From contig QPGO01000205.1 in NCBI GenBank assembly GCA_008632985.1, positions 62,001-125,165 of the forward strand: a DNA stretch of 63,165 nt. The letters are read 5' to 3'. Both the position numbers and the translations under genes were made by a program. Under the pieces are notes generated by a model. The model made no database searches and had not been told where the DNA came from. It saw only the letters and a list, made by a program, of their open reading frames with translations. Shown in pieces: positions 1-63,165 of this stretch (the first letter of the stretch is position 1; each line of letters starts with the position of its first letter). Origin of the DNA: Psammoneis japonica. Lineage: Eukaryota.

Positions 1-387
1 AAATGTGACATCTGTAAAAATCTACATGCAAGCAGACACGTGTGTTTCTCACTGGATTGTTCTTTCTCGGGAAAGGCGCGTCATGCCATTTCGCACACTT
101 GCACATCTGATCCGCACTGTAGCTTCTGCTGTACGCAGTCTAGTGAAGAGACTGGTGTGTTCCCTGCTGAATGTCACAGAGCGCTCAAGAAGCACGAAGC
201 GCAACAGAAGACAACACAAAACCGACCGCATCTTCTTTCACGACGACGCTATCGATATAAACCATGTTGTTTGCCAAAGAGGTTTTACCTTCCTTTGACT
301 CTTGGAAACGTGATTTTGCACGCTCAGAGCATGTGAGCAAGACAACGTCTTATCATGCTGCGGTGATTATTTCGCACGATGTCTTCC

Positions 388-621
388 AGTCACGACTCAA
401 CGTCATTCTGGTTGCATCTCACGACTGCAACCCAGACTCAGATTTTCTCTTCGAAATAATTGGCTCATCACAAAATCGATTCAAACAGAAGCAACGACAT
501 TCGTCATAATTTCTAGACAACGACTTTCAACAAGCGTCTGTTTACCTCTGTCGCTGTTCACATTGCTGCCAACCTCCGAGGTCTTGTCCATCCTACTCAG
601 CTGTGGGACTGTATCTCGACT
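388..621 (+). repeat. 5' LTR of Copia-1 (termini AGTC...GACT)
   Basis: Matches 7396-7629 with 8 transition mismatches; followed by PBS-like GGTTGTAGAGACC. Confidence 0.95.
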
Positions 622-783
622 GGTTGTAGAGACCAATTTACGCGTTGACGAGAGCTCCTGACCGAGTCATCGTCACGGACGCTTTCGGTTTTTGATTTTG
701 AAGCAAACCCGGGAAATGGCTGAGTCTCTCTTGCTTCTCTCATCTTCACTCTAACAAGAACCTCCCATGCTGCACTCTCCATC

Positions 784-3700
784 ATGGCTGCCATCGATCC
801 AGATGTTCTGGCGAAGGCGTTTGCCGATGCAATGGCCGCCAACGCCGCGGCGACCACTCCTCCGGCTCCAACCAAGCCGTTGCGTGGTGGAATTCACCCA
901 ACCCACGGGGTTTACATTGGTGGTTCCAAACTCAACAACAACTGCGAACAATCCAACGATAGAACCTGCCGATTCGCCTCTCAGCGCCGTCATCCCAAGG
1001 CTCTCGACTCGATAGAACGATCTCTCCGCGATCAACAAGCTTCCGCAATGACTTCCAAGTTCAACGGTCGACTTGAGATTTCGGACGGTCCCATCAACGA
1101 GCTTGACAAGGACCATTTCGTCAAGACTGTTCGAGATCTAGTAGAAGCCCACGGTCAGCAGACGTTCTACCATGTCAAGGACAGCGACGACAAGGTTCAA
1201 CATATCTTCGACCATCTTCACGAGTTCACTGTGACCGATCTCGTGAACGAGTACACGGTTGGGAAAACAGCTGCCGATGACACCAAGTACGACGAGATCG
1301 AGCTCGACGACATCGGGCTCTCTCAACTTCTCGTTCACTCAAGAATCACTAATGCCTTTCGCGAGAAAATCGAGACCAAGTTCAACCATCTTTCGGACTG
1401 CCAAGACTACCCTGGATCTGTTCTCTTCATGATGGCTCTCGACACTTGCAATGCTAGCGCTCTAACGGACATTGAGACGGCTAAGAAGCAGCTAGAAGAC
1501 CTTAGTTTGGTCAACTGTCCCGGCGAGGATTGCACGGACTTTGCTGCCGAAGCTCTTTGCATCGTGAAAATTGTGCAGACCGACTGCGCGCTTCCGGCAA
1601 ACACAAGCTCCAAGCTGCTCCACAAGATCTCCTCCACGTCCTCTGAATGCTTCAATCGCCGAGTCTACAACAAGCTCGACGACGTCAAGGCTATGGAACG
1701 CAAGTGCCGCCTCAAGAATCCTGCTGACATCGTGTCCGATAGCGATTGCAGAACGCTCGGACCAGTCGGCATCATTGCGTGGATTCAAGAGCAACACAAC
1801 GAACTCGTGAAGGATGGGGAATGGCCTGCATTAGTCGCCAAGCTACCCGAGAGCAATCTTTCGACTACGGATGACCCTGGGAAGACGAAGCACTGTTATG
1901 GTTGCGGTCTCGAGGGGTGCACCAAGAAGACGTGTCCGAAGTGCAACGCCAAACCGCCGCGCGACGATCCTCCTCCCAATCCGCCGCCTGCAGCCGACCC
2001 TTCCAAGAAGAAGAGGCGACCCATCGCTGCCTGGCGTGCTAAATTTGACGGAGAAACGAAGAAGGACAAGAATGGCAAGGAATGGAAGTGGTGTGCCACG
2101 TGCAAGGCGAAGGGTGCCGACAAACCTGGAATCTGCCAGCAGCACTCTACCGCGGAACATACCGACGACCGCAGGCAACCTCCCAAGGAGACCCCAGCAG
2201 GGAATTTGTCTTCCGTTGCTGATCCGGATGGTGGCGTGCCCATGGGTCTGCCCGCTCAGACTGCCAAGGAACCAGAGGGAGACGAATCCGACCCCAACGA
2301 GTTGGTTTTCACGGGAATGTGGTGCGCGGCTACGGATCCCGTTACCGACCCGGATTTCTGTTCCGCCCCTGTCACCACTGCAATTATTGTTACTCCGGCT
2401 TCTTTGGCCGAGAGGGAGAGCGACACAGTCATTAGCACTGAGGTGGTTTGCATCGAAACGAGCCCACCTGTACTCACCTCAGTCGTGGATCCAGTCGTGT
2501 CTCCCATCGTGGTTGAGACTGTCACTCCCGAAGACGCCGATGACTTCTACGAATGCTCCGACGCTTTCTCTACCTTTGAAAACGAACCACCGGCTATTGA
2601 GTTGTTTCCGGCCTCGAAGCTGTACTCCATCAAGCATCCAGATGAGTTCTTTGACGCTCCCGCACATTTGACGGATGTGCTGTCAGACGACACCAAGTTA
2701 GATCTCATCCTTGAACACGACGTACACTTTGAAGACGCATGCTGCGACTCACCTCCGTGTGTTGCGCATCGTGGCTTCGATTTCTACGATCCAGAGGTCC
2801 TGGATGCGGATGATTGTCACGAGGACGTCGAAGACAAGCCCACTTCGCGTCGCTCACTCTTGGGTCGAGTCAAGCTATTCACATTCTGGCTCGCCGCCAT
2901 GTTTTGGGAAACGGTGCTACATCTTTGCTTTGCTCCGATCCCATGTGTCCCTCGAGCTCTTCGCCGCCAGCGCAAACTCCCAACTTTGCACGGGTTTCCA
3001 GCCTCCTGGATGGTCCTGTCCGTTGCAGTGATGGCATGGTCAGCAGTTTACGCCGGTCAACAGCCCGAGCATCCATTCTCGAACGCACCAAGTCGTTTTT
3101 CGACCGCTGGCTCTCAAGTCTACCACATTGTGGAAGAGCTAGATGACCGGATAGTGTTAGATACGGGGTCACTGTTCGAATGTCACAGGATCAAAGGCAC
3201 GCAAGCACTCACCGAGTTTGTCGCGCGAAATCCGTCACACGCACTGAGCACTCGTCTCAAGGACTACTGGGAGAGCCTAGAAGTAGCTGAATGGTCTGAT
3301 GCGATAGACGAATCAGCCTTCTTTGACACCTGTGAGGAACTGGAACCTCTCGACGACCAGAAGCATTTCTTTGACGCTCTTGAGGACTTCAGCCCGGATT
3401 TCTTCCGGATTGACGAGCTCTGTCTGCCGCATCACATCGTGGACACTGCCCATTTTCAAGATCCTGTGGAACTGTTGGAGGAAGCAAGTGTTAGACCAGT
3501 CGTCTATAATGCCTCCACCATCCAACTGCTCACCGGACAATCACAAGCCGACCTCCTTGCATCCGATCCGCAGGCACTCATCGGTCTGTCGGACGAGGCT
3601 CTCACGGTCGTCATGGATGCTGGTGCCACGTTAGCCATTGCCCCCGATAAAGATGATTTTACGGGGCCTGTGACTGTTCCCAAGAAACCCTTGCAGATCA

Positions 3701-6700
3701 ATGGGATTGCCAACGGTCTTGCCATCCAGGGCACCGGTCCGGTTGCGTGGGTGTTCACAACGCCGAGTGGGGCTACCATCCAACTGAACACCATGGCATG
3801 CTGCGTCCCTGGAGCCCGTCAGCTCCTGCTGTCGCCTCAACGCCTCTTCAACGAAGAGAAGGGGGTACGTGGGAAGTGTGAGGGCGATGAAACCACTTTC
3901 CGTTTACATGTTGACGGGATGGGCAAGTTGGTTGTGTCATGTCATCCATCAAGCCACTCACCTGTTGCGTCGATGACCAAGGGCGCATCTGCCGCTCCTC
4001 AAGTGAACCTTCAGATCCTTAACGAGGAGAATCAAAACCTCACGGCAGGCCAAAAGCTTCTTCTCGAAATGCACGCCCGTTTTGGCCATTTGAACTTTGG
4101 TCGCATCCAAGCACTTCTCCGCGCAGTTCCGTTCCTTTCGAACCGTTTCAAGTCCGCAGCGAAGTGTGACCACCCAAGATGCGAGGCATGCGAACATGCT
4201 AAAGGTCATAGACGCTCTCTTGGATCTACTCACAAGTCGACAGTCCCTGAACACGACGGGGCCCTTCGAGCTGACCATCTTCGACCGGGTCAGGCTGTCA
4301 GCGTTGATCATTTTGAGTCGCGCCTTTTAGGCCGCACCTTCGACTCTTGTGGCACAGCCACGTCCAAGCAATTCAAGGGCGGTTGCATCTTTGTCGACCA
4401 CGCCTCTGGCTATGTCCAGGTCGAGCACCAACTGGGTTTCTCCGCTGTTGAGACGATCCGTGCGAAGCAAGCGTTTGAGAAACATGCTTTGGACCACGGG
4501 GTCATCGTCCAAGAATTTCTTACCGACAGTGGCGCTTTCAAGGCCAACGCTTTTGTACAACACACACGAGAACATGAACAACGTCTCCGTTTTTGTGGAA
4601 CCAATGCCCATCATCAGAACGGCGTCGCAGAGCGGGGCATCCGCAGCATCTCCAACATGGCGAGAGCGATGTTGCTTCATGCATCAATCCACTGGAAAGG
4701 GGGAATTGACAGCTCCCCATGGCCCATGGCAGTTTCTTGCGCCACGTGCATCTACAATGTCACCCCAAATTCCAAAGGACATTGCCCAGCGGACATTTTC
4801 GCCGGTTCGACAGTGCCAAGACATCGGTTGCGCGACATTCACACATGGGGATGTCCAGCGTACGTACTTGACCTGACCCTCGCTTCCGGGAAGAAGCTCC
4901 CGCGTTGGGAGCCTCGCACTCGTCGCGCTTTGTTCGTGGGACTCAGTGCCATCCATTCCAGTGAGGTTCCTTTGGTCCTCAATCTTCAAACTGGAAGTGT
5001 TGCACCTCAGTGTCATGTGGTCTTTGACGATCTCTTCACTGCCGTGCCATCAATCGAGAGGGAGACGGATCCACCTGATCACTGGGAACACTTGTGCCTC
5101 AACCAATCGATGTGCATCCCTCTGGAGAAGGATCAGGCAGTTCATTTACATGATGAGTGGCTTACCCCTCCAGAGCGTCAATGTAAAGAACGAGAACTAG
5201 CCAGAGCAACACGCATTCGCGGGCATTTTGAGCCTGCTCCATCGATTGCTGTGCCGGATTCACCCACTTCTCGCGACGACGTTGCCGATCGAGTCGCACC
5301 TGCGACTCAGCAGCCAACGCCACCAGTCCCACCTGCGACTCAAACTCCTGCAGACTCTACGGACTCTACGCCAATTCAGCCACCTGAACCTCAAGATGGT
5401 AACGGACTTCCGCCACCCGAAGCGCCGACGGAACCAACAGCTCCTCCCCCAGTCGAGACACCTCCTGTGACGAATCCAGAGGGAGCACCAGGGCTGCGAC
5501 GGTCTTCACGGTCAACCAAGGGACAGTTCAACTCTACCAAGTTTGTAGATGAGGTCTGCTTCAGCTCCGTCGAGGAAATGCCGCTGCCGATCGGACACGA
5601 GGCTCAACCAGCATATCTGGCGACTCTCGAGACGGATTTGGACAGTGGTGCCATCAATGTCGGCAATCCACGAGCCTGCGCAGCTAGCAAGAAAACCAAG
5701 GACCCTGACATGCCTTTGTTGCACAATGCTCTGAAAGGTCCGGACTCCGACGAATGGATCAAGGCAATGAAAATTGAAGTCAACGCACTCACACATCGTC
5801 GAGCCTGGAAAGCAGTCGAGCGTCAGCCGCACATGAATGTACTTCCAGGCACATGGGCACTAAAGCTCAAGAGACTCCCAGATGGAACCCCTCTCAAGTA
5901 CAAGGCCCGATGCTGCGTCCACGGTGATTTGCAGAAAGAAGGAGTCGACTGCTTCGAAACCTGCGCGCCGGTTGTGCAATGGTCCAGTGTCCGACTCATG
6001 CTCACTGCGGCATTAAAGGAGGGATGGACTGCACGACAGGCGGACTGTGCCACAGCCTTTTGCCAAGCTGACATCGCCGAGGAAGTTTGTGTAACACCGC
6101 CGAAGGGATTTGCGCCAAGGTCGGGACTCAATGTGGTTCTCAAACTTTTGAAAGGACCACACGGCCTAAAACAGTCTCCCAAGGGCTTCTACGAGAAGTT
6201 ACGAGCTGGTTTAACCAAGCGCGGATGGGCACCTTCAGCCATAGATCCCTGTTTGTATTTCAAAGAGGGCATGATGTGTGTGGTGCACGTCGACGACACC
6301 GTTTTTGCTGGAGCTTCAGCTGAAGCTCTAGAAGCCGAAATTCGCAAGTTAGGAGTCTCCGACGACGAACATCGCCACGCATTTGAACTTAGAGACGAAG
6401 GAGAAGTCGGCAACTTTCTCGGTGTCAAGATCGAAAAGCTCTCCGAGGGTCGATTTCTACTCACTCAACCCGGTCTAATTGACAAGGTCCTACGCACCGC
6501 ACAGATGCAGGATTGCAATGGAGCATCTACTCCAGCTCTACCTACGGCTGTTGGTGCCGACACGGACGGCCCACCTTTTGATGAACCCTGCGATTGTCGC
6601 TCAGTTGTTGGAATGTTGATGCACTTGGCAGCGAACAGCCGGCCAGACATTGCATGTGCCACACATCAAGCAGCTCGATTCTCATTTGCACCCCGAGCGT

Positions 6701-7467
6701 CCCACGCTGCTGCAGTGAAGCGGATGCTCCGATGCCTCAAAGCAACTGCTGCTGAAGGTCTCATTCTCAAGCCTGCGCAAGATCATCGAGTTGATTGTTA
6801 CGTCGATTCTGACTTCGCGGGGTTATTTGGTGTGGAAGATGGTCAAGACCCAGTTTCTGTCAAGTCCAGGACTGGACACCTCATCTGCTGCGCCGGCTGC
6901 CCGCTTGTCTGGGTGTCCAAGCTACAGACTCTTGCAGCATTGTCGACTATGGAAGCGGAATATGTTGCACTTTCTCAAGCTGTGCGCGATCTCATCCCTG
7001 TTCGTGAAGTTCTCAAGGAGCTCAACCACCACGCATTCGGAAAGTCTGACCGCCAAAACCCAATCACGACTCACTCCAAGGCTTTTGAGCTCGCAACCCA
7101 AGGCACCGATGACTCGCCTGTAGAGCAGAATGTCCCGCCTGCGTCCGTTGTGTACGAAGATAACTCCGCGTGCCTCAAGTTCGCACGCATGCCCAAGTTG
7201 TCTCCGCGAACCAAACGCATCGGCATCCCGCACCACTGGTTTAGGACTAAAGTCGAACAATTGGAGATCGACATCCAACCTGTCAGCACTCTAGAGCAAC
7301 TAGCCGATCAGTTCACGAAGGGACTACGGACCGATGCGTTCCGCACGGCTAGAAAGGCTCTTGTGGGCTGGCAAGCTCTCTCGGTTGAGAGGGAGAGTCA
7401 CGACTCAACGTCATTCTGGTCGCATCTCACGACTGCAACCCAGACTCAGATTTTCTCTTCGAAATAA
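784..7467 (+). CDS. Gag-Pol polyprotein: open ORF but probably inactivated by missense changes
   Basis: Zn-knuckle CYGC..C..C; protease MDAGA; HARFGH..C..C; integrase core; RT KARCCVHGD/KGPHGLKQ/VVHVDD; RNase H YVDSDFAG/STMEAEY/QLADQFTK. Probable original stop at 7372-7374 now reads CAA. Confidence 0.93.
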   Translation: MAAIDPDVLAKAFADAMAANAAATTPPAPTKPLRGGIHPTHGVYIGGSKLNNNCEQSNDRTCRFASQRRHPKALDSIERSLRDQQASAMTSKFNGRLEISDGPINELDKDHFVKTVRDLVEAHGQQTFYHVKDSDDKVQHIFDHLHEFTVTDLVNEYTVGKTAADDTKYDEIELDDIGLSQLLVHSRITNAFREKIETKFNHLSDCQDYPGSVLFMMALDTCNASALTDIETAKKQLEDLSLVNCPGEDCTDFAAEALCIVKIVQTDCALPANTSSKLLHKISSTSSECFNRRVYNKLDDVKAMERKCRLKNPADIVSDSDCRTLGPVGIIAWIQEQHNELVKDGEWPALVAKLPESNLSTTDDPGKTKHCYGCGLEGCTKKTCPKCNAKPPRDDPPPNPPPAADPSKKKRRPIAAWRAKFDGETKKDKNGKEWKWCATCKAKGADKPGICQQHSTAEHTDDRRQPPKETPAGNLSSVADPDGGVPMGLPAQTAKEPEGDESDPNELVFTGMWCAATDPVTDPDFCSAPVTTAIIVTPASLAERESDTVISTEVVCIETSPPVLTSVVDPVVSPIVVETVTPEDADDFYECSDAFSTFENEPPAIELFPASKLYSIKHPDEFFDAPAHLTDVLSDDTKLDLILEHDVHFEDACCDSPPCVAHRGFDFYDPEVLDADDCHEDVEDKPTSRRSLLGRVKLFTFWLAAMFWETVLHLCFAPIPCVPRALRRQRKLPTLHGFPASWMVLSVAVMAWSAVYAGQQPEHPFSNAPSRFSTAGSQVYHIVEELDDRIVLDTGSLFECHRIKGTQALTEFVARNPSHALSTRLKDYWESLEVAEWSDAIDESAFFDTCEELEPLDDQKHFFDALEDFSPDFFRIDELCLPHHIVDTAHFQDPVELLEEASVRPVVYNASTIQLLTGQSQADLLASDPQALIGLSDEALTVVMDAGATLAIAPDKDDFTGPVTVPKKPLQINGIANGLAIQGTGPVAWVFTTPSGATIQLNTMACCVPGARQLLLSPQRLFNEEKGVRGKCEGDETTFRLHVDGMGKLVVSCHPSSHSPVASMTKGASAAPQVNLQILNEENQNLTAGQKLLLEMHARFGHLNFGRIQALLRAVPFLSNRFKSAAKCDHPRCEACEHAKGHRRSLGSTHKSTVPEHDGALRADHLRPGQAVSVDHFESRLLGRTFDSCGTATSKQFKGGCIFVDHASGYVQVEHQLGFSAVETIRAKQAFEKHALDHGVIVQEFLTDSGAFKANAFVQHTREHEQRLRFCGTNAHHQNGVAERGIRSISNMARAMLLHASIHWKGGIDSSPWPMAVSCATCIYNVTPNSKGHCPADIFAGSTVPRHRLRDIHTWGCPAYVLDLTLASGKKLPRWEPRTRRALFVGLSAIHSSEVPLVLNLQTGSVAPQCHVVFDDLFTAVPSIERETDPPDHWEHLCLNQSMCIPLEKDQAVHLHDEWLTPPERQCKERELARATRIRGHFEPAPSIAVPDSPTSRDDVADRVAPATQQPTPPVPPATQTPADSTDSTPIQPPEPQDGNGLPPPEAPTEPTAPPPVETPPVTNPEGAPGLRRSSRSTKGQFNSTKFVDEVCFSSVEEMPLPIGHEAQPAYLATLETDLDSGAINVGNPRACAASKKTKDPDMPLLHNALKGPDSDEWIKAMKIEVNALTHRRAWKAVERQPHMNVLPGTWALKLKRLPDGTPLKYKARCCVHGDLQKEGVDCFETCAPVVQWSSVRLMLTAALKEGWTARQADCATAFCQADIAEEVCVTPPKGFAPRSGLNVVLKLLKGPHGLKQSPKGFYEKLRAGLTKRGWAPSAIDPCLYFKEGMMCVVHVDDTVFAGASAEALEAEIRKLGVSDDEHRHAFELRDEGEVGNFLGVKIEKLSEGRFLLTQPGLIDKVLRTAQMQDCNGASTPALPTAVGADTDGPPFDEPCDCRSVVGMLMHLAANSRPDIACATHQAARFSFAPRASHAAAVKRMLRCLKATAAEGLILKPAQDHRVDCYVDSDFAGLFGVEDGQDPVSVKSRTGHLICCAGCPLVWVSKLQTLAALSTMEAEYVALSQAVRDLIPVREVLKELNHHAFGKSDRQNPITTHSKAFELATQGTDDSPVEQNVPPASVVYEDNSACLKFARMPKLSPRTKRIGIPHHWFRTKVEQLEIDIQPVSTLEQLADQFTKGLRTDAFRTARKALVGWQALSVERESHDSTSFWSHLTTATQTQIFSSK
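7387..7395 (+). other. Polypurine tract of Copia-1
   Basis: GAGAGGGAG abutting the 3' LTR. Confidence 0.8.
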
Positions 7468-7629
7468 TTAGCTCATCACAAAATCGATTCAAACAGAAGC
7501 AACGACATTCGTCATAATTTCTAGACAACGACTTTCAACAAGCGTCTGTTTACCTCTGTCGCCACTCACATTGCTGCCAACCTCCGAGGTCTTATCCATC
7601 CTACTCAGCTGTAGGACTGCATCTCGACT
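7396..7629 (+). repeat. 3' LTR of Copia-1
   Basis: Direct repeat of 388-621. Confidence 0.95.
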
Positions 7630-8077
7630 CTTCCCAGACGACGATCCGCATGTTGAGAAGATTCGCTCCTTGGCAGAAAAAGATCGAAAGTTCTGTCAAT
7701 GTCTACAGGACGATGAGCATCTCCGCACCAAGTTCACCAACTGCCATGAAGATAGTCACGAGTCGCCGACAGAACGCGCTCTTCGAAATTTCATCTACGA
7801 ATCCATGACGGAACGAGTTGATCTCGCATTGACGCAGAAGGCACTTCTTGGCAAGTACTTTCAGTTGCTCAGTGAGAATGACAAGGTCTCACTCCATGGT
7901 CTAGTGGACAATGAACTTGGTTACATGCCTCAGCATTTGCGACGTGACATGAAGAACTACGAAAAGGTCAGTCGCATGGCAATGGGTAACATAGTTTCTT
8001 GGAACTACTTCACCATGGACGAACACGAGGCGAAACACCCAACCCACCCAACGACGCCTTACATGTTTGATGATTGA
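7630..8077 (+). pseudogene. 3' part of a hypothetical gene interrupted by Copia-1 (5' part about 264-387); paralog of 23799-24362
   Basis: Joining the flanks restores ...HDVFPDDDPHVEKIRS...PYMFDD, collinear with the uninterrupted copy. Confidence 0.6.
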
Positions 8078-8962
8078 AGAACGCATGCCATGATTGCGTA
8101 GAATTTTGATGTTGAGCCAAGCTTTCCCCATTGTTCCGAATGAGATCGAGCTAGCGGATCCTTTTTTGCAAATGCTCTCTCGCACCCATGCTGATGCCGC
8201 GTAGAATGTAGGATGGACAAAGCTCTAGATGTGTTGCGTGTATGTCTCTTTTCTCTTTCCGAGCAGCAAGTGCTAAATTGAGATTGGCATCGTGATCAAA
8301 CAGACTACACACAGCATCGTTCACAATGGCAGCAGCAGTCGCAATGGCAACAATGGCAGCAATGAACGCAACAGTAAAAACAGAATTAGAAGTCGCAATG
8401 GTAACAAAAGCAGCAGCAGTCGCAACAGTGACAACCGTCGCAACGCAATGGTCTCATTCGTTTGAGGAAATCGAATAGAGCACAAGCTCACTACGCGCTC
8501 TTGTGGCTCAGAGCAGGCCTGCGTAGGTTTTCTACTGGGATTAACTCGACTGACCTGGCTCTTGACGCCAAAGCACGACAAAACAACACGTGAATCCTTT
8601 GCCGTCGTTCATTTGTCAACCACGAAGAATTACCCAAGCCAATGAGACACATATGATCCGCAAGTGCCTCATTGACATAGCTGTACCCAAATGGCTTGGT
8701 AACTGTTCCGGGTGGGCCCGAACTCGTTCGACGGAACGTGTCATCGTGGTGGTGTCGCGCGCCAAAAATCGGTGGTTTGCAAGATCCAGCTTGAGATGAC
8801 TTGATAAAACAGGTTGTGAGAGAACCGAGAAGAGACCCGATCAGTGCAATCACTGATCGGAACTGACTTCTAACGGCTTCTTGAATGTCCAATGCGTTGG
8901 TTAACACACATGTGTCAGAGAGGGCACACTCGGTCACAAAGCACATGTGCCTGTCTCACCCA

Positions 8963-11900
8963 CTCTTCCCCTCAATGGTGCAAGAATCACGCACACCATT
9001 GGAACAACTTGGCTCAAATTTAAACTCCAAATGCGCATGGAGAAGGGAACCCAGGCGTTGGGAAGAAACCCTCAACTCCGATGCGGCACCATCGCGACGA
9101 ATGTTGATCCGCTCAATGACGTGTGGTGCTCGCAGTGCCGAAACTGTCCCGCTGGCGTGGACTTGCACAATTCGAAACGGACCATGAGCCCAAGCTTCTA
9201 GCTTTGCTGGATCCAGGGACTTGATCAACACATCTTGTCCCACTGCACAATCACAAGAATGGTGCTTTGCGTTCTGTCGGCGCAGGTTCTCGTTGACAAG
9301 CACTTGACGGTTGGCTTGGACAGCAGCAAGATCGGAAAGAACAGGTGGGTCCACAATCATGTCTCGTTGGAATGCCAAGGCTCCACTTGACACACCCGTG
9401 GACCTTGAATGAGAGCATCACAATGCAAAGGAGGCTGCAGCAAGGGCATCATCCACCATCTGCTCGGCCTGACACGTCCCAGCTCTAGGTGGGACCTCGC
9501 ACTGCTGCACTGTGACATCAACAGTTTTTTGGATCGCGTCGCATGTCGCGCGCGCACATTTTTACATGTCACATTCTACGAAATTGTTTCATGCTCCCTG
9601 TTTTGCGAAGCCAAAGGCTTTCCATTCTCAACATTCATGAGAATGAAAATGCGCCGGGTGTGTTCTTTAATGTCTGAAGAACACACCCGGGCAAACTGTC
9701 AATGATGCACACCAAGCATGAAGGAGGAGATGCATTCGCAGAATTGCCTCTTTTTCTGTTGGCAATCATTCACTTTTTCATTGCAGTGCAAATTTGCTGC
9801 AGAGCTCGCACGCAGAATTCCACGGGCCCAATGTCACACGGAGTCCCACCTGGGACTGGAACCCGTCGCCTGTTGAATGTTCAAAGGTGGGTTGGCAGCA
9901 ACCACAGTTCGTAAAACATTGGCTGCCGTTTGGTGCATTTGTTCACAAATCGAGCTAGCTGCAGGATTCCATGAGGTCGTTGGAGCATCCTTGACACCAG
10001 CCTGATTCAACAACATTTGAAATTCCCAACCAATGAATTCACCGCCGTTGTCATGGATGCATCGATTCGGTCTGGGACAACGAGCTGACCAAAGGTTGCG
10101 GAACTTGTCAGCAACGTGTTGAGAAGTTTTGTTGTCAATGCGTGTGAGTTCAGTCAGGCCAGCAACAGTGTCAATGCAAGTCAGGGCGCTGAACTCAATT
10201 TCTTGATCTTGAGTTGGCATTTTCCATGGTCCAATGAGGTCAACTGCTGCTTCCGACCACAGAGCTGATGGTGCTTGGCGTTCAGGCAATTCTCCATGTC
10301 CTGGACCAAGTTGTTTGAAACGTTGACAGGTGTTGCATGCGAACTCATTACAATGCCGACGCAGTGCAGGGTGACACATGTGAGTGTGAATGCTCTCGTA
10401 CAAACAAACAACTCCACAATGGCCCAACACACGATGACACCACGTGAGTGTGTCAGGCAACGATGCAGTCGGAATGCAAATTTTCCACACTCCAGGTGGA
10501 TCATTCAAATGCAGACGACAACACATGAGAGGACGCTGGTTCACAATCTTGACCACGAATTGCTGCGGGTTCTGTTGTCTCTGTTGATTCAGTTGCTGGT
10601 CCTCAAACTGGAGCTGTTGTGTCCGCAACATTTCAGCAGGGTTCAGCATCTCGTCCAATGTCGGACAATTCAAAAAGCATTCAAACAATTCAGGTTCATC
10701 AAGTGGAGAAGAAAAGGCATGAGATTCATCAGAAGGATTGACAGGAGCACTGCAACACTTGAACCTGCAAGCGCCCAACTCCAAATCTTCTTCTTCCTTG
10801 ACCTTGCTCAATTCACTGCTGTCCAACTTTTCAAAATGAATGATTTTTCCTTTGCGTTTGCTGCTTGGCCCAAGGCTCTTCCCCTCTGAAGGTGGATCCA
10901 CACGTGAGAGTCAAGAAAAACAATCGGCGAGCACGTTGTCCTTGCCTTCGACACATTTAAAGGCAGGCGCAAAATCTTTGAGGAGTGGACACCAACGAAG
11001 GACGCGCTGTGTGTTTAAAGTGCAAAAGGTGAGATTCTTAAGGTCAGCATGAACAGCAACATCAGCACCAAGCAACATTGTGCGAAATTCTTTAAAGCAC
11101 ATGACAACGGCCAGGAGTTCTTTTTCCATCATTCAGCACGCCACAGGTTTGCCATCTTGGACAATGGCTGCACCCATCTGACAGTCTGATGCATCGGTGT
11201 GCACATGGAATGGCAGGTTGTGGTTGGGACAGGCCATGAGAGCTTCTGCTGCAATCACTGCTTTCATTTCCTCAAATGCTTTCTGACATGCACCTGACCA
11301 ATGGAACTGGCTTTTGCCTGTCAATTCCGTTAAAGGTGCAAGCAAGTGAGAACGATGAGGCCACACATTGCGACAACAGGTCACTGCACCTGAAAAGGAG
11401 CAAAGTTGCGTGGCAGTTCATGGAGGTTGCATTAGTGGAATCGCTTCGACCTTTTTCTTCCACGGTTTGATGCCAGTTGGAGTGAGCCAATGTCCCAGGA
11501 AATCCGTCTCTTGGACACACCACTCGCATTTCAATGGGTTTGCTTTCAATCCACTCTCTTCCAGACAATCCAGCACTTTGTCAAGACGAGAGAGATGGCA
11601 ATCAAAGTCAGTGTCGAAGGCGCCAATGTTGTCAACATGAGTTTCAACGTCCAAACCATGCAAAATCTTTTCAATGATGGATTGAGCGATGTCTGGAGCT
11701 GGCTTCAATCCCATGGCCATGCAACAGCATTGGAGCTTTCCGCACGGGGTTGCAACAGTCGCTGGCTCCTTGCTTTCGTTGTCCAATTCCAAGTTGCAGC
11801 AGAACACAGTGAGATCAAGTTTGGTGAAGAACTTGTGTCCCGCTCTCCACTGCAGTGCATCTTGGATGACTGGCAAAGGACAGACTTTTTGCTTGAGCAC

Positions 11901-12800
11901 TTCATTCAGTTCACGGAAATCAGATGCCCGCCGCACTCGACCGTCTTTCTTCGGAGCAATGAAAGTGCCAGCTGCCCATTCTGCAGGTCCACATGGTCGT
12001 AAAACTCCTGGGTCCACTGAATGTTTCAGTTCCTTTTTAAACGCTTCCTCATTGACACGAGCAACAGGAAAAGGTTTTGAGTGATGGGGCATGGCATTTT
12101 CTTCCACCTCCAGGTGTGCCTTTTCATGAGGACAGTGACCCAAGGTGCCGTCAAACAAAGTTGAGCATTTTTCCAACACTGCCAACAGCTTCTTCTTTTG
12201 CTCTTCCATCAGGTGATCTAGGTTGCAAACCACTTCCACAGGATCCATTGCTTCACACTCAGCATCCAACACATGGCTGTCACATCCATTGTCACATCCG
12301 CAGTTCAATTCGTCCTCGCAGTCTTCATCGAATTCATCCATGCGGTCCAGTGCAACATGCCAGTTGCAGGACTTGGGCCAATGACGAGGCTCCTTCATCG
12401 GAATGATGCGGTCCAATCAACGCAGCCTTCTTGTGTCACAATTCAAATGGAGTCCAATTTTGTCTAGGAAGTCTTGACCCAAAACAATGTCGTGCGCACA
12501 CGGAGCATCAAACACATGAGCCACACAACCGTCAACTCTTCTGGTCTTGTTGAATTCGGGTGGTGCAATGTCAATTAGAGCCACCCAATGACCCGACTGA
12601 AAAGGACCTGCAACGGTTTGAAAAGCTCGCACTCCTTGCTCATCAATGGATGGTGCAGCTCCACGAGGCAAAACTTGAGAAGAGATCATGGTGTGAGAGC
12701 CACCAGAATCAAACAGCACACGCATCACACAATTCGACTCATGACGCTGGATCGATTTGGCAACCAATGGAGTTGATGGGACGATGAACAATTTCAGCAA
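8963..12800 (-). pseudogene. Gypsy pol fragments (protease, RT, RNase H, integrase)
   Basis: LFDSGGS; PKKDGRVR..DFRELN and THVDN; HTDASD and [21 protein letters not shown] and HGPF motifs; broken by stops, frameshifts and a MITE. Confidence 0.9.
9471..9867. mobile_element. 397-bp MITE inserted in the Gypsy integrase
   Basis: Imperfect TIRs starting GAC and containing AGGTGGGAC; 4-bp TSD GCCT; removal restores IQQAEQ. Confidence 0.88.
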
Positions 12801-13989
12801 TCAAAGAATCAACAATCCACACAATGAATGAAACAATGAGTTCCCAATTGATCAACACAATGAGGACAATCAACAACCAAACAACAACAAATTCAAGCGT
12901 GGCGACACGAGCTTCGAGTTCAAACAAACGCTGCTCCAAATTGCCAATTTCACGAGCACAATTGCGCTGAGGTTCCGATTGATTTTTAATGAAATTTTCT
13001 GCACGAGCACATGAATGAGCTTTCTCTCTTTTTGACAGTGCTCTGCACGTTGTCATGAAATGGATGGTGCAATGAGCAAGCTGTGACAACAACTGCAATT
13101 GCAGTGCAAGATCCAGCTTGAGATGACTTGATAAAACAGGTTGTGAGAGAACCGAGAAGAGACTTCATCAGCGCAATCGCTGATCGAAACTGACTTCTAA
13201 CGGCTTCTTGAATGTCCAATGCGTTGGGTCATAAAGCACATGTGCCCATCTCATTCATGGTTGTCAATTCGGAATGACACACAAATGACTAAATGAGCAA
13301 TTAAAAATTCTGGTGTGCAACGTGGAATGCTGCTGGGGTTGGTACGAAAAGTGGTGAGCTTGTGCCGTGATCATCACAGAAAATCTGTGCCACAGATTTG
13401 GGGTTCAGATTTCTTGCAGATTTTCAAGGGGTCCGCAGAAACAGTTGCAGATTTTCAAAAAGCACAGATTTTCAATCATTCAGCTAAAAATGGGGTTGGG
13501 TTTTGCCTGAATTTGCCAAATTTGTGCAAACTTTGAAGAACCTTTCTGCAGGCCCAGCGCGGCAAAAGCAAGCCCGGTGCGTTCTACGTGCATCCTGCGC
13601 ACATTTGCACCACTGAGGGGGGAAGACAGACGGGGTCAGATTCCAGATTTTCCGGTCACGCGACACCGGTTAACAGGAACAGCCACTGCTGATTTGGGGG
13701 GGCGCGCTTTCCCCTGGCGTCACGGGTTAACTGCGCTAACCGGGGGGAGTCCTCAGTGGTTCCTGCCCGTGTGACAGGAGGCCGGTGCCGGAACCACCCC
13801 CGGAGCCAGTTCCCGGACCCCGGACAGGCCTGTGGTTGGTGAAGACAAGAACCTTCAGAACCAAACAAGACACAAAATCCACTTGTCAAAATGTTCATTC
13901 TCCCCACTCAAATGTCAACATAGTTCGAAACGACTCCACTTGTCAACCACCCCAAGTGAGCGTTTGATTTCAAAAACCTCTTTTCTTTT

Positions 13990-15209
13990 GATGGCAAGGT
14001 GGGTGCACCCCAAAAGACAATCCCTCGAGGCTGTCATGATGAGAAGAAGAGACCCAAGATGGCGTCTCAGGTCTCCACAGGAGACTTGTTGGCCCAAACC
14101 ATCACACCACTCAAGGTGGATGGCACTTGTGTGTCACTGAGTGGAATGCATGCAAAAGGTGGGTGGATGAATCGCCGGCTCTGTCGGGGCCACCTTGCTT
14201 GATGCAACACCAGGTCGACCGGTGCTTCTTGGAGGCAGTGTCAAAATGAGACGTCACGCCAAAGTTGGCCAAGCGTGTCATTTGGTCACTGCAGCATTGT
14301 TCATCTTGGGAGGAGCACAAACCTCCTGGTCCAAAATTCGTTGTGAGATCCAAGGCAGTTGACATCGCTCTGGTGGCGCACAAGGAGCGATGCACCCAAA
14401 ATTTGCTCACTGCGTTTGTGTCAGCTCATGACAAGCTGCCTGCGGACACTCCATCTGATGTTGCTGAGGACAAGACATTGAGTTGTGTCATTCAATCTGC
14501 TGCTTGGAAGAACTTTGTGGTGTCATGGACCAGCTGCAGCCAGACCATGACACGAGGTGATCAGCTCCGACTCATGCGACATGCGGACACACACTGTGAC
14601 GAAACTCACAGCCCCGGCAACCCAAACGAATTGGTCGCACGTCCAATGACAGCTCTGATTGAGCAACGGTTCACAGGCAAATGAGGCTCCCACAAAAAAG
14701 GAGTTGCAGGCATGTGGCGACACCGTGACTGGAAGCGATGCGGAGCCGGCATGAATGCCACCGTCGCCGCATGCAGGTTTCACAGCGACACCAAAACCCA
14801 CTTCATCCATCAACATGATGGATTCCCAGACTGGTGCAAGCATGAACTTGTGGATTGGAAAACATTGGACACTCACCGCAAGGCACACCAATGGGTGTGC
14901 AGGGCAACTAAGACTTCGTGGGTGAAGTGCACTCACCTTCGCACCGCTGGCATTGACTCCAGCAACATGGGCGGGGCGACCAAGCAAAACATTGAGCAGC
15001 AGACCAAACATGGAAAAGATTCACTTGATGTCTCATGCTTGCCTGAGATCCCTCCACAAGTGCAGTTGATTGCCGCCGGGTTCTCTGAGCTGCATGGCAA
15101 TGAAGTTCGCTGCATCCCTCATGCCAACATGTCCTTCGGCAAGCTGGTTCCCGGAAAACCAAACATTGCTGATGCTGAGTTGGCATCTAAGATTTTTTGT
15201 GGCCCCTAA
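13990..15209 (+). pseudogene. Crypton-like tyrosine recombinase (Ndc10 domain II-like) relic
   Basis: Motifs TRGDQLR, MWRHRDWKRC, KCTHLRTAG, SC(Y)LPEIP..AAGF across ORFs 14265-14684 and 14712-15209. Confidence 0.7.
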
Positions 15210-16539
15210 AATGATCTTACAGATTTTCAAATCAACACAGATTTTCTGTGACAATCAGGGCATGTGCCGGCAAGATTCTTCTAAAATGCTGTGTCACGCC
15301 AGCCAGTGTTTGCAAACCATGCCTTAACTCCGCTGCACTTGTCCAAACCTGAATCTGGTCTGTGCACACCACAGCTTTTCCCTTTGTCTTCTAAACGTGC
15401 CACCCTTGGGTGCTCCCTCTTGTGCACTTCTCCTCCACCTTTGCAGCAAAAAACGGCCATGTCATTGGAAGAAAATGACACTCAGGTCTGACATGGTGCA
15501 ATCAATCAAGAGGAACACCGAGGCCTTTGGATGCTGTCTCAAGACCAAGCGTTGCAACCTTCAATGCCTCATCTGGCTGTTCTCCACCTGCAGGGATGTC
15601 ACCCACAAAGGTTTGCGCACACAGCTGGCCCACAATGTCAGACAGCAGATTCCGCTGAGACGTCTCTTCCACATCCCTGTGTGTTTTCTTTGACACTGTT
15701 GTCACAGCTGGTGAAACTCCAGGGAGTGAAGCAAGGGCTGTGAGGTTGTCTTCAACAGTGTCTGGGTGAGGTTCTCACACAATCGACATGTTCCTCTCAA
15801 GGCCTTGTTTGGTGAGCTTCTCTTTTTCCAGCTTGATGAGTGCCGCTTTGACGACCTCCTCCTCCGCACCCCAAGTTGCACCGGGACACCTGTTTGTTGC
15901 TTTGTCCATCTTCTGTTTCAGCTCTTGTGGATCTCTTCCACAGCAAGGGCGCCCCTTGTCAAGACCCCATTCCCTGGGCACCATGTCAAATGTGAAAGAG
16001 TGTGAGGTGTTGAGATTTAGAATGATGAAAACATCACAAAATCAAGCAATGATCAACACAACGTGTGCAGGAGTTGCTCTCATCCCATCACTGTGCTTTT
16101 TGACTGTCTCATTCAATGGGGACTTCTCAATGGGCATGTGGCCCTTCTTGATCATTTGGGCTTTCAAAGCTCCCAAATTCCAGTGTCCAGATTTCTTTGC
16201 TTGAACAATGGCTTTTGGCACCTCAGAAGGTGTGCATTGAAATCCATTGAGGGGGCGTGGTGCCTTGATCCCCCCATCCTGTCCAAAAACAGTCCTGGCA
16301 GCACCAGCTGTCAATTCTTCATTTTCGTCACTGTTGTGCTTTGCTCCTGCCATCACCAAGTTGGAGCCGAAGTTTTGCATCTCACAAAACATGGGATTCT
16401 TTTTCTGCAACGTTTGATCATTTCTCTCCTCCTCGCGCATCTTTCTCTTCCTCTCTTTTTCAAGCTTGCCACTGGCAATGTTCCCACACTTGAACAATGC
16501 AATGTTTGCTGCTGCTCATGTCAGTGAGGTTGAACCTTC

Positions 16540-16605
16540 TTTGAGTTTCTGTGAAAGAACAACAAAATCTTTGAGTTTCTGTGAAAGAACAACAAAATCT
16601 TTGAG
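16540..16605. repeat. 30-bp tandem duplication in an unidentified minus-strand coding relic (about 15500-16815)
   Basis: TTGAGTTTCTGTGAAAGAACAACAAAATCT twice. Confidence 0.8.
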
Positions 16606-17604
16606 CATTTTTGACAGCTTCTCCTTGGCTCCCTTTGAAGACCCCAACTCCATAGATTCCAACACATTTGCGTGCATTTCAAGAAGCATTCTGGCATTTT
16701 TCACAAGCACTCCAACCTCAAAAATCTTTGATGCCTTTGCCGCATCATTGCATCCACCACGGGAAAGAGATGCTCCTGCACTTGACATGGTTGTGATGGC
16801 ACCAATCTGAAACACAAAGTGAGGGAAAATGTTGGTTTTTTCTTTTTCATTTTGTTTGAATTTAAAAAGTGCGACTCATTCAAATTCAAAACAGCAATGG
16901 TTGACAAGACTTGCACTGTCATGTTCAAGTCATCAGCAAGACTTGCTGCCATTCATTGTGTTGCGCTGGTGCTGCAATGCACAAAATGGCAAAATGCTTC
17001 TAAGCACGTCCATTGCTCTGCACTGATTCAACATGATGCATTGATGGGAGGTTGTGCAATTGTTTGAGGCATCATTTGGTTTCAGCAGCGACCGGCACTC
17101 ACATCATCATCAGCATCAACAAGTTGCGTTGAATTGTTGCATTGGATGTCGTTGCACCCAAGAACATTTTTTGTTGTTTGCTGTTCAGCTAAATACAGAA
17201 AAGGCCTGATTGTCAAACAAAACAGTTGAGTGGGAAATGGCTTGCCAAGACACCAAAATTGGAGTGCAGGATGCGTGGCCGACTGGCTTTTTTCTGATGA
17301 CCAGCTTTTTTCCCACCTGTGGCATGCAGCACTTGCAGCATTGCTTTGTCAACAGAAAAGAATGACAGATTCAGACAGTGGATGAACACATTGAAAAAAA
17401 TTGTTCAGTCAAGTTGTTCCAGCTTGATGGTCGCCCCTGCACAGAAGTTCCACACAGTGGATGGAAAGGCATTTTTTGCCTGTGCCATCCGGGCAATCTG
17501 CTGAAACGTGCGACATCACGCAATTTCAATGGAAATGAGCAAACCCCAGCTGTGAGCATTGTTGATGCTTGTGACTTAAAAAAGGCATTTCATTCTTGTG
17601 TTTT

Positions 17605-17705
17605 CTGAAACCTGCTGAATGTTTCAGCAGATTCTGCTGAAACCTGTCATGTTTCAGCAAATGCTGAAACATGCCATGTTTCAGCAAATTTTGCTGAAAC
17701 ATGCA
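17605..17705. repeat. Array of short palindromes TGTTTCAGCA..TGCTGAAACA
   Basis: Several alternating-orientation units; related array at 18500-18655. Confidence 0.8.
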
Positions 17706-18499
17706 ACAGGCCAAATTGTGTGTCAACGCGTGACTTGGTTTCTGAACAAAAAAATGCCACCCATGAGCACGCAGCGTGTTGAAACACAAACTTGCCATTG
17801 CGGTCGGTGCCTTTGAATGAGCTTTGGCAAGGCTCAAAGCAAATGAATTGCTGCAAAAGTAAAACATTTGAGTGGTCCATGTTTCAATTAGTCTGCTGCG
17901 TCAATGTTGTGCGGTGATGATGCACTTCAATCACCGCGCGGTTGACATTGTCTTGGCACGAGATGGAGAATTGCTGCAGCAAAGTGTTTTTCCTCGTTTT
18001 TGGGGTCTTTTGCACCTTGTTCCGCCAGAATCTTTTGTTTGAATGCTGCATCATTTTGTGCCATTTGACATGGGCTGCTTCTGCAGCTGTGGAGGTGAGT
18101 CAGGTGTCGAAAAACACAGTGCACGTCTGTCAAGACTTTTCAGAAAAATGGCAGCCATCAACCGCTTTGCCTGCAGGGTTCCACCTGACCCCAGCACAAG
18201 ATGTGCACACCAAACACCAATCACAATGATGAAAAACTTTGTTGCTCATGTCATCTTGCAGCGACCATTTTAGATGCAAGAAAAAGGCAAGAATGCACCA
18301 ACACACCAATTTGGGAGATGATTGTCGTGCTTGTTGAGAGCACCGTGCAGCCGTCAACATTGCAATGGCAGCTTTCAACGTTTGTCATTTGTTGCATGAT
18401 GATGGACGTTGTTTGTGTGTTGCACATTTGTTGGTTGTTTCACAGACGAGCCTGGGCAAAACACCACCACAATTGCAGCAAAATTGCTCAAACAGGATT

Positions 18500-18655
18500 C
18501 ATGTTTCAGCAGATTTTGCTGAAACATGTTTCAGCAAAATGCGTGTTTCAGCAAGTTCTGCTGAAACATGTCATGTGTCAGCATTTGCTGAAACATGCTG
18601 CATGTTTCAGCAAAATTTGTTGAAACATGAGTCCCATTTGCATGTTTCAGCAAAT
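18500..18655. repeat. Second TGTTTCAGCA..TGCTGAAACA palindrome array
   Basis: Same unit as 17605-17705. Confidence 0.8.
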
Positions 18656-21600
18656 GGCAGCATTTTGATCAAGCACGAGTCAAAACTTGAATGACATTTG
18701 ACGGCAATCAACAGCTTCAAAGAATCTTTTGAGATTGCTGTGCATGCTTTTCGTGCATTTTCAGTGAAATGCCCAGAAGGTGCTGGTGTGGGTGTGGGCA
18801 GCAGGTTTTGATTGACTCAACTCAAGCAAAGCAAGAGTTGTCATCTCACAAAAGCAACCAAGATGTTAAAGTGGGGAGAGCTGACAACTGCACAAGTGCA
18901 ACCATCATCAAAGGCAGCTGCACTCAAGGACAAGGAACAACATGTGAAGCAAAATGCAACATGCAGATGAGGCTGCAAGAAAAGGCAGAGCAACATGAAG
19001 AAGCAAGAAGAGAGAAGCCACCAGAGGAAAAAACAGGTGAAAGGGGCAAACAAAATGACAAAAAAGAGAAATTGTGAGACTCTTTTGGGAGCCAAAAGCA
19101 AGCAGTTGTGAGATGCCTTGCAGCACAACCCAACAAAAGCTTGTTGCCACCCCAGCAAGCCAGCCAAGAAGCTCTGTGTGTTGTCCATGACCAAGTGGCA
19201 CCCTGAAAAGTGTTTTCAACACTGCTTTGGGGTGCGACCAAGTTGTCATTGAGAGCTGCCTCACAAAAAACTGCTCCAGTGCTTGTCAGTGAATCTCCAA
19301 GCATGTGCAAAAGCACCGGAGCTTGCTGAAGATGTCTTTCTCTGCTGCTGTGTGCTGCTCAGGCAACCGTCTTTGCAGCTTTGGTGTTTGGTGCAGAGCT
19401 CCCAGCACAGTGCTTTGCTGAGGCACCAACAAGGTCATGGGACAACTTTGACAATTGACCGACCGCAACAAAAATGGGCAATGCTCCATGGCACGTTTTC
19501 ATCCCACCCATGATGGCCATTGTCTGTCAATCACGACACCATTCAATGCACTGACAATGTGTCGATTGAACGGGATCTGTGGCACAAAATGCAAGATGAA
19601 ATGTGATTGCTCATGTGCAGAATGCTGCAGGGGTCACCAATCCAGTGTTTGTCATTTGTCAGTGTCACAAAATTGTCAACTTTCTCCCAACAATCATGGA
19701 TTGCAACCATCAACTGCACGTGGCTTTGCAGCAATCAAAAGATCGCAATGCATGCGCACTTGCCACGTGCGACAATTGACTGCAATTGCAATTGCAATTG
19801 GCCACCGCACGGAATTTGCGTGCCCCACACAGGGGCAACCTCCATGCAAGAACACATTTTTTGTGAATGAACACCACGTTTTGGTCAATTTTTAGTCCCG
19901 TTTTCACTGTAAATCCCAATTCATGACCAAATTTTTGATGAAAATTGATCGCAATTGATTGCGAACACGATTGCGATCTTTGTGACCAGTGCCAGACAAA
20001 CAATCAGCATGTTGCAATTGCTTTGATTGCAGCTTGCAATCAAATTGCAAACAGGATTGCAGCCAAGTGAGCAATTTTGCAATGCTGTCATTTGTTGTCC
20101 CACATGATTGCCCATGCATTGGACATTGTTGGCGAAGACTGGCAATGCATTTTCTGCAACTTTTGTTCAGTGACAGTGCTGCACTTGCTCTAAAATGTCA
20201 AAGTGACATTGTTTGGATTTGTCAGCAATGCAGTGCTTGTGGAGACAATGTGAAAACAATGAACACTGGACAATGTGCACACTGCGCAATTTCAATTAGA
20301 TCAGCAATGCCTGTGTGGCGCAATTTAGCCATCAGTTGTCAGTTTTTCTTTTGCCTTTCAGCCACAAATGCAAGCCACAAGGCGCACAGCAAAGGCCAAG
20401 ACAAAAGCAGAACCACACACAGCCCATGACAATGATGTGGCAGATTGAACAGTCACCCTCATTCTTCCAATTTGCACATCTTTTGTGCAGAATGAAGGGG
20501 GTCATTTAGATCACTCTTTTGTTGTGCATTCAGAAAGGCAAGCCATGAGGCACCCAGTGTGAAGGACAAGGCAAAAGTGGAGCCGTGCATGGTTGACAAA
20601 ATGTGGCAGATTGATTGGCAATGTTCATTCTTCCCTTTGACCTGTCTTGTGCACAGAATGCAGTGTGTCATTTTTTCCTTCTTGTGTTGTGTGGTCACAA
20701 ATGCAAACCACAACGGCTCTGAAGCAAAGGCCAAGGCAAAAATGGAGCCATTCGTGCATGAACAATGTCAACATGCATGATTTAATGGCAAAGTTTGTTC
20801 TTCCCTGACTCCACCATGAGAGGCCGCTTTGTGTCAATTTGTTGATGCACCCGTCATGGTCATCGGCAGCAGAGACCTGGGTGATGTGAGCAAAAGCACG
20901 CACACCCAGGTGGAGTGCAATGGGAATTGCCGCACCGCACTCATTTTTTGTTCCTTCCCCTGACATCTTTCAGTCATTCCTTCCCACCAAATTGCCCTCA
21001 TTTCCCGGGTGTTCCCCAAAAGGGCAAGGTGATCCCCCCTTGCCCTTGCCATTTTGGGGGATCCCCAAATGGGTGAAACCAAACTAAGACAGCAGGAAGG
21101 AAGTGGGTGAGACAAGCTTGAGGCACTGCTGGGTGAGACAAGCTTGCTCTCTTGCACTGCTGCAAAAGAAGAAACAACAACAGAGAGACAGGAAACAAGC
21201 AAAACCGCTGACAACAGCAATTTTTTTTTGCTTGGAATGCCGTCACATTTTCTGTGTTCACTGTCCCAGTCACTTGCATTGAAATGGCGACATTTGTGCC
21301 ACAAGATTTGTCTTCTCCATGCAAACTGCCACATGACGGCAGTTTGGGGCTGTGTTTGACTAAAGCACACCCCCCAAGCAAGCAAAAATTCACCTTTGTG
21401 TGTGGCACAACCTTGTTGCATCCTCTGCCTTGTGTGCAGCACAAAATTTGCACCACACATGAGGCACCATTGCTCAAAGGATGACCTTCCACATCAGTGC
21501 TGTCATTGTGTGCGGCATCCCACACTGTTTGATGACCTGCTGATGGAAAGACAATCAACGACTCTGGATGCCACATGACACCACACTTCTGTTGTTAAAT

Positions 21601-21864
21601 TTTTTCTGCCAGTTTGTCATTGAGGCTGCAGAAGAGAAGCTAAAAGGGTTCAACCCTCTGCTGGATTGGCTGCATTCACGGTGCCAAATTGTGATCCTGC
21701 ATGTGGTGGCTCAACTTTTGTCACCTTGGCTTTCTCCATGCTGTCCTCCCATGCTGGTTGAAGGAAGCTGCCCCCATCATTCTGGAAGAGATCCAGCTGA
21801 CAGATCCTTGTTTGCACAGGAACTCTCTTGCAACTGTGCTGGTGCCGCACAGAGTGTGTCAACT

Positions 21865-22260
21865 GATGCGTTCCAGGCCCAGGTGGGAGCTTGCAGTGCT
21901 GACAAGTGACACAACTGTTTTTTGTCATCCGTCGCATGTTTCGCATGTGCATTTCTATGTGTGACATTCCAAAAAATTGTTCCAGACTTGTTGTTTTGCA
22001 AAACCCCAGATGTTTCATTTGGCAAAATTGTGGAGACACAAATGCGCCAGGTGCATTTTTGAATGTCTGAAGAGTGCCCCTGGTTGAGCAGAAAATGATG
22101 CACTTCAATCATGGACAAGTTTGTGCATTTGCAAAGTTGCCTCATTTTCTGTTGGCAATCATTGACACATCAGTTGCCTGGCAATTTTAATGCGGAGCTC
22201 GCACGCAGAATTCTTCGGGCCCAATGTTGCACGGATTCCCACCTGCATCTTGAACGCATC
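21865..22260. mobile_element. 396-bp diverged member of the MITE family
   Basis: Termini GATGCGTTC...GAACGCATC; internal similarity to 9471-9867; flanks AACT/ACCT. Confidence 0.7.
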
Positions 22261-22667
22261 ACCTTGGCTTTCTCTTTGCTCCCGCACTGCTGGTTGAGCC
22301 AAGCTCCCCCCACTGTTCTGGATGAGATCAAGCTAGCGGATCTTTTTTTGCAAATGCTCTCTTGCACCTGTGCTGATTCTGTGTGCACAATGCAAGATGG
22401 ACGAAGCTCCAGATGTGTTGTGTGTGTGTGCATCTTTTCTCTTTCAGCCAGATTGGCATCATGATCAAACAGACCACACAACATGCTGCACTGCAGTTGT
22501 TTTTTGATCATCGTGAATGGGTGCGTGGGCAAAAACAACAAGTCGATCTGGTCAAGTTTTGTGCGAACACCTCGACCCTCTGTCTTGCGATGACCAAAAA
22601 CCTGTTTTTGTCTGCTGCAGGCACATGTGCTGCCACTGTGAACCTTTCCAATCCATCAGTTTGCATG

Positions 22668-23064
22668 GACGGGTTCCAGTCCCAGGTGAGACTCCATGTG
22701 ACATTGGGCCTGCAGAATTCTACGTGCGAGCTCCACAGCAAATTTGTCAAGCAATGAAAACACAAATGATTGCCAACAGAAAAAGAGGCATTTTTGCGAA
22801 TGCATCTCCTCCTCCACACTTGCAGCACATCATTGACAGTTTGCCCGGGTGTGTTCTTCAGACATTGAAGAATGTGCCCAGAGCATTTTCATTCTTGTGA
22901 ATGTTGAAAATAGAAAGCCTTTGGCTTCGCAAAATGGGAAGCATGAAACAATTTCATAGAATGTCGCACAAAGAAATCTGCGTGCGCGACATGCCACACG
23001 ATCCAAAAAACTCTTGACGTCACAGTGCAGCAGTGCGAGGTCCCACCTGGAGCAGGAACACGTC
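22668..23064. mobile_element. 397-bp MITE, inverted relative to 9471-9867
   Basis: GAC...GTC termini; 4-bp TSD CATG at 22664-22667 and 23065-23068; same length. Confidence 0.88.
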
Positions 23065-23798
23065 CATGCAAGTCATGGAACGCCTTGGACGTACGGCAAG
23101 AATCTCCCTCACGAATCGTTTTGCGACGATGGTCTGAAACCACCCCAAAGATGATTCCACCCAAGAGAATTTCCTTGAAAGCACGTTCCCTTGTTTTGAT
23201 CACAGAAGTGTTGCAGTGACCTGCTGTCTTGCGATTGCAAGGAAACTGTGGATCAACGTCATTGGTTTTATGGTCGCCATCAATCACACCGGCAACCATG
23301 ACAACAGAATCCTGTGCGACNGAGTGATTTCTGAATCGCCAAGACAGCTTCATTGGCATCCTCCATTTTGTGGACGCTCTCTGGATGACAAGCGAAGAAA
23401 ATCTTCTCGAGGCAACACATGTGAAAGTCTGCTTCGGAGTGAATTGCGCACGAAACTTGAGAGTGAGAGCAACGTGAAGATGAGGTGTGATTCTACATGC
23501 AGGACATGATGGCATGCAACATGCATAAATTCTTCGTAGGTTCGTAGGAGCGCGCCATAATCATTTCTCACACACAATGTTTGTAAAAATCTACATGCTA
23601 GCAGACAAGTACATTTCCTGCTGGAATGTTCTTTGTCGGATTACCATTTCGCATGCATGTGATCCGTAGCTTCTACGTAGGGAAGAGCTTGGCATGTTCC
23701 CCACTGGATGTCACAGAGCGCTCAAGAAGCACGAAGCGCAACAGAAGACAACACAAAACCGCATCTTCTTTCACGACGATGCTAGCTGTCGATAAACC

Positions 23799-24362
23799 AT
23801 GTTGTTTGCCAAAGAGGTTTTACCTTCCTTTGACTCTTGGAAACGTGATTTTGCACGCTCAGAGCATGTGAGCAAGACAACGTCTTATCGTGCTGCGGTG
23901 ATTATTTCGCACGATGTCTTCCCAGACGACGATCCGTATGTTGAGAAGATTCGCTCCTTGGCAGAAAAAGATCGAAAGTTCTGTCAACGTCTACAGGACG
24001 ATGAGCATCTCCGTACCAAGTTCACCAACTGCCATGAAGATAGTCACGAGTCGCCGACAGAACGCGCTCTTCGAAATTTCATCTACGAATCCATGACGGA
24101 ACGAGTTGATCTCGCATTAAGTCAGAAGGTGCTTCTTGGCAAGTACTTTCACTTGCTCAGTGAGAATGACAAGGTCTCACTTCATGATCTGGTGAATATG
24201 GAAATCGGTTACATGCCTGCCTATTTGCGGCGCGCTATGAAGAACTACGAAAAGGTCAAGGACGTGATGGATCATGTATCTTCTTGGAAATACTTCACCA
24301 TGGACGAACACGAAGCAAAGCACCCGACCTACCCAACGACGCCTTACATGTTTGATGATTGA
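23799..24362 (+). CDS. Hypothetical protein (about 187 aa, start uncertain) in a TpA-retaining island
   Basis: Frame conserved with the paralog at 7630-8077 despite divergence and a 3-nt indel; retains Tyr codons. Confidence 0.5.
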   Translation: MLFAKEVLPSFDSWKRDFARSEHVSKTTSYRAAVIISHDVFPDDDPYVEKIRSLAEKDRKFCQRLQDDEHLRTKFTNCHEDSHESPTERALRNFIYESMTERVDLALSQKVLLGKYFHLLSENDKVSLHDLVNMEIGYMPAYLRRAMKNYEKVKDVMDHVSSWKYFTMDEHEAKHPTYPTTPYMFDD

Positions 24363-24989
24363 AGAACGCATGCCATGATTGCGTAGAATTTTCGATGTTG
24401 AGCCGAGCTACCCCCATTGTTCTGAATGAGATCGAGCTAGCGGATCGTTTTTTGCAGATGCTCTCTCGCACCTATGCTGATGCTGCGTAGAATGTAGGAT
24501 GGATAAAGCTCTAGATGTGTTGTGTATATGTATCTTTTCTCTTTCCGAGCAGCAAGTGCTAAATTGAGATTAGCATCGTGATCAAACAGACTACACACAG
24601 TTTCGTTCACAATGGCAGCAGCAGTCGCAATAGCAACAATAGCAGCAATAATCGCAATAGTAAAAATAGAAGTAGAAGTCTCAATAGTAACAAAAGCAGT
24701 AGTAGTCGCAACAGTAACAACCGTCGCAACGCAATGGACGACTCAGGAGATTTGAAAAAATGGTCGCACTCGGCCTGTCCTTCCATGCGTTCACAAAACT
24801 TGTGTAGGATTCTACGTACGTAACATTACGTGGGGCGACACTGAAATGGCAGTTGCACCAATCAGGCCTCATTCAGATTTCCGTGAGGCCAACGCAAACG
24901 GCACTTTCACGATGATGATGCGGCGGCGGCGTCTTCAGTGCGTTCCCGCAGCCATGCCACAGTGTGTGCTTCTAGATGTGACAACATGT

Positions 24990-26400
24990 TTGTTGGAAAG
25001 TTGAAAGAGATCTGTCTCATCATTGGTGGCGTCTCTGACGATGTTGTTTTCAACATGAGTTTGTGGACTGGGCTGTTGTGGCAGGGCTGATTGTGGTGGC
25101 ACTGGCGGCAGCAGGAGCCTTTCACTGCTTTTGCACTGGTGGTGGTTGGAGCCTGTGTGCTGCTGTCCTTTTTGTCTGGTGGCGGTTGGCACCCCTGTTT
25201 GACGCTGGTGCTCTGCTGGTGGTTGGAGCTTTTTTGCTGCTGGCCAGTGGTTGCAGCGGGAGCCTGTGTGCAACTGCCAGCACTGGTGGTGGTGGGATCC
25301 TGTGTGCTGCTGGCACTGGAGGTGGTTGGAGCCTTTTGCTGCAATCAAGGCATTTGGATCATTGCCATGTGGTGTCAGTGGGAACCCCTGCATGCTGCTG
25401 GGACTGGCGCCGGTGGCTGGAGCTTTTTTGCTGCTGGCCAGTGGTTGCAGTGGGAGCCTGTGTGTCGCTGCTGGCACTGGTGGTGGTGCGATCCTGTGGG
25501 GCCCTGTGCCGCTGGCACTGGAGGCAGTTGGAGCCTTTTGCTGCTAGAGCTGGCAGCAGCAGCAGCCTGTGTGCTGCTGCCACAGCACTGGTGGTGGTGT
25601 GAGCCCACATCCTGTGCATTTGCTGGCATTGGTGGGGGTTGGAGCCTGTGCACAACCATCTTTTTTATCTGGTGGTGGTTGGCACCCCCGTGTGACACTG
25701 GCACTGGTGGCAGTGGGAGGCTGCATCCTGCATGGCTGCTGACACTGGCAGCGGTTCAAGCCTGTGCACTGCTGCCCCTTTTTTCTGGTGGCAGTGGGTG
25801 CCCCTGCATGATGCTGGCACTGGCAGCAGTGGGAGGCTGCACAGTGGTGGCGGTGGGAGCCTGCACTGTTGGTGCTGGTGTCACAGGCAGTTGGATCCTT
25901 TTGCTGCCAGGGCCCCAGCCTGCGCTGTTGGCACTGGAGGCGATTGGATCATTTTTGTCCAGCGGCTGTGCAATGCTGACTGTTGAGGTGGTTGGATCCT
26001 TTTTGTCTGGCAGCGCCACCTGCCCCTGCATGCTGCAGGCACTCATGGTGGTTGTGGCGGTGGGAGCCTGTGCACAATCACCAGCACTGGCGGCGGTGGG
26101 AGCCTGTGTGCTGCTGACCAGTGCATTGAGGTGGTTGGATCCTTTTCATCTGGCAGCTCTGGTGGCAGTGGGAGCCTTTTTGTTTGCTTTCACAGATGGC
26201 CATGTGGTGGCGGGGTTGGAGCCTGGTCACTGCCAGCACTCGTGGTGGCGGGAGGCAGCCTTTGTGTCCCTGCTGATGGCGGGAGCCTTTTTGCTGCTGA
26301 CACCGGCAACAGCTGGAGTGTTTGTGTGGCGCCAGGTCTGGTGGTGGTGGGAGCCTTTTTGCTGCTGGCACTGGCAGTGGTTGGAGCCCATGCAACACAC
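24990..26400 (-). pseudogene. Degenerate tandem repeat encoding STQAPTTTSA-like mucin/Thr-Pro-rich units
   Basis: Recurrent GGTGGTTGGAGCCTGTGTGCTGCTGGCACT units; minus frames give TQAPTTTSA/KAPTT with frameshifts. Confidence 0.55.
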
Positions 26401-27034
26401 CAACCATCGGCGGTGGGATCTTGAGATGACTGGCGACGACTCGTGCTGGAGAGATTGCTTGGGGGTTTCAGCCCAGCGCAATTGTGTGTTTAAAAACCAG
26501 TGCTTTAGATTGTCAACATAGATCTCAATGATGGTGATCTCTTGTCTCTGTGTTCTTTTGATGATGTGGTGCAATGGTGTCTTCTTTTTAGCATTGCGGC
26601 CGATTCACCACACTGGCTGCTTGCACCACATCTGATTTTCACCTCGGATGCACGGTGATGGACAGACACAATGCAACCAATTTTTCCGAATCTCCATGGT
26701 CCACAGTCTCATTTGTTTGAGGAAATCGAATAGAGTGCCGGCAAGATTGTGAAACACTGTAGCATGCCAGCCATGCAGTGCTTGTGCACAGCGTTGCTTC
26801 GTCAACAAAAAAGCACGATGAACTCGGATGGCGGACGAACATTGAAAAAAATCGTTTAGTCGAGTTATTCCAGCTTCATGGTCACCCCCGCCATCACGTG
26901 CCGGTAGTGCGTGCTGCAGGAGTGGTAGAAGTTTCACGCAGCAGGGGACGGAAAGACGATCCACGACTAAGAGATGCTGCACCACACAATTCTGCAGTTA
27001 ATAAATTTGCTGATTACCGCCATGAGGATATCAC

Positions 27035-27195
27035 GACATCGTGGCCGAGCGGTCTAAGGCGCAACGTTAAGGGTCAGTCCGTCGTCCGTTTGCATTGTTA
27101 ATATCCGCTTGTGCCTTGCTCACATTAATGTTCTGTCTATCATTCATTCACAGCCGTTGTCTTCATTGGCGCAGGTTCGAATCCTGCCGATGTCA
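27035..27195 (+). tRNA. tRNA-Leu(AAG) with an 81-nt intron (27073-27153) at position 37/38
   Basis: Acceptor GACATCG/CGATGTC; D-arm GCCGAGCGGTCTAAGGC; anticodon stem CAACG/CGTTG; long variable region; T-arm GCAGG-TTCGAAT-CCTGC; discriminator A; T6 run downstream. Confidence 0.93.
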
Positions 27196-27196
27196 C

Positions 27197-27202
27197 TTTT
27201 TT
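27197..27202 (+). terminator. Pol III oligo-T terminator
   Basis: TTTTTT just after the tRNA 3' end. Confidence 0.7.
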
Positions 27203-27848
27203 CCACCCCTTCGCAAGTGTGTGGCACATGCGTGATGACATCGCATGCGTTGAGCAGATTTTTTTATAGTCCATGACAACATGTGCACATCCTCAAGAAA
27301 ACTCTGGGATCTCATGCCGCCCCCGGTGCCCTGATCGTGCAACACTGAGAATGCACTTTTGCATTTTTCAGCTGCTTCCACACTGCAAGAAAAGAACAAC
27401 GCATGTCACATCTGCTCCACTCTGGCGCCGTTGGCCCATGCCTTGTTGGGGACATCTCGGCCGTCATGTCACGATGTGTGCAAAGCGGCCATCAGCAAAT
27501 TCAGCAACTGCAACACTCTGGTGTGAAGGCTTGAACCCTGCTGATGATGCCCGCTGATCTTTTTCGCTGTTGACACGCCCTTCTTGCTGTCAGCACTGCT
27601 GGTGCCGACAACTCTGGAGGACAACTCTGGAACACTCCAGAAAACACAAACGCACAGACCAGCATCTTTTTGTGCATCATTTTTTTTGCCCCATTCACCT
27701 TGGCCACGAAGCTTGCTTTTTGTCAAAGCTCAAATGGTGGAGGGGAGTCTTTGTCACGGGTTGTTGAAAATTGTTGTCACATTTGGCACCCATGATGATG
27801 GCTCAATTGTTGCAACCTTGTGGCAGCACAAATCACACAAATGGAGGA

Positions 27849-27981
27849 GTGGCAATAGCTCATTTGATGGGAACATCACAATGGCAGCACAAAGCCCCCC
27901 TTGCTCTCTTGGCTCATGTCAGATTTTGGCCTGTTCCAGCTCCAAGTGACGAGCAAGGGCTCGATTCCCATCGCTGGCCCA
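27849..27981 (+). pseudogene. Possible degenerate tRNA-like sequence
   Basis: A-box-like TAGCTCATTTG, B-box-like GGGCTCGATTCCC and a following T5; cloverleaf not fully recoverable. Confidence 0.3.
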
Positions 27982-28010
27982 TTTTTGCATTTGGTGCAAT
28001 AAACTCCTTC

Positions 28011-28179
28011 TTACGGACTGGCGGCATTGGGACAATCTAACGGACATCTAGGACAGATGACAATTGTGTGCCAGATGAGAAAGAAAGTGAGCAAAGGAGA
28101 GATCATCGGATCTCTCCATGCTGTCCATGCCAGTCTGTCCGACACAAGGGAGTGCACTCCCCATCTCGGATGTCTGTCA
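28011..28179 (-). repeat. 3' LTR of Copia-A
   Basis: Direct repeat of 50085-50254. Confidence 0.93.
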
Positions 28180-28329
28180 CCCTCCCCTGATGAGCAATGC
28201 AATGCTCAACAAGAAAGAAAGAGACGATCCGAATAAAAAAAGAGGACCAGAACAGCAAAGAACAAAACAAACAAAACAGAGACACACCCAAGACTCAATC
28301 CACAACAAACCCGACAACAATCAATGGCA

Positions 28330-30363
28330 ATGTCCCATCAAACGGCAAGCATGGCGGGAATGAAGCATCCAACCCACAGCCTTGGTCAGTGCATCAGCAG
28401 GGTCAATGACACCCAGAATGTGTCAAGTGACAATCTTGCCTGCGTCGCGCCAGTCTTGGACAGCAAAATGTTGAATGTCAGTGTGGCAGGATCGCTCCGC
28501 AGGCACCTTGTTGTTGGTCATCTGGATGGCAGAGGAATTGTCAATGTGCAAGGGAGTGGGATCACGTTGAGGAAAGCCCAATTCTTCCAGAACCATGCAG
28601 AGGTGCAGGGTCTGTTTCGCAGCAGTGACAGCCGCAAGGAACTCAGCTTCCGCGGAACTGGCAGCGGCAATCGTTTGCGCACGGCATCGACAGCCAATTG
28701 CAGCACCAGCAAGGACATGCGCACATCCAGTGGTGGAGCGGCGATGCCACAGTTCATTGGCATGTGCCGCATCAATGAAATTGAAAAAAGTCATCAGCAC
28801 AAGGGAAGTCCGGGAGAGATGGGTCATCCTCAAGCCATTCGAAATCGCGAGGAGGCAGACCGGGATCGCGGTTGGACTTCTTGTGCATCAGTCCCCAGTG
28901 TTTGGTGTGCCGCAAACACTTGGCCACATGCTTGAGTGAATCACAATGAAGCTCAGCCGGGGCCTTGGAGAACTTGGACAAGGCAACAACAGGACAACCA
29001 ATGTCCAAACGACAACAGGAGCAGGCAAAGACCAACTCACCCAGAAGAGAACGGCAAGAGAAACCCCGGGACTCAGCGATGGCATCATGCTCAGGAGGAC
29101 CCTCTTCAGGGCCTTCAGTGGCACACAGATCAGGGATGCAATCAACCGGAGTGGGCGTGGCCTTGAAGTCAGAGTCAGATTCATTCACAGCGGGAGTGTC
29201 CCAACCATGGGTCTTGAAAACACGGTCAAGGCAGCTGGCAACGTTGACAGTGATTGGATCGTCATTTTGAACAACATCAATGCCATTGAATTCAGCAACC
29301 AAGCCCAAATGCTTGAAGGGGGGAGCATCCTCATTCTCCATCTGAAGAGCTTTGCCAACATGGTCGTAGATCTCTTTTGCAATCTTTTCGGAGGGACAAG
29401 CAAGAGCAAAATCATCGACCTGATGAAGGAGAAGGACCTTGACACCATCATGTTCACCAGAGTGGATGCACTTGTCATGAGCGGCATTGCGGAAAAGAAG
29501 TTTTGCACCCGCTAGAATCAAGTTGATGTGCTTTTCCCAAAGGACTCCAGCTTCGGGGTGACCTTGAAGAGCATGCTTGAGCGGAAGAACATGATGGCGG
29601 GGTGCTTTCTTGCCAAATCTCTTTTCATGCCAGGCAGCATGTGCGTCATCAACAGCAACGAAAACTGGCTGTGAATGACCAGGAGAATGAGCGCAGGCAT
29701 CCCGAGCATCACCGCCAAAGACACGATGCGACACAGCCGCACTGAGAGCAAAAAACATCTTTTCAACAGAGCGTTCCACACACGATGAACAGGTGGAAGT
29801 CAACTCATGCAAGGCCGGCATTGCCGACTTGGAACCATTGCCACATTGCCGAGAACAACGTTGTCCATCCGGCTTTGCTGCACAATCCCAATGCGGATGC
29901 ATGACGTTCGCGCCAGGGGGGCGTGGTTGCGGAGGACTGTGCATGCCAAGGACATGAAATTGATCCAATTGACGCTGCTCGCCTTCCTCCCGTTCAGGCC
30001 ATGTGTCAAGTTTACGAAGCTTGCCACGGGTGAGGCGGTCAAGAGCAGCTTCCTCCGGAGTGAGAGAGCATGAGCTGATCGCATTGAGGTGTGCACAGAA
30101 GACATCTGCAGGGACAGCCTCATTCGAAAAATCATCATTGGGACAGAGAAGGGCTGCAACAGATCACACATCTTCCAAAGCAAGTTTGGGAACATGGGAG
30201 TCGTCCTCCATGGAGTCAGGTTCAAATGACTCCACTTCCTCAAATGCCTTGTTGAGGGTGCGGGAATCCAATCATCATTCCAGTGCAAAAGCAATCTCAA
30301 AGGTCAGAATTTCATCATGAAAGACCTGAGACATGGCCTCTTCAGCATCCGACGGGGTAAAAA
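28330..30363 (-). pseudogene. Copia-A RT and RNase H fragments
   Basis: ALQGHPEAG, LHQVDDF, FIDAAHAN, SSAEAEF motifs. Confidence 0.88.
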
Positions 30364-30742
30364 CTTCATGTCAGCCTGCTCATCTGCACATCGCATGATG
30401 GGCAGACTGGATGCGGATGATGGCTGGACCATTCAGACAGACAAGCAGATCTCTCTGAGATCTGCTTCTCACTTTCTCATCTGCTGGCACTCGTGTCATC
30501 ACAGTCCTGGTGCTTTGGGGAGTCTTTCATGCCTCTGTCATTGTTGACCTTCGGCACTCTGTCAGGTCACGGCCATGCGCTGTGCCACAGACCTCTGCGC
30601 CAAGCTTTCCACTGCGATTCATTTGTTTTGTGAGCCGATCGAGCGAGCCTCATCGTCTGATCAGACAACTTTTTATCTCGTTTTCCCGGCATTTTTCACA
30701 GTTGTAGAAACACACCAGATTTCTGCGCGTGCATGACCAAAA

Positions 30743-32794
30743 ATGGCTCCACCCACTAAAACCATGGCGTCTTCCGACACCACAAAGCCCGCTCCATCGT
30801 CCATTGCAGAGATCCACTGCGAATTCGAGGCACATGCAACGATGCCACATCTGCACAATTGCCTGAACACGATTTGTGCGGACTCCATCACTGATCTGGA
30901 CCCGTTTTTTGATGATCCAGAGCATGCGCAACCCAAGAAAGATTTCGCGGACATGCTTCGTGATTGCTTCATCCACGAAGCATTTCCACCCTGCACCGCT
31001 GATCCTGCAGATGTGCAATCAATCAAGACGATTGTGGATCAAGCCCCGTTCCGCCTTGTTGACTCTCAAAGAATTCGTCCAGTCCATTTGACGACTCCGG
31101 TCTTGTCAAAGCTGATCAAGACGAATCTCCTGAACAATGAGCAATCTTTGATTGTTCTCATCTCCACCCAACACACATGTGTTGATCCGGACATGACATG
31201 GAACTATCGCAATTGGAACGAGTTCTCTCTTGCGCCCCACCAGAAGAAACAGCAGCCTCCGTCTTCTTCTCAGAAAACTGCAGGACCTGCTACTTTGACT
31301 GTGACTGACTTGGTCACTGCACTCAATGCATGCGCGTCGAGCCATGCTCCGCCTTCTGCAGCTTCTGCCAAGACATCTGGAAGTGCCACATCCTCCGCAA
31401 CATCGAAACACCTCTTCAATCCAAACACACTTCCTCCAGATGTTCGTGCATGCTACGACCGCAAAGAAGACGGAAAAGTCACTCTTCAGAGCTCTCTTGT
31501 CCCTTACGACCATGGATTCCGTCACTGTGTTGATGCATCCGATCGCATCATCCTCAATGATGGTGCCCTTTTCATCATGAGCTCGACTCCTGACCAGAAA
31601 ATGTTGTTCAGGGAACCTCCTGTGTGTCATGACGACTCTCCCCCTGGGATGCGAGCATGGTGCCAAAATTTCCAACGTCATGCCTTTGATTCAGGTTGCT
31701 GCACACATCCCCTGTGGTGTTTTGCTGAGGACCACGGTGGTGAGAAGGGTTTTGAGATCGGAAACGGCAAGGATGATGACTTGCCACAACGTGTGTACGT
31801 CCACTGCAAGGAAGCTCAGAGCTCTCTCCACAAAATCCTTTCCAAGTCGGACATGTTTCCCAAGAATGGCAAATGTCATCGGATTGTTGCATCATGCTGC
31901 AGCAATGGATGCAAGGCCCTCAAGCAGATTGTCTGCGAGAATCATCCTGCCTTTGATCACGATGCTGCTGGACTTGTTGATTCCCATCCTGTCCAAGGCA
32001 GTTGATCATTGACGGACTGCCACATGATCTTCAATGATTTCCCACAGCTGTGTGCCTGCATTTTTGATGCAGACTCTACGTTGAACGATCCACGGGAGAT
32101 GACTGTCTTTGTCAAGAATGCCAAGTGCTCCAAGTTCTCATCACGTGCTGCCAGAGATGAACGGAAGTCTCCAGCCATGCAGAAGAAGTGCACGGATGCA
32201 CAGATTGTCGAGACTCTCTCTGATTTCCTCCGCCAACCAGACAGTCCATCCCTTGCCACTCGTGTGACGCAATCCAACCCATGCCGCACATGGAATCGAG
32301 CAGATGCTGCTGCGCAATGCACACCCATCAATGTCAATTCTCTCCAGATCCCTGAGACACCCCTTCATGAACCAGTTGATGCCTCCACCACTGAAGATCC
32401 TGTCACAGAGTCTCCACCTCCAGATGCCTTTGACACTCTTTGTGACGAATTGCACGAACTCGAGATCCCATCTACGGACGAAGATCGCATTCTTCACCAT
32501 GCACATTTGGCTTCAGTCTACAAACTGAAAGTCACTCCGCATGAAGCCTCCAAGAAACCATGTCTTGTCTGCTCTGGAGAGCATTCATTTGATGACTGTC
32601 CGGTCCTGAAGAACAACCCGTGCATCAAGGGATTCCATGTCCGTTTTTGTCAATTCTTAAAACGGGAAGCAGCCATGCGTGCTTCTGAGTTCCAAGGACC
32701 CCAAGGGTTGCTCCTACCCCATCATGACAATCCTGAAAATCCGCCTCCGTCCAGTGCTCCACCCTCGGATTTTCAATCGGGCCGTCGCAGCTAG
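30743..32794 (+). pseudogene. Copia-B gag (one in-frame TGA)
   Basis: Two same-frame ORFs; CLVC..H....C zinc knuckle. Confidence 0.85.
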
Positions 32795-35700
32795 TTTCGG
32801 ATCTCCGACGCTGCCCGTCATCTCCTCACCGAGACAAGACTGATGTCAGCGGGATGACCTTGAAAGAGGGACTAACCGTCTCGTCATCTACCGCCAAAAC
32901 ACCTCTTTCCTCACAGATTGATGTGGATGCCACCCCTTCCACCTCCACGAAGATGCCATTTGATGCCAACACGTTGCCCGATGATGATCCTGCTCCTCAA
33001 GAAGCCACCGTCGATGCTGCTCATGCTCCGGATCCTTTGGAACAGGGGATGGAAGACCCAGAAACACCGGTTTTTGAGGAATGTGTTGATCTCACCTGCG
33101 ATGACATGGCTGTTGAAGACGGTTTTGCTGCCGTCAATTCTGTTCGTGTTGCTCCGATCGATCCATGCCAAGCAAGTCACTCACCTGAGCCGGAACTGCT
33201 GCGCTCCACTTGTTCTGTCAATGGGGCAAATTTTGCTCCGAATGAACGTTGTGCTCAGTTGGACACTGGTGCTGACATTGCGTGCACAGGCGACCGTGAC
33301 CTTCTCCATCGATGCCAAGACTTCACTCCGTCCCATCCCTGTCCCCTTGCCATCAATCCGGCCCTTGGCCACCAAGCTGTCCCAGTTGGATTCGGCTGTC
33401 TTTGCATCCCTGCAGAGAACTCTGACGGCCATGTTGTGTTCCGTGCATGCTGCCACCCACAGATCCAATCTACGTTGGTCGATGAGCAACTCCTCCTTCG
33501 TCAAAATGGTTCTCGTCGTGCAGATTGCAATGTTGACTGCATCCTCAAGTTCCATGATCTCGGCACCTGCAAGTTTGTTGCACGACATCGATTGCGCAAG
33601 AATCAGGACATCATTGTCCATGGGAAATTGATCAATGGCAAATGTTTTGCTCACCCTCTCATCCTCCCGGAATCCACCGATGAATTGGACGCATCTGTTG
33701 AGCGCCTCAAGACCAGTGACCCTTCCTTTGCCGATGAGTGTGAAGCAGTTTCTGTGTGCATGATTGAAACGTGTCGCACTCACCAACATGATGCTCTTTG
33801 TGCTGAACGCAAGTTGATCCCCCGTGTCTGTCAGGATGTCCCTTTTGAAAAGCATGCAGAGAAGAACATTCCTGTGCAATCTCTCAAGGCCGACACGGAA
33901 CGCCTTTTGTGGCATCAGCGACTTGGTCATCCGAGTGATCACTGCCTTCATCATGCCCATGAACATGTTGATGGCATCCCCAAATTTGCCCATGGAACTT
34001 CTCCCCTCGACACTTGTCCCACATGTGTACAAGCAAAGCAGACAAAGGAACCTGCCGGTCCGAACACTGCTCTTGCTGCCACCCAACCACACCAAGGCCT
34101 CACGGTTGATTTTTCTTTCTCTGGCCTGTGGTCCAAGAACTCGGAGCGCACTGAAGACTGTGTTGGGTTGAATGGCGAGACTTGTTGGATCACTGTCTAC
34201 GATCATAAAATGAAGCGTCTCCATGGTGCGACCCGGGTCTCCAAGGCAACCCCTCTGAATTGGCTTTGCCACTTTCTGGAAGAGCACTCGCCAAAATGTC
34301 CAGACAAACATGCACCCATGGATCAAGGAGGTGAATTGCATCAAAACCCAGAAGTTCAGCGACTCTTCGAGGATGACTTTCATCATGCAATTCGTCCTGC
34401 GGGAAAAGATGCTTCAAATCAGAGTGGCCCAGTGGAACGCAGTCATTTGACTGTTGCCAACACCATCCGGGCGATGCCAATCGGTGCCGATTTGCCCACA
34501 AAATTCTGGCCCTGTGCTTTTCACCATTTCACTCGAATCAACAATGCTGTGCCATCCCACGGACAACCTGCTGCTCTGATTGCTCTCGCCACTGGTCAGA
34601 AGGATGATTTCAAGAACTTTTGTACATTTGGTTGTCGAGTGTGGGTGCGTGCATCGAATCACCGCCCAGCAAAATTTCGGTCTGTCTCTCGCAAGGGAAA
34701 ATTCTTGGGCTGTCTTCCGGACACTGCCAAGAACATCCTTTGGCATGACACTGAGACATCGCGTGTCAAGCTTGCCAAGCACATCCGTTGTGATGAGGGC
34801 ATGAATGATCTACCCCACGACTCTCTTCCACCGAATGTGGTTCACTTGGAACGTGCTCAAGATGGCAAGGCTTTGCCTGCCAAGACTGAAGAATCCACGA
34901 TGGATGAGCTTCACTTTCATGGGAATCCTTTTGCCAAGACCATTGAGCGTGCGATGAAGGGACCATTTGCTGATCCGATGTTTGGACTTTCCTTGGCTAC
35001 GGACGATCTCTGTCGGCAAGCATTTGTCTCTGATGTCAAGCGTGGTTCTCCTGCTGCGCATCTTTTCTCTTCTTTGAAGGCCACCCGCAACAAGATCAAG
35101 GGTGCGCATGTCGCATCGATCGATGATCATCCTGTCTTCACGGCAGAGGAGGCTGTCAAACGTTTTCAACAAGTCCATGATTCAGGCAAGACTCACTTTG
35201 AAATCGATTTCGTGCCGGAACGTCGATTGGACTCCCAGGCTCTCCAACGTGCCCTGATGGAACATGGCATCCATGCACCGACTCCTGACCCTGATGATGA
35301 GCATGTCCCGGAAATTGCCACTGCTGACATGCGTGCCATTGCTGCCATCCGTCACCCTGACATTGTTTTTTCTGATGTGGACGATGATGACGTCCCTCCG
35401 CCGATTTTTGTCGACTACGACAATGGTGTGGTCAACATTTGCACTGTTTCTTCTCGTGCGATTGCTCCGGAGGAACAAGCGTCAGGTGCTTTCACTCGCC
35501 ATCATCTCAAGAAATTGGATGCCTGGCCCGAATGGCATGCAGGTGAATTCAAACAACTCGACCAATTTCATGAGTTGGGGATGTTTGGTGCACCAATTAA
35601 ACGTCCAAAGGATGCCACAGTTCTTCGTCCACATTGGCGGTGTGATCTCAAGCATGATGGTGCGCGACGATCTCAACAATGCTGCGATGGATCCCGATTC

Positions 35701-37199
35701 TCCACCGTCTTCACTCGACCTGCTCCTCTTGTGTGGAACAACCTGTCCAACGCATGTTTTTTGCTCTTGCTGCGACTGTGAGCTGCCCTGCATTTGGCGG
35801 TGATGCTCGTGATGCATGTGCACACTCCCCGCGACCATCACACCCCGTCCATGTTGCCATCAATGAAGCACATGCCACTTGGCACAAGGCTTGGTTTGGC
35901 ATTGATTTGGACAGGACCACGGTGCTTCCAATGCAACATGCACTTCAAGGACACCCAGAAGCTGGCATGCTCTGGGAGACGCACATCAACGGTGTTTCAT
36001 CCGATGTGAATCTGCTTTTTTGCAATGCCACTCATGACAAATGCATCTGTTCTGCTGCTTTTGAGGGACACAAGATCTTGCTCCTCCACCAGGTTGATGA
36101 CTTCTCCCTTGCATGTCCTGAAGAGTCCCTTGCGATCAAGATGCATGACAAGATTGGCAAAGCTCTTCAATTGGAATTGGAAGCTTCTCCGCCTTTCAAG
36201 CATCTTGGCGTGATTGAAGAATTCAATGGAGTGGACATCCATCAATGTGATGATTCCATTGGCATTGCTGTTCACAGCTGTGTTGATCGGGTTTGCACTT
36301 CACATGGATGGTCGACACCGACAGACGAAGAACTCATCAATGACTGCAAGGCTGCGCCAATTCCGGTTGACTCTGTTCGTGAACTGCACACTGCTGTTGG
36401 TCCAGCTGAAGGAACCCCGGAACATGCGGAGTTGCAACAGGCTGCTGGCTTTGGGCGCCGCACTCTCCTTGGTGAATTGTTGCACGCGCATGTTGTCTGT
36501 CGCTTGGACATTGGCTGTGCTGTCACTGCTCTCTCCAAGTTCTCCACCTGCCCTGCTTTGGTTCCCTGTGATGCACTCAAGGGCGCATGCAAGTGCCTTC
36601 GACGCACCAAGCATTGGGAACTGAATTACAAGAAGCCTGCCCGAGACTCAAGGCTGCCCGCCTGCCCCTTCGAACGTCTCACTCCGGACCCGACACTGCC
36701 TTCATTCCCTTTCCCGGAATGTGATCATCAACTTGTTGCTTTTTTGGATGCTGCATGTGGCAATGACCTCCGCAACCGTTGCTCTACGACCGGCTGTGCT
36801 TGCATGTTAGCCGGTGCTGCCACATCCTTTCGATGCAAGACCCAATCGGTGACTGCCGCGAGTTCTACAGAAGCTGAACTCCACGCTGCTGGCACTGCTG
36901 CCAAGCATGTCCTTTGCCTTCGTCACATCCTGCATGATTCAGGCTTCCCTCAGACGAAGGCAACCCTGTTGTGCATTGACAACGAATCGGCGATCAAGAT
37001 CATCAATCACTCGATCCCGACCGAGCGATCCCGTCACACTGAGATCCAGTTTTTTGCAATCCAAGAATGGAAGGAAGCAGGCAAGATTGTCGCAAGACAC
37101 ATTTCTGGCATTGTCAACCCTGGCGATGACCTCACCAAGGCCCTTGGCTGGGTGCCACATGCTTGCCATGCTCGACGCATGATGGGACACTGCTGTTGA
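32767..37199 (+). pseudogene. Copia-B pol in the -1 frame relative to gag; frameshift near 35700
   Basis: LDTGA, WHQRLGH, DQGGEL, ALQGHPEAG, HQVDDF, FLDAA, SSTEAEL motifs. Confidence 0.9.
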
Positions 37200-38554
37200 C
37201 ATTTTTTCTGTGGTGGCCTCCCTGCTGCGCATTGCCCCCTTGTTTGATGGCGCATTGGGCATGGACACTTGTCGTGTCCCATGTCTGGTCTCTCTGTTTC
37301 CCTGCATCATCCCCATTCTTTGGTTTGATCTGTCCCATTTTCTGTGTTGAGACATTGCAGATCAGGGGAGGGTGTCAGCCTGCTCATCCACATGTCGCAT
37401 GATGGACAGACTGGATGCAGATGAGGGCCAGACCATTTGGATGGACGAGCAGATCTCTCTGAGATCTGCTTCTCACTTTCTCATCTGCTGGCACTCGTGT
37501 CATCACAGTCCTGGTGCTTTGGGGAGTCTTTCACACCTCTGTCATTGTCGACCTTCGGCACTCTGTCACTTCACGCTTGTTGACAGAGACAGCGCATGCA
37601 CCCACAATCTTGTTGCGAGCAGCACGGAGGGAAGAGAATGAGGATGCCGCAGGACTAAAAGATCCTTTGGGGGACATTTCATGGTGCATGCAACAGTCGT
37701 TGCAAAAGGATTCAACGAAGAGGCAAACACAGGAACGGTGGTGTCCTGTGTTTCAGCTGGAAAAGGCTGACCATTTTCCACACACTGCAAATGGATGGCA
37801 TTGGGAGGAAGTTGATCCAAAAATGGATCATTCATGCCTTCATTGCAGTGCACATGCTTGGCCGTCTTGACTTTGTCAGTCTCAGGATCCCACCACATGA
37901 CATTCTTCAGGGTGTTTGGAAGGCAACCAAGGAATGCGCCCTTTTTGGAATTGGTCCGGAAGGAGGCAGAACAAGCAGTGGACCGTTGGACCACACTCAA
38001 CATCCGAAAGTCTTGAGAGCAGCAAAATCTTCGACCTTTCTGGTGGCAAGAGTGATGGGTGCCACATCTTGATCTTTTGCAGGAGTGGCATTCTTGATGC
38101 GGAGGTGATGGTAAAATGCACAGGGCCAGAATCGAATCGGAAGGTTGGCGCCAATTAAAATCGCACAAATCGCGTTTTCAATGGTTGAGTGTGAGCATTC
38201 AACAGGTCCACATTGGTTGGATGTGCCAGCGCCAGAAGGACAGATGTCACACTGGAATTCTCGTTCAAAGAGGTCACAAACTTTGGGGTTTTGTACAATT
38301 CCCCACCTTGGTCCACAAACACACACTCATCACGACAATTTGGTGAATGTTGATCCAAGAATCGGCAAAGCCACTTGAGAGGACTGGCTTTGGAAACCCT
38401 TGCCACTCCATGGAGCATCCGTGTGCAATGATCGTAGACAAAACAAAACCAAACTTCCACATTTTAAGTGCTGCTGCACTTCCACCCTGCAACTCCGGCA
38501 ACAAGCTGACCCACACCCCCAGTGCACTGTCTGTGCGGCAGGAGCAAATGGCGA

Positions 38555-41500
38555 TTAGCCGAGATCGGCGTCACCCGAGGGTGACGCCGCGCCAAAGTAA
38601 CTTGCAATGGCTCTGGTGCCTCTTGCAGCCAGCCGTTTGGCTTCCCACATGCTCGATTTAAAGACTGGTTTGAACATTGCCAGCCAGCCACGAATCTCAT
38701 GTGTTGAGTGTGTCAAATGGTCTTCCACCGAATCCAAAAGGAGCGCCTTGTCTTTAGCCAGGTGATCGTCCACACGAGAACAAATGGCTTTGACTTCTGC
38801 TTCGGCGTCTCGTCTTTGAGAAGACTTCCTAGTTTCAGAATCGTGTCCGTGTGCAGCGTCGTTGTGATCGTCCCACAGGTCCCACCACTGCTCCCATGTG
38901 AAGTTCCCAATCGTTGCAGCCCAGTCCAACCTTTTCTGCTTGTCTGTTGGGGACCGATGAGTGCCGCTCGAAAGAAGACAGGAGGTTTGTGTCACGTTCC
39001 AATGAACTGAAAAGCGGCCATTGAACAGATGACGCCATCCAATTTCTCCCTGAGAATGGAAGACCGCCAGTGCGCTATGATGAAACTGTGCAGAACACAG
39101 CATCTCACCTTGAAACCAGGCCTCGACAGCCGAAATGATCAGGTCTCGCAATGACGGGGACGCATGGATGTCGTCACACTTCCTTCGTAAGCCTTGTAGA
39201 AACTTTTGGCACCAAGCGTCATTGTGAGGACAATGGAGAACATGGTCTCTATCTTCCATCGGGTCTTGACAGTGAATGCAACAGTCAGGACGGACCGGAT
39301 CATGTCTGTGTGCGATTTTGTTGGTGGGCAAAAGGTCTTGTGCCAGCTTGATGGTGCTGACTTTACGACGGATGTTGCGAGACATCAGTTTGGCGTGCAC
39401 TTCCCAGTCAATCGAATCATGTGCTTCATCAGACCAGTTGCACTTCTCTTTCATGTGCTGAATTAGCGCAGGACTCGATGCCTGACATCGGACAACTGGT
39501 TTGCATTTGGAAGAAACTGCAGCACCTTGGAGAATCAGATTGGCTCGACAATGAGGCATGCGGGGAGCAACATGAGTGTTGCCCGTAAATCGACCTTGGA
39601 ATTGTCCAGCGAGTCTGTCGGCGTGCATGTTCAGCTTGGCCGCCAAAGAGAGAGAATCAACGGGAAGGACATCGTCTTGGTGTCCCTTCACCCAGTGAAT
39701 CTCGACTGCAGGACACTGCGGTTCATCAGTGCGCACTTCTGACAGCTGTTCAAGGGACTGAAAAACCTCGTTGACAATGTCCCAATCCGGAGAGAGAGTG
39801 TTGGCAATGTGAAAACGCCAGTGGAAATCCCTTGGATCTCCTCCTCATTGGAAGGATGAGGTGTTACGTGGAAGTTCGAGATGGTGCGAATGAGAGCGGA
39901 ATTGTCACAATGCAAGTCAGCGCCGCTGACCTGCATGGAACAGTGTTCTGACAATCAGATTGGGAAACGGAGAAAAGACAGGAGACCGCATGCTTCAGCA
40001 CGATAAGAAGATGGACGAAATCCGAAGACTGGACCTGCACAATCCACCAGGGGAATCCCATCGATTGCGAGTGTCCACCCAAAAGTGCCTTGAAAATGGA
40101 GGACGGATCCATCACTTCCTGCTGAAGTCCTTTGGTTGCAAGGATCTCAGCGATTTCAAATGCAGACCGATGTAGACACAGGTCTATGAACAGAGCGGAT
40201 TCCCACCGGGAAAGAGACCGCAGCACAGCCAGGAAGTCATTGGGGACAGGAGGGACGGCCGGCAAGGATGCTGGAGAGCCGAGTGACTGGATCCGCCACA
40301 AACCAGTTTCTGTCGTGTCGACTGGAACAGGGGAGGCAGCAGGGGAAAGATCTGGCACAGTTTCCAAAGCAGCAAGAGTCTCCGCACGACCTTGAGTCAC
40401 TGGGAAAATCTCAAAACCCGAATCTCCACGAATGTGCAAGTGAGCTTCAGAGGGTTCATAGCATGCAACGTGTGTCACGCGCATTTCCGTGGCTGAAACG
40501 ACCCATTGACCCAAAGGATGTCTAAGATCAAGTGAGGCTGGTTTGCAAAACAAGGAACAGGCTCTTCGCCACTGTTTCCATGCCCGGGTAGATGGACGTT
40601 GCTGTTCGATGGGATTCAGAACACTGCGACTGCTGAGAAGGGACGATCGGCCGTCGACTTTAAAGGAATCCAGCGAAAAACCATCTGGCGAGGAAATGTC
40701 CGAAAGAGTCAAAACATTGAGATATAGTCGACAGCAGTTGATCCACCGCATCTCACGATCACTGAATGCCTGGGACTGAAGTGCAACGTCCATCATGCAT
40801 TGATCGTTGTCTCTCTGCAGTGGAAGAACTCCGGTGCAATCGCAATCAATAGAGGCATCGATCCTAGCCAAAAATGATTGGAGTGACATGAACCACCGTG
40901 ATTCCGAATGCGGGAGCTTGGTGCGCACATCTTGAAGAAAGCTGACGCCGGTTCCAATTTGAAACTGGATCCACGACACTGCGACACGAGATAACGCTTG
41001 AGGCTGGCCAGTGCCTCGCCAGTGTTTGAGAAACTGCAGGACTTGAGCCACTCCCTGTTCTACGTCTAAAGAACGAAAACCTCCTCCTCCGAGGGAACAG
41101 GGTCCGAACAGTGCGTCACGTTTGGAATTTCGGTTGTATCCACATTTGGCAAAAATGGTGCGCATGGCCTTTCGTTGCATTTCCAGCAACTCTTTCTCCT
41201 TGAAGTGAGTGTTCGGAAGAACGTACGTGGTCGCTGACAGGCAACAAGCAAAATGGTGTGTCCAGGCCTCGTGTCGATCCAGAGGACAAGACCGAAGAAA
41301 TGATGCCACTCCATCGCTCTTTTGTTTGAGAGCCAAGCATTGAGTCTTTTGTGTGCCAGCCGGAGCTTTGCAGTGGCCAAGTGTCTTGTGTGAAGAGCAA
41401 GCGGACAGTTGTTTGCTGGACCATTTCGTAGAGTGGTCTGCCGAAGAAATTTCAATGTCAATTTCCTCATTGCAGGGTCGGAGGTGAGGTTCGCCGTCTT

Positions 41501-44432
41501 CTGTAAACAGCCATTTGATGGCGTGAAAGGAGCATTTGGGCAGTTCTAACTCGTGGCCGGCCGCGTTCAAAAGATCACACCATAACTGATTGTCTTCCTG
41601 CATCTTAAGAGCCACATCCAGAATGCAAGGTTGAGGGGACGCACAGAAATCATTCACCTGCTTGGATGTGTCGTCGACGTGTCCTCGACCAAACAGTTGT
41701 AACGAGAGAGATCGGTCTGGTGTTTCGAAGTGTGCACCATGTGCGTGTTGATCGAAGATCTGGAACAAGCTGCTGCAAATTTGGTTCCAACAAAACGGAG
41801 AGTTTCCACTACCTTGTCCAGTGCCGTAGATCGGGAAGTCGTCGGAGTGTGAGTGAGAACGTTGAGACAGGCCCAAAACCGTGCGCAACCAACATCGAGC
41901 CTTGTGGATGGCAGCATTGGCGACTTGAGTAATTTCTTTGGGCATTCCATTGCTGCGGCTCTCTGTCGCCACCAGAGCGGGAATGTTCCGATCGCAACAC
42001 GAGGTGCAGTCATCGTCACTGTGGACAGCAGACTTGCGGGAAGCTCGACTGATCTCCAGCATGAGTTCTTCAAGATAGACAGGAGCATTGGCATTTAAAA
42101 AAGCGCGAGTGCCACAAATCCCTGGGTTGTGCAATCGGCGGTTTTCCATGTTTTGGGCCAGAGCGCGCCACTTGACACTTGACATCAATTGAAAGTCAGC
42201 TTCACAGATGTGGATGACACGGAGACGATGAATCTTGTTGTTGCCCGGCTCTTTAAAAATCATGACGTTTACGATGTCTTGCCAGCGGTGAAACAAATCC
42301 CCCATCGAAGGGCGCAATTAAGCAGATTCAACCGAATTTGAACAAGGGACTGTTGAACTTCGTCGAGAGCCTCTCTTTCAGGAGTGGGGTTGCCATCGGA
42401 GTCTGCAGCTTCCGAAAATCGATGATGAGCATACATTGCCTTCCAATGACCAAGATGCAGGCCAGAATGAAGGGATGCAGGGTGGATTCTTTCCAACGTT
42501 TTATTTTCCCTTCGAGATCTGAAGCAGAAAGAAGACTTGACATGGATGCGGGAGACCTGCGGCGCAGGTGTTTGATGAAAAGGGCGGTTGCATCATCCAA
42601 AGCCGATGCATCGCACTCTCCATCGAGAATGAGATCCGCGGCAATGGAGTCTCCTTCATGACCAAGGTCAATGGACAACGGAGGGATCGTGGGTGGTGTG
42701 CCTTGTGCTCGACCAAAATGTTTCTGGCTCCTTTGACGGAGAGCAGTTGCAACCTCTTCCGGAGCATCAACAGTGATCCAATCTTGACATTCCTTGGGAG
42801 GGATAGAAGAATGGCGGGGAACTTGCCGCTGTGTGCACCAGTGTCCCTCTGAGCGTGGACAAGAGTCGATCTTCTTGAACAACTTCTTCATTTCTTCTGC
42901 CTTGCGGATGTTGTGCAAAATGGAAGCCTGCTTGCGGGACTCCTTGCACCTTCCAGGTCCAGTGCTGCTGTCCTCTCGGAAACCTCCTGTTCACGTTGCA
43001 CCACACATTCAGCCGCCAAGCGCTTGCAGTCATGCTGAGCAGTGCGCAAAGCTTCTTGACACCCTTGCAATGCATCCGGGATTGTGAAGGATCCGCTGAG
43101 TTTGTCCCGAATCGATCGAATCTGAGAGACGCAGTCCAGTTTTGTCCTCATCATGGACCAGGCGGGAAAAGACACAAACCCGACACCGCAGATCAGCAAG
43201 TTCGACTGACCAGTCTGGTTCCCGGTGAATGCGGCATTTCTCAGCAGCAGCAAGGGAGAACTGTAAAAGATCACGGTCTGACCGTTCAGCCAGTGCATGA
43301 TCCGGTGCGTCGAGTTCCGACAACTGATTGGACCGTGCCAGTGCTCCACGACTTTGAAGCACAGGACCTGTGGCCTGAAGATGGGTGGCAAGCTGAGGTT
43401 TGGAAGTTGCCTGAATGTCCCCAAAGGATGCCTTGGGTAAATCGACAGTCGGGTTGCCGAAAAGGGCCACCGTGTCAAAGTCCACGAAACAGCACGGTGA
43501 TCAGACGTAACTCGACAGCCGAAGGCTTCGTAACCACCGAAACGAGCAGCAGCGAGAGCACCTGGTGATGCGAGGACGCAGTCAAGGCGCCTGGAACCCC
43601 TCGTGCATGTAGAGAACGCGTTGGCACCCACAATGTTGAACAGAACGTCTGACAAATTGAAACGCTGAGCAACGGCAGCCAAAGAGTCAGTGTCACAGGT
43701 GAAATCGGCATTAAAGTCTCCAAAAATGATCACTTCCCGATTAGGTTCTGTCAGAAAATCTTGCAAAACTCGAGACAGGTCAGTGCAAAAGGCCTTTCTT
43801 GGATCAAGAGTTCGACGGCCAAGTTGCCGGAGGAGAGCCATTTGTTGAGCGTTGCCGTTGTTTTCCCTGGAAGATGCTGGCTCTTAGCACATGCGCGGTG
43901 GCAGGAAACAAACATCACCTGGCGTCCGTTCCCACCGTCGAAGACTTGAATGGACCACCGACCGAGCGGGTCTGATTCTTGAGTCTGAAATCAAGCCGAT
44001 GTCGAATTGCAAGACCAGCGAGCCGTGCCGCCTGGTTTGCACTGAGTGGCAAAGGCAGCAGAACTGCTGGAGAAGGTTGAGTGCCCATGGTGGAGGGATT
44101 TGAAAACCGTAGATCTGCACACCGATAAAATGTCAAATTGGGCAGTGTCTGACACACTTCCGAGATTCGATGACATCGGCTTGAATTTCCGAAGCAATTT
44201 GGCAATGCTCGTTCATGTCGCCTCCACGCTTGTCAAGCTTGCAACCATTCGCGTTAAAGATGCACAGGCGTGTGTGATGGGACAGCTTGGGCCGGAGTTC
44301 ATCGCCCACAGGTTCATTGGTCTTCAGTCGAGAAAAGTCAATCCGGCGCTCAGCTGGAGGGTGAAAACTGCATCCATCAAGAATGTGTTGCCAGGCAAGA
44401 GCTGTGTCGTCAGGAGAAAGCAAACCACTCAT
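38555..44432 (-). pseudogene. LINE ORF2, frameshifted
   Basis: ORFs 44133-44432, 42888-43841, 42328-42918, 39864-42317 and 38555-39736. Confidence 0.88.
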
Positions 44433-44579
44433 GATTGGGCCATGCTCCTCCGAAGAGAAGACTGAGGCTTAGAGCACTGCGTTGGCTTGGGGTTTGTTTG
44501 GAAAGAAAATTTCCGATGTCGAGAAGTCCGACGGAAAATGGAGGTTAAAGTGAGTGATGAATGAGACGGAGAAACAATG

Positions 44580-46207
44580 TCAGGAGGACGCCCAATTTCT
44601 TGAGGGGGTGGAGGCGGCGAAGTCCAACCCCTGCCTGAAAATCCGTGTCCGTTCGTTTTGGTCACCGGGGCGTTCAGGAGTTTCCACATGGTTGGGGCGT
44701 TTTCTGGCTGAACTCTGAACGGGTTGGTTCGCTTGAAGCAGTTGAACAATTTGGTTCATTTGTTCCTGCACTGCAGCCAGCTGTTGGGAATGCTGTGGCT
44801 GCATGGCGGCCATGTCCTGGGAGTGCTGTTTGGCAAAGGTGTTGTGCAAAGCTTCCACATCCTGAGAATGCTGTTGGCGGAGATCTGCTAGAGCCGAGTC
44901 GTTCTTCTGTTGCATTTGTGACAGAGTCTGTTGCACTTCCGCCATCTGCCAGAAGTGAGGGAAGAGCTGGTGGACGACTGAGTTGCTTGAGCGTAAGAAC
45001 ATGGGGGAGAGGCGATTCCAGGACATCCAGAAAAGCCGCAGGGAGTCACCGGCAAGGAGGGCTTTTGGGTAAAAATTTGCGGAGGAACCGACGGGCTTGG
45101 AGCTGTCCTCGACCTGGCATGCTGCCACGACCATGGCCTCGTCCCACAAACTGTGCCGGAGGATTCAGACGGTTAGACCTCGAGACTTGAGTGTCAGTCA
45201 ATGGAGATACGTCGGAAAAGGTCAGTGATTCCAAACTGCGAATGCCAGCGGACACAATCGATTTGCTGGTGTCTGACTGTTCTTCCAGCCTCCAGAAACG
45301 TGAGGTTGATCAGGAAATGGAGGAGACGGCCACGACTCTTTGGGGATGGTGGGAATTTGGTCCATGATGCACGTAGAGATAGCAGCACGGGCGACTTTGA
45401 AATCCGTCTGTTTGACCAAGATTCACCCTGCCGGGCGCAATGCTGGACTTGTAAATCTCGTTCACACCTGGGATGGCCTTGACATGCTCCTCAAAATAAA
45501 ACATCATGTCTGAGGAGGCACACAGAAGCGGAACCACATGGTGTCTTGATTGCGTCGGGCTTGGAGTTTAACGGCATTGTAGAAGGCGAGCGGAGACATG
45601 CAACGTGTTTTCGCCATGACGATGTGAGTCGGGAACTTATTTGAGGCATGCAGCAAGGTTTTCCCAGCTGGACGATATTCTGCTTGTTGTACTTCAATAG
45701 CATAATGACGGTGCGAAGAGGAGGAGCCAGTTGATCGTTATCCGCACGAAGAGTAGTAGGTACAAGGCGGAATTTCGGCATCTTGGACTTGAATTCGCCA
45801 AGATCCTTCGTAAACAACTTGGTAGCTTCATCGATCGGAGCATGTTTGGAAGGAGTGGCGACACAGTGAGCCGGGATTGCCGTATCGATTACCGACTCAC
45901 TCCAGTAGTGACGCTTCATGCCCACATTGTTAGAGTCTAAAATACTCTGAATGTGAGGATGAGAACGGATTTCGCGAAGGGGGACTTTAGTAAAAATTCG
46001 ATGACACAGACGGTGGGTGACGGGGCGTTTTTCCCCATGGCGAGTCGTAGAGATCGTAAAGTGACGTTCATGCTGAAGGGTTGCAATCCATTCAGCGACG
46101 TTGACATTGGTGATCTGGTTGTTGTTATTGTCCATGATCTTTACATCGGTATGGTGCGTGAATAAGATTTGCTGCAATGCTTGGAGATGAGCGGTGATGA
46201 GGGTCAT
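44580..46207 (-). pseudogene. LINE ORF1, frameshifted, with a Gln-rich coiled coil
   Basis: Lies upstream of ORF2; ORFs 45491-46207 and 44580-45149. Confidence 0.65.
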
Positions 46208-49200
46208 CGGCTTGCACGTCGCCTCGTGGCCACGAATGTCGAAGCGAAGGGCAACCTCAACGTTCTGTCACTCTTTCGGTTTGGAAGAAGTTTTGTTAGA
46301 TACATGATCAACAGTGACATCATCTGCCATGGCAGAATCGGTGTTGTTGACAGGGGCATGGCTGCCGTCGTCGACGGAACGAGATGCCATGGTGGGTCGG
46401 CAGTTCTGCGGAGGACCTGGCATTGAAAACACGCAGGTAAATTCAACACCGTCGTGCGCAGAATTGCAATGATCGTAGACAGCAATCCAACACGTTTCAT
46501 CATTGTGTCCAAGACAATCAACCTTGCGGTCTTCATTCTTGGAAGTCTGGCCAGCAAAAGCAAAATCTACAGTGAGGCCTTGGCATGGCTGGGTCGCCTT
46601 CCGAGTCGTGTTTGGTCCAGCGGGAGTCTTGACTTGCTTGGCTTGGATGCACGCAGGACACATGTCAAGTGCAGGATTGGCATGTCTGAACTTCGGGATG
46701 CCCTTGACATGCTTGCGAGCATTGCACAAGCAGTGATCGCTGGGATGTCCAAGGCGTTGATGCCACAGAAGACGTTCAGTCTCAACCTTGAGAGAGCGGA
46801 CAGGAGCAGAGGCAGACAATGGAGGGGAGACATGGGGAGCCGAGTCACACTGCATCAAAAACAGCTCAGCATCCATCAGCAAGGGATCGGATGGACTTTG
46901 TTTGACATTGACAAAAAAACTGCACGTTGACATGCATCATCAATGTCATCAACCAAGGACAAGTCAGGGGTCGTCGATGTTGAAGGGACATTGGACACAG
47001 ACGGAGGAACCAAGGGTTGTGTGAAGACCTTGCCATGTCAAAGCATGCCATGGACAATGACCTCTTGAGCATCAGCGGAAGCAGTGCAAGTGCAAGTGCC
47101 ATCGGCGTGTGTCTTCTCAAGGAGTTCGGAGCGAATGGACTGAGGTTTGAAACCAGAAGCCCGCGCAAAATCACGTTCATCAATCAAAGTGGAACGCAGG
47201 CTGGGATGGTAAAAAGTGTGCACAAGAATGAAACCTTCAGGATTGTCTGCAGGTGCCTGCAGATGCCCAAAGCCATGAGGGACCACATCAGAGCCTTCAG
47301 CAGCAGGAAGCATCTTTAAAGGACAGGGGTCATCCGGTCCAAAGGGAGCATGGGCATGGAAGAGGTTCTTGTCCCCTGCACAGGATGCCCAAGCGCCAGT
47401 GTCAATCTGTGCACAACATGTCATTGAATCACGAAGTGCATGATTGATGGGAGCAACTGGAGCAGTCAGGGATGCAAAGGTCGCAGGTGACTCCGGGGGA
47501 GAAAAAATTGGGGAGACATGCACGGCACTGAGAGGCGACAAATGTTGGGCATTGGTCACATCAAGTTGCTCAAATTCTTGGTCTTGAGCAGTGGACAAGG
47601 GGACATCAGTGTCCAGTGTAGAATGGTCCAGTGCCCTCCCCTGATTGTGATCATCAGGGTCATCATCAGGAATCGTCTTGGGATCTGGAGTGCCAGCCTT
47701 CGTCGAGCCTGAAAGAAGGTTGACAAATGATGCAGGTGAAAGAGGATCATCAGCAGAAGGTGACAAGTCAATTGGACCCTCTTTCACAGTCACCCCGCTT
47801 GCAGGAGTTTTCGGATTGGAGGAGGATGGGCGGCATTGTTCATCCAAACACAACAATGGCCCTGGGAAAAATCCTTCTTGGCCGTGTCAGATGCAAGTGC
47901 ATCACAAGCACACTGATCACGTTGGAGGAACTGGGAGAACCGAATGAGATGAGTGTGCTGGCACTCAGCATTGTTCAACACAGGACACTCATGGAACAAG
48001 TGGTTGTGACCACAAACAACACATGGACGGTTCTGTGCAATGGCAGGAGAGGACTTGATCCCACAGATGCAGGCCTTGCAGATGCCATGGAGGGCCTGTG
48101 TGCATCATCATCGGCAGGGACATCCACAGCAGCAAGTTTGTTCACAAAATGTTCCACAGTTTCCGTGGGTTCTTCTGCAGCAGAAGGTTCAGGTTCCTTG
48201 GGAGGCTCCTCAAGCACTGGAGTTGGAGGAGAGACTTCATCTTTGGGAAGGAAGTCAAGACCTTGGACAGGAGCTGCGAGAGAAGGAGTGGGCGGAGCAT
48301 GAAGATGACGTGGAGGGCATTTGGGAGGGTCCTTGACACAAAGAGCAGGACCATCCGGTTCCTTGAGAATCGCACTGACAGTTTCAACCATCTTCTTCTG
48401 GGTGAACTTGTGTTGTTGGTTCTTGTCTTCCCGGGCATCCGTTGTTTTGCGGTGAAGGTGCTCACCACAGTGGGCATTGCTGAGAAAAATGTCGAGTTCA
48501 CCAGGGTCGTCAAGGGAGGCATCAACATTGGAAATGATTGCTCGTAGCTGGAGACAGTCTCTGAACAGAGCACAGCAGCCAAGGACCACAAGATTGTTTT
48601 GGAGCAGGCAGCTCTTGATCAACTCACATGGACGCTTCGTCCAAATCAGCAGGACATCAAAGAGAATCATCTTGACAGCAGCATGTCCATCGCCACACCA
48701 TTGACGAACAATGTCAGGGTGCTTGGAGTCTGCCGGAAAAATTCCAACTTTCTGAATGCACTGGAAGACAGTCAGCTTCATTCGGTCAAGTGCTGCCGTC
48801 ATCCGGAGAGGGAGATCATTGGTTGGATCATTGCCACAGGTGAAACCCCAATTTCCACCATCCTTGATGAAACACCACAGTGGATGCATGCACACACCAC
48901 AAGCCGAGGCTTGTTGGGCGACAGCAGTGCACCATGCACGGATTCATTGAGGAGAGATGTCGCCACAAGTGAGAGGGTCATGAAGAAAAGACTTCGCATC
49001 CCAGTCAGTGCGATGAACAAAGAGAGAACCATCAGCAAGGATTGGACGTTCAGTGCCATCCTCACAACAAAGGTTTCCAGACTTGTGGGGTGCCAGAGAT
49101 TTTCCAAGCACTGCTTTCCCGGCTTCCTTGTGCTGACAGTGGGCCAGTGCATCCGTTGGAAGTCCTTTCTAATCAAAGGTGTGTAAAGCACTGGTGGCAG

Positions 49201-50084
49201 TTGAGGAAGAAGCCGCACCAGTGGCAGTCATGGCAGATGGTGCAGGAGATGATGCCTTGGGAGCAGAGTTCTTCAGTGCGTTTGTCGTGGCTTGCTCAAA
49301 CTGTTTTGGACCAGGCAAATGAGTGGCCAAGGCCTTGGCAAAGTCTTCAGGAGCAGGACCTGCAGTGGCAACCGGCGGAGGTGCAGAACTTGAGGTTGGA
49401 GATGAGTTTGAATGTGGAACATCAGAGATGTCGTCCCAACATGCATGAGACAGGAAATCAGGATGGAAGAAGAGAGAAACAGTCTCAACATGAACCGCTG
49501 TGGCATCTTGACTGTCTGAAATCGCCTTGGTCATGGCCTTCTGAAGATTGGTGAGGTTCAGACGAACCAGAGAATCTTCAGGAGCACCCACAAAGAGAGG
49601 AGCTTTATCCACAAGCGGTTTAATCCATGTGAGATCTTCAGTCAAGTTGGCCTTGGGGATGATGAGGTCATGAACAATCTTGCGACGGAGAACAGCAACA
49701 GCATCGCTCTTGAGGCCTTGAGGAGCAAATCCATCTAGAAGTTCTTCAGGAGCAGGTGTCTTGTCGGAACAATGGACGTTCAGGTGATGATGGGCATCTG
49801 GTGAGAGATGCTGGGGGTTGAGTGCAACCAGTGTCGACTTGATCTTGGTCAAATTGACGGCGTTTTGATTTTTGTTCACCATGGTTGCGCGGGAAAAAAA
49901 TCAAGTTCCCACATGGAGCTCTGGCATGTGTTCTATGGTGGTCGTTTGATCACAAATCGAGAGGTGAAAAAACAGCTGTGACAGTGATGACGATTTCAAC
50001 AAAGAAAAAATCGCCAAACCACACAACTGGCGTTGCAACAGAGGAGTGTAGAGGAAGAGGAACAGTGCACTGCTGCTCACAACC

Positions 50085-50254
50085 TTGCGGACTAGCAGCA
50101 TCGGGACAATCTAACGGATGTCTGGGACAGATGACAATCGTGTGCTAGATGAGAAAGAAAGTGAGCAAAGGAGAGATCATCGGATCTCTCCATGCTGTCT
50201 GTGCCAGTCTGTCTGACACAAGGGAGTGCACTCCCCATCTCGGGATGTCTGTCA
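50085..50254 (-). repeat. 5' LTR of Copia-A
   Basis: Direct repeat of 28011-28179; PBS adjacent. Confidence 0.93.
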
Positions 50255-50372
50255 CCTTCAAAATTGTTTTTTCCCAAATTGAAGGGCAAGTGTGCACAAA
50301 ACTTGTGTTCTTGCCTTTTGTGCACACTCACCTTTTGATTTTCAAAAAGATCAAATTTGAAGGAGTTCAATG

Positions 50373-53300
50373 TGGCAGGATTTGAACAAGATTTTAGTTT
50401 GTCACACACAATTGTGTGTGCTCTCAGTTGTGCGCACGATGCACAATGCAGTTTGCTTTCAAGCCACTTGGCTCACAAGAATGACAACAGCAGTGCCCAC
50501 ATTGTGACACCAGTCTTTTGGCTCCTGCAACGGTCTCTGCACAGAGACTCATCTGCATTTAGACAGCAGCAAGGAGTTGTTGTTTTCTTCCACCCAGTCA
50601 TCTTCAATTTCTGTCAGATTGACAGTTTTGCTCATTTTCATCCACTGGGCATTGTTGGTCATTGACATCAAAAATGTTTCGACAACATGCACCATTGGCG
50701 GTGGAAGCACACACGTGCCTTCTTCATTGCTGCACATTGGATTGAATCCACATGTTTGGATCCATCCAATGCCTTGCATCGCTGGATGCATTTGTTCAAT
50801 GGATGTTTGTTTGGTCAGGAATTCCTGTGTTCTCAGACTTTTGAGATTCTGGTTTCCCTGCAGCGGATTCCACCCTGGTCAGCAGACAGGCCAATCCATC
50901 CGCATGCACCCACACACGCGCACCATGTGATTGTCTGACTCTGGCCCTGCTCCGCGCACGCCAAGTCTGCTGCCACACATCTGCGCCAGATTGCTGGTCT
51001 TCTGCAGTTCTGCAAGGTCCACAAAGACAACTGTGAGAGGAAGCAGTTCATGATTGCAGCCTGCATTGGGGTGAGGGTGCTTTTCCCACATTTGTTCATC
51101 CCTCCACAGCACCAATTTGGCCGGCCTGATCAGGTTGTCCAACTGACACAAAATGAGAATGGTTTGATGGTCTTGTCCACCTCCAGTTGGCTTGTCAGCA
51201 GGGGTTTTTAACCCGTTGCTGTGCTCTCAGGCAACCCAAAGCATTGCCAGCTGCAGGTTTGAACATGCCGGCACAACTCTGTGGACTGGATGGGAAGTTT
51301 GACATTCAACTGTGAATGGGATGTCACAGCCCCGGTGGCTTCTGATTTGCAAGATGGCTCAAGACTTCAAGTCAAATTTCAAGTTGTTTTAAGCTCACCT
51401 TTGACTCCAGTTCCAACACCCACTCAGTTGCACCATGGTCCTCACCAGGCAGCAACAAACCAATGGCTTTGAGCACATTTTAGGCACTGTTCTGAATCAA
51501 GCCACAGACAGTCTGTTGCGCTCCACCCTCAGCTTTGATGGCACTGACTCATGCCAGGATCTCTTCACTTTCACTCCGACACAACTGGACACCCCAGTTT
51601 GCAATGATGGCGCCAATCAAACGCCCTGCTTGCCACGTGGCTGCAAAGCACAGAGAGCTGTGTTGATCAGTCTGTACACAACAAAAATGCATGGCAGTGC
51701 CGATGTTGGCAAAAACCCCACCTTGTTCACACATGAGGTCCTGAGTGCACAGTGTCCCTCTCCATGGGTGCGGCACCATCTGCTCCCACACCTGGCTCAT
51801 TGCCCCCCAAACCATGTGACCCCATGCGTGACTTTAAACGAGGCATCAAACGTGACCCACTTGCCTTTGCGACTCTCAAGTCCAACAAACAGTGGCACAT
51901 GTGGCACACCTCTGTCATTGCACAGGCCCACTCCCAGGACATTGACCGCATTCTCAATCTGACATGCAAGCCCTCTGCAGCTGAGGACAAGGCCCTGTTT
52001 GCCAAACAACAGAAGCACACATTCACCGCATTTGAACACATCTTGCAAAGTGACAAAGGCAAGGCCCTCATTTGTGAACATGTTGGCTCCTCCAATGCTC
52101 AAGCAGTGCACTGTGCAATGTCCAAGTGTGCTCTTGCATCTGCTTGTGCATCCCTGGAGTCCTTGACCCTTCTCATGTGCCTTGCCACCACTTGCCTTGG
52201 TGATGGCACCTGGAAAGACTCTGCCCATGCCTGCACACTTCACTGGCAGGATCAACTTTGCAAGTGTGAAGCTCTCATCCTGAGTGTGGACCGCTCCTTC
52301 TCTGCTGGCCAGAAATCATCATGCTTGAGAATGCTGTTCACCCTGTTGAAGAACTCCATTTGGCAAAGAACCAAGCCAATCAGTTCCACACTCAGAATGG
52401 CAAGGGCCTTCCATGCAAGCAGCACTGTGGGCTCCTGCTCTCTGCGGTGGCACAGTGCAACAGCACGTTCACCCCTGAGATGGCCTCACATTCCCCGCGC
52501 CGCACCATCTACAAACATGACCTGGCCCCTGACGACCCTGATGATGATGTGTTCTTTGGCATTGACAGTGATGTTGATGTCATCCAAGCCTGTGCTGCAC
52601 AGACTTGTGGCACTTCCCTCACCAGGGAACAATGGCGTCACATTCCGCCGGATCACCGGCGCGTCTGGGACAACTTGCCTCAGCCCACCAAGGCCATCAT
52701 CCCAGGCTCGCACAAGGCCCATGCCAGCAACTGCCATGACTCAATGGCAGTCAACCTGCATGACCTCTGTCTTGGCAGCAATTGTGATGTCAACTTGTCT
52801 GCCAATGCTCACAATCTTCTTGCATTGCCCCCCGAACCACCCGACGCGACAACTGACGCAGCCAATGCCAACCCCATCCTGGCGCACCTCACCAGGTGCA
52901 AGCCTTTGCCACCCGGTGACTTGCAGTGCCTCCTTGCACCCAAAAGGCCACCCTTGGCCTGCTCTGGCAAGAACCCCCCCAGATCTACATCCTCCCATGA
53001 TGATGCCACCGACGTTGAGATGAACGGTCACACTTGCCATCATGTCAACAATCACAATGTTGTCTGCTCCACCTTGACACACAACTTGGCTCACAAGGGT
53101 GCTCTCGTGGATGATCGTGGTGCAAACAGTGGTGTTGCTGGCAATGATGTTTGTGTCATTGCCCGCACTAATCACCAGGTTGATGCACAAGGCATCGACA
53201 GCCATCAGCTTGTTGACATTCCCATTGTCGCTGCCGGCGGTGTCATCCACACACAACGTGGACCCATTGTCGCCATTCTTCACCAGCATGCCCACACTGG

Positions 53301-56300
53301 AAAGGGTGAGACCACACACTCTTGAGGCCAACTTGAGTGGTGCAAGCACAGTGTCAAGAATGATTGGTTGATCAAGGTTCCCAATGGTCTGCAGCGCATC
53401 CCCACCATTGATGGATGCATCATTCCTGTTGACATCAAAGGCTTCCTTCCATGCATTGCCACACACCCACACACTGATGCCAAATGGGACACTCTGCTTC
53501 ATGTTGTCCTCGCTGGCAATGACACCTGGGACCCATCTGTTCTTGACCACCAGTTCACCGATGATGAGAAGTGGCACAATGCTGTGTCCAACCTCCAAGA
53601 CAACGAACCCAACTGCCAACCTCTTTGATGAGCTCGGCAACTGTTGCCATCAACATGTCGTCAACAATGCCATGCTTGCTGACTCTGTCTTAGACAACCA
53701 CATCCTCCCAACATCTGATGATTTCTGCTGCGAATGCCACAAGTGTGAGATTGATCCCAAGGATCCTGACTGTGAGTCTCTCTGCCCCTGTTTTGGCCTC
53801 CTCCTGAAGGACACTGTTTGCCGCACTTTTGATTGCATGACACAGCACACCCTCATGCCCACTTTTGATTGCATGACACAGCACACCCGCATGCCCACCA
53901 GCATGCACCTGAAAAGGGCACGCAAGTTGCCCAACCCAGCTCTCAATGTCCACCAACACAATGAACCCATTGCCACTGACATGGTGCACTCTGACACCCC
54001 TGCCATTGATTCTGGATGTGTCAGCGCACAACTCTTTGTTGGCATGGAATCCCTTGTCATGGATGGGTGTGGCACCAAGACTGGCAAGAAATTTGTCAAC
54101 ATGCTCAAAGACAACATCCACAACTGCGGTGCTCCATCCAAGCTCATTGGTGACCGTGCTCAGGTTGAGATCAGCAACAAGGTCCTTGACATCCTCCGTG
54201 CCCTCTTCATCTCCAGTTGGCAAAGCGAGCCCCACCAACAGCACCAGAATTTTGCTGAACGCCACCCCCAAACTGTGAAGAACATGGCAAACACCATCAT
54301 GGTTTGCTTTGGATCCCTGGCCTGCACCTGGCTCCTTGCCCTGATGTGCGTGTGCTTTGTGCTCAACCACACGGCATCTGCCAAGCTTTGCTGGCGCACC
54401 CCCACCAAAGTGCTGTCTGGATCCACCCCCGATGCTTTCAATGGTGGGAACCCATGTGCTGCCACCTGAATGATTCTGACTGGCCATCCAAATCCTGTGA
54501 GTTACGTGGTCACCTCGTTGGCATTGCCAAACATGTGGGTCGTCACATGGCATTCAAAGTTCTTTCTGACAATGCTCAGAAGATTCTTTGCCGCTCGAGT
54601 GTGCGTTCCGCCCATGACCCGTCCACTTCCAACCTGTGTCTTCTGCCAAACCAGTCATCAAATCCCGACACGACTCCAAGGATTCACTGGATTTGTCAGA
54701 TGGGGAGGTGATCAGGATGCCCAAAATGCCATTCTTTGACCCTGAGGACATCGTTGGATGCACCTTCCTCATGAAGCCACAAAGAGGACGGACAACACCA
54801 CAGAGCCTGCATCATCAAGGCCATTGAAGACCATGGTTGGAAAATCAGTGACAACCTTGAACCAGTCAAATTCATTTGCTCCCCAAACAACAATGAATGC
54901 AAGGAAATCATTGCCTGCAATGACATCATGCACCACATCAAGCAAGAAGATGAGGATTCTACCCTCTGGAAGTTCTGATGCATCATCTCACATGAAGGAC
55001 CATTGAGACCTCACAACCCCCCCTCTTGGAAAGGCTCAAGCTGCAATGTCATGCTTGAATGGGAGAATGAGGAGATCATGTCCAAACCTTTTGCCATCAT
55101 TGCCAAGGACAATCCCGTCACCTGTGCCATTTGCACATGTGAACACTGAGATTGAAGGTTGGAAACACTTCTGCACCACAGCTCTGCACCAGAAGAAGCC
55201 ATTCTCCATGGTCAACCAAGCCAAACTGCACTCCTTTCATGCTGCACCACGATGCAAGTGCAGGTGTGAAGCACCCCAAGACTGCAAGCACACGCACCTT
55301 GGCCCTCAATGAGCGCCATGGCAACCGCAAGTGGGGAGATGCAATGGACCTTGAGATGACTCAGCTTGGTGAGTGCAAGGTCTTCCATGACTGCGGACAT
55401 TGCAAGGACTCCAACAGCACCCCAGAAGGACACAAGAAGATTGGGGTGCATCTTGTCCACAACGTCAAACATGATGGATGGCACAAAGCACAACCTGTTG
55501 CCAATGGACACCTCACAGACGTGCCCATCAACAGTGTCCATTCTGGAGCAGTGTCTCTCCACGGCCTGTGACTGATGATCTTCCCAGCCAAACTCAACAA
55601 CCTGGAGACTTGGGTGACTGACATTGGGAGCGCCCATCTCAAAGCTGCAACCAAGGAGAAACTGCACATTGTGGCAGGCCCTGAATGCAGTGAGCAGGAA
55701 GGACACATCCTCATCATCCACAAGGCCTCATGCAGACTCTGCAGCTCTGGCCTCAGGTGGCACAAACGCTTTGCCAATTGTTTGCATGCCAAAGGTTTCT
55801 TCCCGTGCCACTGCACAGGAATGATGACCACTGCAAATGCGCAGCAGTGCATGTGGACAATCTGGCCTTTGCCGTGAAGAACCCCCAGGCTTTTGCAGAC
55901 ACTCTCATGGAGAAATGCAGGTTCAAGCTCAAGGGCACCAGACCATTGGAGTTCCATCTTGGTTGCAACTTCACCTGTGCTTCTGACGGCACCCTGTGCC
56001 TTGCCCCTTGCAAGTGCATTGAGCGCATGGTCAACAGCTGTGCACACCTCTTTGGGGAAAAGCCTTGCACCAATGTGCTTTCCCCTCTTGACAAGGGAGA
56101 CCACCCTCAGCTCAACACCTCTGAATTGCTTGGACTGGATGGCATCCACCAACTCCAATCCTTGATTGCTCCCTGCAATGGGCTGCATCCCTTGGTTGCA
56201 TTGACATCACCACCACAGCCTTCATGTCCCTGTCTGGCTTCCATGCAGCACCCCGTCAAGGCCACCTGGACTGTGCCAAATGTGTCCACACCAGATTCCT

Positions 56301-57241
56301 GTCCAAGATGCAACATGGTGCCCTCTGAGCATGCACCAAGGAACTCAACTGTTTGGACCTCCCCAAGCCCGTGCATGACTGGGCTCAATCTGTGCATGGG
56401 GAGGTGAAAGAGCTGCTCCCACAAGATGTGCCCAAGCCACTTGGCAAGTTTGTCACCATGCCTCACTGCATTCTTGATGCAAACTTGCTCCATTGCATTC
56501 TCACCAGACACTCTGTCAAGGGCATTGTTCATTTCCTCAACAAGTTTCTGACTGATTGGTTCTCCAAGAAACAAGCAAAAGTCAAGACTGCAATGCATGG
56601 ATCTGAGTTTGTTGCCGCAATGACATGCATTGAGCAGATCATTGATCTGCGCATCACTTTGCATCACCTTGGCATCCCCATTTGTGAAACATGTTGCATG
56701 CTCATGGACAACAAGTTGGTTGAGGACAGTGCTGCCATCCCACACTCCAAGCCACACAAGCGACACACCGCCCTCTTGTTCCACAGCATGTGCGAGGGGA
56801 TTGCCTCCGGTTTCCTTGAGTTTCATTTCATCAAAGGTTCCCGCAACCCAGCTGACATCCTCAGCAAGCACTGGGGCTGCTCCCAGGTCTGGAACCTCCT
56901 TCGTCCTCTAATGTTTTGGAACTTCAATCCCAAGGTTTTCAACCAATCCGACCTCAAATCCATTGCTGTGGACTCCTCAAGCAAACTGGGGAGTGACTGG
57001 ATTTGAACAAGATTTTGGTTTGTCACACATGATTGTGTGTGCTCTCAGTTCTGTGCACAATGTGCAACGCAGTTTGCTTTCAAGCCACTCAGCTCACAAG
57101 AACAACAACAGCAAGCACCAACATCATGACACCAGTCTTTTGGCTTCTGCAATGGTCTCTGCATGCAGAGATTCATCTGCCATTTAGACAGCAGCAAGGA
57201 GTCATTGTTTTTTTCCACCCAGTCATCTTCAATTTCTGTCA
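50373..57241 (+). mobile_element. Old Ty1/Copia element (Copia-C, different lineage), heavily degenerate
   Basis: LTRs 50373-50616 and 56994-57241 (TG..CA); TSD CAATG; DRGANSG, SEPHQQHQNFAER, VHVDNL, GSEFVA, NPADILSK motifs. Confidence 0.93.
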
Positions 57242-57246
57242 CAATG

Positions 57247-60200
57247 TGCCAAACTGCACAGAAAATTGGCCTCTCGCGTGATGGATTGCTCATCACCTGG
57301 GGCTGGAAAACAGGCCTTTTGTGCAGAGGGGGCAAATTGTGCAGCAGCTTTTTCCATTCTGTCATCCATGCCAACTCCCTTGTGACAGCAAAGAGAAAGA
57401 AAAATGTCACCAACAAACCCCGCACACTCATTTTGGCCTTGCGTGGCTCCACTTTTGCCTTGACCTTTGGTTTGGACACAATGTTGTTGTGGCGGGCCCG
57501 CACATGTGACAACATGACTCAAAGACAAGAGCTCTTGTGTGACAAACAATCTGTTGAAATTTTGCATGCATGTGAGCTGCCAAAGCTCATCCAATCTTTT
57601 GCACCATGGGCTGAGTTCAGCTGGCATTGTTGAATGTTTTGAATGGTGCAGCAATGGCTGGCTCTCTGAAAAGTTGTCACAAAAGGGGCTGGCAACAAGC
57701 ATCGTTGCATGTCTTCCAATTTCTGTTTGAGGTCCCACATCATGTTTGTGTTGTGAGACACAATCATCTGAGACAACTGCTCAGCAGAGTGCAAGAAAGA
57801 CACAGATTTCATGCTCATCATCCAACAAATTTGTGTCTTTTTTAGCAAAGAATTTTTTGCTGCATTGCATTTTCTGGAGTGACCCACCACTGCTCCAGCA
57901 ATGGGATTTCCCTGGTCTCAATGCTTTGCCAAAAGTCAATGAGTGAGGTTTCCAAAGCAGATCTTTAAGATGCAGAAATGACTGCATTGCCCAATTTGGA
58001 TGTGGCAGGTTTTGCAATGTTGCATTTTTTGTGTTGAGAAAGCTTGGGCTTGGGGGGTCACAAAATGGTCTGAGAAAAGGGGGCAGAAACTTTTCTCTTG
58101 AAAGTCACTGAAATTGCCACAAGTCTGCAGCTGCTGTGCTGACAAATGAAAAATGGCACCTGCAAACGAAGTGGAAAAAAAGCTCTGTCATGGTGCAATT
58201 TTTGTTGCCATGAGGTGAACAGCAACCACTGATGTGTGTGTGTGTGGGCATGTTCATTGCCATGCTTGTCATTGCTTTGGGCATTTACAAGGTGTTGAAT
58301 TTTTTATGCTGGCATTTCAGACAAATGATGTTGTGCAAATTGACAAAATTGTTGTCATTTGCATCGCCTGCCACTGGAACACATCAAGCTCAGCTGCATG
58401 GCTTGGCATCACACAGAGCTCCAACCAGTGCCAGAGCTCATTGCAGAGTTCTTTTCATGTGGGAAGGCAGTGACAAAAGAGCTCATGATGTGTCAATGTG
58501 CAAAGTGTGCATGCAGCTGGACTCACAAAAGAAGATCAACACACCTGAGCATGGGGCTGCTTCGCCACCAACCTTGGCCTTGAGATCAGCTTGGTGGCTG
58601 GCTCAGTGAGAAAATGGTCCAAAAATTGCTGCCTCCACATTGCAACAGAGCACAAAAGGTTTGCCAACTTGTCAAGAATTGTCACAATGAGTTGCAAGAG
58701 TGTGCCAACATGCCCACCAACATGCCCACTGAGTGCTGAATGTCTGCCAACGTGTTTGCACCAACATGTTTGCCAAAACATGTCCACCAGTGTGCATGTC
58801 AGCAGCAAGCTCTGTGGCATCAAGGCAAGCTGCAGAGCTGTGAGAAACAAGGTGCTTTTGACAACAAGGGCAGCTGTTTGAAGTGACACATTGTGGCTCT
58901 GCGCATGGACCAAGCAGAAAGGTGTGGTGAGCTCTGCAGCACCAACAATGAGGTGGACAGAGAGGAGTGCCAAGGACACAGCAAAAAAGGCTGGAGAGAG
59001 GATCAAATCTGTCAGAGCAGAAGAAGGTGTTTGATCTTTTTGTGAAAAAGTGCTGAATTTTGGCTGGGGTGCTGTTGTGAAACCTGGTGAAGTGCCTCAT
59101 GTGCCACAAGCAGCAACGCTGGAAAAAACTTGAGCAAGCACAATTGTGGCCACACTTGGCACAGCAAAAAGAAAAATGCCTCTGGCAGCTTTGACCTCCT
59201 TCCAAGTGCACAGCCAACGTGTGCAGATCCACAGTGGCATGATGACATGAAGAGCATGGCTTGCACACACACAAAACAGCTGCTGCTGTCCTCTCCAGCT
59301 CTGTGCTTCCACGTGCAAAAAGAAAACCCACACTTTTTTGACAACATGCACACATCAGCCAACCAACAGTGTCCAGATGCAAAATCCCCAAGAAAGTTTG
59401 GGTTGCCAAGGAGGCTGCCAATGCAGCGGCAGGGCAAAAAAATCATCCCTCGTGCTTTCCCGTGCAATGAAGGCACTCAACAAAAAGTCAGCTTCATTTT
59501 CAAATGTCCAATGCCATGGGCAACACCCATCCACCACACAACTTGCAAGACACAGGTGCAAAGAGCAGAAGACCAACAATGCTCATCTCTGCCAGGGCAT
59601 CATTGGCTCCAGTGGGGGGTGAAAGTTCAGCTAAAACTTGGAAAAAATGTGTTTGAGCAGGTCACACAGGATTTGGTGCTCATGACTCGGGGGTGCACGA
59701 TGCAAAATTGACACTTTCTGAACACCACACAGATGATGGCACAAACACAAAACCCATTTCATGGCAGCACTCTGTTTCATGGCTTGTTGCTGAACTTTTG
59801 ACAACTGCACTTGACCTCTTTCATGCTGCGAGTGGGTGCAGCAATCCATGAAACTTCTTCTGCAAGCCACACACATTCTTCCATTTTTAGATTTGAATTT
59901 TCCAATCTCTGCAATCAATTCACAGCAAATGATGGCAAGGAAGATTCTCAAATTGCCAAATTTTGTCATTCCAGAGCATTTTGGTGTCAATGTGATTTTG
60001 TCAACATTGCTTGAGTGCTTTTATGAACCATGTGCACCCACAAATTTTGCAAACAAACTTCGTGCATTTTCACTCTCCCACCCCTGCTCTCTCCAAATCA
60101 ATGGCATCAGGTCCAAACCATTGCAATTGCTTCATCAAAGCAAGAACAATTTTTTTGGATCCAAGCTGCTGCCTGCTGCAGGAAAACCCAGTGCCAGTGT

Positions 60201-63165
60201 CGTTTGCTTTCTTGAGGATGGCTTCAACAGCCAGCTCCCCACCCATCTCATTCTAAATTGCTTCCACACCAGTCTCCTGGGCTGTCACTGTCTTGCACAA
60301 CCACAACTCTGTCATTCATTGACATTTCCTCATGTTTGCACCTGCTCTAACTCAGCAGGTGCCAAAAATCTGGCAAATGGTGAGTTGATGCATGTCTGCA
60401 TGCAACATGGTGTCATGAGCAGGTGCAATGGTGTGTTTGCACAAAACTCATCTTGCTGCCTTTCTCTGATGGTCCCTTTGCAGCCTCAGTCACTCAAGGC
60501 CTGGGAGCCATGGCTGCTGTCCCAAAGCTCTGCAACAACAAAGAGGATTGAACAGGTGCAGATCCTGTGGAGGAGTGCAAGGGGCGAGCAAGCCAGCATG
60601 TGCTGTGAGCAAGGTGGCTGTTCTTGGTCAGGCTGATTTGTTGTTTTCCTGTCCTCTTTTGTTTTGAAATGTGCACAGGTGTGAGAGCAATTTCCAAGCT
60701 TGCTTGGAGAAAGAAATCTTGTTTGCTTTCCATCCAAAAAGTGGCTGCTTCAGAGCTGATCCATGCAAAGCAGTCACTTCCATCAGAAGAGTGCTTGTTC
60801 ATGACCAAAATGTGGCTGAGTTTGTCACTTGCATTGATGGTGACCACAAGTGTGATGACAATGACGTGGATGCACTGCACAACTGCATGACAGGTGGTTG
60901 CTTGCACTTTGCACAAGTGACAAAAAAGAAGCATCTCACTCTGACACAAAACTCCCTGTTTGTTCAAGACAATCAACATGAGACTGCAGCAGAAGGCAAC
61001 TCTTCCAGATCTAACAAGGTGCTCTGTGACTTGTGTGCAAGGCATCACAAGGCTGCTTGTGCATGTGCAGAAACCTTGGAAGTTGATGAGCTTGAGTCAT
61101 TCAATGAAATTCTTTGAGATCCCATTTGGAGGCCACTGCCCTGGCAACTTGGGACTCCTTTCTCTTTGGTGCTTTGTGCTGGGAAGCAAGGTGGAGGTGC
61201 TGTCATTGCCAGAGATGCAGCTGGTGTGTTCCTGCCTTTGAGGAGCTGACATCAAAATGTTCTTCCTGAGTGCAAGTGCAGATCAGCACAGCTTTTGCCA
61301 GCTCCAGAATTGCTGGCTCTGTCACCTCAAATTGAGCACTGGCAGTTGCATTGAACAGTGGCCATGACATGACATTGAGTGTGCCCAGCTGTCACACTGC
61401 ATTTTTGAGCACCAGCTGCTGTGTTGCACCAAATGCTGGTTTCTGCATCACATTGAGTGCAGCATCAAGGCCATTGTCATCATTGGCGCAGGCTCAAATC
61501 CCTGCCAATTTCAGTCTCTCTTTTTGTTGTTGACCACCATTTTTGCTGGACTTGTTTGTGCTTGTTTGTAGTGCATTTGTTGGGCCATCCATTCAATGCA
61601 GTGTGAGCTCCAACTCCAGGTGGGGGGCATGCACTGCTGGGCTGTGACACCATTTTTTTTGCCGTGAACCACATGTCACATGATGTGTGCATTTTTGTGT
61701 GACTTTGGTGTTGTTTTGTGCATTGGCAGCAGAGGGTGTGCTGGCTGCAACCACAGACAGAAAATGCATGGAGCGCATGTGTGGGCAGAGAAAGTGGGGG
61801 CCAGCAGGAGTCAGCACCAAACAATCTGGAGCTTCTTGGTGGCAGGTGCTGCACCAGCTGCACCAGCCCAACTGCAGGTGAGAAATGGCAGGAATGCATG
61901 TGTGCCAAAAAAGCTGTGGTGTGCACATTGGGGGACAACACAGAAGCCCTCCAATCACAGGCACTGGAGGGTGTCAGAGAGTTGTTGTGTGCACAGCACA
62001 AGATCTTTGCATTTCAGCATTTTTCTCACAGAACCAGCAACTCTCAAGCTGCAGAAACAACATCTCTAATTAACCCAATGCAGCAACCAAGAAGGAAGAC
62101 AAATGAGTGTGTGTGTGGGTGTGGGGGATCAAGAGCCATTGAGTCTGGCACAACAGCCAACTAAAACAAGTTGAAAAGGGCTCTTGGAGCAACTGGGCAA
62201 CAAGAGCTCTTGTGCTTTGATTGGAGTGCTGTGGCAGAAAATGGCAAGATGCCCAAAGCCTCAAAACAACAGCATGCTGGGATGCACTGTTGAGCATGGC
62301 TGCAGAGACATTTGGAATGACAGGAAGAAAAGCCCCTTTGCTGGAAGCTTGGCTCCCATTCCAAGAGTGGAGCAAGTCCAGTGCACGAACTCACTTTGGC
62401 ACAATCTAAAAAGTTCTTCAACAAAAAAAAGAGCATTGGGCAGAAGGCACACAAACTGCCAAGGACAGCTGCCATTTGCAGCTGGCACAACAAATGCAGC
62501 ACAGCTGTTGTCAGGACAGATCCTGTTCAGTGCAAGAGTTGAGCCAATCTTTGCTGTTGTTCTTGCAAAGACAGAGCTCTTGCTGCACTGACCCTCACTT
62601 GTTGGAACTTGTTTTCAAGTGCTTGCTCATTTTTGACTTTGTGCAGGTGTGAAAGTTGCTGTTGGGCTTCACTCAGGTGGGGGATCCCTCTCTTTGCACT
62701 CCAGCCAGAGACCTTTCACTCTCAAGCACCAGTCTGCATGAGGCCAGTTTTAACAGCCATCAAAAATGCTCACATTCAGTGTGCATGGATGTTGCCCAGT
62801 TCTTTGCCAGCACTGTTCAAGGTAACTGCCCATGCAACAACAGCTGACCAAGTGCCCCACACACTTGCAAGACAGGCACTCCTGTGCCTCATTCAAGGGG
62901 CAACCATCATTTTCTGAGGAGGAGGCAAAGTGGCACAAAACGAAGCTCCAACGTGACCCAAAATGAAGTCCCCGCCCCTTGCTCAAGATTGTTGACACAG
63001 AACCTTGGCTGAAAGAAACTGTGCAACTGCCATCATGAGAGGCTGTGTGTGTGCATGTGGAGAGACCTTGAATGTCAAGAGCCTGGAGAGCTTTTTGCTC
63101 AAGTGCTGCAAGATCATCCCCTGTCCATGGTGGCCACAATGTCAGTCACCTGGGGCTCCTTGTTT
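57247..63165. other. Unclassifiable, almost fully TpA- and CpG-depleted degenerate DNA
   Basis: TG/CA-saturated; no convincing motif recognised; shares short repeats with 20400-20750. Confidence 0.5.

Follow-up and report, generated by a model that had tools for sequence, protein, structure and literature searches.

Strong TpA depletion in a nest of retroelements from a probable diatom, and its likeness to TpA hypermutation in Bigelowiella natans

To our knowledge, every hypermutation defence against mobile DNA described up to 2026 proceeds from C to T (RIP, APOBEC and 5mC decay). In ascomycete fungi, RIP changes C to T mostly by turning CpA into TpA, so that TpA rises, GC content falls and TAA and TAG stops are made. 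Its trigger is the duplication of a sequence in the premeiotic dikaryon, and it requires RID/DIM-2. In animals, APOBEC editing of LTR retroelements and ADAR hyper-editing act on RNA or pre-integration cDNA, and on one strand.

So far, the only A:T to G:C process reported to act at a single dinucleotide comes from one chlorarachniophyte and one preprint. In Bigelowiella natans, integrated NCLDV and virophage DNA undergoes TpA to TpG/CpA hypermutation (Mettrop et al., bioRxiv 10.64898/2026.01.13.699255). That preprint reports that A>G or T>C accounted for 230 of the 231 mutations that arose in two viral regions, all stated to be on TpA, and that a mutation-accumulation experiment gave a rate of about 6e-7, compared with 3.5e-10 elsewhere. 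The same text reports that TE domains are enriched in TpA-depleted genes, draws the comparison with RIP, proposes an ADAT2-like deaminase as candidate effector on homology only, and notes in its Discussion that ADAR favours a 5' U. A search of the literature on TpA hypermutation (diatoms, retrotransposons, RIP, adenine deamination, defence) yielded no account of the process other than this preprint. A preliminary description of the DNA analysed here had presented the process as new, which was an overstatement, because hypermutation of TpA to TpG/CpA had already been measured in B. natans. The retrotransposon footprint reported below, from a probable diatom, is a further case.

The window, by which we mean the whole stretch of 63,165 nt that was analysed, contains only TE-derived or unannotated DNA; no host gene was identified by Pfam searches of its ORFs or from their relatives. 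All identified elements are retroelements, and the organism-named relatives of their proteins are exclusively diatoms. It is probable that the window is a TE nest (Copia, Gypsy, LINE and unclassified repeats) of a likely diatom that has been hit by a TpA-specific transition process, as in B. natans. The features are collected in the table.

Features of the 63,165-nt window
Feature	Coordinates	Strand	Remarks
TE-rich stretch	1..63165	.	TpA O/E 0.14, CpG 0.58; blocks track nested elements differing in age
Copia-1 (diatom CoDi-like), youngest element	388..7629	+	LTRs 388-621 and 7396-7629; target-site duplication; open frame 724-7467
Repeat R copy A	right part 7630..8451, left part 13-387	+	pre-existing target of the Copia-1 insertion
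Repeat R copy B	23582..24737	+	little-mutated block; polarity reference
Gypsy-type relic	9834..13164	-	integrase, RVT_1, aspartyl protease; a direct repeat on either side (8778-8914, 13105-13244)
Palindromic 27-32-nt units, two clusters ~0.9 kb apart	17600..18640	.	TpA O/E 0.02-0.08
Copia relic (RVT_2)	28321..30163	-	66% identity to 35715-37199, inverse orientation
Copia-2	30369..37575	+	LTRs 30369-30571 and 37373-37575, 90.6% identity
LINE, endonuclease and RT	38549..44417	-	TpA O/E 0.07-0.27, CpG 0.67-0.99
Copia fragment (gag_pre-integrase)	46271..46936	-	borders strongly depleted block
Most decayed block	50000..63165	.	TpA O/E 0.00-0.14, CpG 0.03-0.44, TG and CA about 2

In the whole window, TpA occurs 532 times, compared with 3892 +/- 47 occurrences expected from 200 mononucleotide shuffles (z -72). 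The same test gives an excess of TG (6158, z +55, O/E 1.60) and of CA (6381, z +51, O/E 1.57), and a deficit of CpG (2328 versus 4000 expected, z -38). Thus, the depletion of TpA with gain of TG and CA that had been claimed beforehand is borne out, the gain being about 1.6-fold. Among 126 windows of 500 bp, TpA O/E has a median of 0.08 and a maximum of 0.72, and exceeds 0.5 in only four. Both TpA O/E and CpG are anticorrelated with TG+CA (Spearman -0.72 and -0.86, respectively). The earlier wording that TpA is nearly absent is too strong for the youngest blocks, which are Copia-1 (0.19-0.49), 23.5-25 kb (0.52-0.72) and 45.5-46 kb (0.64). Blocks that have lost the least TpA also show the least decay of CpG. 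At the other extreme, TpA O/E is 0.00-0.18 in the Gypsy-type relic and 0.00-0.08 at 46.5-49.5 kb.

The annotation differs in part from the preliminary description. Crypton, tyrosine-recombinase and DDE domains were not detected in the 169 ORFs scanned against Pfam, and the Crypton reported there was not reproduced. The evidence for its MITE is confined to 29-nt palindromes located at 17.6 kb and 18.5 kb; these clusters may mark the two termini of a non-autonomous DNA element. The most decayed block yielded no Pfam domain, and a single Copia-like remnant was recognized in it (56512-56919).

Copia-1 is flanked by a 5-bp target-site duplication, CTTCC (383-387 and 7630-7634), its frame of 2247 codons is still open, and its CpG O/E is about 1. 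Over the 234 aligned columns of its LTR pair, four sites have TA in one LTR and TG or CA in the other, one is TG in one and CA in the other, one pairs CG with TG, and one shows another difference; five TA and 12 CG sites are unchanged. The LTRs of Copia-2 hold no TpA at all and differ at six TG|CA and three CG|TG/CA sites. When eight repeat pairs are pooled (2545 columns), TA differs at 36 sites and is kept at 41, CG differs at 33 and is kept at 88, and just 94 other differences are spread across all remaining columns. A further 32 sites have TG in one copy and CA in the other, each of which is compatible with either TA or CG as the ancestral state.

Repeat R, into which Copia-1 inserted, gives a second view. 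At 20 sites a TA in copy B is matched by TG or CA in copy A, and the reverse holds at one site; changes at CpG are balanced (4 and 6). Copy A has lost half its TpA without matching CpG or other decay. Copy B has TpA O/E of 0.52-0.72 and CpG O/E of 1.03-1.13, with heavily depleted flanks on both sides. A third copy, seen as contigs, sides with copy B at 10 of the 13 listed sites and polarises four sites as TA to CA.

The two LTRs of an element are identical at insertion. Because those of Copia-1 now differ at TA, and because the repeat that it targeted is itself mutated, the process acts on integrated DNA. Judged from these sequence comparisons, TpA was lost in DNA after integration. The preliminary description had argued for a genomic-DNA process, and the LTR differences and the pre-existing copy A of R sustain that claim. 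Comparisons that are strictly post-insertion are confined to LTR pairs and repeat R, and comprise few sites. Polarity and direction come here from comparison of copies, not from new mutations observed, whereas in B. natans a rate was measured. Copia-1 belongs to a multi-copy family, with a summed word depth of about 4000-6000 compared with about 60 in single-copy pieces, and some of its TpA loss may therefore come from an already mutated source copy.

The direction of change is from TA to TG/CA, and the loss is specific to TpA. Among 40 displayed of 429 variant places, a paralogous contig has TA or CG where the window has TG/CA at 24, and the reverse is seen at three. The direction, which is the reverse of RIP, had been proposed earlier, as had the involvement of both strands; replacement of Tyr by both Cys and His within one element agrees with the latter. 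Because both strands are affected, editing of sense-strand RNA is ruled out as the main cause. Strand-coordinated clusters, of the kind left by APOBEC-like enzymes on single-stranded DNA, were also considered, and were rejected because TG and CA outcomes do not form runs along the sequence (runs tests, z 0.54 and -1.41).

These results bear on a broader alternative, in which element RNA undergoes ADAR- or ADAT-like A-to-I editing, or first-strand cDNA is deaminated, and the changes are fixed at integration. The restriction of identified elements to retroelements would suit it, as would the LINE, in which Tyr to Cys (sense A>G) outnumbers Tyr to His by 8 to 2. However, it does not account for TA-site differences between the LTRs of one element, or for mutation of the interrupted copy A of R, which lies outside the Copia transcript. 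Moreover, Copia-1 carries both Cys and His in place of Tyr (15 and 9 when compared with the Fragilaria homologue P0002, 3 and 5 at conserved columns), and TG and CA are equal in frequency and interspersed. We regard this alternative as very improbable. The footprint resembles those of ADAR and APOBEC in being a deaminase-type hypermutation fossilised in retroelement copies, and differs from them in that the changes are post-integration and on both strands. Sense-only A>G before integration is not what is found, since His replaces Tyr in Copia-1 at 9 of 40 and 5 of 14 positions and the LTRs differ.

Loss of tyrosine is the main consequence for the encoded proteins. The motifs cited in the preliminary description are present in Copia-1: HVDD for YVDD at nt 6286, DCFETCAP at 5947, KGPHGLKQ at 6151 and RMLRCLK at 6721. 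The Copia-2 ORF that starts with Met at 32854 has, as was claimed, 975 aa with two Tyr. Alignments to homologues confirm the replacement of conserved Tyr by Cys or His in Copia-1 and the LINE. At the 14 Copia-1 columns where Tyr is found in at least 70% of 31 homologues, the element has four Tyr, five His, three Cys and two Phe; it retains other conserved residues at 330 of 368 columns (Fisher p 2.7e-7 versus Tyr). The LINE has three Tyr, eight Cys, two His, four Phe and two Asp at 19 conserved Tyr columns, and retains 195 of 262 other conserved residues. When both elements are pooled, Cys or His makes up 18 of 26 conserved-Tyr replacements.

At 40 Tyr positions of P0002, Copia-1 has seven Tyr, 15 Cys, nine His and nine other residues, whereas pooled metagenomic relatives retain Tyr at 1008 of 2331 such positions and have Cys at 15 and His at 138. 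Tyr makes up 0.9% of Copia-1 residues versus 3.1 +/- 0.5% in 135 related proteins. The Copia relic retains one Tyr in 463 residues, and the two large ORFs of the Gypsy-type relic have 0 in 332 (the RT ORF) and 1 in 358. The baseline for the Copia family is a median TpA O/E of 0.60 over 80 metagenomic loci. No locus among them matches the window almost exactly, the top match being 81.5% over 65 nt, and they thus supply a baseline for the family and not another sample of the organism. Two metagenomic contigs, L066 and L049, were considered, but their divergence from P0002 (35% and 33%) is too great for their own Tyr losses to be polarised.

The elements also bear the mark of CpG decay. CpG O/E falls from 1.1 to 0.03 across blocks, and the youngest blocks show no CpG decay. 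In the TEs, CpG depletion is accompanied by a matching gain of TG/CA. TEs are methylated in diatoms. Decay driven by 5mC would account for the CpG gradient and for part of the TG/CA excess; however, it is unable to remove TpA. Loss of TpA came earlier than loss of CpG, for Copia-1 and copy A of R are TpA-depleted with CpG O/E of about 1, and the two losses are independent.

We propose that TpA is converted to TpG, or to CpA if the opposite strand is hit, in integrated TE DNA. This process would run about two orders of magnitude above background substitution and would end with almost no TpA. A second, slower and separable decay of the 5-methylcytosine type would change CpG to TpG/CpA on the same elements. 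The TpA process cannot create in-frame stops. Elements would instead be disabled by missense changes, chiefly Tyr to Cys or His, and long false open frames would be left behind.

It is likely, mostly on the precedent of B. natans, that TEs or silent chromatin are the target of the process and that the whole genome is not. The alternative is an untargeted mutational bias, in which TpA mutates fast everywhere, selection spares genes and active master TEs, and dead sequence drifts until it is free of TpA. The block pattern tracks element age, with TpA and CpG best preserved in the same blocks, as such a bias would predict. Pieces that are now single-copy (15.2-18.5 kb, depth 55-71) are depleted as much as multi-copy ones, and copy B of R is untouched amid heavily mutated DNA, which is expected if insertion time alone counts. 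However, copy A of R, beside Copia-1, lost half its TpA without matching decay at CpG or elsewhere, which fits local targeting better than age alone. A rate ~100x background at every TpA would also be expected to place a heavy Tyr-codon load on all genes. In B. natans, to date the sole case with measurements, the process is limited to two regions, at about 1000-fold over the rest, and is active in only some lines. An untargeted bias is accordingly judged quite unlikely.

The composition might instead be an artefact of sequencing or assembly, for example if bases that carry a modification at TpA or CpG were systematically miscalled in silent chromatin. Both dinucleotides are palindromic and could bear symmetric marks, and both appear to convert to TG/CA. 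However, the most depleted parts are reproduced by contigs assembled from exact 31-mers at single-copy word depth (55-71), which cover 14.6-19.9 kb and each depart from the window at 0-8 places, although these may be the window's own assembly data and hence no independent confirmation. The intact frame of Copia-1 and its clean target-site duplication are unlike a noisy consensus, and depletion of 95-100% would require near-total miscalling. The unrelated metagenomic contig L066 has a composition like that of the window. In addition, the B. natans process is visible in Illumina mutation-accumulation data. An artefact is thus highly improbable.

The chemistry is harder to specify. Since TpA reads the same on both strands, A>G and T>C at this dinucleotide give the same two products and are indistinguishable, so that the hit on A proposed in the preliminary description looks no different from a hit on T. 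By our estimate there is an even chance that the reaction is deamination of adenine in DNA, carried out by an ADAT2/TadA-like enzyme or another deaminase. For this step alone, thymine chemistry competes: the T of TpA might be modified, for example oxidised by a TET/JBP-type dioxygenase to 5-hydroxymethyluracil (5hmU) as a silencing mark, and then mispaired or misrepaired, so that T to C is read as TpA to CpA, or as TpG on the opposite strand.

Sequence context is compatible with a modified thymine. Surviving TpA is least frequent with T after it or, equivalently, A before it (12.8% of survivors versus a baseline of 28.8%, chi-square 147), and no bias of outcome by flank is seen in ATG:ACA or TGT:CAT totals, which are diluted by TG/CA that was never TA. 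A symmetric flank effect without outcome bias suits recognition of a duplex site. Older biochemical work found that dinoflagellate 5hmU favours TpA. Dinoflagellates, which are also SAR algae, make 5hmU with a TET/JBP homologue, and the mark is enriched on TEs and aids silencing (PMC11572971). It is similar to the process considered here in being a silencing-linked modification of A:T pairs that is enriched on the TEs of an alga from the SAR group, and offers a possible route to T>C at TpA. However, the accessible part of that report describes no mutational signature or consequence, 5hmU or JBP-type enzymes in diatoms were found neither here nor in the literature searched, and the B. natans authors prefer an ADAT2-like deaminase, on homology only (10.64898/2026.01.13.699255). 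We regard thymine modification as rather unlikely.

The system in B. natans is the closest match. Its products are only TpG and CpA from TpA, like the A>G or T>C at TpA found here by copy comparison; it hits DNA already integrated in the nuclear genome; it combines TpA depletion with TG/CA excess, to which CpG decay adds in our window; and in both cases the process is presented as a defence of the genome akin to RIP. The differences are that B. natans is a chlorarachniophyte (a rhizarian) and the present organism probably a diatom (a stramenopile), that the targets there are giant-virus and virophage inserts and here retrotransposons and other repeats, and that Rho is 0.45 in the NCLDV region, compared with O/E of 0.00-0.1 over tens of kb here. 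CpG decay accompanies TpA loss in the window, and the preprint, in its accessible text, does not mention CpG, diatoms or retrotransposons.

If the probable diatom is a second lineage, the TpA process would be neither peculiar to a single species nor tied to viral inserts, and the hunt for the enzyme could extend to a group that is ecologically dominant and partly transformable. The footprint indicates that the process can reach near completion and is separable from CpG decay. An effector that is a TpA-specific DNA adenine deaminase would be of interest to base editing. A more speculative possibility, which we hold to be somewhat doubtful, is a dedicated duplex TpA editor, either an adenine deaminase or a thymine dioxygenase, guided by chromatin or small RNA. 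It might be an old SAR-algal defence, shared from diatoms to chlorarachniophytes, that kills transposons and integrated viruses by removing Tyr codons as well as AT-rich control motifs, makes no stops, and acts ahead of, and faster than, decay by cytosine methylation. Such an enzyme would be a natural context-specific A:T-to-G:C editor of double-stranded DNA.

RIP is similar to the TpA process in that both leave irreversible, dinucleotide-specific transitions in integrated repeated or foreign DNA, with a strong compositional scar. However, the direction here is opposite, with TpA destroyed and GC raised, and the gain of TpA and AT that marks RIP is not seen. The TpA process has practical effects on annotation. 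It biases GC content, which is 50% in the window, and it masks TE proteins from domain searches, as in the most decayed 13 kb, which have no Pfam match. It also produces false long ORFs. The premature stops typical of RIP are lacking: the six frames contain 321 TAA and 335 TAG triplets versus 2916 TGA, long frames stay open, and 83 frames in the window run for 150 aa or more without a stop.

TpA is nearly absent from the window. Only 532 occurrences were counted, against 3892 +/- 47 expected from base composition (z = -72), a loss far beyond chance that bears out what the preliminary description had claimed. CpG is also reduced (2328 versus 4000 expected; z = -38), TG (6158) and CA (6381) both lie over 50 standard deviations above expectation, and the G+C content is 50%. 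Across 126 windows of 500 bp, the observed/expected (O/E) ratio of TpA has a median of 0.08 and a maximum of 0.72, and surpasses 0.5 in only four; it correlates negatively with TG+CA (Spearman -0.72) and positively with CpG O/E (+0.73). Blocks have sharp edges, with TpA O/E passing from 0.09 at 23.0 kb to 0.52-0.72 at 23.5-25.0 kb and to 0.00 at 25.0 kb, and these edges track nested insertions.

Two blocks within depleted DNA, 45501-46500 (TpA O/E 0.64 and 0.33) and 26501-27500 (0.32-0.36), have CpG O/E near 1 and are presumably recent insertions. An internally repeated block at 25000-26500 (self-matches 25133-26388), in which no Pfam domain was found, has zero TpA at 25001-25500 and is strongly strand-asymmetric at 25001-26000 (179 TG versus 70 CA). 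A single N lies at 23321.

Elements were annotated by scanning 169 stop-free frames against Pfam and by a tblastn map made with fetched relatives. Neither revealed a recognisable domain in 13-28 kb or in the rest of 50-63 kb. The preliminary description had listed a Crypton and a MITE among the affected elements. The Crypton is not borne out, as no Crypton, tyrosine-recombinase or DDE domain appears among the 169 frames scanned against Pfam. For the MITE, the sole hint of a DNA element is a pair of palindromic clusters at 17.6 and 18.5 kb, which may be the ends of a non-autonomous element.

Features annotated in the window
Feature	Coordinates	Strand	Basis	Remarks
Copia-1	388-7629	+	Pfam/tblastn	
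Gypsy-type relic	9834-13164	-	Pfam/tblastn	
Copia relic	28321-30163	-	Pfam/tblastn	
Copia-2	30369-37575	+	Pfam/tblastn	
LINE	38549-44417	-	Pfam/tblastn	
Copia fragments	37.6-38.2 kb, 46.3-46.9 kb, 56.5-56.9 kb		Pfam/tblastn	
Palindromic ~29-nt units (27-32 nt)	17600-17710 and 18484-18640			two clusters ~0.9 kb apart
Direct repeats flanking Gypsy-type interior	8778-8914 and 13105-13244			137 nt, 91% identical

All organism-named relatives of the Copia-1 and LINE proteins are diatoms, and the nearest ESM-Atlas clusters are Bacillariophyta wherever the phylum is known. Fragilaria crotonensis matches Copia-1 with 56% identity across 98% of the region queried and the LINE many times, and Cylindrotheca fusiformis also matches the LINE. 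Since no hit exceeds 63% identity, the proteome of the source organism seems to be absent from the collections searched, and the window is probably, though not provably, from a species other than Bigelowiella natans. An F. crotonensis member of the homologue cluster has 2208 amino acids, similar to the 2247-codon Copia-1 frame. Thus, the long N-terminal part of Copia-1 belongs to the family.

The loss is visible in proteins as a selective replacement of tyrosine. The altered motifs reported previously (HVDD at 6286, DCFETCAP, KGPHGLKQ and RMLRCLK) are all located as described, and the open reading frame from 32854 indeed encodes 975 amino acids with two Tyr. When Copia-1 is aligned with 31 homologues, there are 14 columns in which 70% or more of the homologues have Tyr; in these, Copia-1 has four Tyr, five His, three Cys and two Phe, whereas 330 of 368 other conserved columns are kept (Fisher p = 2.7e-7). 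At the 40 positions compared where the Fragilaria homologue P0002 has Tyr, Copia-1 has Tyr 7 times, Cys 15 times, His 9 times and another residue 9 times; in metagenomic relatives with at least eight aligned Tyr positions, the 2331 pooled positions hold Tyr at 1008, Cys at 15 and His at 138. The pattern recurs in the LINE, an unrelated element class, where 19 conserved-Tyr columns read three Tyr, eight Cys, two His, four Phe and two Asp, and 195 of 262 other conserved residues are kept. Changes of TAY to TGY and to CAY are exactly both products of a transition at TpA. Tyr content is 0.9% in Copia-1 versus 3.1 +/- 0.5% (minimum 1.7%) in 135 related proteins, and 0.0-0.3% in the Gypsy and Copia-2 frames. 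The Copia-1 family was not originally TpA-poor: across 80 of its metagenomic loci, TpA O/E has a median of 0.60 (5th-95th percentile 0.38-0.76).

TpA loss acted after integration, at the DNA level, in the direction TA to TG/CA and with specificity for TpA. Copia-1 inserted cleanly, duplicating 5 bp (CTTCC), into a host repeat, R, of which copy A is thereby split and copy B (23582-24737) is uninterrupted. A contig from sequencing run X2 links 381 straight to 7629 with six shared letters and represents an R copy that lacks the insertion. The two LTRs of an element are identical at integration. Over 234 columns, the Copia-1 LTRs now differ at four TA|TG/CA sites, one TG|CA, one CG|TG and one other, and 5 TA and 12 CG are unchanged. 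The TpA mutation rate would be on the order of 100 times background, as estimated from these few sites, because about half of TA-derived sites have changed versus 1 of 13 CpG and 1 of ~190 other columns. Similarly, 20 sites that read TA in R copy B read TG or CA in copy A, and one shows the reverse; CpG changes are balanced (4 and 6). A third R copy, assembled in contigs of runs X1 and X2, matches copy B at 10 of the 13 places listed, including four TA-to-CA sites, and at one further site copies A and B hold different products. Across eight repeat pairs (2545 columns), 36 TA differ and 41 are kept, 33 CG differ and 88 are kept, 32 sites read TG|CA and may descend from TA or from CG, and differences of other kinds number 94.

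TpA loss is also independent of CpG loss. Copia-1 and R copy A have TpA O/E of 0.19-0.49 with CpG near 1, whereas the older block at 56-63 kb is poor in both (0.00-0.12 and 0.03-0.30), so TpA loss is the faster and is separable. Some metagenomic relatives are depleted in CpG but only moderately in TpA (0.22 and 0.40, respectively, in one). Two metagenomic contigs that encode distant Copia relatives carry the scar with no DNA-level similarity to the window, which means that other organisms in nature bear the signature: L066:1-1516 (TpA O/E 0.04, CpG 0.05, TG 1.99; 0.2% Tyr in the matched frame) and L049:1-3688 (TpA 0.25, CpG 0.13).

Both strands are affected. Editing of sense RNA, already dismissed in the preliminary description, is ruled out as the main cause by the presence of both Cys and His replacements within single elements (15 and 9, or 3 and 5 in the column alignment, for Copia-1; 8 and 2 for the LINE) and by the lack of strand runs. 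The intermixing of TG and CA across the window (runs tests, z = 0.54 and -1.41) likewise speaks against an activity that works processively along extended single strands. Among surviving TpA, those followed by T (equivalently, preceded by A) make up 12.8%, versus 28.8% in a baseline of 48 little-depleted relatives of one Copia family only (chi-square 147). Survival is ~4-fold below average for ATAT and ATAC/GTAT and highest for CTAG, CTAA and CTAC. This avoidance of TAT/ATA possibly reflects a flanking-base preference of the process.

A literature search for TpA-specific hypermutation of this sort found one relevant paper, a preprint on mutation accumulation in B. natans (bioRxiv 10.64898/2026.01.13.699255). 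According to its text, an integrated giant-virus region and a virophage region together received 231 of the 302 new point mutations in the nuclear genome; of the 231, all but one (230) were A>G or T>C, each of them on TpA. Rates per site per generation were ~6e-7 in these regions versus 3.5e-10 elsewhere, and hypermutation was confined to some lines. Clustered windows were TpA-poor and CpA+TpG-rich, and reverse-transcriptase and DDE domains were over-represented among TpA-poor genes. Its authors likened the process to RIP and proposed an ADAT2-like deaminase by homology alone; a term search of the preprint found no mention of diatoms, CpG or retrotransposons. Most likely, what the window records is this kind of hypermutation, specific to TpA and acting on integrated DNA, with the transposons of a probable diatom in place of the viral regions. 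The process may be aimed at repeats or may act on all DNA; unlike in the preprint, it would run near saturation, overlaid by slower CpG decay. The window thus adds a new case to a kind of process only very recently described. Because TpA is palindromic, A>G and T>C are indistinguishable, and the chemistry may be adenine deamination, or it may be a mutagenic thymine modification, for which the text of PMC11572971 offers a precedent in transposon silencing, namely 5hmU in dinoflagellates.

A transition at TpA never creates a new in-frame stop; the sole exception, TAA to TGA, is already a stop. Six-frame counts in the window are 321 TAA, 335 TAG and 2916 TGA, and 83 stop-free frames reach at least 150 amino acids. 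Removal of TAA and TAG without new stops therefore fills the window with false long open reading frames, and gene callers would over-predict in such DNA. For the same reason, the 2247-codon Copia-1 frame, whose RT motif reads HVDD, is weak evidence of activity.

Contigs of X1, built from exact 31-mers, match 14.6-19.9 kb, among its most TpA-depleted parts, at single-copy depth (~55-71) with 0-8 differences each. This agreement is a consistency check and not independent confirmation, since X1 may underlie the assembly of the window. Contigs differ from the window by 363 transitions and 56 transversions; among 40 of the 429 variant places, 24 have TA/CG in the contig and TG/CA in the window, and 3 the reverse. 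The Copia-1 family is multi-copy in X1 (summed word depth ~4000-6000 versus ~60 for single-copy pieces). X1 contigs also bridge the Gypsy-flanking repeats, joining 8725 with 13257 and 8808 with 13092, a hint that solo-LTR or deleted forms exist at other places in the genome.

Follow-up and report, generated by a model that had tools for sequence, protein, structure and literature searches.

LTR mismatches and structure of the element

What process accounts for the differences between the two long terminal repeats (LTRs) of a Ty1/copia retrotransposon at 388-7629 (+ strand, 7.2 kb) of the window (the whole 63,165-nucleotide stretch of Psammoneis japonica DNA analysed), and did it act before or after insertion? 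The 5' LTR (388..621, + strand, 234 bp) and the 3' LTR (7396..7629, + strand) align without gaps and differ at exactly 8 positions, all of them transitions, as an earlier note on this DNA had described. Six mismatches had been referred there to TpA sites, four unambiguous and two fitting an ancestral TA; in keeping with this, six of the eight mismatched bases were found to fall on five TpA sites, each occurring as TA, TG or CA and never as CG, while 28 of the 234 LTR columns are of TpA type (hypergeometric P = 4e-5; TpA-type columns were defined from 41 copies, the window's own pair included). The genome search yielded at least 41 LTR matches, with 40 of 95 candidates scored, and the 41 LTRs include one insertion present on two contigs and two copies sharing a 3' flank.

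Among the 39 other LTR copies the five sites were read as TA 22, TG 15 and CA 2 (461-462), TG 17, TA 12 and CA 10 (555-556), TG 21, CA 10 and TA 8 (585-586), CA 22, TG 9 and TA 8 (604-605), and CA 23, TA 12 and TG 4 (612-613), with no CG at any of them. At position 413 these copies carry TCG (35), TTG (3) or TCA (1), and this mismatch is CpG decay. At 557 TT was found in 34 and CT in 5, four of the five CT copies also carrying CA at 555-556, and the mismatch is a same-strand neighbour change that involves no TpA base. Derived states are carried by both LTRs, as had been claimed: at 413 (CpG), 462, 556, 586 and 605 in the 5' copy, and at 7563 (TA>CA), 7565 (neighbour change) and 7620 (TA>CA) in the 3' copy.

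The element is flanked by a 5-bp target site duplication (TSD; CTTCC at 383..387 and 7630..7634, + strand), which is present as a single copy at an empty paralogous site near 23917. A putative PBS-like tract on the inner side of the 5' LTR (621..635, + strand; role assigned from position) shows TA/TG/CA variation at two dinucleotide steps across copies, and a polypurine tract (7387..7395, + strand) precedes the 3' LTR. A single, stop-free gag-pol frame of 2247 amino acids with the Copia domain order (724..7467, + strand) has 60% of its TpA-type sites altered and many Tyr>Cys/His substitutions; it contains an integrase region (4069..5031, + strand; gag_pre-integrs at amino acids 1116-1160 and SH3_retrovirus at 1369-1436, both below the Pfam cut-off) and a reverse transcriptase (RVT_2, 5803..6540, + strand, E 4e-34) whose catalytic motif reads HVDD, with the His codon at 6286. 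At 7369-7467 the frame extends beyond GW, the end of the aligned relatives' match, into the 3' LTR, and the next codon begins with a CA step.

Assignment to Ty1/copia was based on the direct LTRs, the TSD, the polypurine tract and the position of the integrase 5' of RVT_2 (the integrase-flanking domains being below cut-off). The LTRs of the family lack TG...CA termini, having AGTC...GACT (388-391 and 7626-7629) with 5-bp TSDs; AG...CT termini are not disqualifying because TG...CA is not universal among the CoDi Ty1/copia elements of diatoms, three families of which also lack it (PMC2806351). The Copia order, the 7.2 kb length and the 234-bp LTRs agree with the ranges reported for CoDi elements (PMC2806351). 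'Copia-1' was the earlier note's own label and is no established family name. The one named close protein relative, among 120 proteins listed, is from Fragilaria crotonensis (60% identity). No tRNA gene was found in the window. The diatom identity of the host shows in 24 silicon-transporter matches in the genome (best E 2e-208).

The Copia element is nested inside another repeat, an uninterrupted paralog of which (23792..24689, + strand) matches 257-387 and 7630-8400; at 20 sites it still reads TA opposite a TG or CA in the right flank of the element, the reverse being seen at 1. The surrounding repeat domain (9001..63165, no strand assigned) contains older retroelements with RVT_1, rve and RVT_2 remnants, at a TpA O/E mostly of 0.00-0.2; for the whole window TpA O/E is 0.14 and TpG/CpA is 1.59. 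Two older LTR pairs (30369-37575 and 50372-57113, with LTR starts at 30369/37373 and 50372/56993) have almost no TA left, and their mismatches, largely TG vs CA, represent the saturated end state. Also TpA-depleted are a degenerate GC-rich tandem array (25039-26521) and clusters of short inverted and direct repeats (17602-18640).

Direction of change at TpA sites

Fifteen full elements (the window's copy and 14 further elements from the genome) were compared at 328 TpA-type sites, at which TG was read 1943 times, CA 1567, TA 1371 and CG 5; transversions numbered about 20 against 3510 transitions (about 0.6% of events). The column states were TA, TG and CA without CG in 143 columns, TG and CA in 117, TA and one other state in 45, and CA only or TG only in 824. 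TA was taken to be ancestral because it is the only state besides CG that sits one step from both TG and CA. As an outgroup test, 21 columns in which tyrosine is conserved among relatives were examined; 4 read Phe or Trp in all copies, and the remaining 17 read Tyr 52, Cys 109 and His 94 times (of 255). Conserved cysteines of the relatives (11 columns) were replaced by tyrosine in 0/165 cases and conserved histidines (21 columns) in 0/315. As read from these alignments the direction is TA>TG/CA, and the ancestral status of TA that had been proposed is upheld by the three-state sites lacking CG and by the outgroup tyrosines.

That the changes ran the opposite way (TG/CA>TA, as in fungal RIP), or that they represent CpG decay (CG>TG/CA), would agree with the majority of TG or CA at four of the five LTR sites and with the CpG decay that does occur, for example at 413, but is refuted by the 143 columns with TA, TG and CA and no CG, by the excess of CA-only or TG-only columns (824) over columns with TA and one other state (45), and by the conversion of conserved Tyr to Cys or His and never the reverse; the chance that either is correct is considered negligible. 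The refutation that the earlier note had itself proposed, namely that a consensus of TG or CA would make TA the derived state, is an unsafe test, because conversion has progressed to the point where four of the five sites have TG or CA as their commonest state; a majority consensus would wrongly show the ancestral TA as derived. The right test of polarity is a single site with TA, TG and CA but no CG, together with the outgroup tyrosines.

Timing relative to insertion

Mismatched TSDs were observed in 4 of 14 scorable elements (L035 was excluded, as its 3' end does not match), with 5 altered bases in total, every one at a TpA step, and the terminal LTR base was altered in two elements in which the junction had created a TpA. 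Since TSDs arise at integration, these changes must have followed insertion, and the post-insertion timing claimed for the LTR mismatches is confirmed by them. Outcomes shared among the 15 copies are at the level expected from site frequencies (maximum concordance 0.70, null 0.70), and inheritance of TG/CA outcomes among these copies was rejected on that basis. The one insertion found on two contigs differs at 3 of 1880 bases; 77 of its 79 TpA-type sites agree and 2 differ, one as TG vs CA, which indicates that the process continued after those copies split.

It is very improbable that the changes reflect editing of RNA or cDNA before integration, error of the reverse transcriptase or an assembly artefact. 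The element does pass through RNA, and CA at the reverse transcriptase motif (6286-6287) was found in 30 of 30 family copies examined, giving HVDD where 104 of the 120 relatives listed have YVDD, which suggests that one change or more preceded the burst. HVDD was consequently rejected as proof of post-insertion change, and this CA looks to have been inherited from the source of the burst, judging from its presence in every copy. Against editing of RNA or cDNA, however, outcomes occur on both strands (TG 1943, CA 1567), TSDs and host flanks are altered as well, and sharing of outcomes among copies does not exceed the level set by site frequencies. As regards an artefact, contigs of run X1 contain the same TG/CA double variants and the two-contig insertion agrees at nearly all TpA-type sites, although no library type is recorded for X1, which may itself be the sample that the window comes from.

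Rate of change and LTR dating

The proportion of altered TpA-type sites ranges from 60 to 80% per copy, the window's copy being at 60%. In 13 copies, 3018 of 4239 TpA sites (71%) were altered, compared to 139 of 33728 for transitions at other adenines (0.41%), and 318 of 13132 CpG bases were altered; with correction for saturation, the excess at TpA per adenine is about 150-fold over other adenines. Elements L036 and L043 were left out of this estimate and treated as a sub-lineage of the family, having 25 private markers in common and 2-4 times more CpG decay.

The 15 LTR pairs contain 163 mismatches, of which 140 lie in TpA columns, 14 at CpG and 9 elsewhere; these last include 2 junction TpAs and 6 neighbours of TpA sites. 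Divergence within pairs is 0.046 per base overall vs 0.0033 for the mismatches elsewhere, and raw LTR divergence is at least 14-fold inflated. The prediction that LTR dating would overestimate ages in this genome therefore stands in its direction, with 140 of 163 mismatches at TpA, but no constant factor applies: the inflation depends on the DNA flanking each LTR, so that LTR divergence fails even as a relative clock. The raw distance of the window's pair (0.035) is silent on its age because none of its mismatches is clearly neutral. Work on such genomes meets bias in LTR dating, in repeat-age landscapes, in majority consensus libraries and in homology annotation; frames remain open while tyrosines disappear. 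CoDi LTR pairs have been reported to be 94-100% identical and were read as recent, with no mention of TpA hypermutation in the portions of that report compared (PMC2806351).

Targeting of repeats and sparing of genes

TpA O/E was bimodal over 200 sampled kilobases (20 stretches at round coordinates on 6 large contigs), with 74 below 0.1, 94 below 0.2 and 77 at 0.4-0.7. In TpA-normal DNA, 18 of 30 scanned long frames (30 of 43 frames) matched host families and 0 a transposon family, while in TpA-poor DNA 1 of 18 long frames matched RVT_2 and 17 matched nothing; in this frame scan the depletion is confined to invading DNA and genes are spared.

The amount of TpA retained in each LTR tracks the TpA level of its outer flank (Spearman 0.73, all 30 ends). 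Within the outer 120 bp, gene-like flanks (10 ends) go with 3 of 64 altered sites and depleted flanks (mutated repeats; 13 ends) with 83 of 99, with no overlap between the ends of the two classes (P = 5e-5), while interiors were altered to 76% in both; the limits of the flank classes were fixed after the first correlation had been seen. Six ends with intermediate flanks (25 of 42 altered) and the 5' end of L041 were omitted from this two-class comparison. Next to gene-like DNA the outer 100-400 bp are spared and the ramp is complete by 400-600 bp. The effect was present at 5' and 3' ends taken separately, and was weaker in a paired test within elements (rho 0.52, P = 0.045), in which 10 of 15 had the same sign. 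The ramp may correspond to a chromatin-domain boundary. The omitted L041 end (C51:395769-396306) has two tandem LTRs 303 bp apart, with a short PBS-to-PPT stretch between them.

RIP depends on pairing and a sexual cycle, and a trigger of that style, in which the same chemistry would be set off by homologous pairing (e.g. during sexual reproduction) and weak pairing would spare the edges, was also considered. It would explain why repeats are hit and genes spared, and the DNMT4 enzymes that diatoms possess are relatives of RID (PMC9998398). Against it, sparing of edges is limited to ends with gene-like flanks; where the neighbour is an unrelated old repeat, the changes reach in full across the outermost 120 bp, the TSD and the junction. 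In addition, the main target region in Bigelowiella natans is single-copy and acquires mutations in clonal lines (bioRxiv 10.64898/2026.01.13.699255, in the portions compared). We regard this trigger as unlikely, and targeting of a silenced domain is preferred.

CpG decay amounts to 3-12% per copy, a level that fits methylation if judged from the sequence changes, and showed no clear edge effect. Across copies the correlation of TpA loss with CpG loss is weak (rho 0.42, P = 0.12; residual 0.13, P = 0.09), and tight coupling of the two was rejected.

Sequence context and candidate mechanism

A>G changes affected 2442 of 5211 TAY sites vs 820 of 3983 TAR sites. Neighbouring adenines were converted together with the TpA adenine on the same strand: at -2, A>G was found in 33 of 934 cases on the same strand, 6 of 967 on the opposite strand, 1 of 258 beside unchanged sites and 6 of 2143 in the control (beside invariant TG), and at +1 the corresponding counts were 22 of 337, 4 of 567, 0 of 607 and 12 of 3593. 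The same-strand conversions are spread over 19 (-2) and 20 (+1) columns. At distances from 0 up to 1000 bp the same-strand share was 0.50-0.51 (null 0.51), and no strand runs were detected. Neighbour co-conversion without runs fits an enzyme that strikes many times independently, each time on a few opened bases. The overall pattern, i.e. the TA>TG/CA direction, post-insertion timing, excess at TpA, transitions, TAY preference, neighbour co-conversion, lack of runs and sparing of genes and edges, is held with very high confidence.

Error-prone repair synthesis over repeats by a Pol eta-like polymerase, with G inserted opposite T, could produce tandem same-strand changes, and WA motifs are where Pol eta makes A:T mutations during somatic hypermutation (PMC6423074). 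The most altered contexts outside TpA are AAT and AAC (0.7-1.4%), which points the same way. WA includes AA, yet AA>AG reaches 0.2-1.4% as against 60-80% of TpA sites; transversions are too rare, and patch synthesis predicts strand runs over tens of bases, which are absent. This explanation is regarded as quite unlikely.

Base marks typically have a symmetric dinucleotide as their target and sharply bounded domains, the decay of 5mCpG being the model, and an A or T at TpA in silenced repeats could be methylated or oxidised and then miscode or be repaired to G:C. The genome contains many C5-methyltransferase-like loci (27 matches), and the strict TpA specificity exceeds that reported for ABE7.10 (PMC8065034); a site-specific mark, on the other hand, poorly explains the conversion of same-strand adenines at -2 and +1. 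Neither Tet_JBP nor MT-A70 was matched in searches whose controls were equally silent, and this result carries no weight. A modified-base route is accordingly given a low, though appreciable, probability.

The reading that we favour, and consider somewhat probable, is a chromatin-bounded, adenine-deaminating genome defence. A young Copia family would have spread in the diatom genome and each copy would then have been hypermutated in chromosomal DNA by a host process turning A:T into G:C at TpA on either strand (TA>TG or TA>CA). What would be targeted is not the paired sequence but the silenced domain, heterochromatic and CpG-methylated. Chemically, a TadA/ADAT-like or ADAR-like enzyme would deaminate adenine to hypoxanthine within a small patch of opened DNA, replication would fix the lesion as G, and the hits would be many and independent. 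Tyrosine codons and other TpA-bearing signals would be destroyed and the element so disabled. Whether the lesion arises at the A or at the T paired with it is not visible in sequence, and this weighs against a firm reading as deamination.

Adenine base editors show bystander conversion. TadA/ADAT2 and these editors resemble the process seen here in A>G change, preference for a 5' T and the TAC motif, which is the stated preferred motif of TadA and ABE7.10 (PMC8065034). They differ in that the natural substrates of TadA/ADAT2 are tRNAs and in that specificity here is far stricter, at more than 100-fold vs about 3-fold for TA over GA with ABE7.10, for which the 3' base mattered little in a meta-analysis (PMC8065034).

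Loci for an ADAT2-like (C26), a TadA-like (C38) and two A_deamin (C40, C79) proteins were identified in the genome; they are housekeeping-type genes expected for tRNA editing, and neither they nor the C5-methyltransferase-like loci could be linked to the process, in a search that scored few candidates, exon by exon. No chromatin domain was found in the deaminase genes in the frames scanned. One frame (L054:313-1785, minus strand, C79) fuses a zinc deaminase domain and a 2OG-Fe(II) dioxygenase. Several C5-methyltransferase-like copies (L116-L118; C301, C297), of which some contain stops, lie in TpA-depleted DNA (O/E 0.07-0.10). O/E at five further loci of this kind is 0.36-0.56, and a weak chromodomain match lies upstream of a C5-methyltransferase match at L119:2348-3508 (minus strand, C34).

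Comparison with known systems and wider reach

RIP of ascomycetes likewise confines itself to repeats, hypermutates specific dinucleotides by transitions, disables transposons and throws off LTR dating. It acts on the opposite base pair and in the opposite direction (C:G>T:A, making TpA), and C:G>T:A change at CpA/TpG is not what was found here; edges here follow the flanking DNA, and no strand runs were found.

TpA hypermutation has been described in integrated NCLDV and virophage DNA of B. natans (10.64898/2026.01.13.699255). Two integrated viral regions acquire TpA>TpG/CpA changes de novo there, about 6e-7 of them per site per generation, which is a rate raised about 1000-fold, the process being active in some lines only; an adenine deaminase was proposed, not shown, and there are hints at transposons (10.64898/2026.01.13.699255). 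Both systems have A:T>G:C transitions restricted to TpA on both strands, with almost no other changes, limited to foreign or silent DNA, and TpA-poor, TpG/CpA-rich blocks, some with transposon domains (10.64898/2026.01.13.699255). The host here is a diatom (a stramenopile) and the target a multicopy LTR retrotransposon family, in contrast to integrated viruses in a member of the Rhizaria, and 94 of the 200 sampled kilobases have a TpA O/E below 0.2, compared to a 5% cut-off of 0.43 in B. natans (10.64898/2026.01.13.699255). De novo rates were measured in that study, whereas states were read from sequence here; the edge effect, neighbour conversion and TAY preference are described here and are absent from the portions of that study compared, and the words diatom, LTR and trinucleotide occur 0 times in its main text (10.64898/2026.01.13.699255).

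What is new here is a second host lineage and target class for a recently described process, with added anatomy. The TpA process of one 2026 preprint now covers two supergroups of eukaryotes and takes in retrotransposons on the scale of a genome, and the TAY motif, the same-strand patch of 2-3 bases and the 100-400 bp ramp at gene borders should be useful in the hunt for the enzyme. More tentatively, and with rather less than even confidence, diatoms may possess, as chlorarachniophytes may, a natural DNA adenine editor steered by silent chromatin, an A:T counterpart of RIP that would have rewritten about two-fifths of the genome, may still be active and may span distant algal lineages. A natural chromosomal A>G editor, if true, would be of direct interest to base-editing research.

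No report of TpA hypermutation in diatoms was found in open-licence PMC and bioRxiv, most subscription papers lying outside these sources, and no window resembling this one was found in the other genomes scanned. Among public protein relatives, 0 of 120 listed had at least 20% Cys/His at the Tyr columns, in a set biased to intact or collapsed assemblies. In metagenomes, the best 80 of 556 relatives had a median TpA O/E of 0.66, the search patterns containing Tyr and so favouring intact copies, and 2 were below 0.3. These two single contigs, L178 (1776 bp) and L206 (1693 bp), chosen after the fact, are Copia reverse transcriptase fragments with TpA O/E of 0.18 and 0.21, in which TAY is rarer than TAR and Tyr>Cys/His changes occur. 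They possibly record the same process in another organism, to judge from their base changes: L206 matches the P. japonica genome at 66% only and is foreign to it, and relative to their nearest relatives the ratio of TA>TG/CA to the reverse was 17:2 for L178 and 29:2 for L206, while three control pairs were even.
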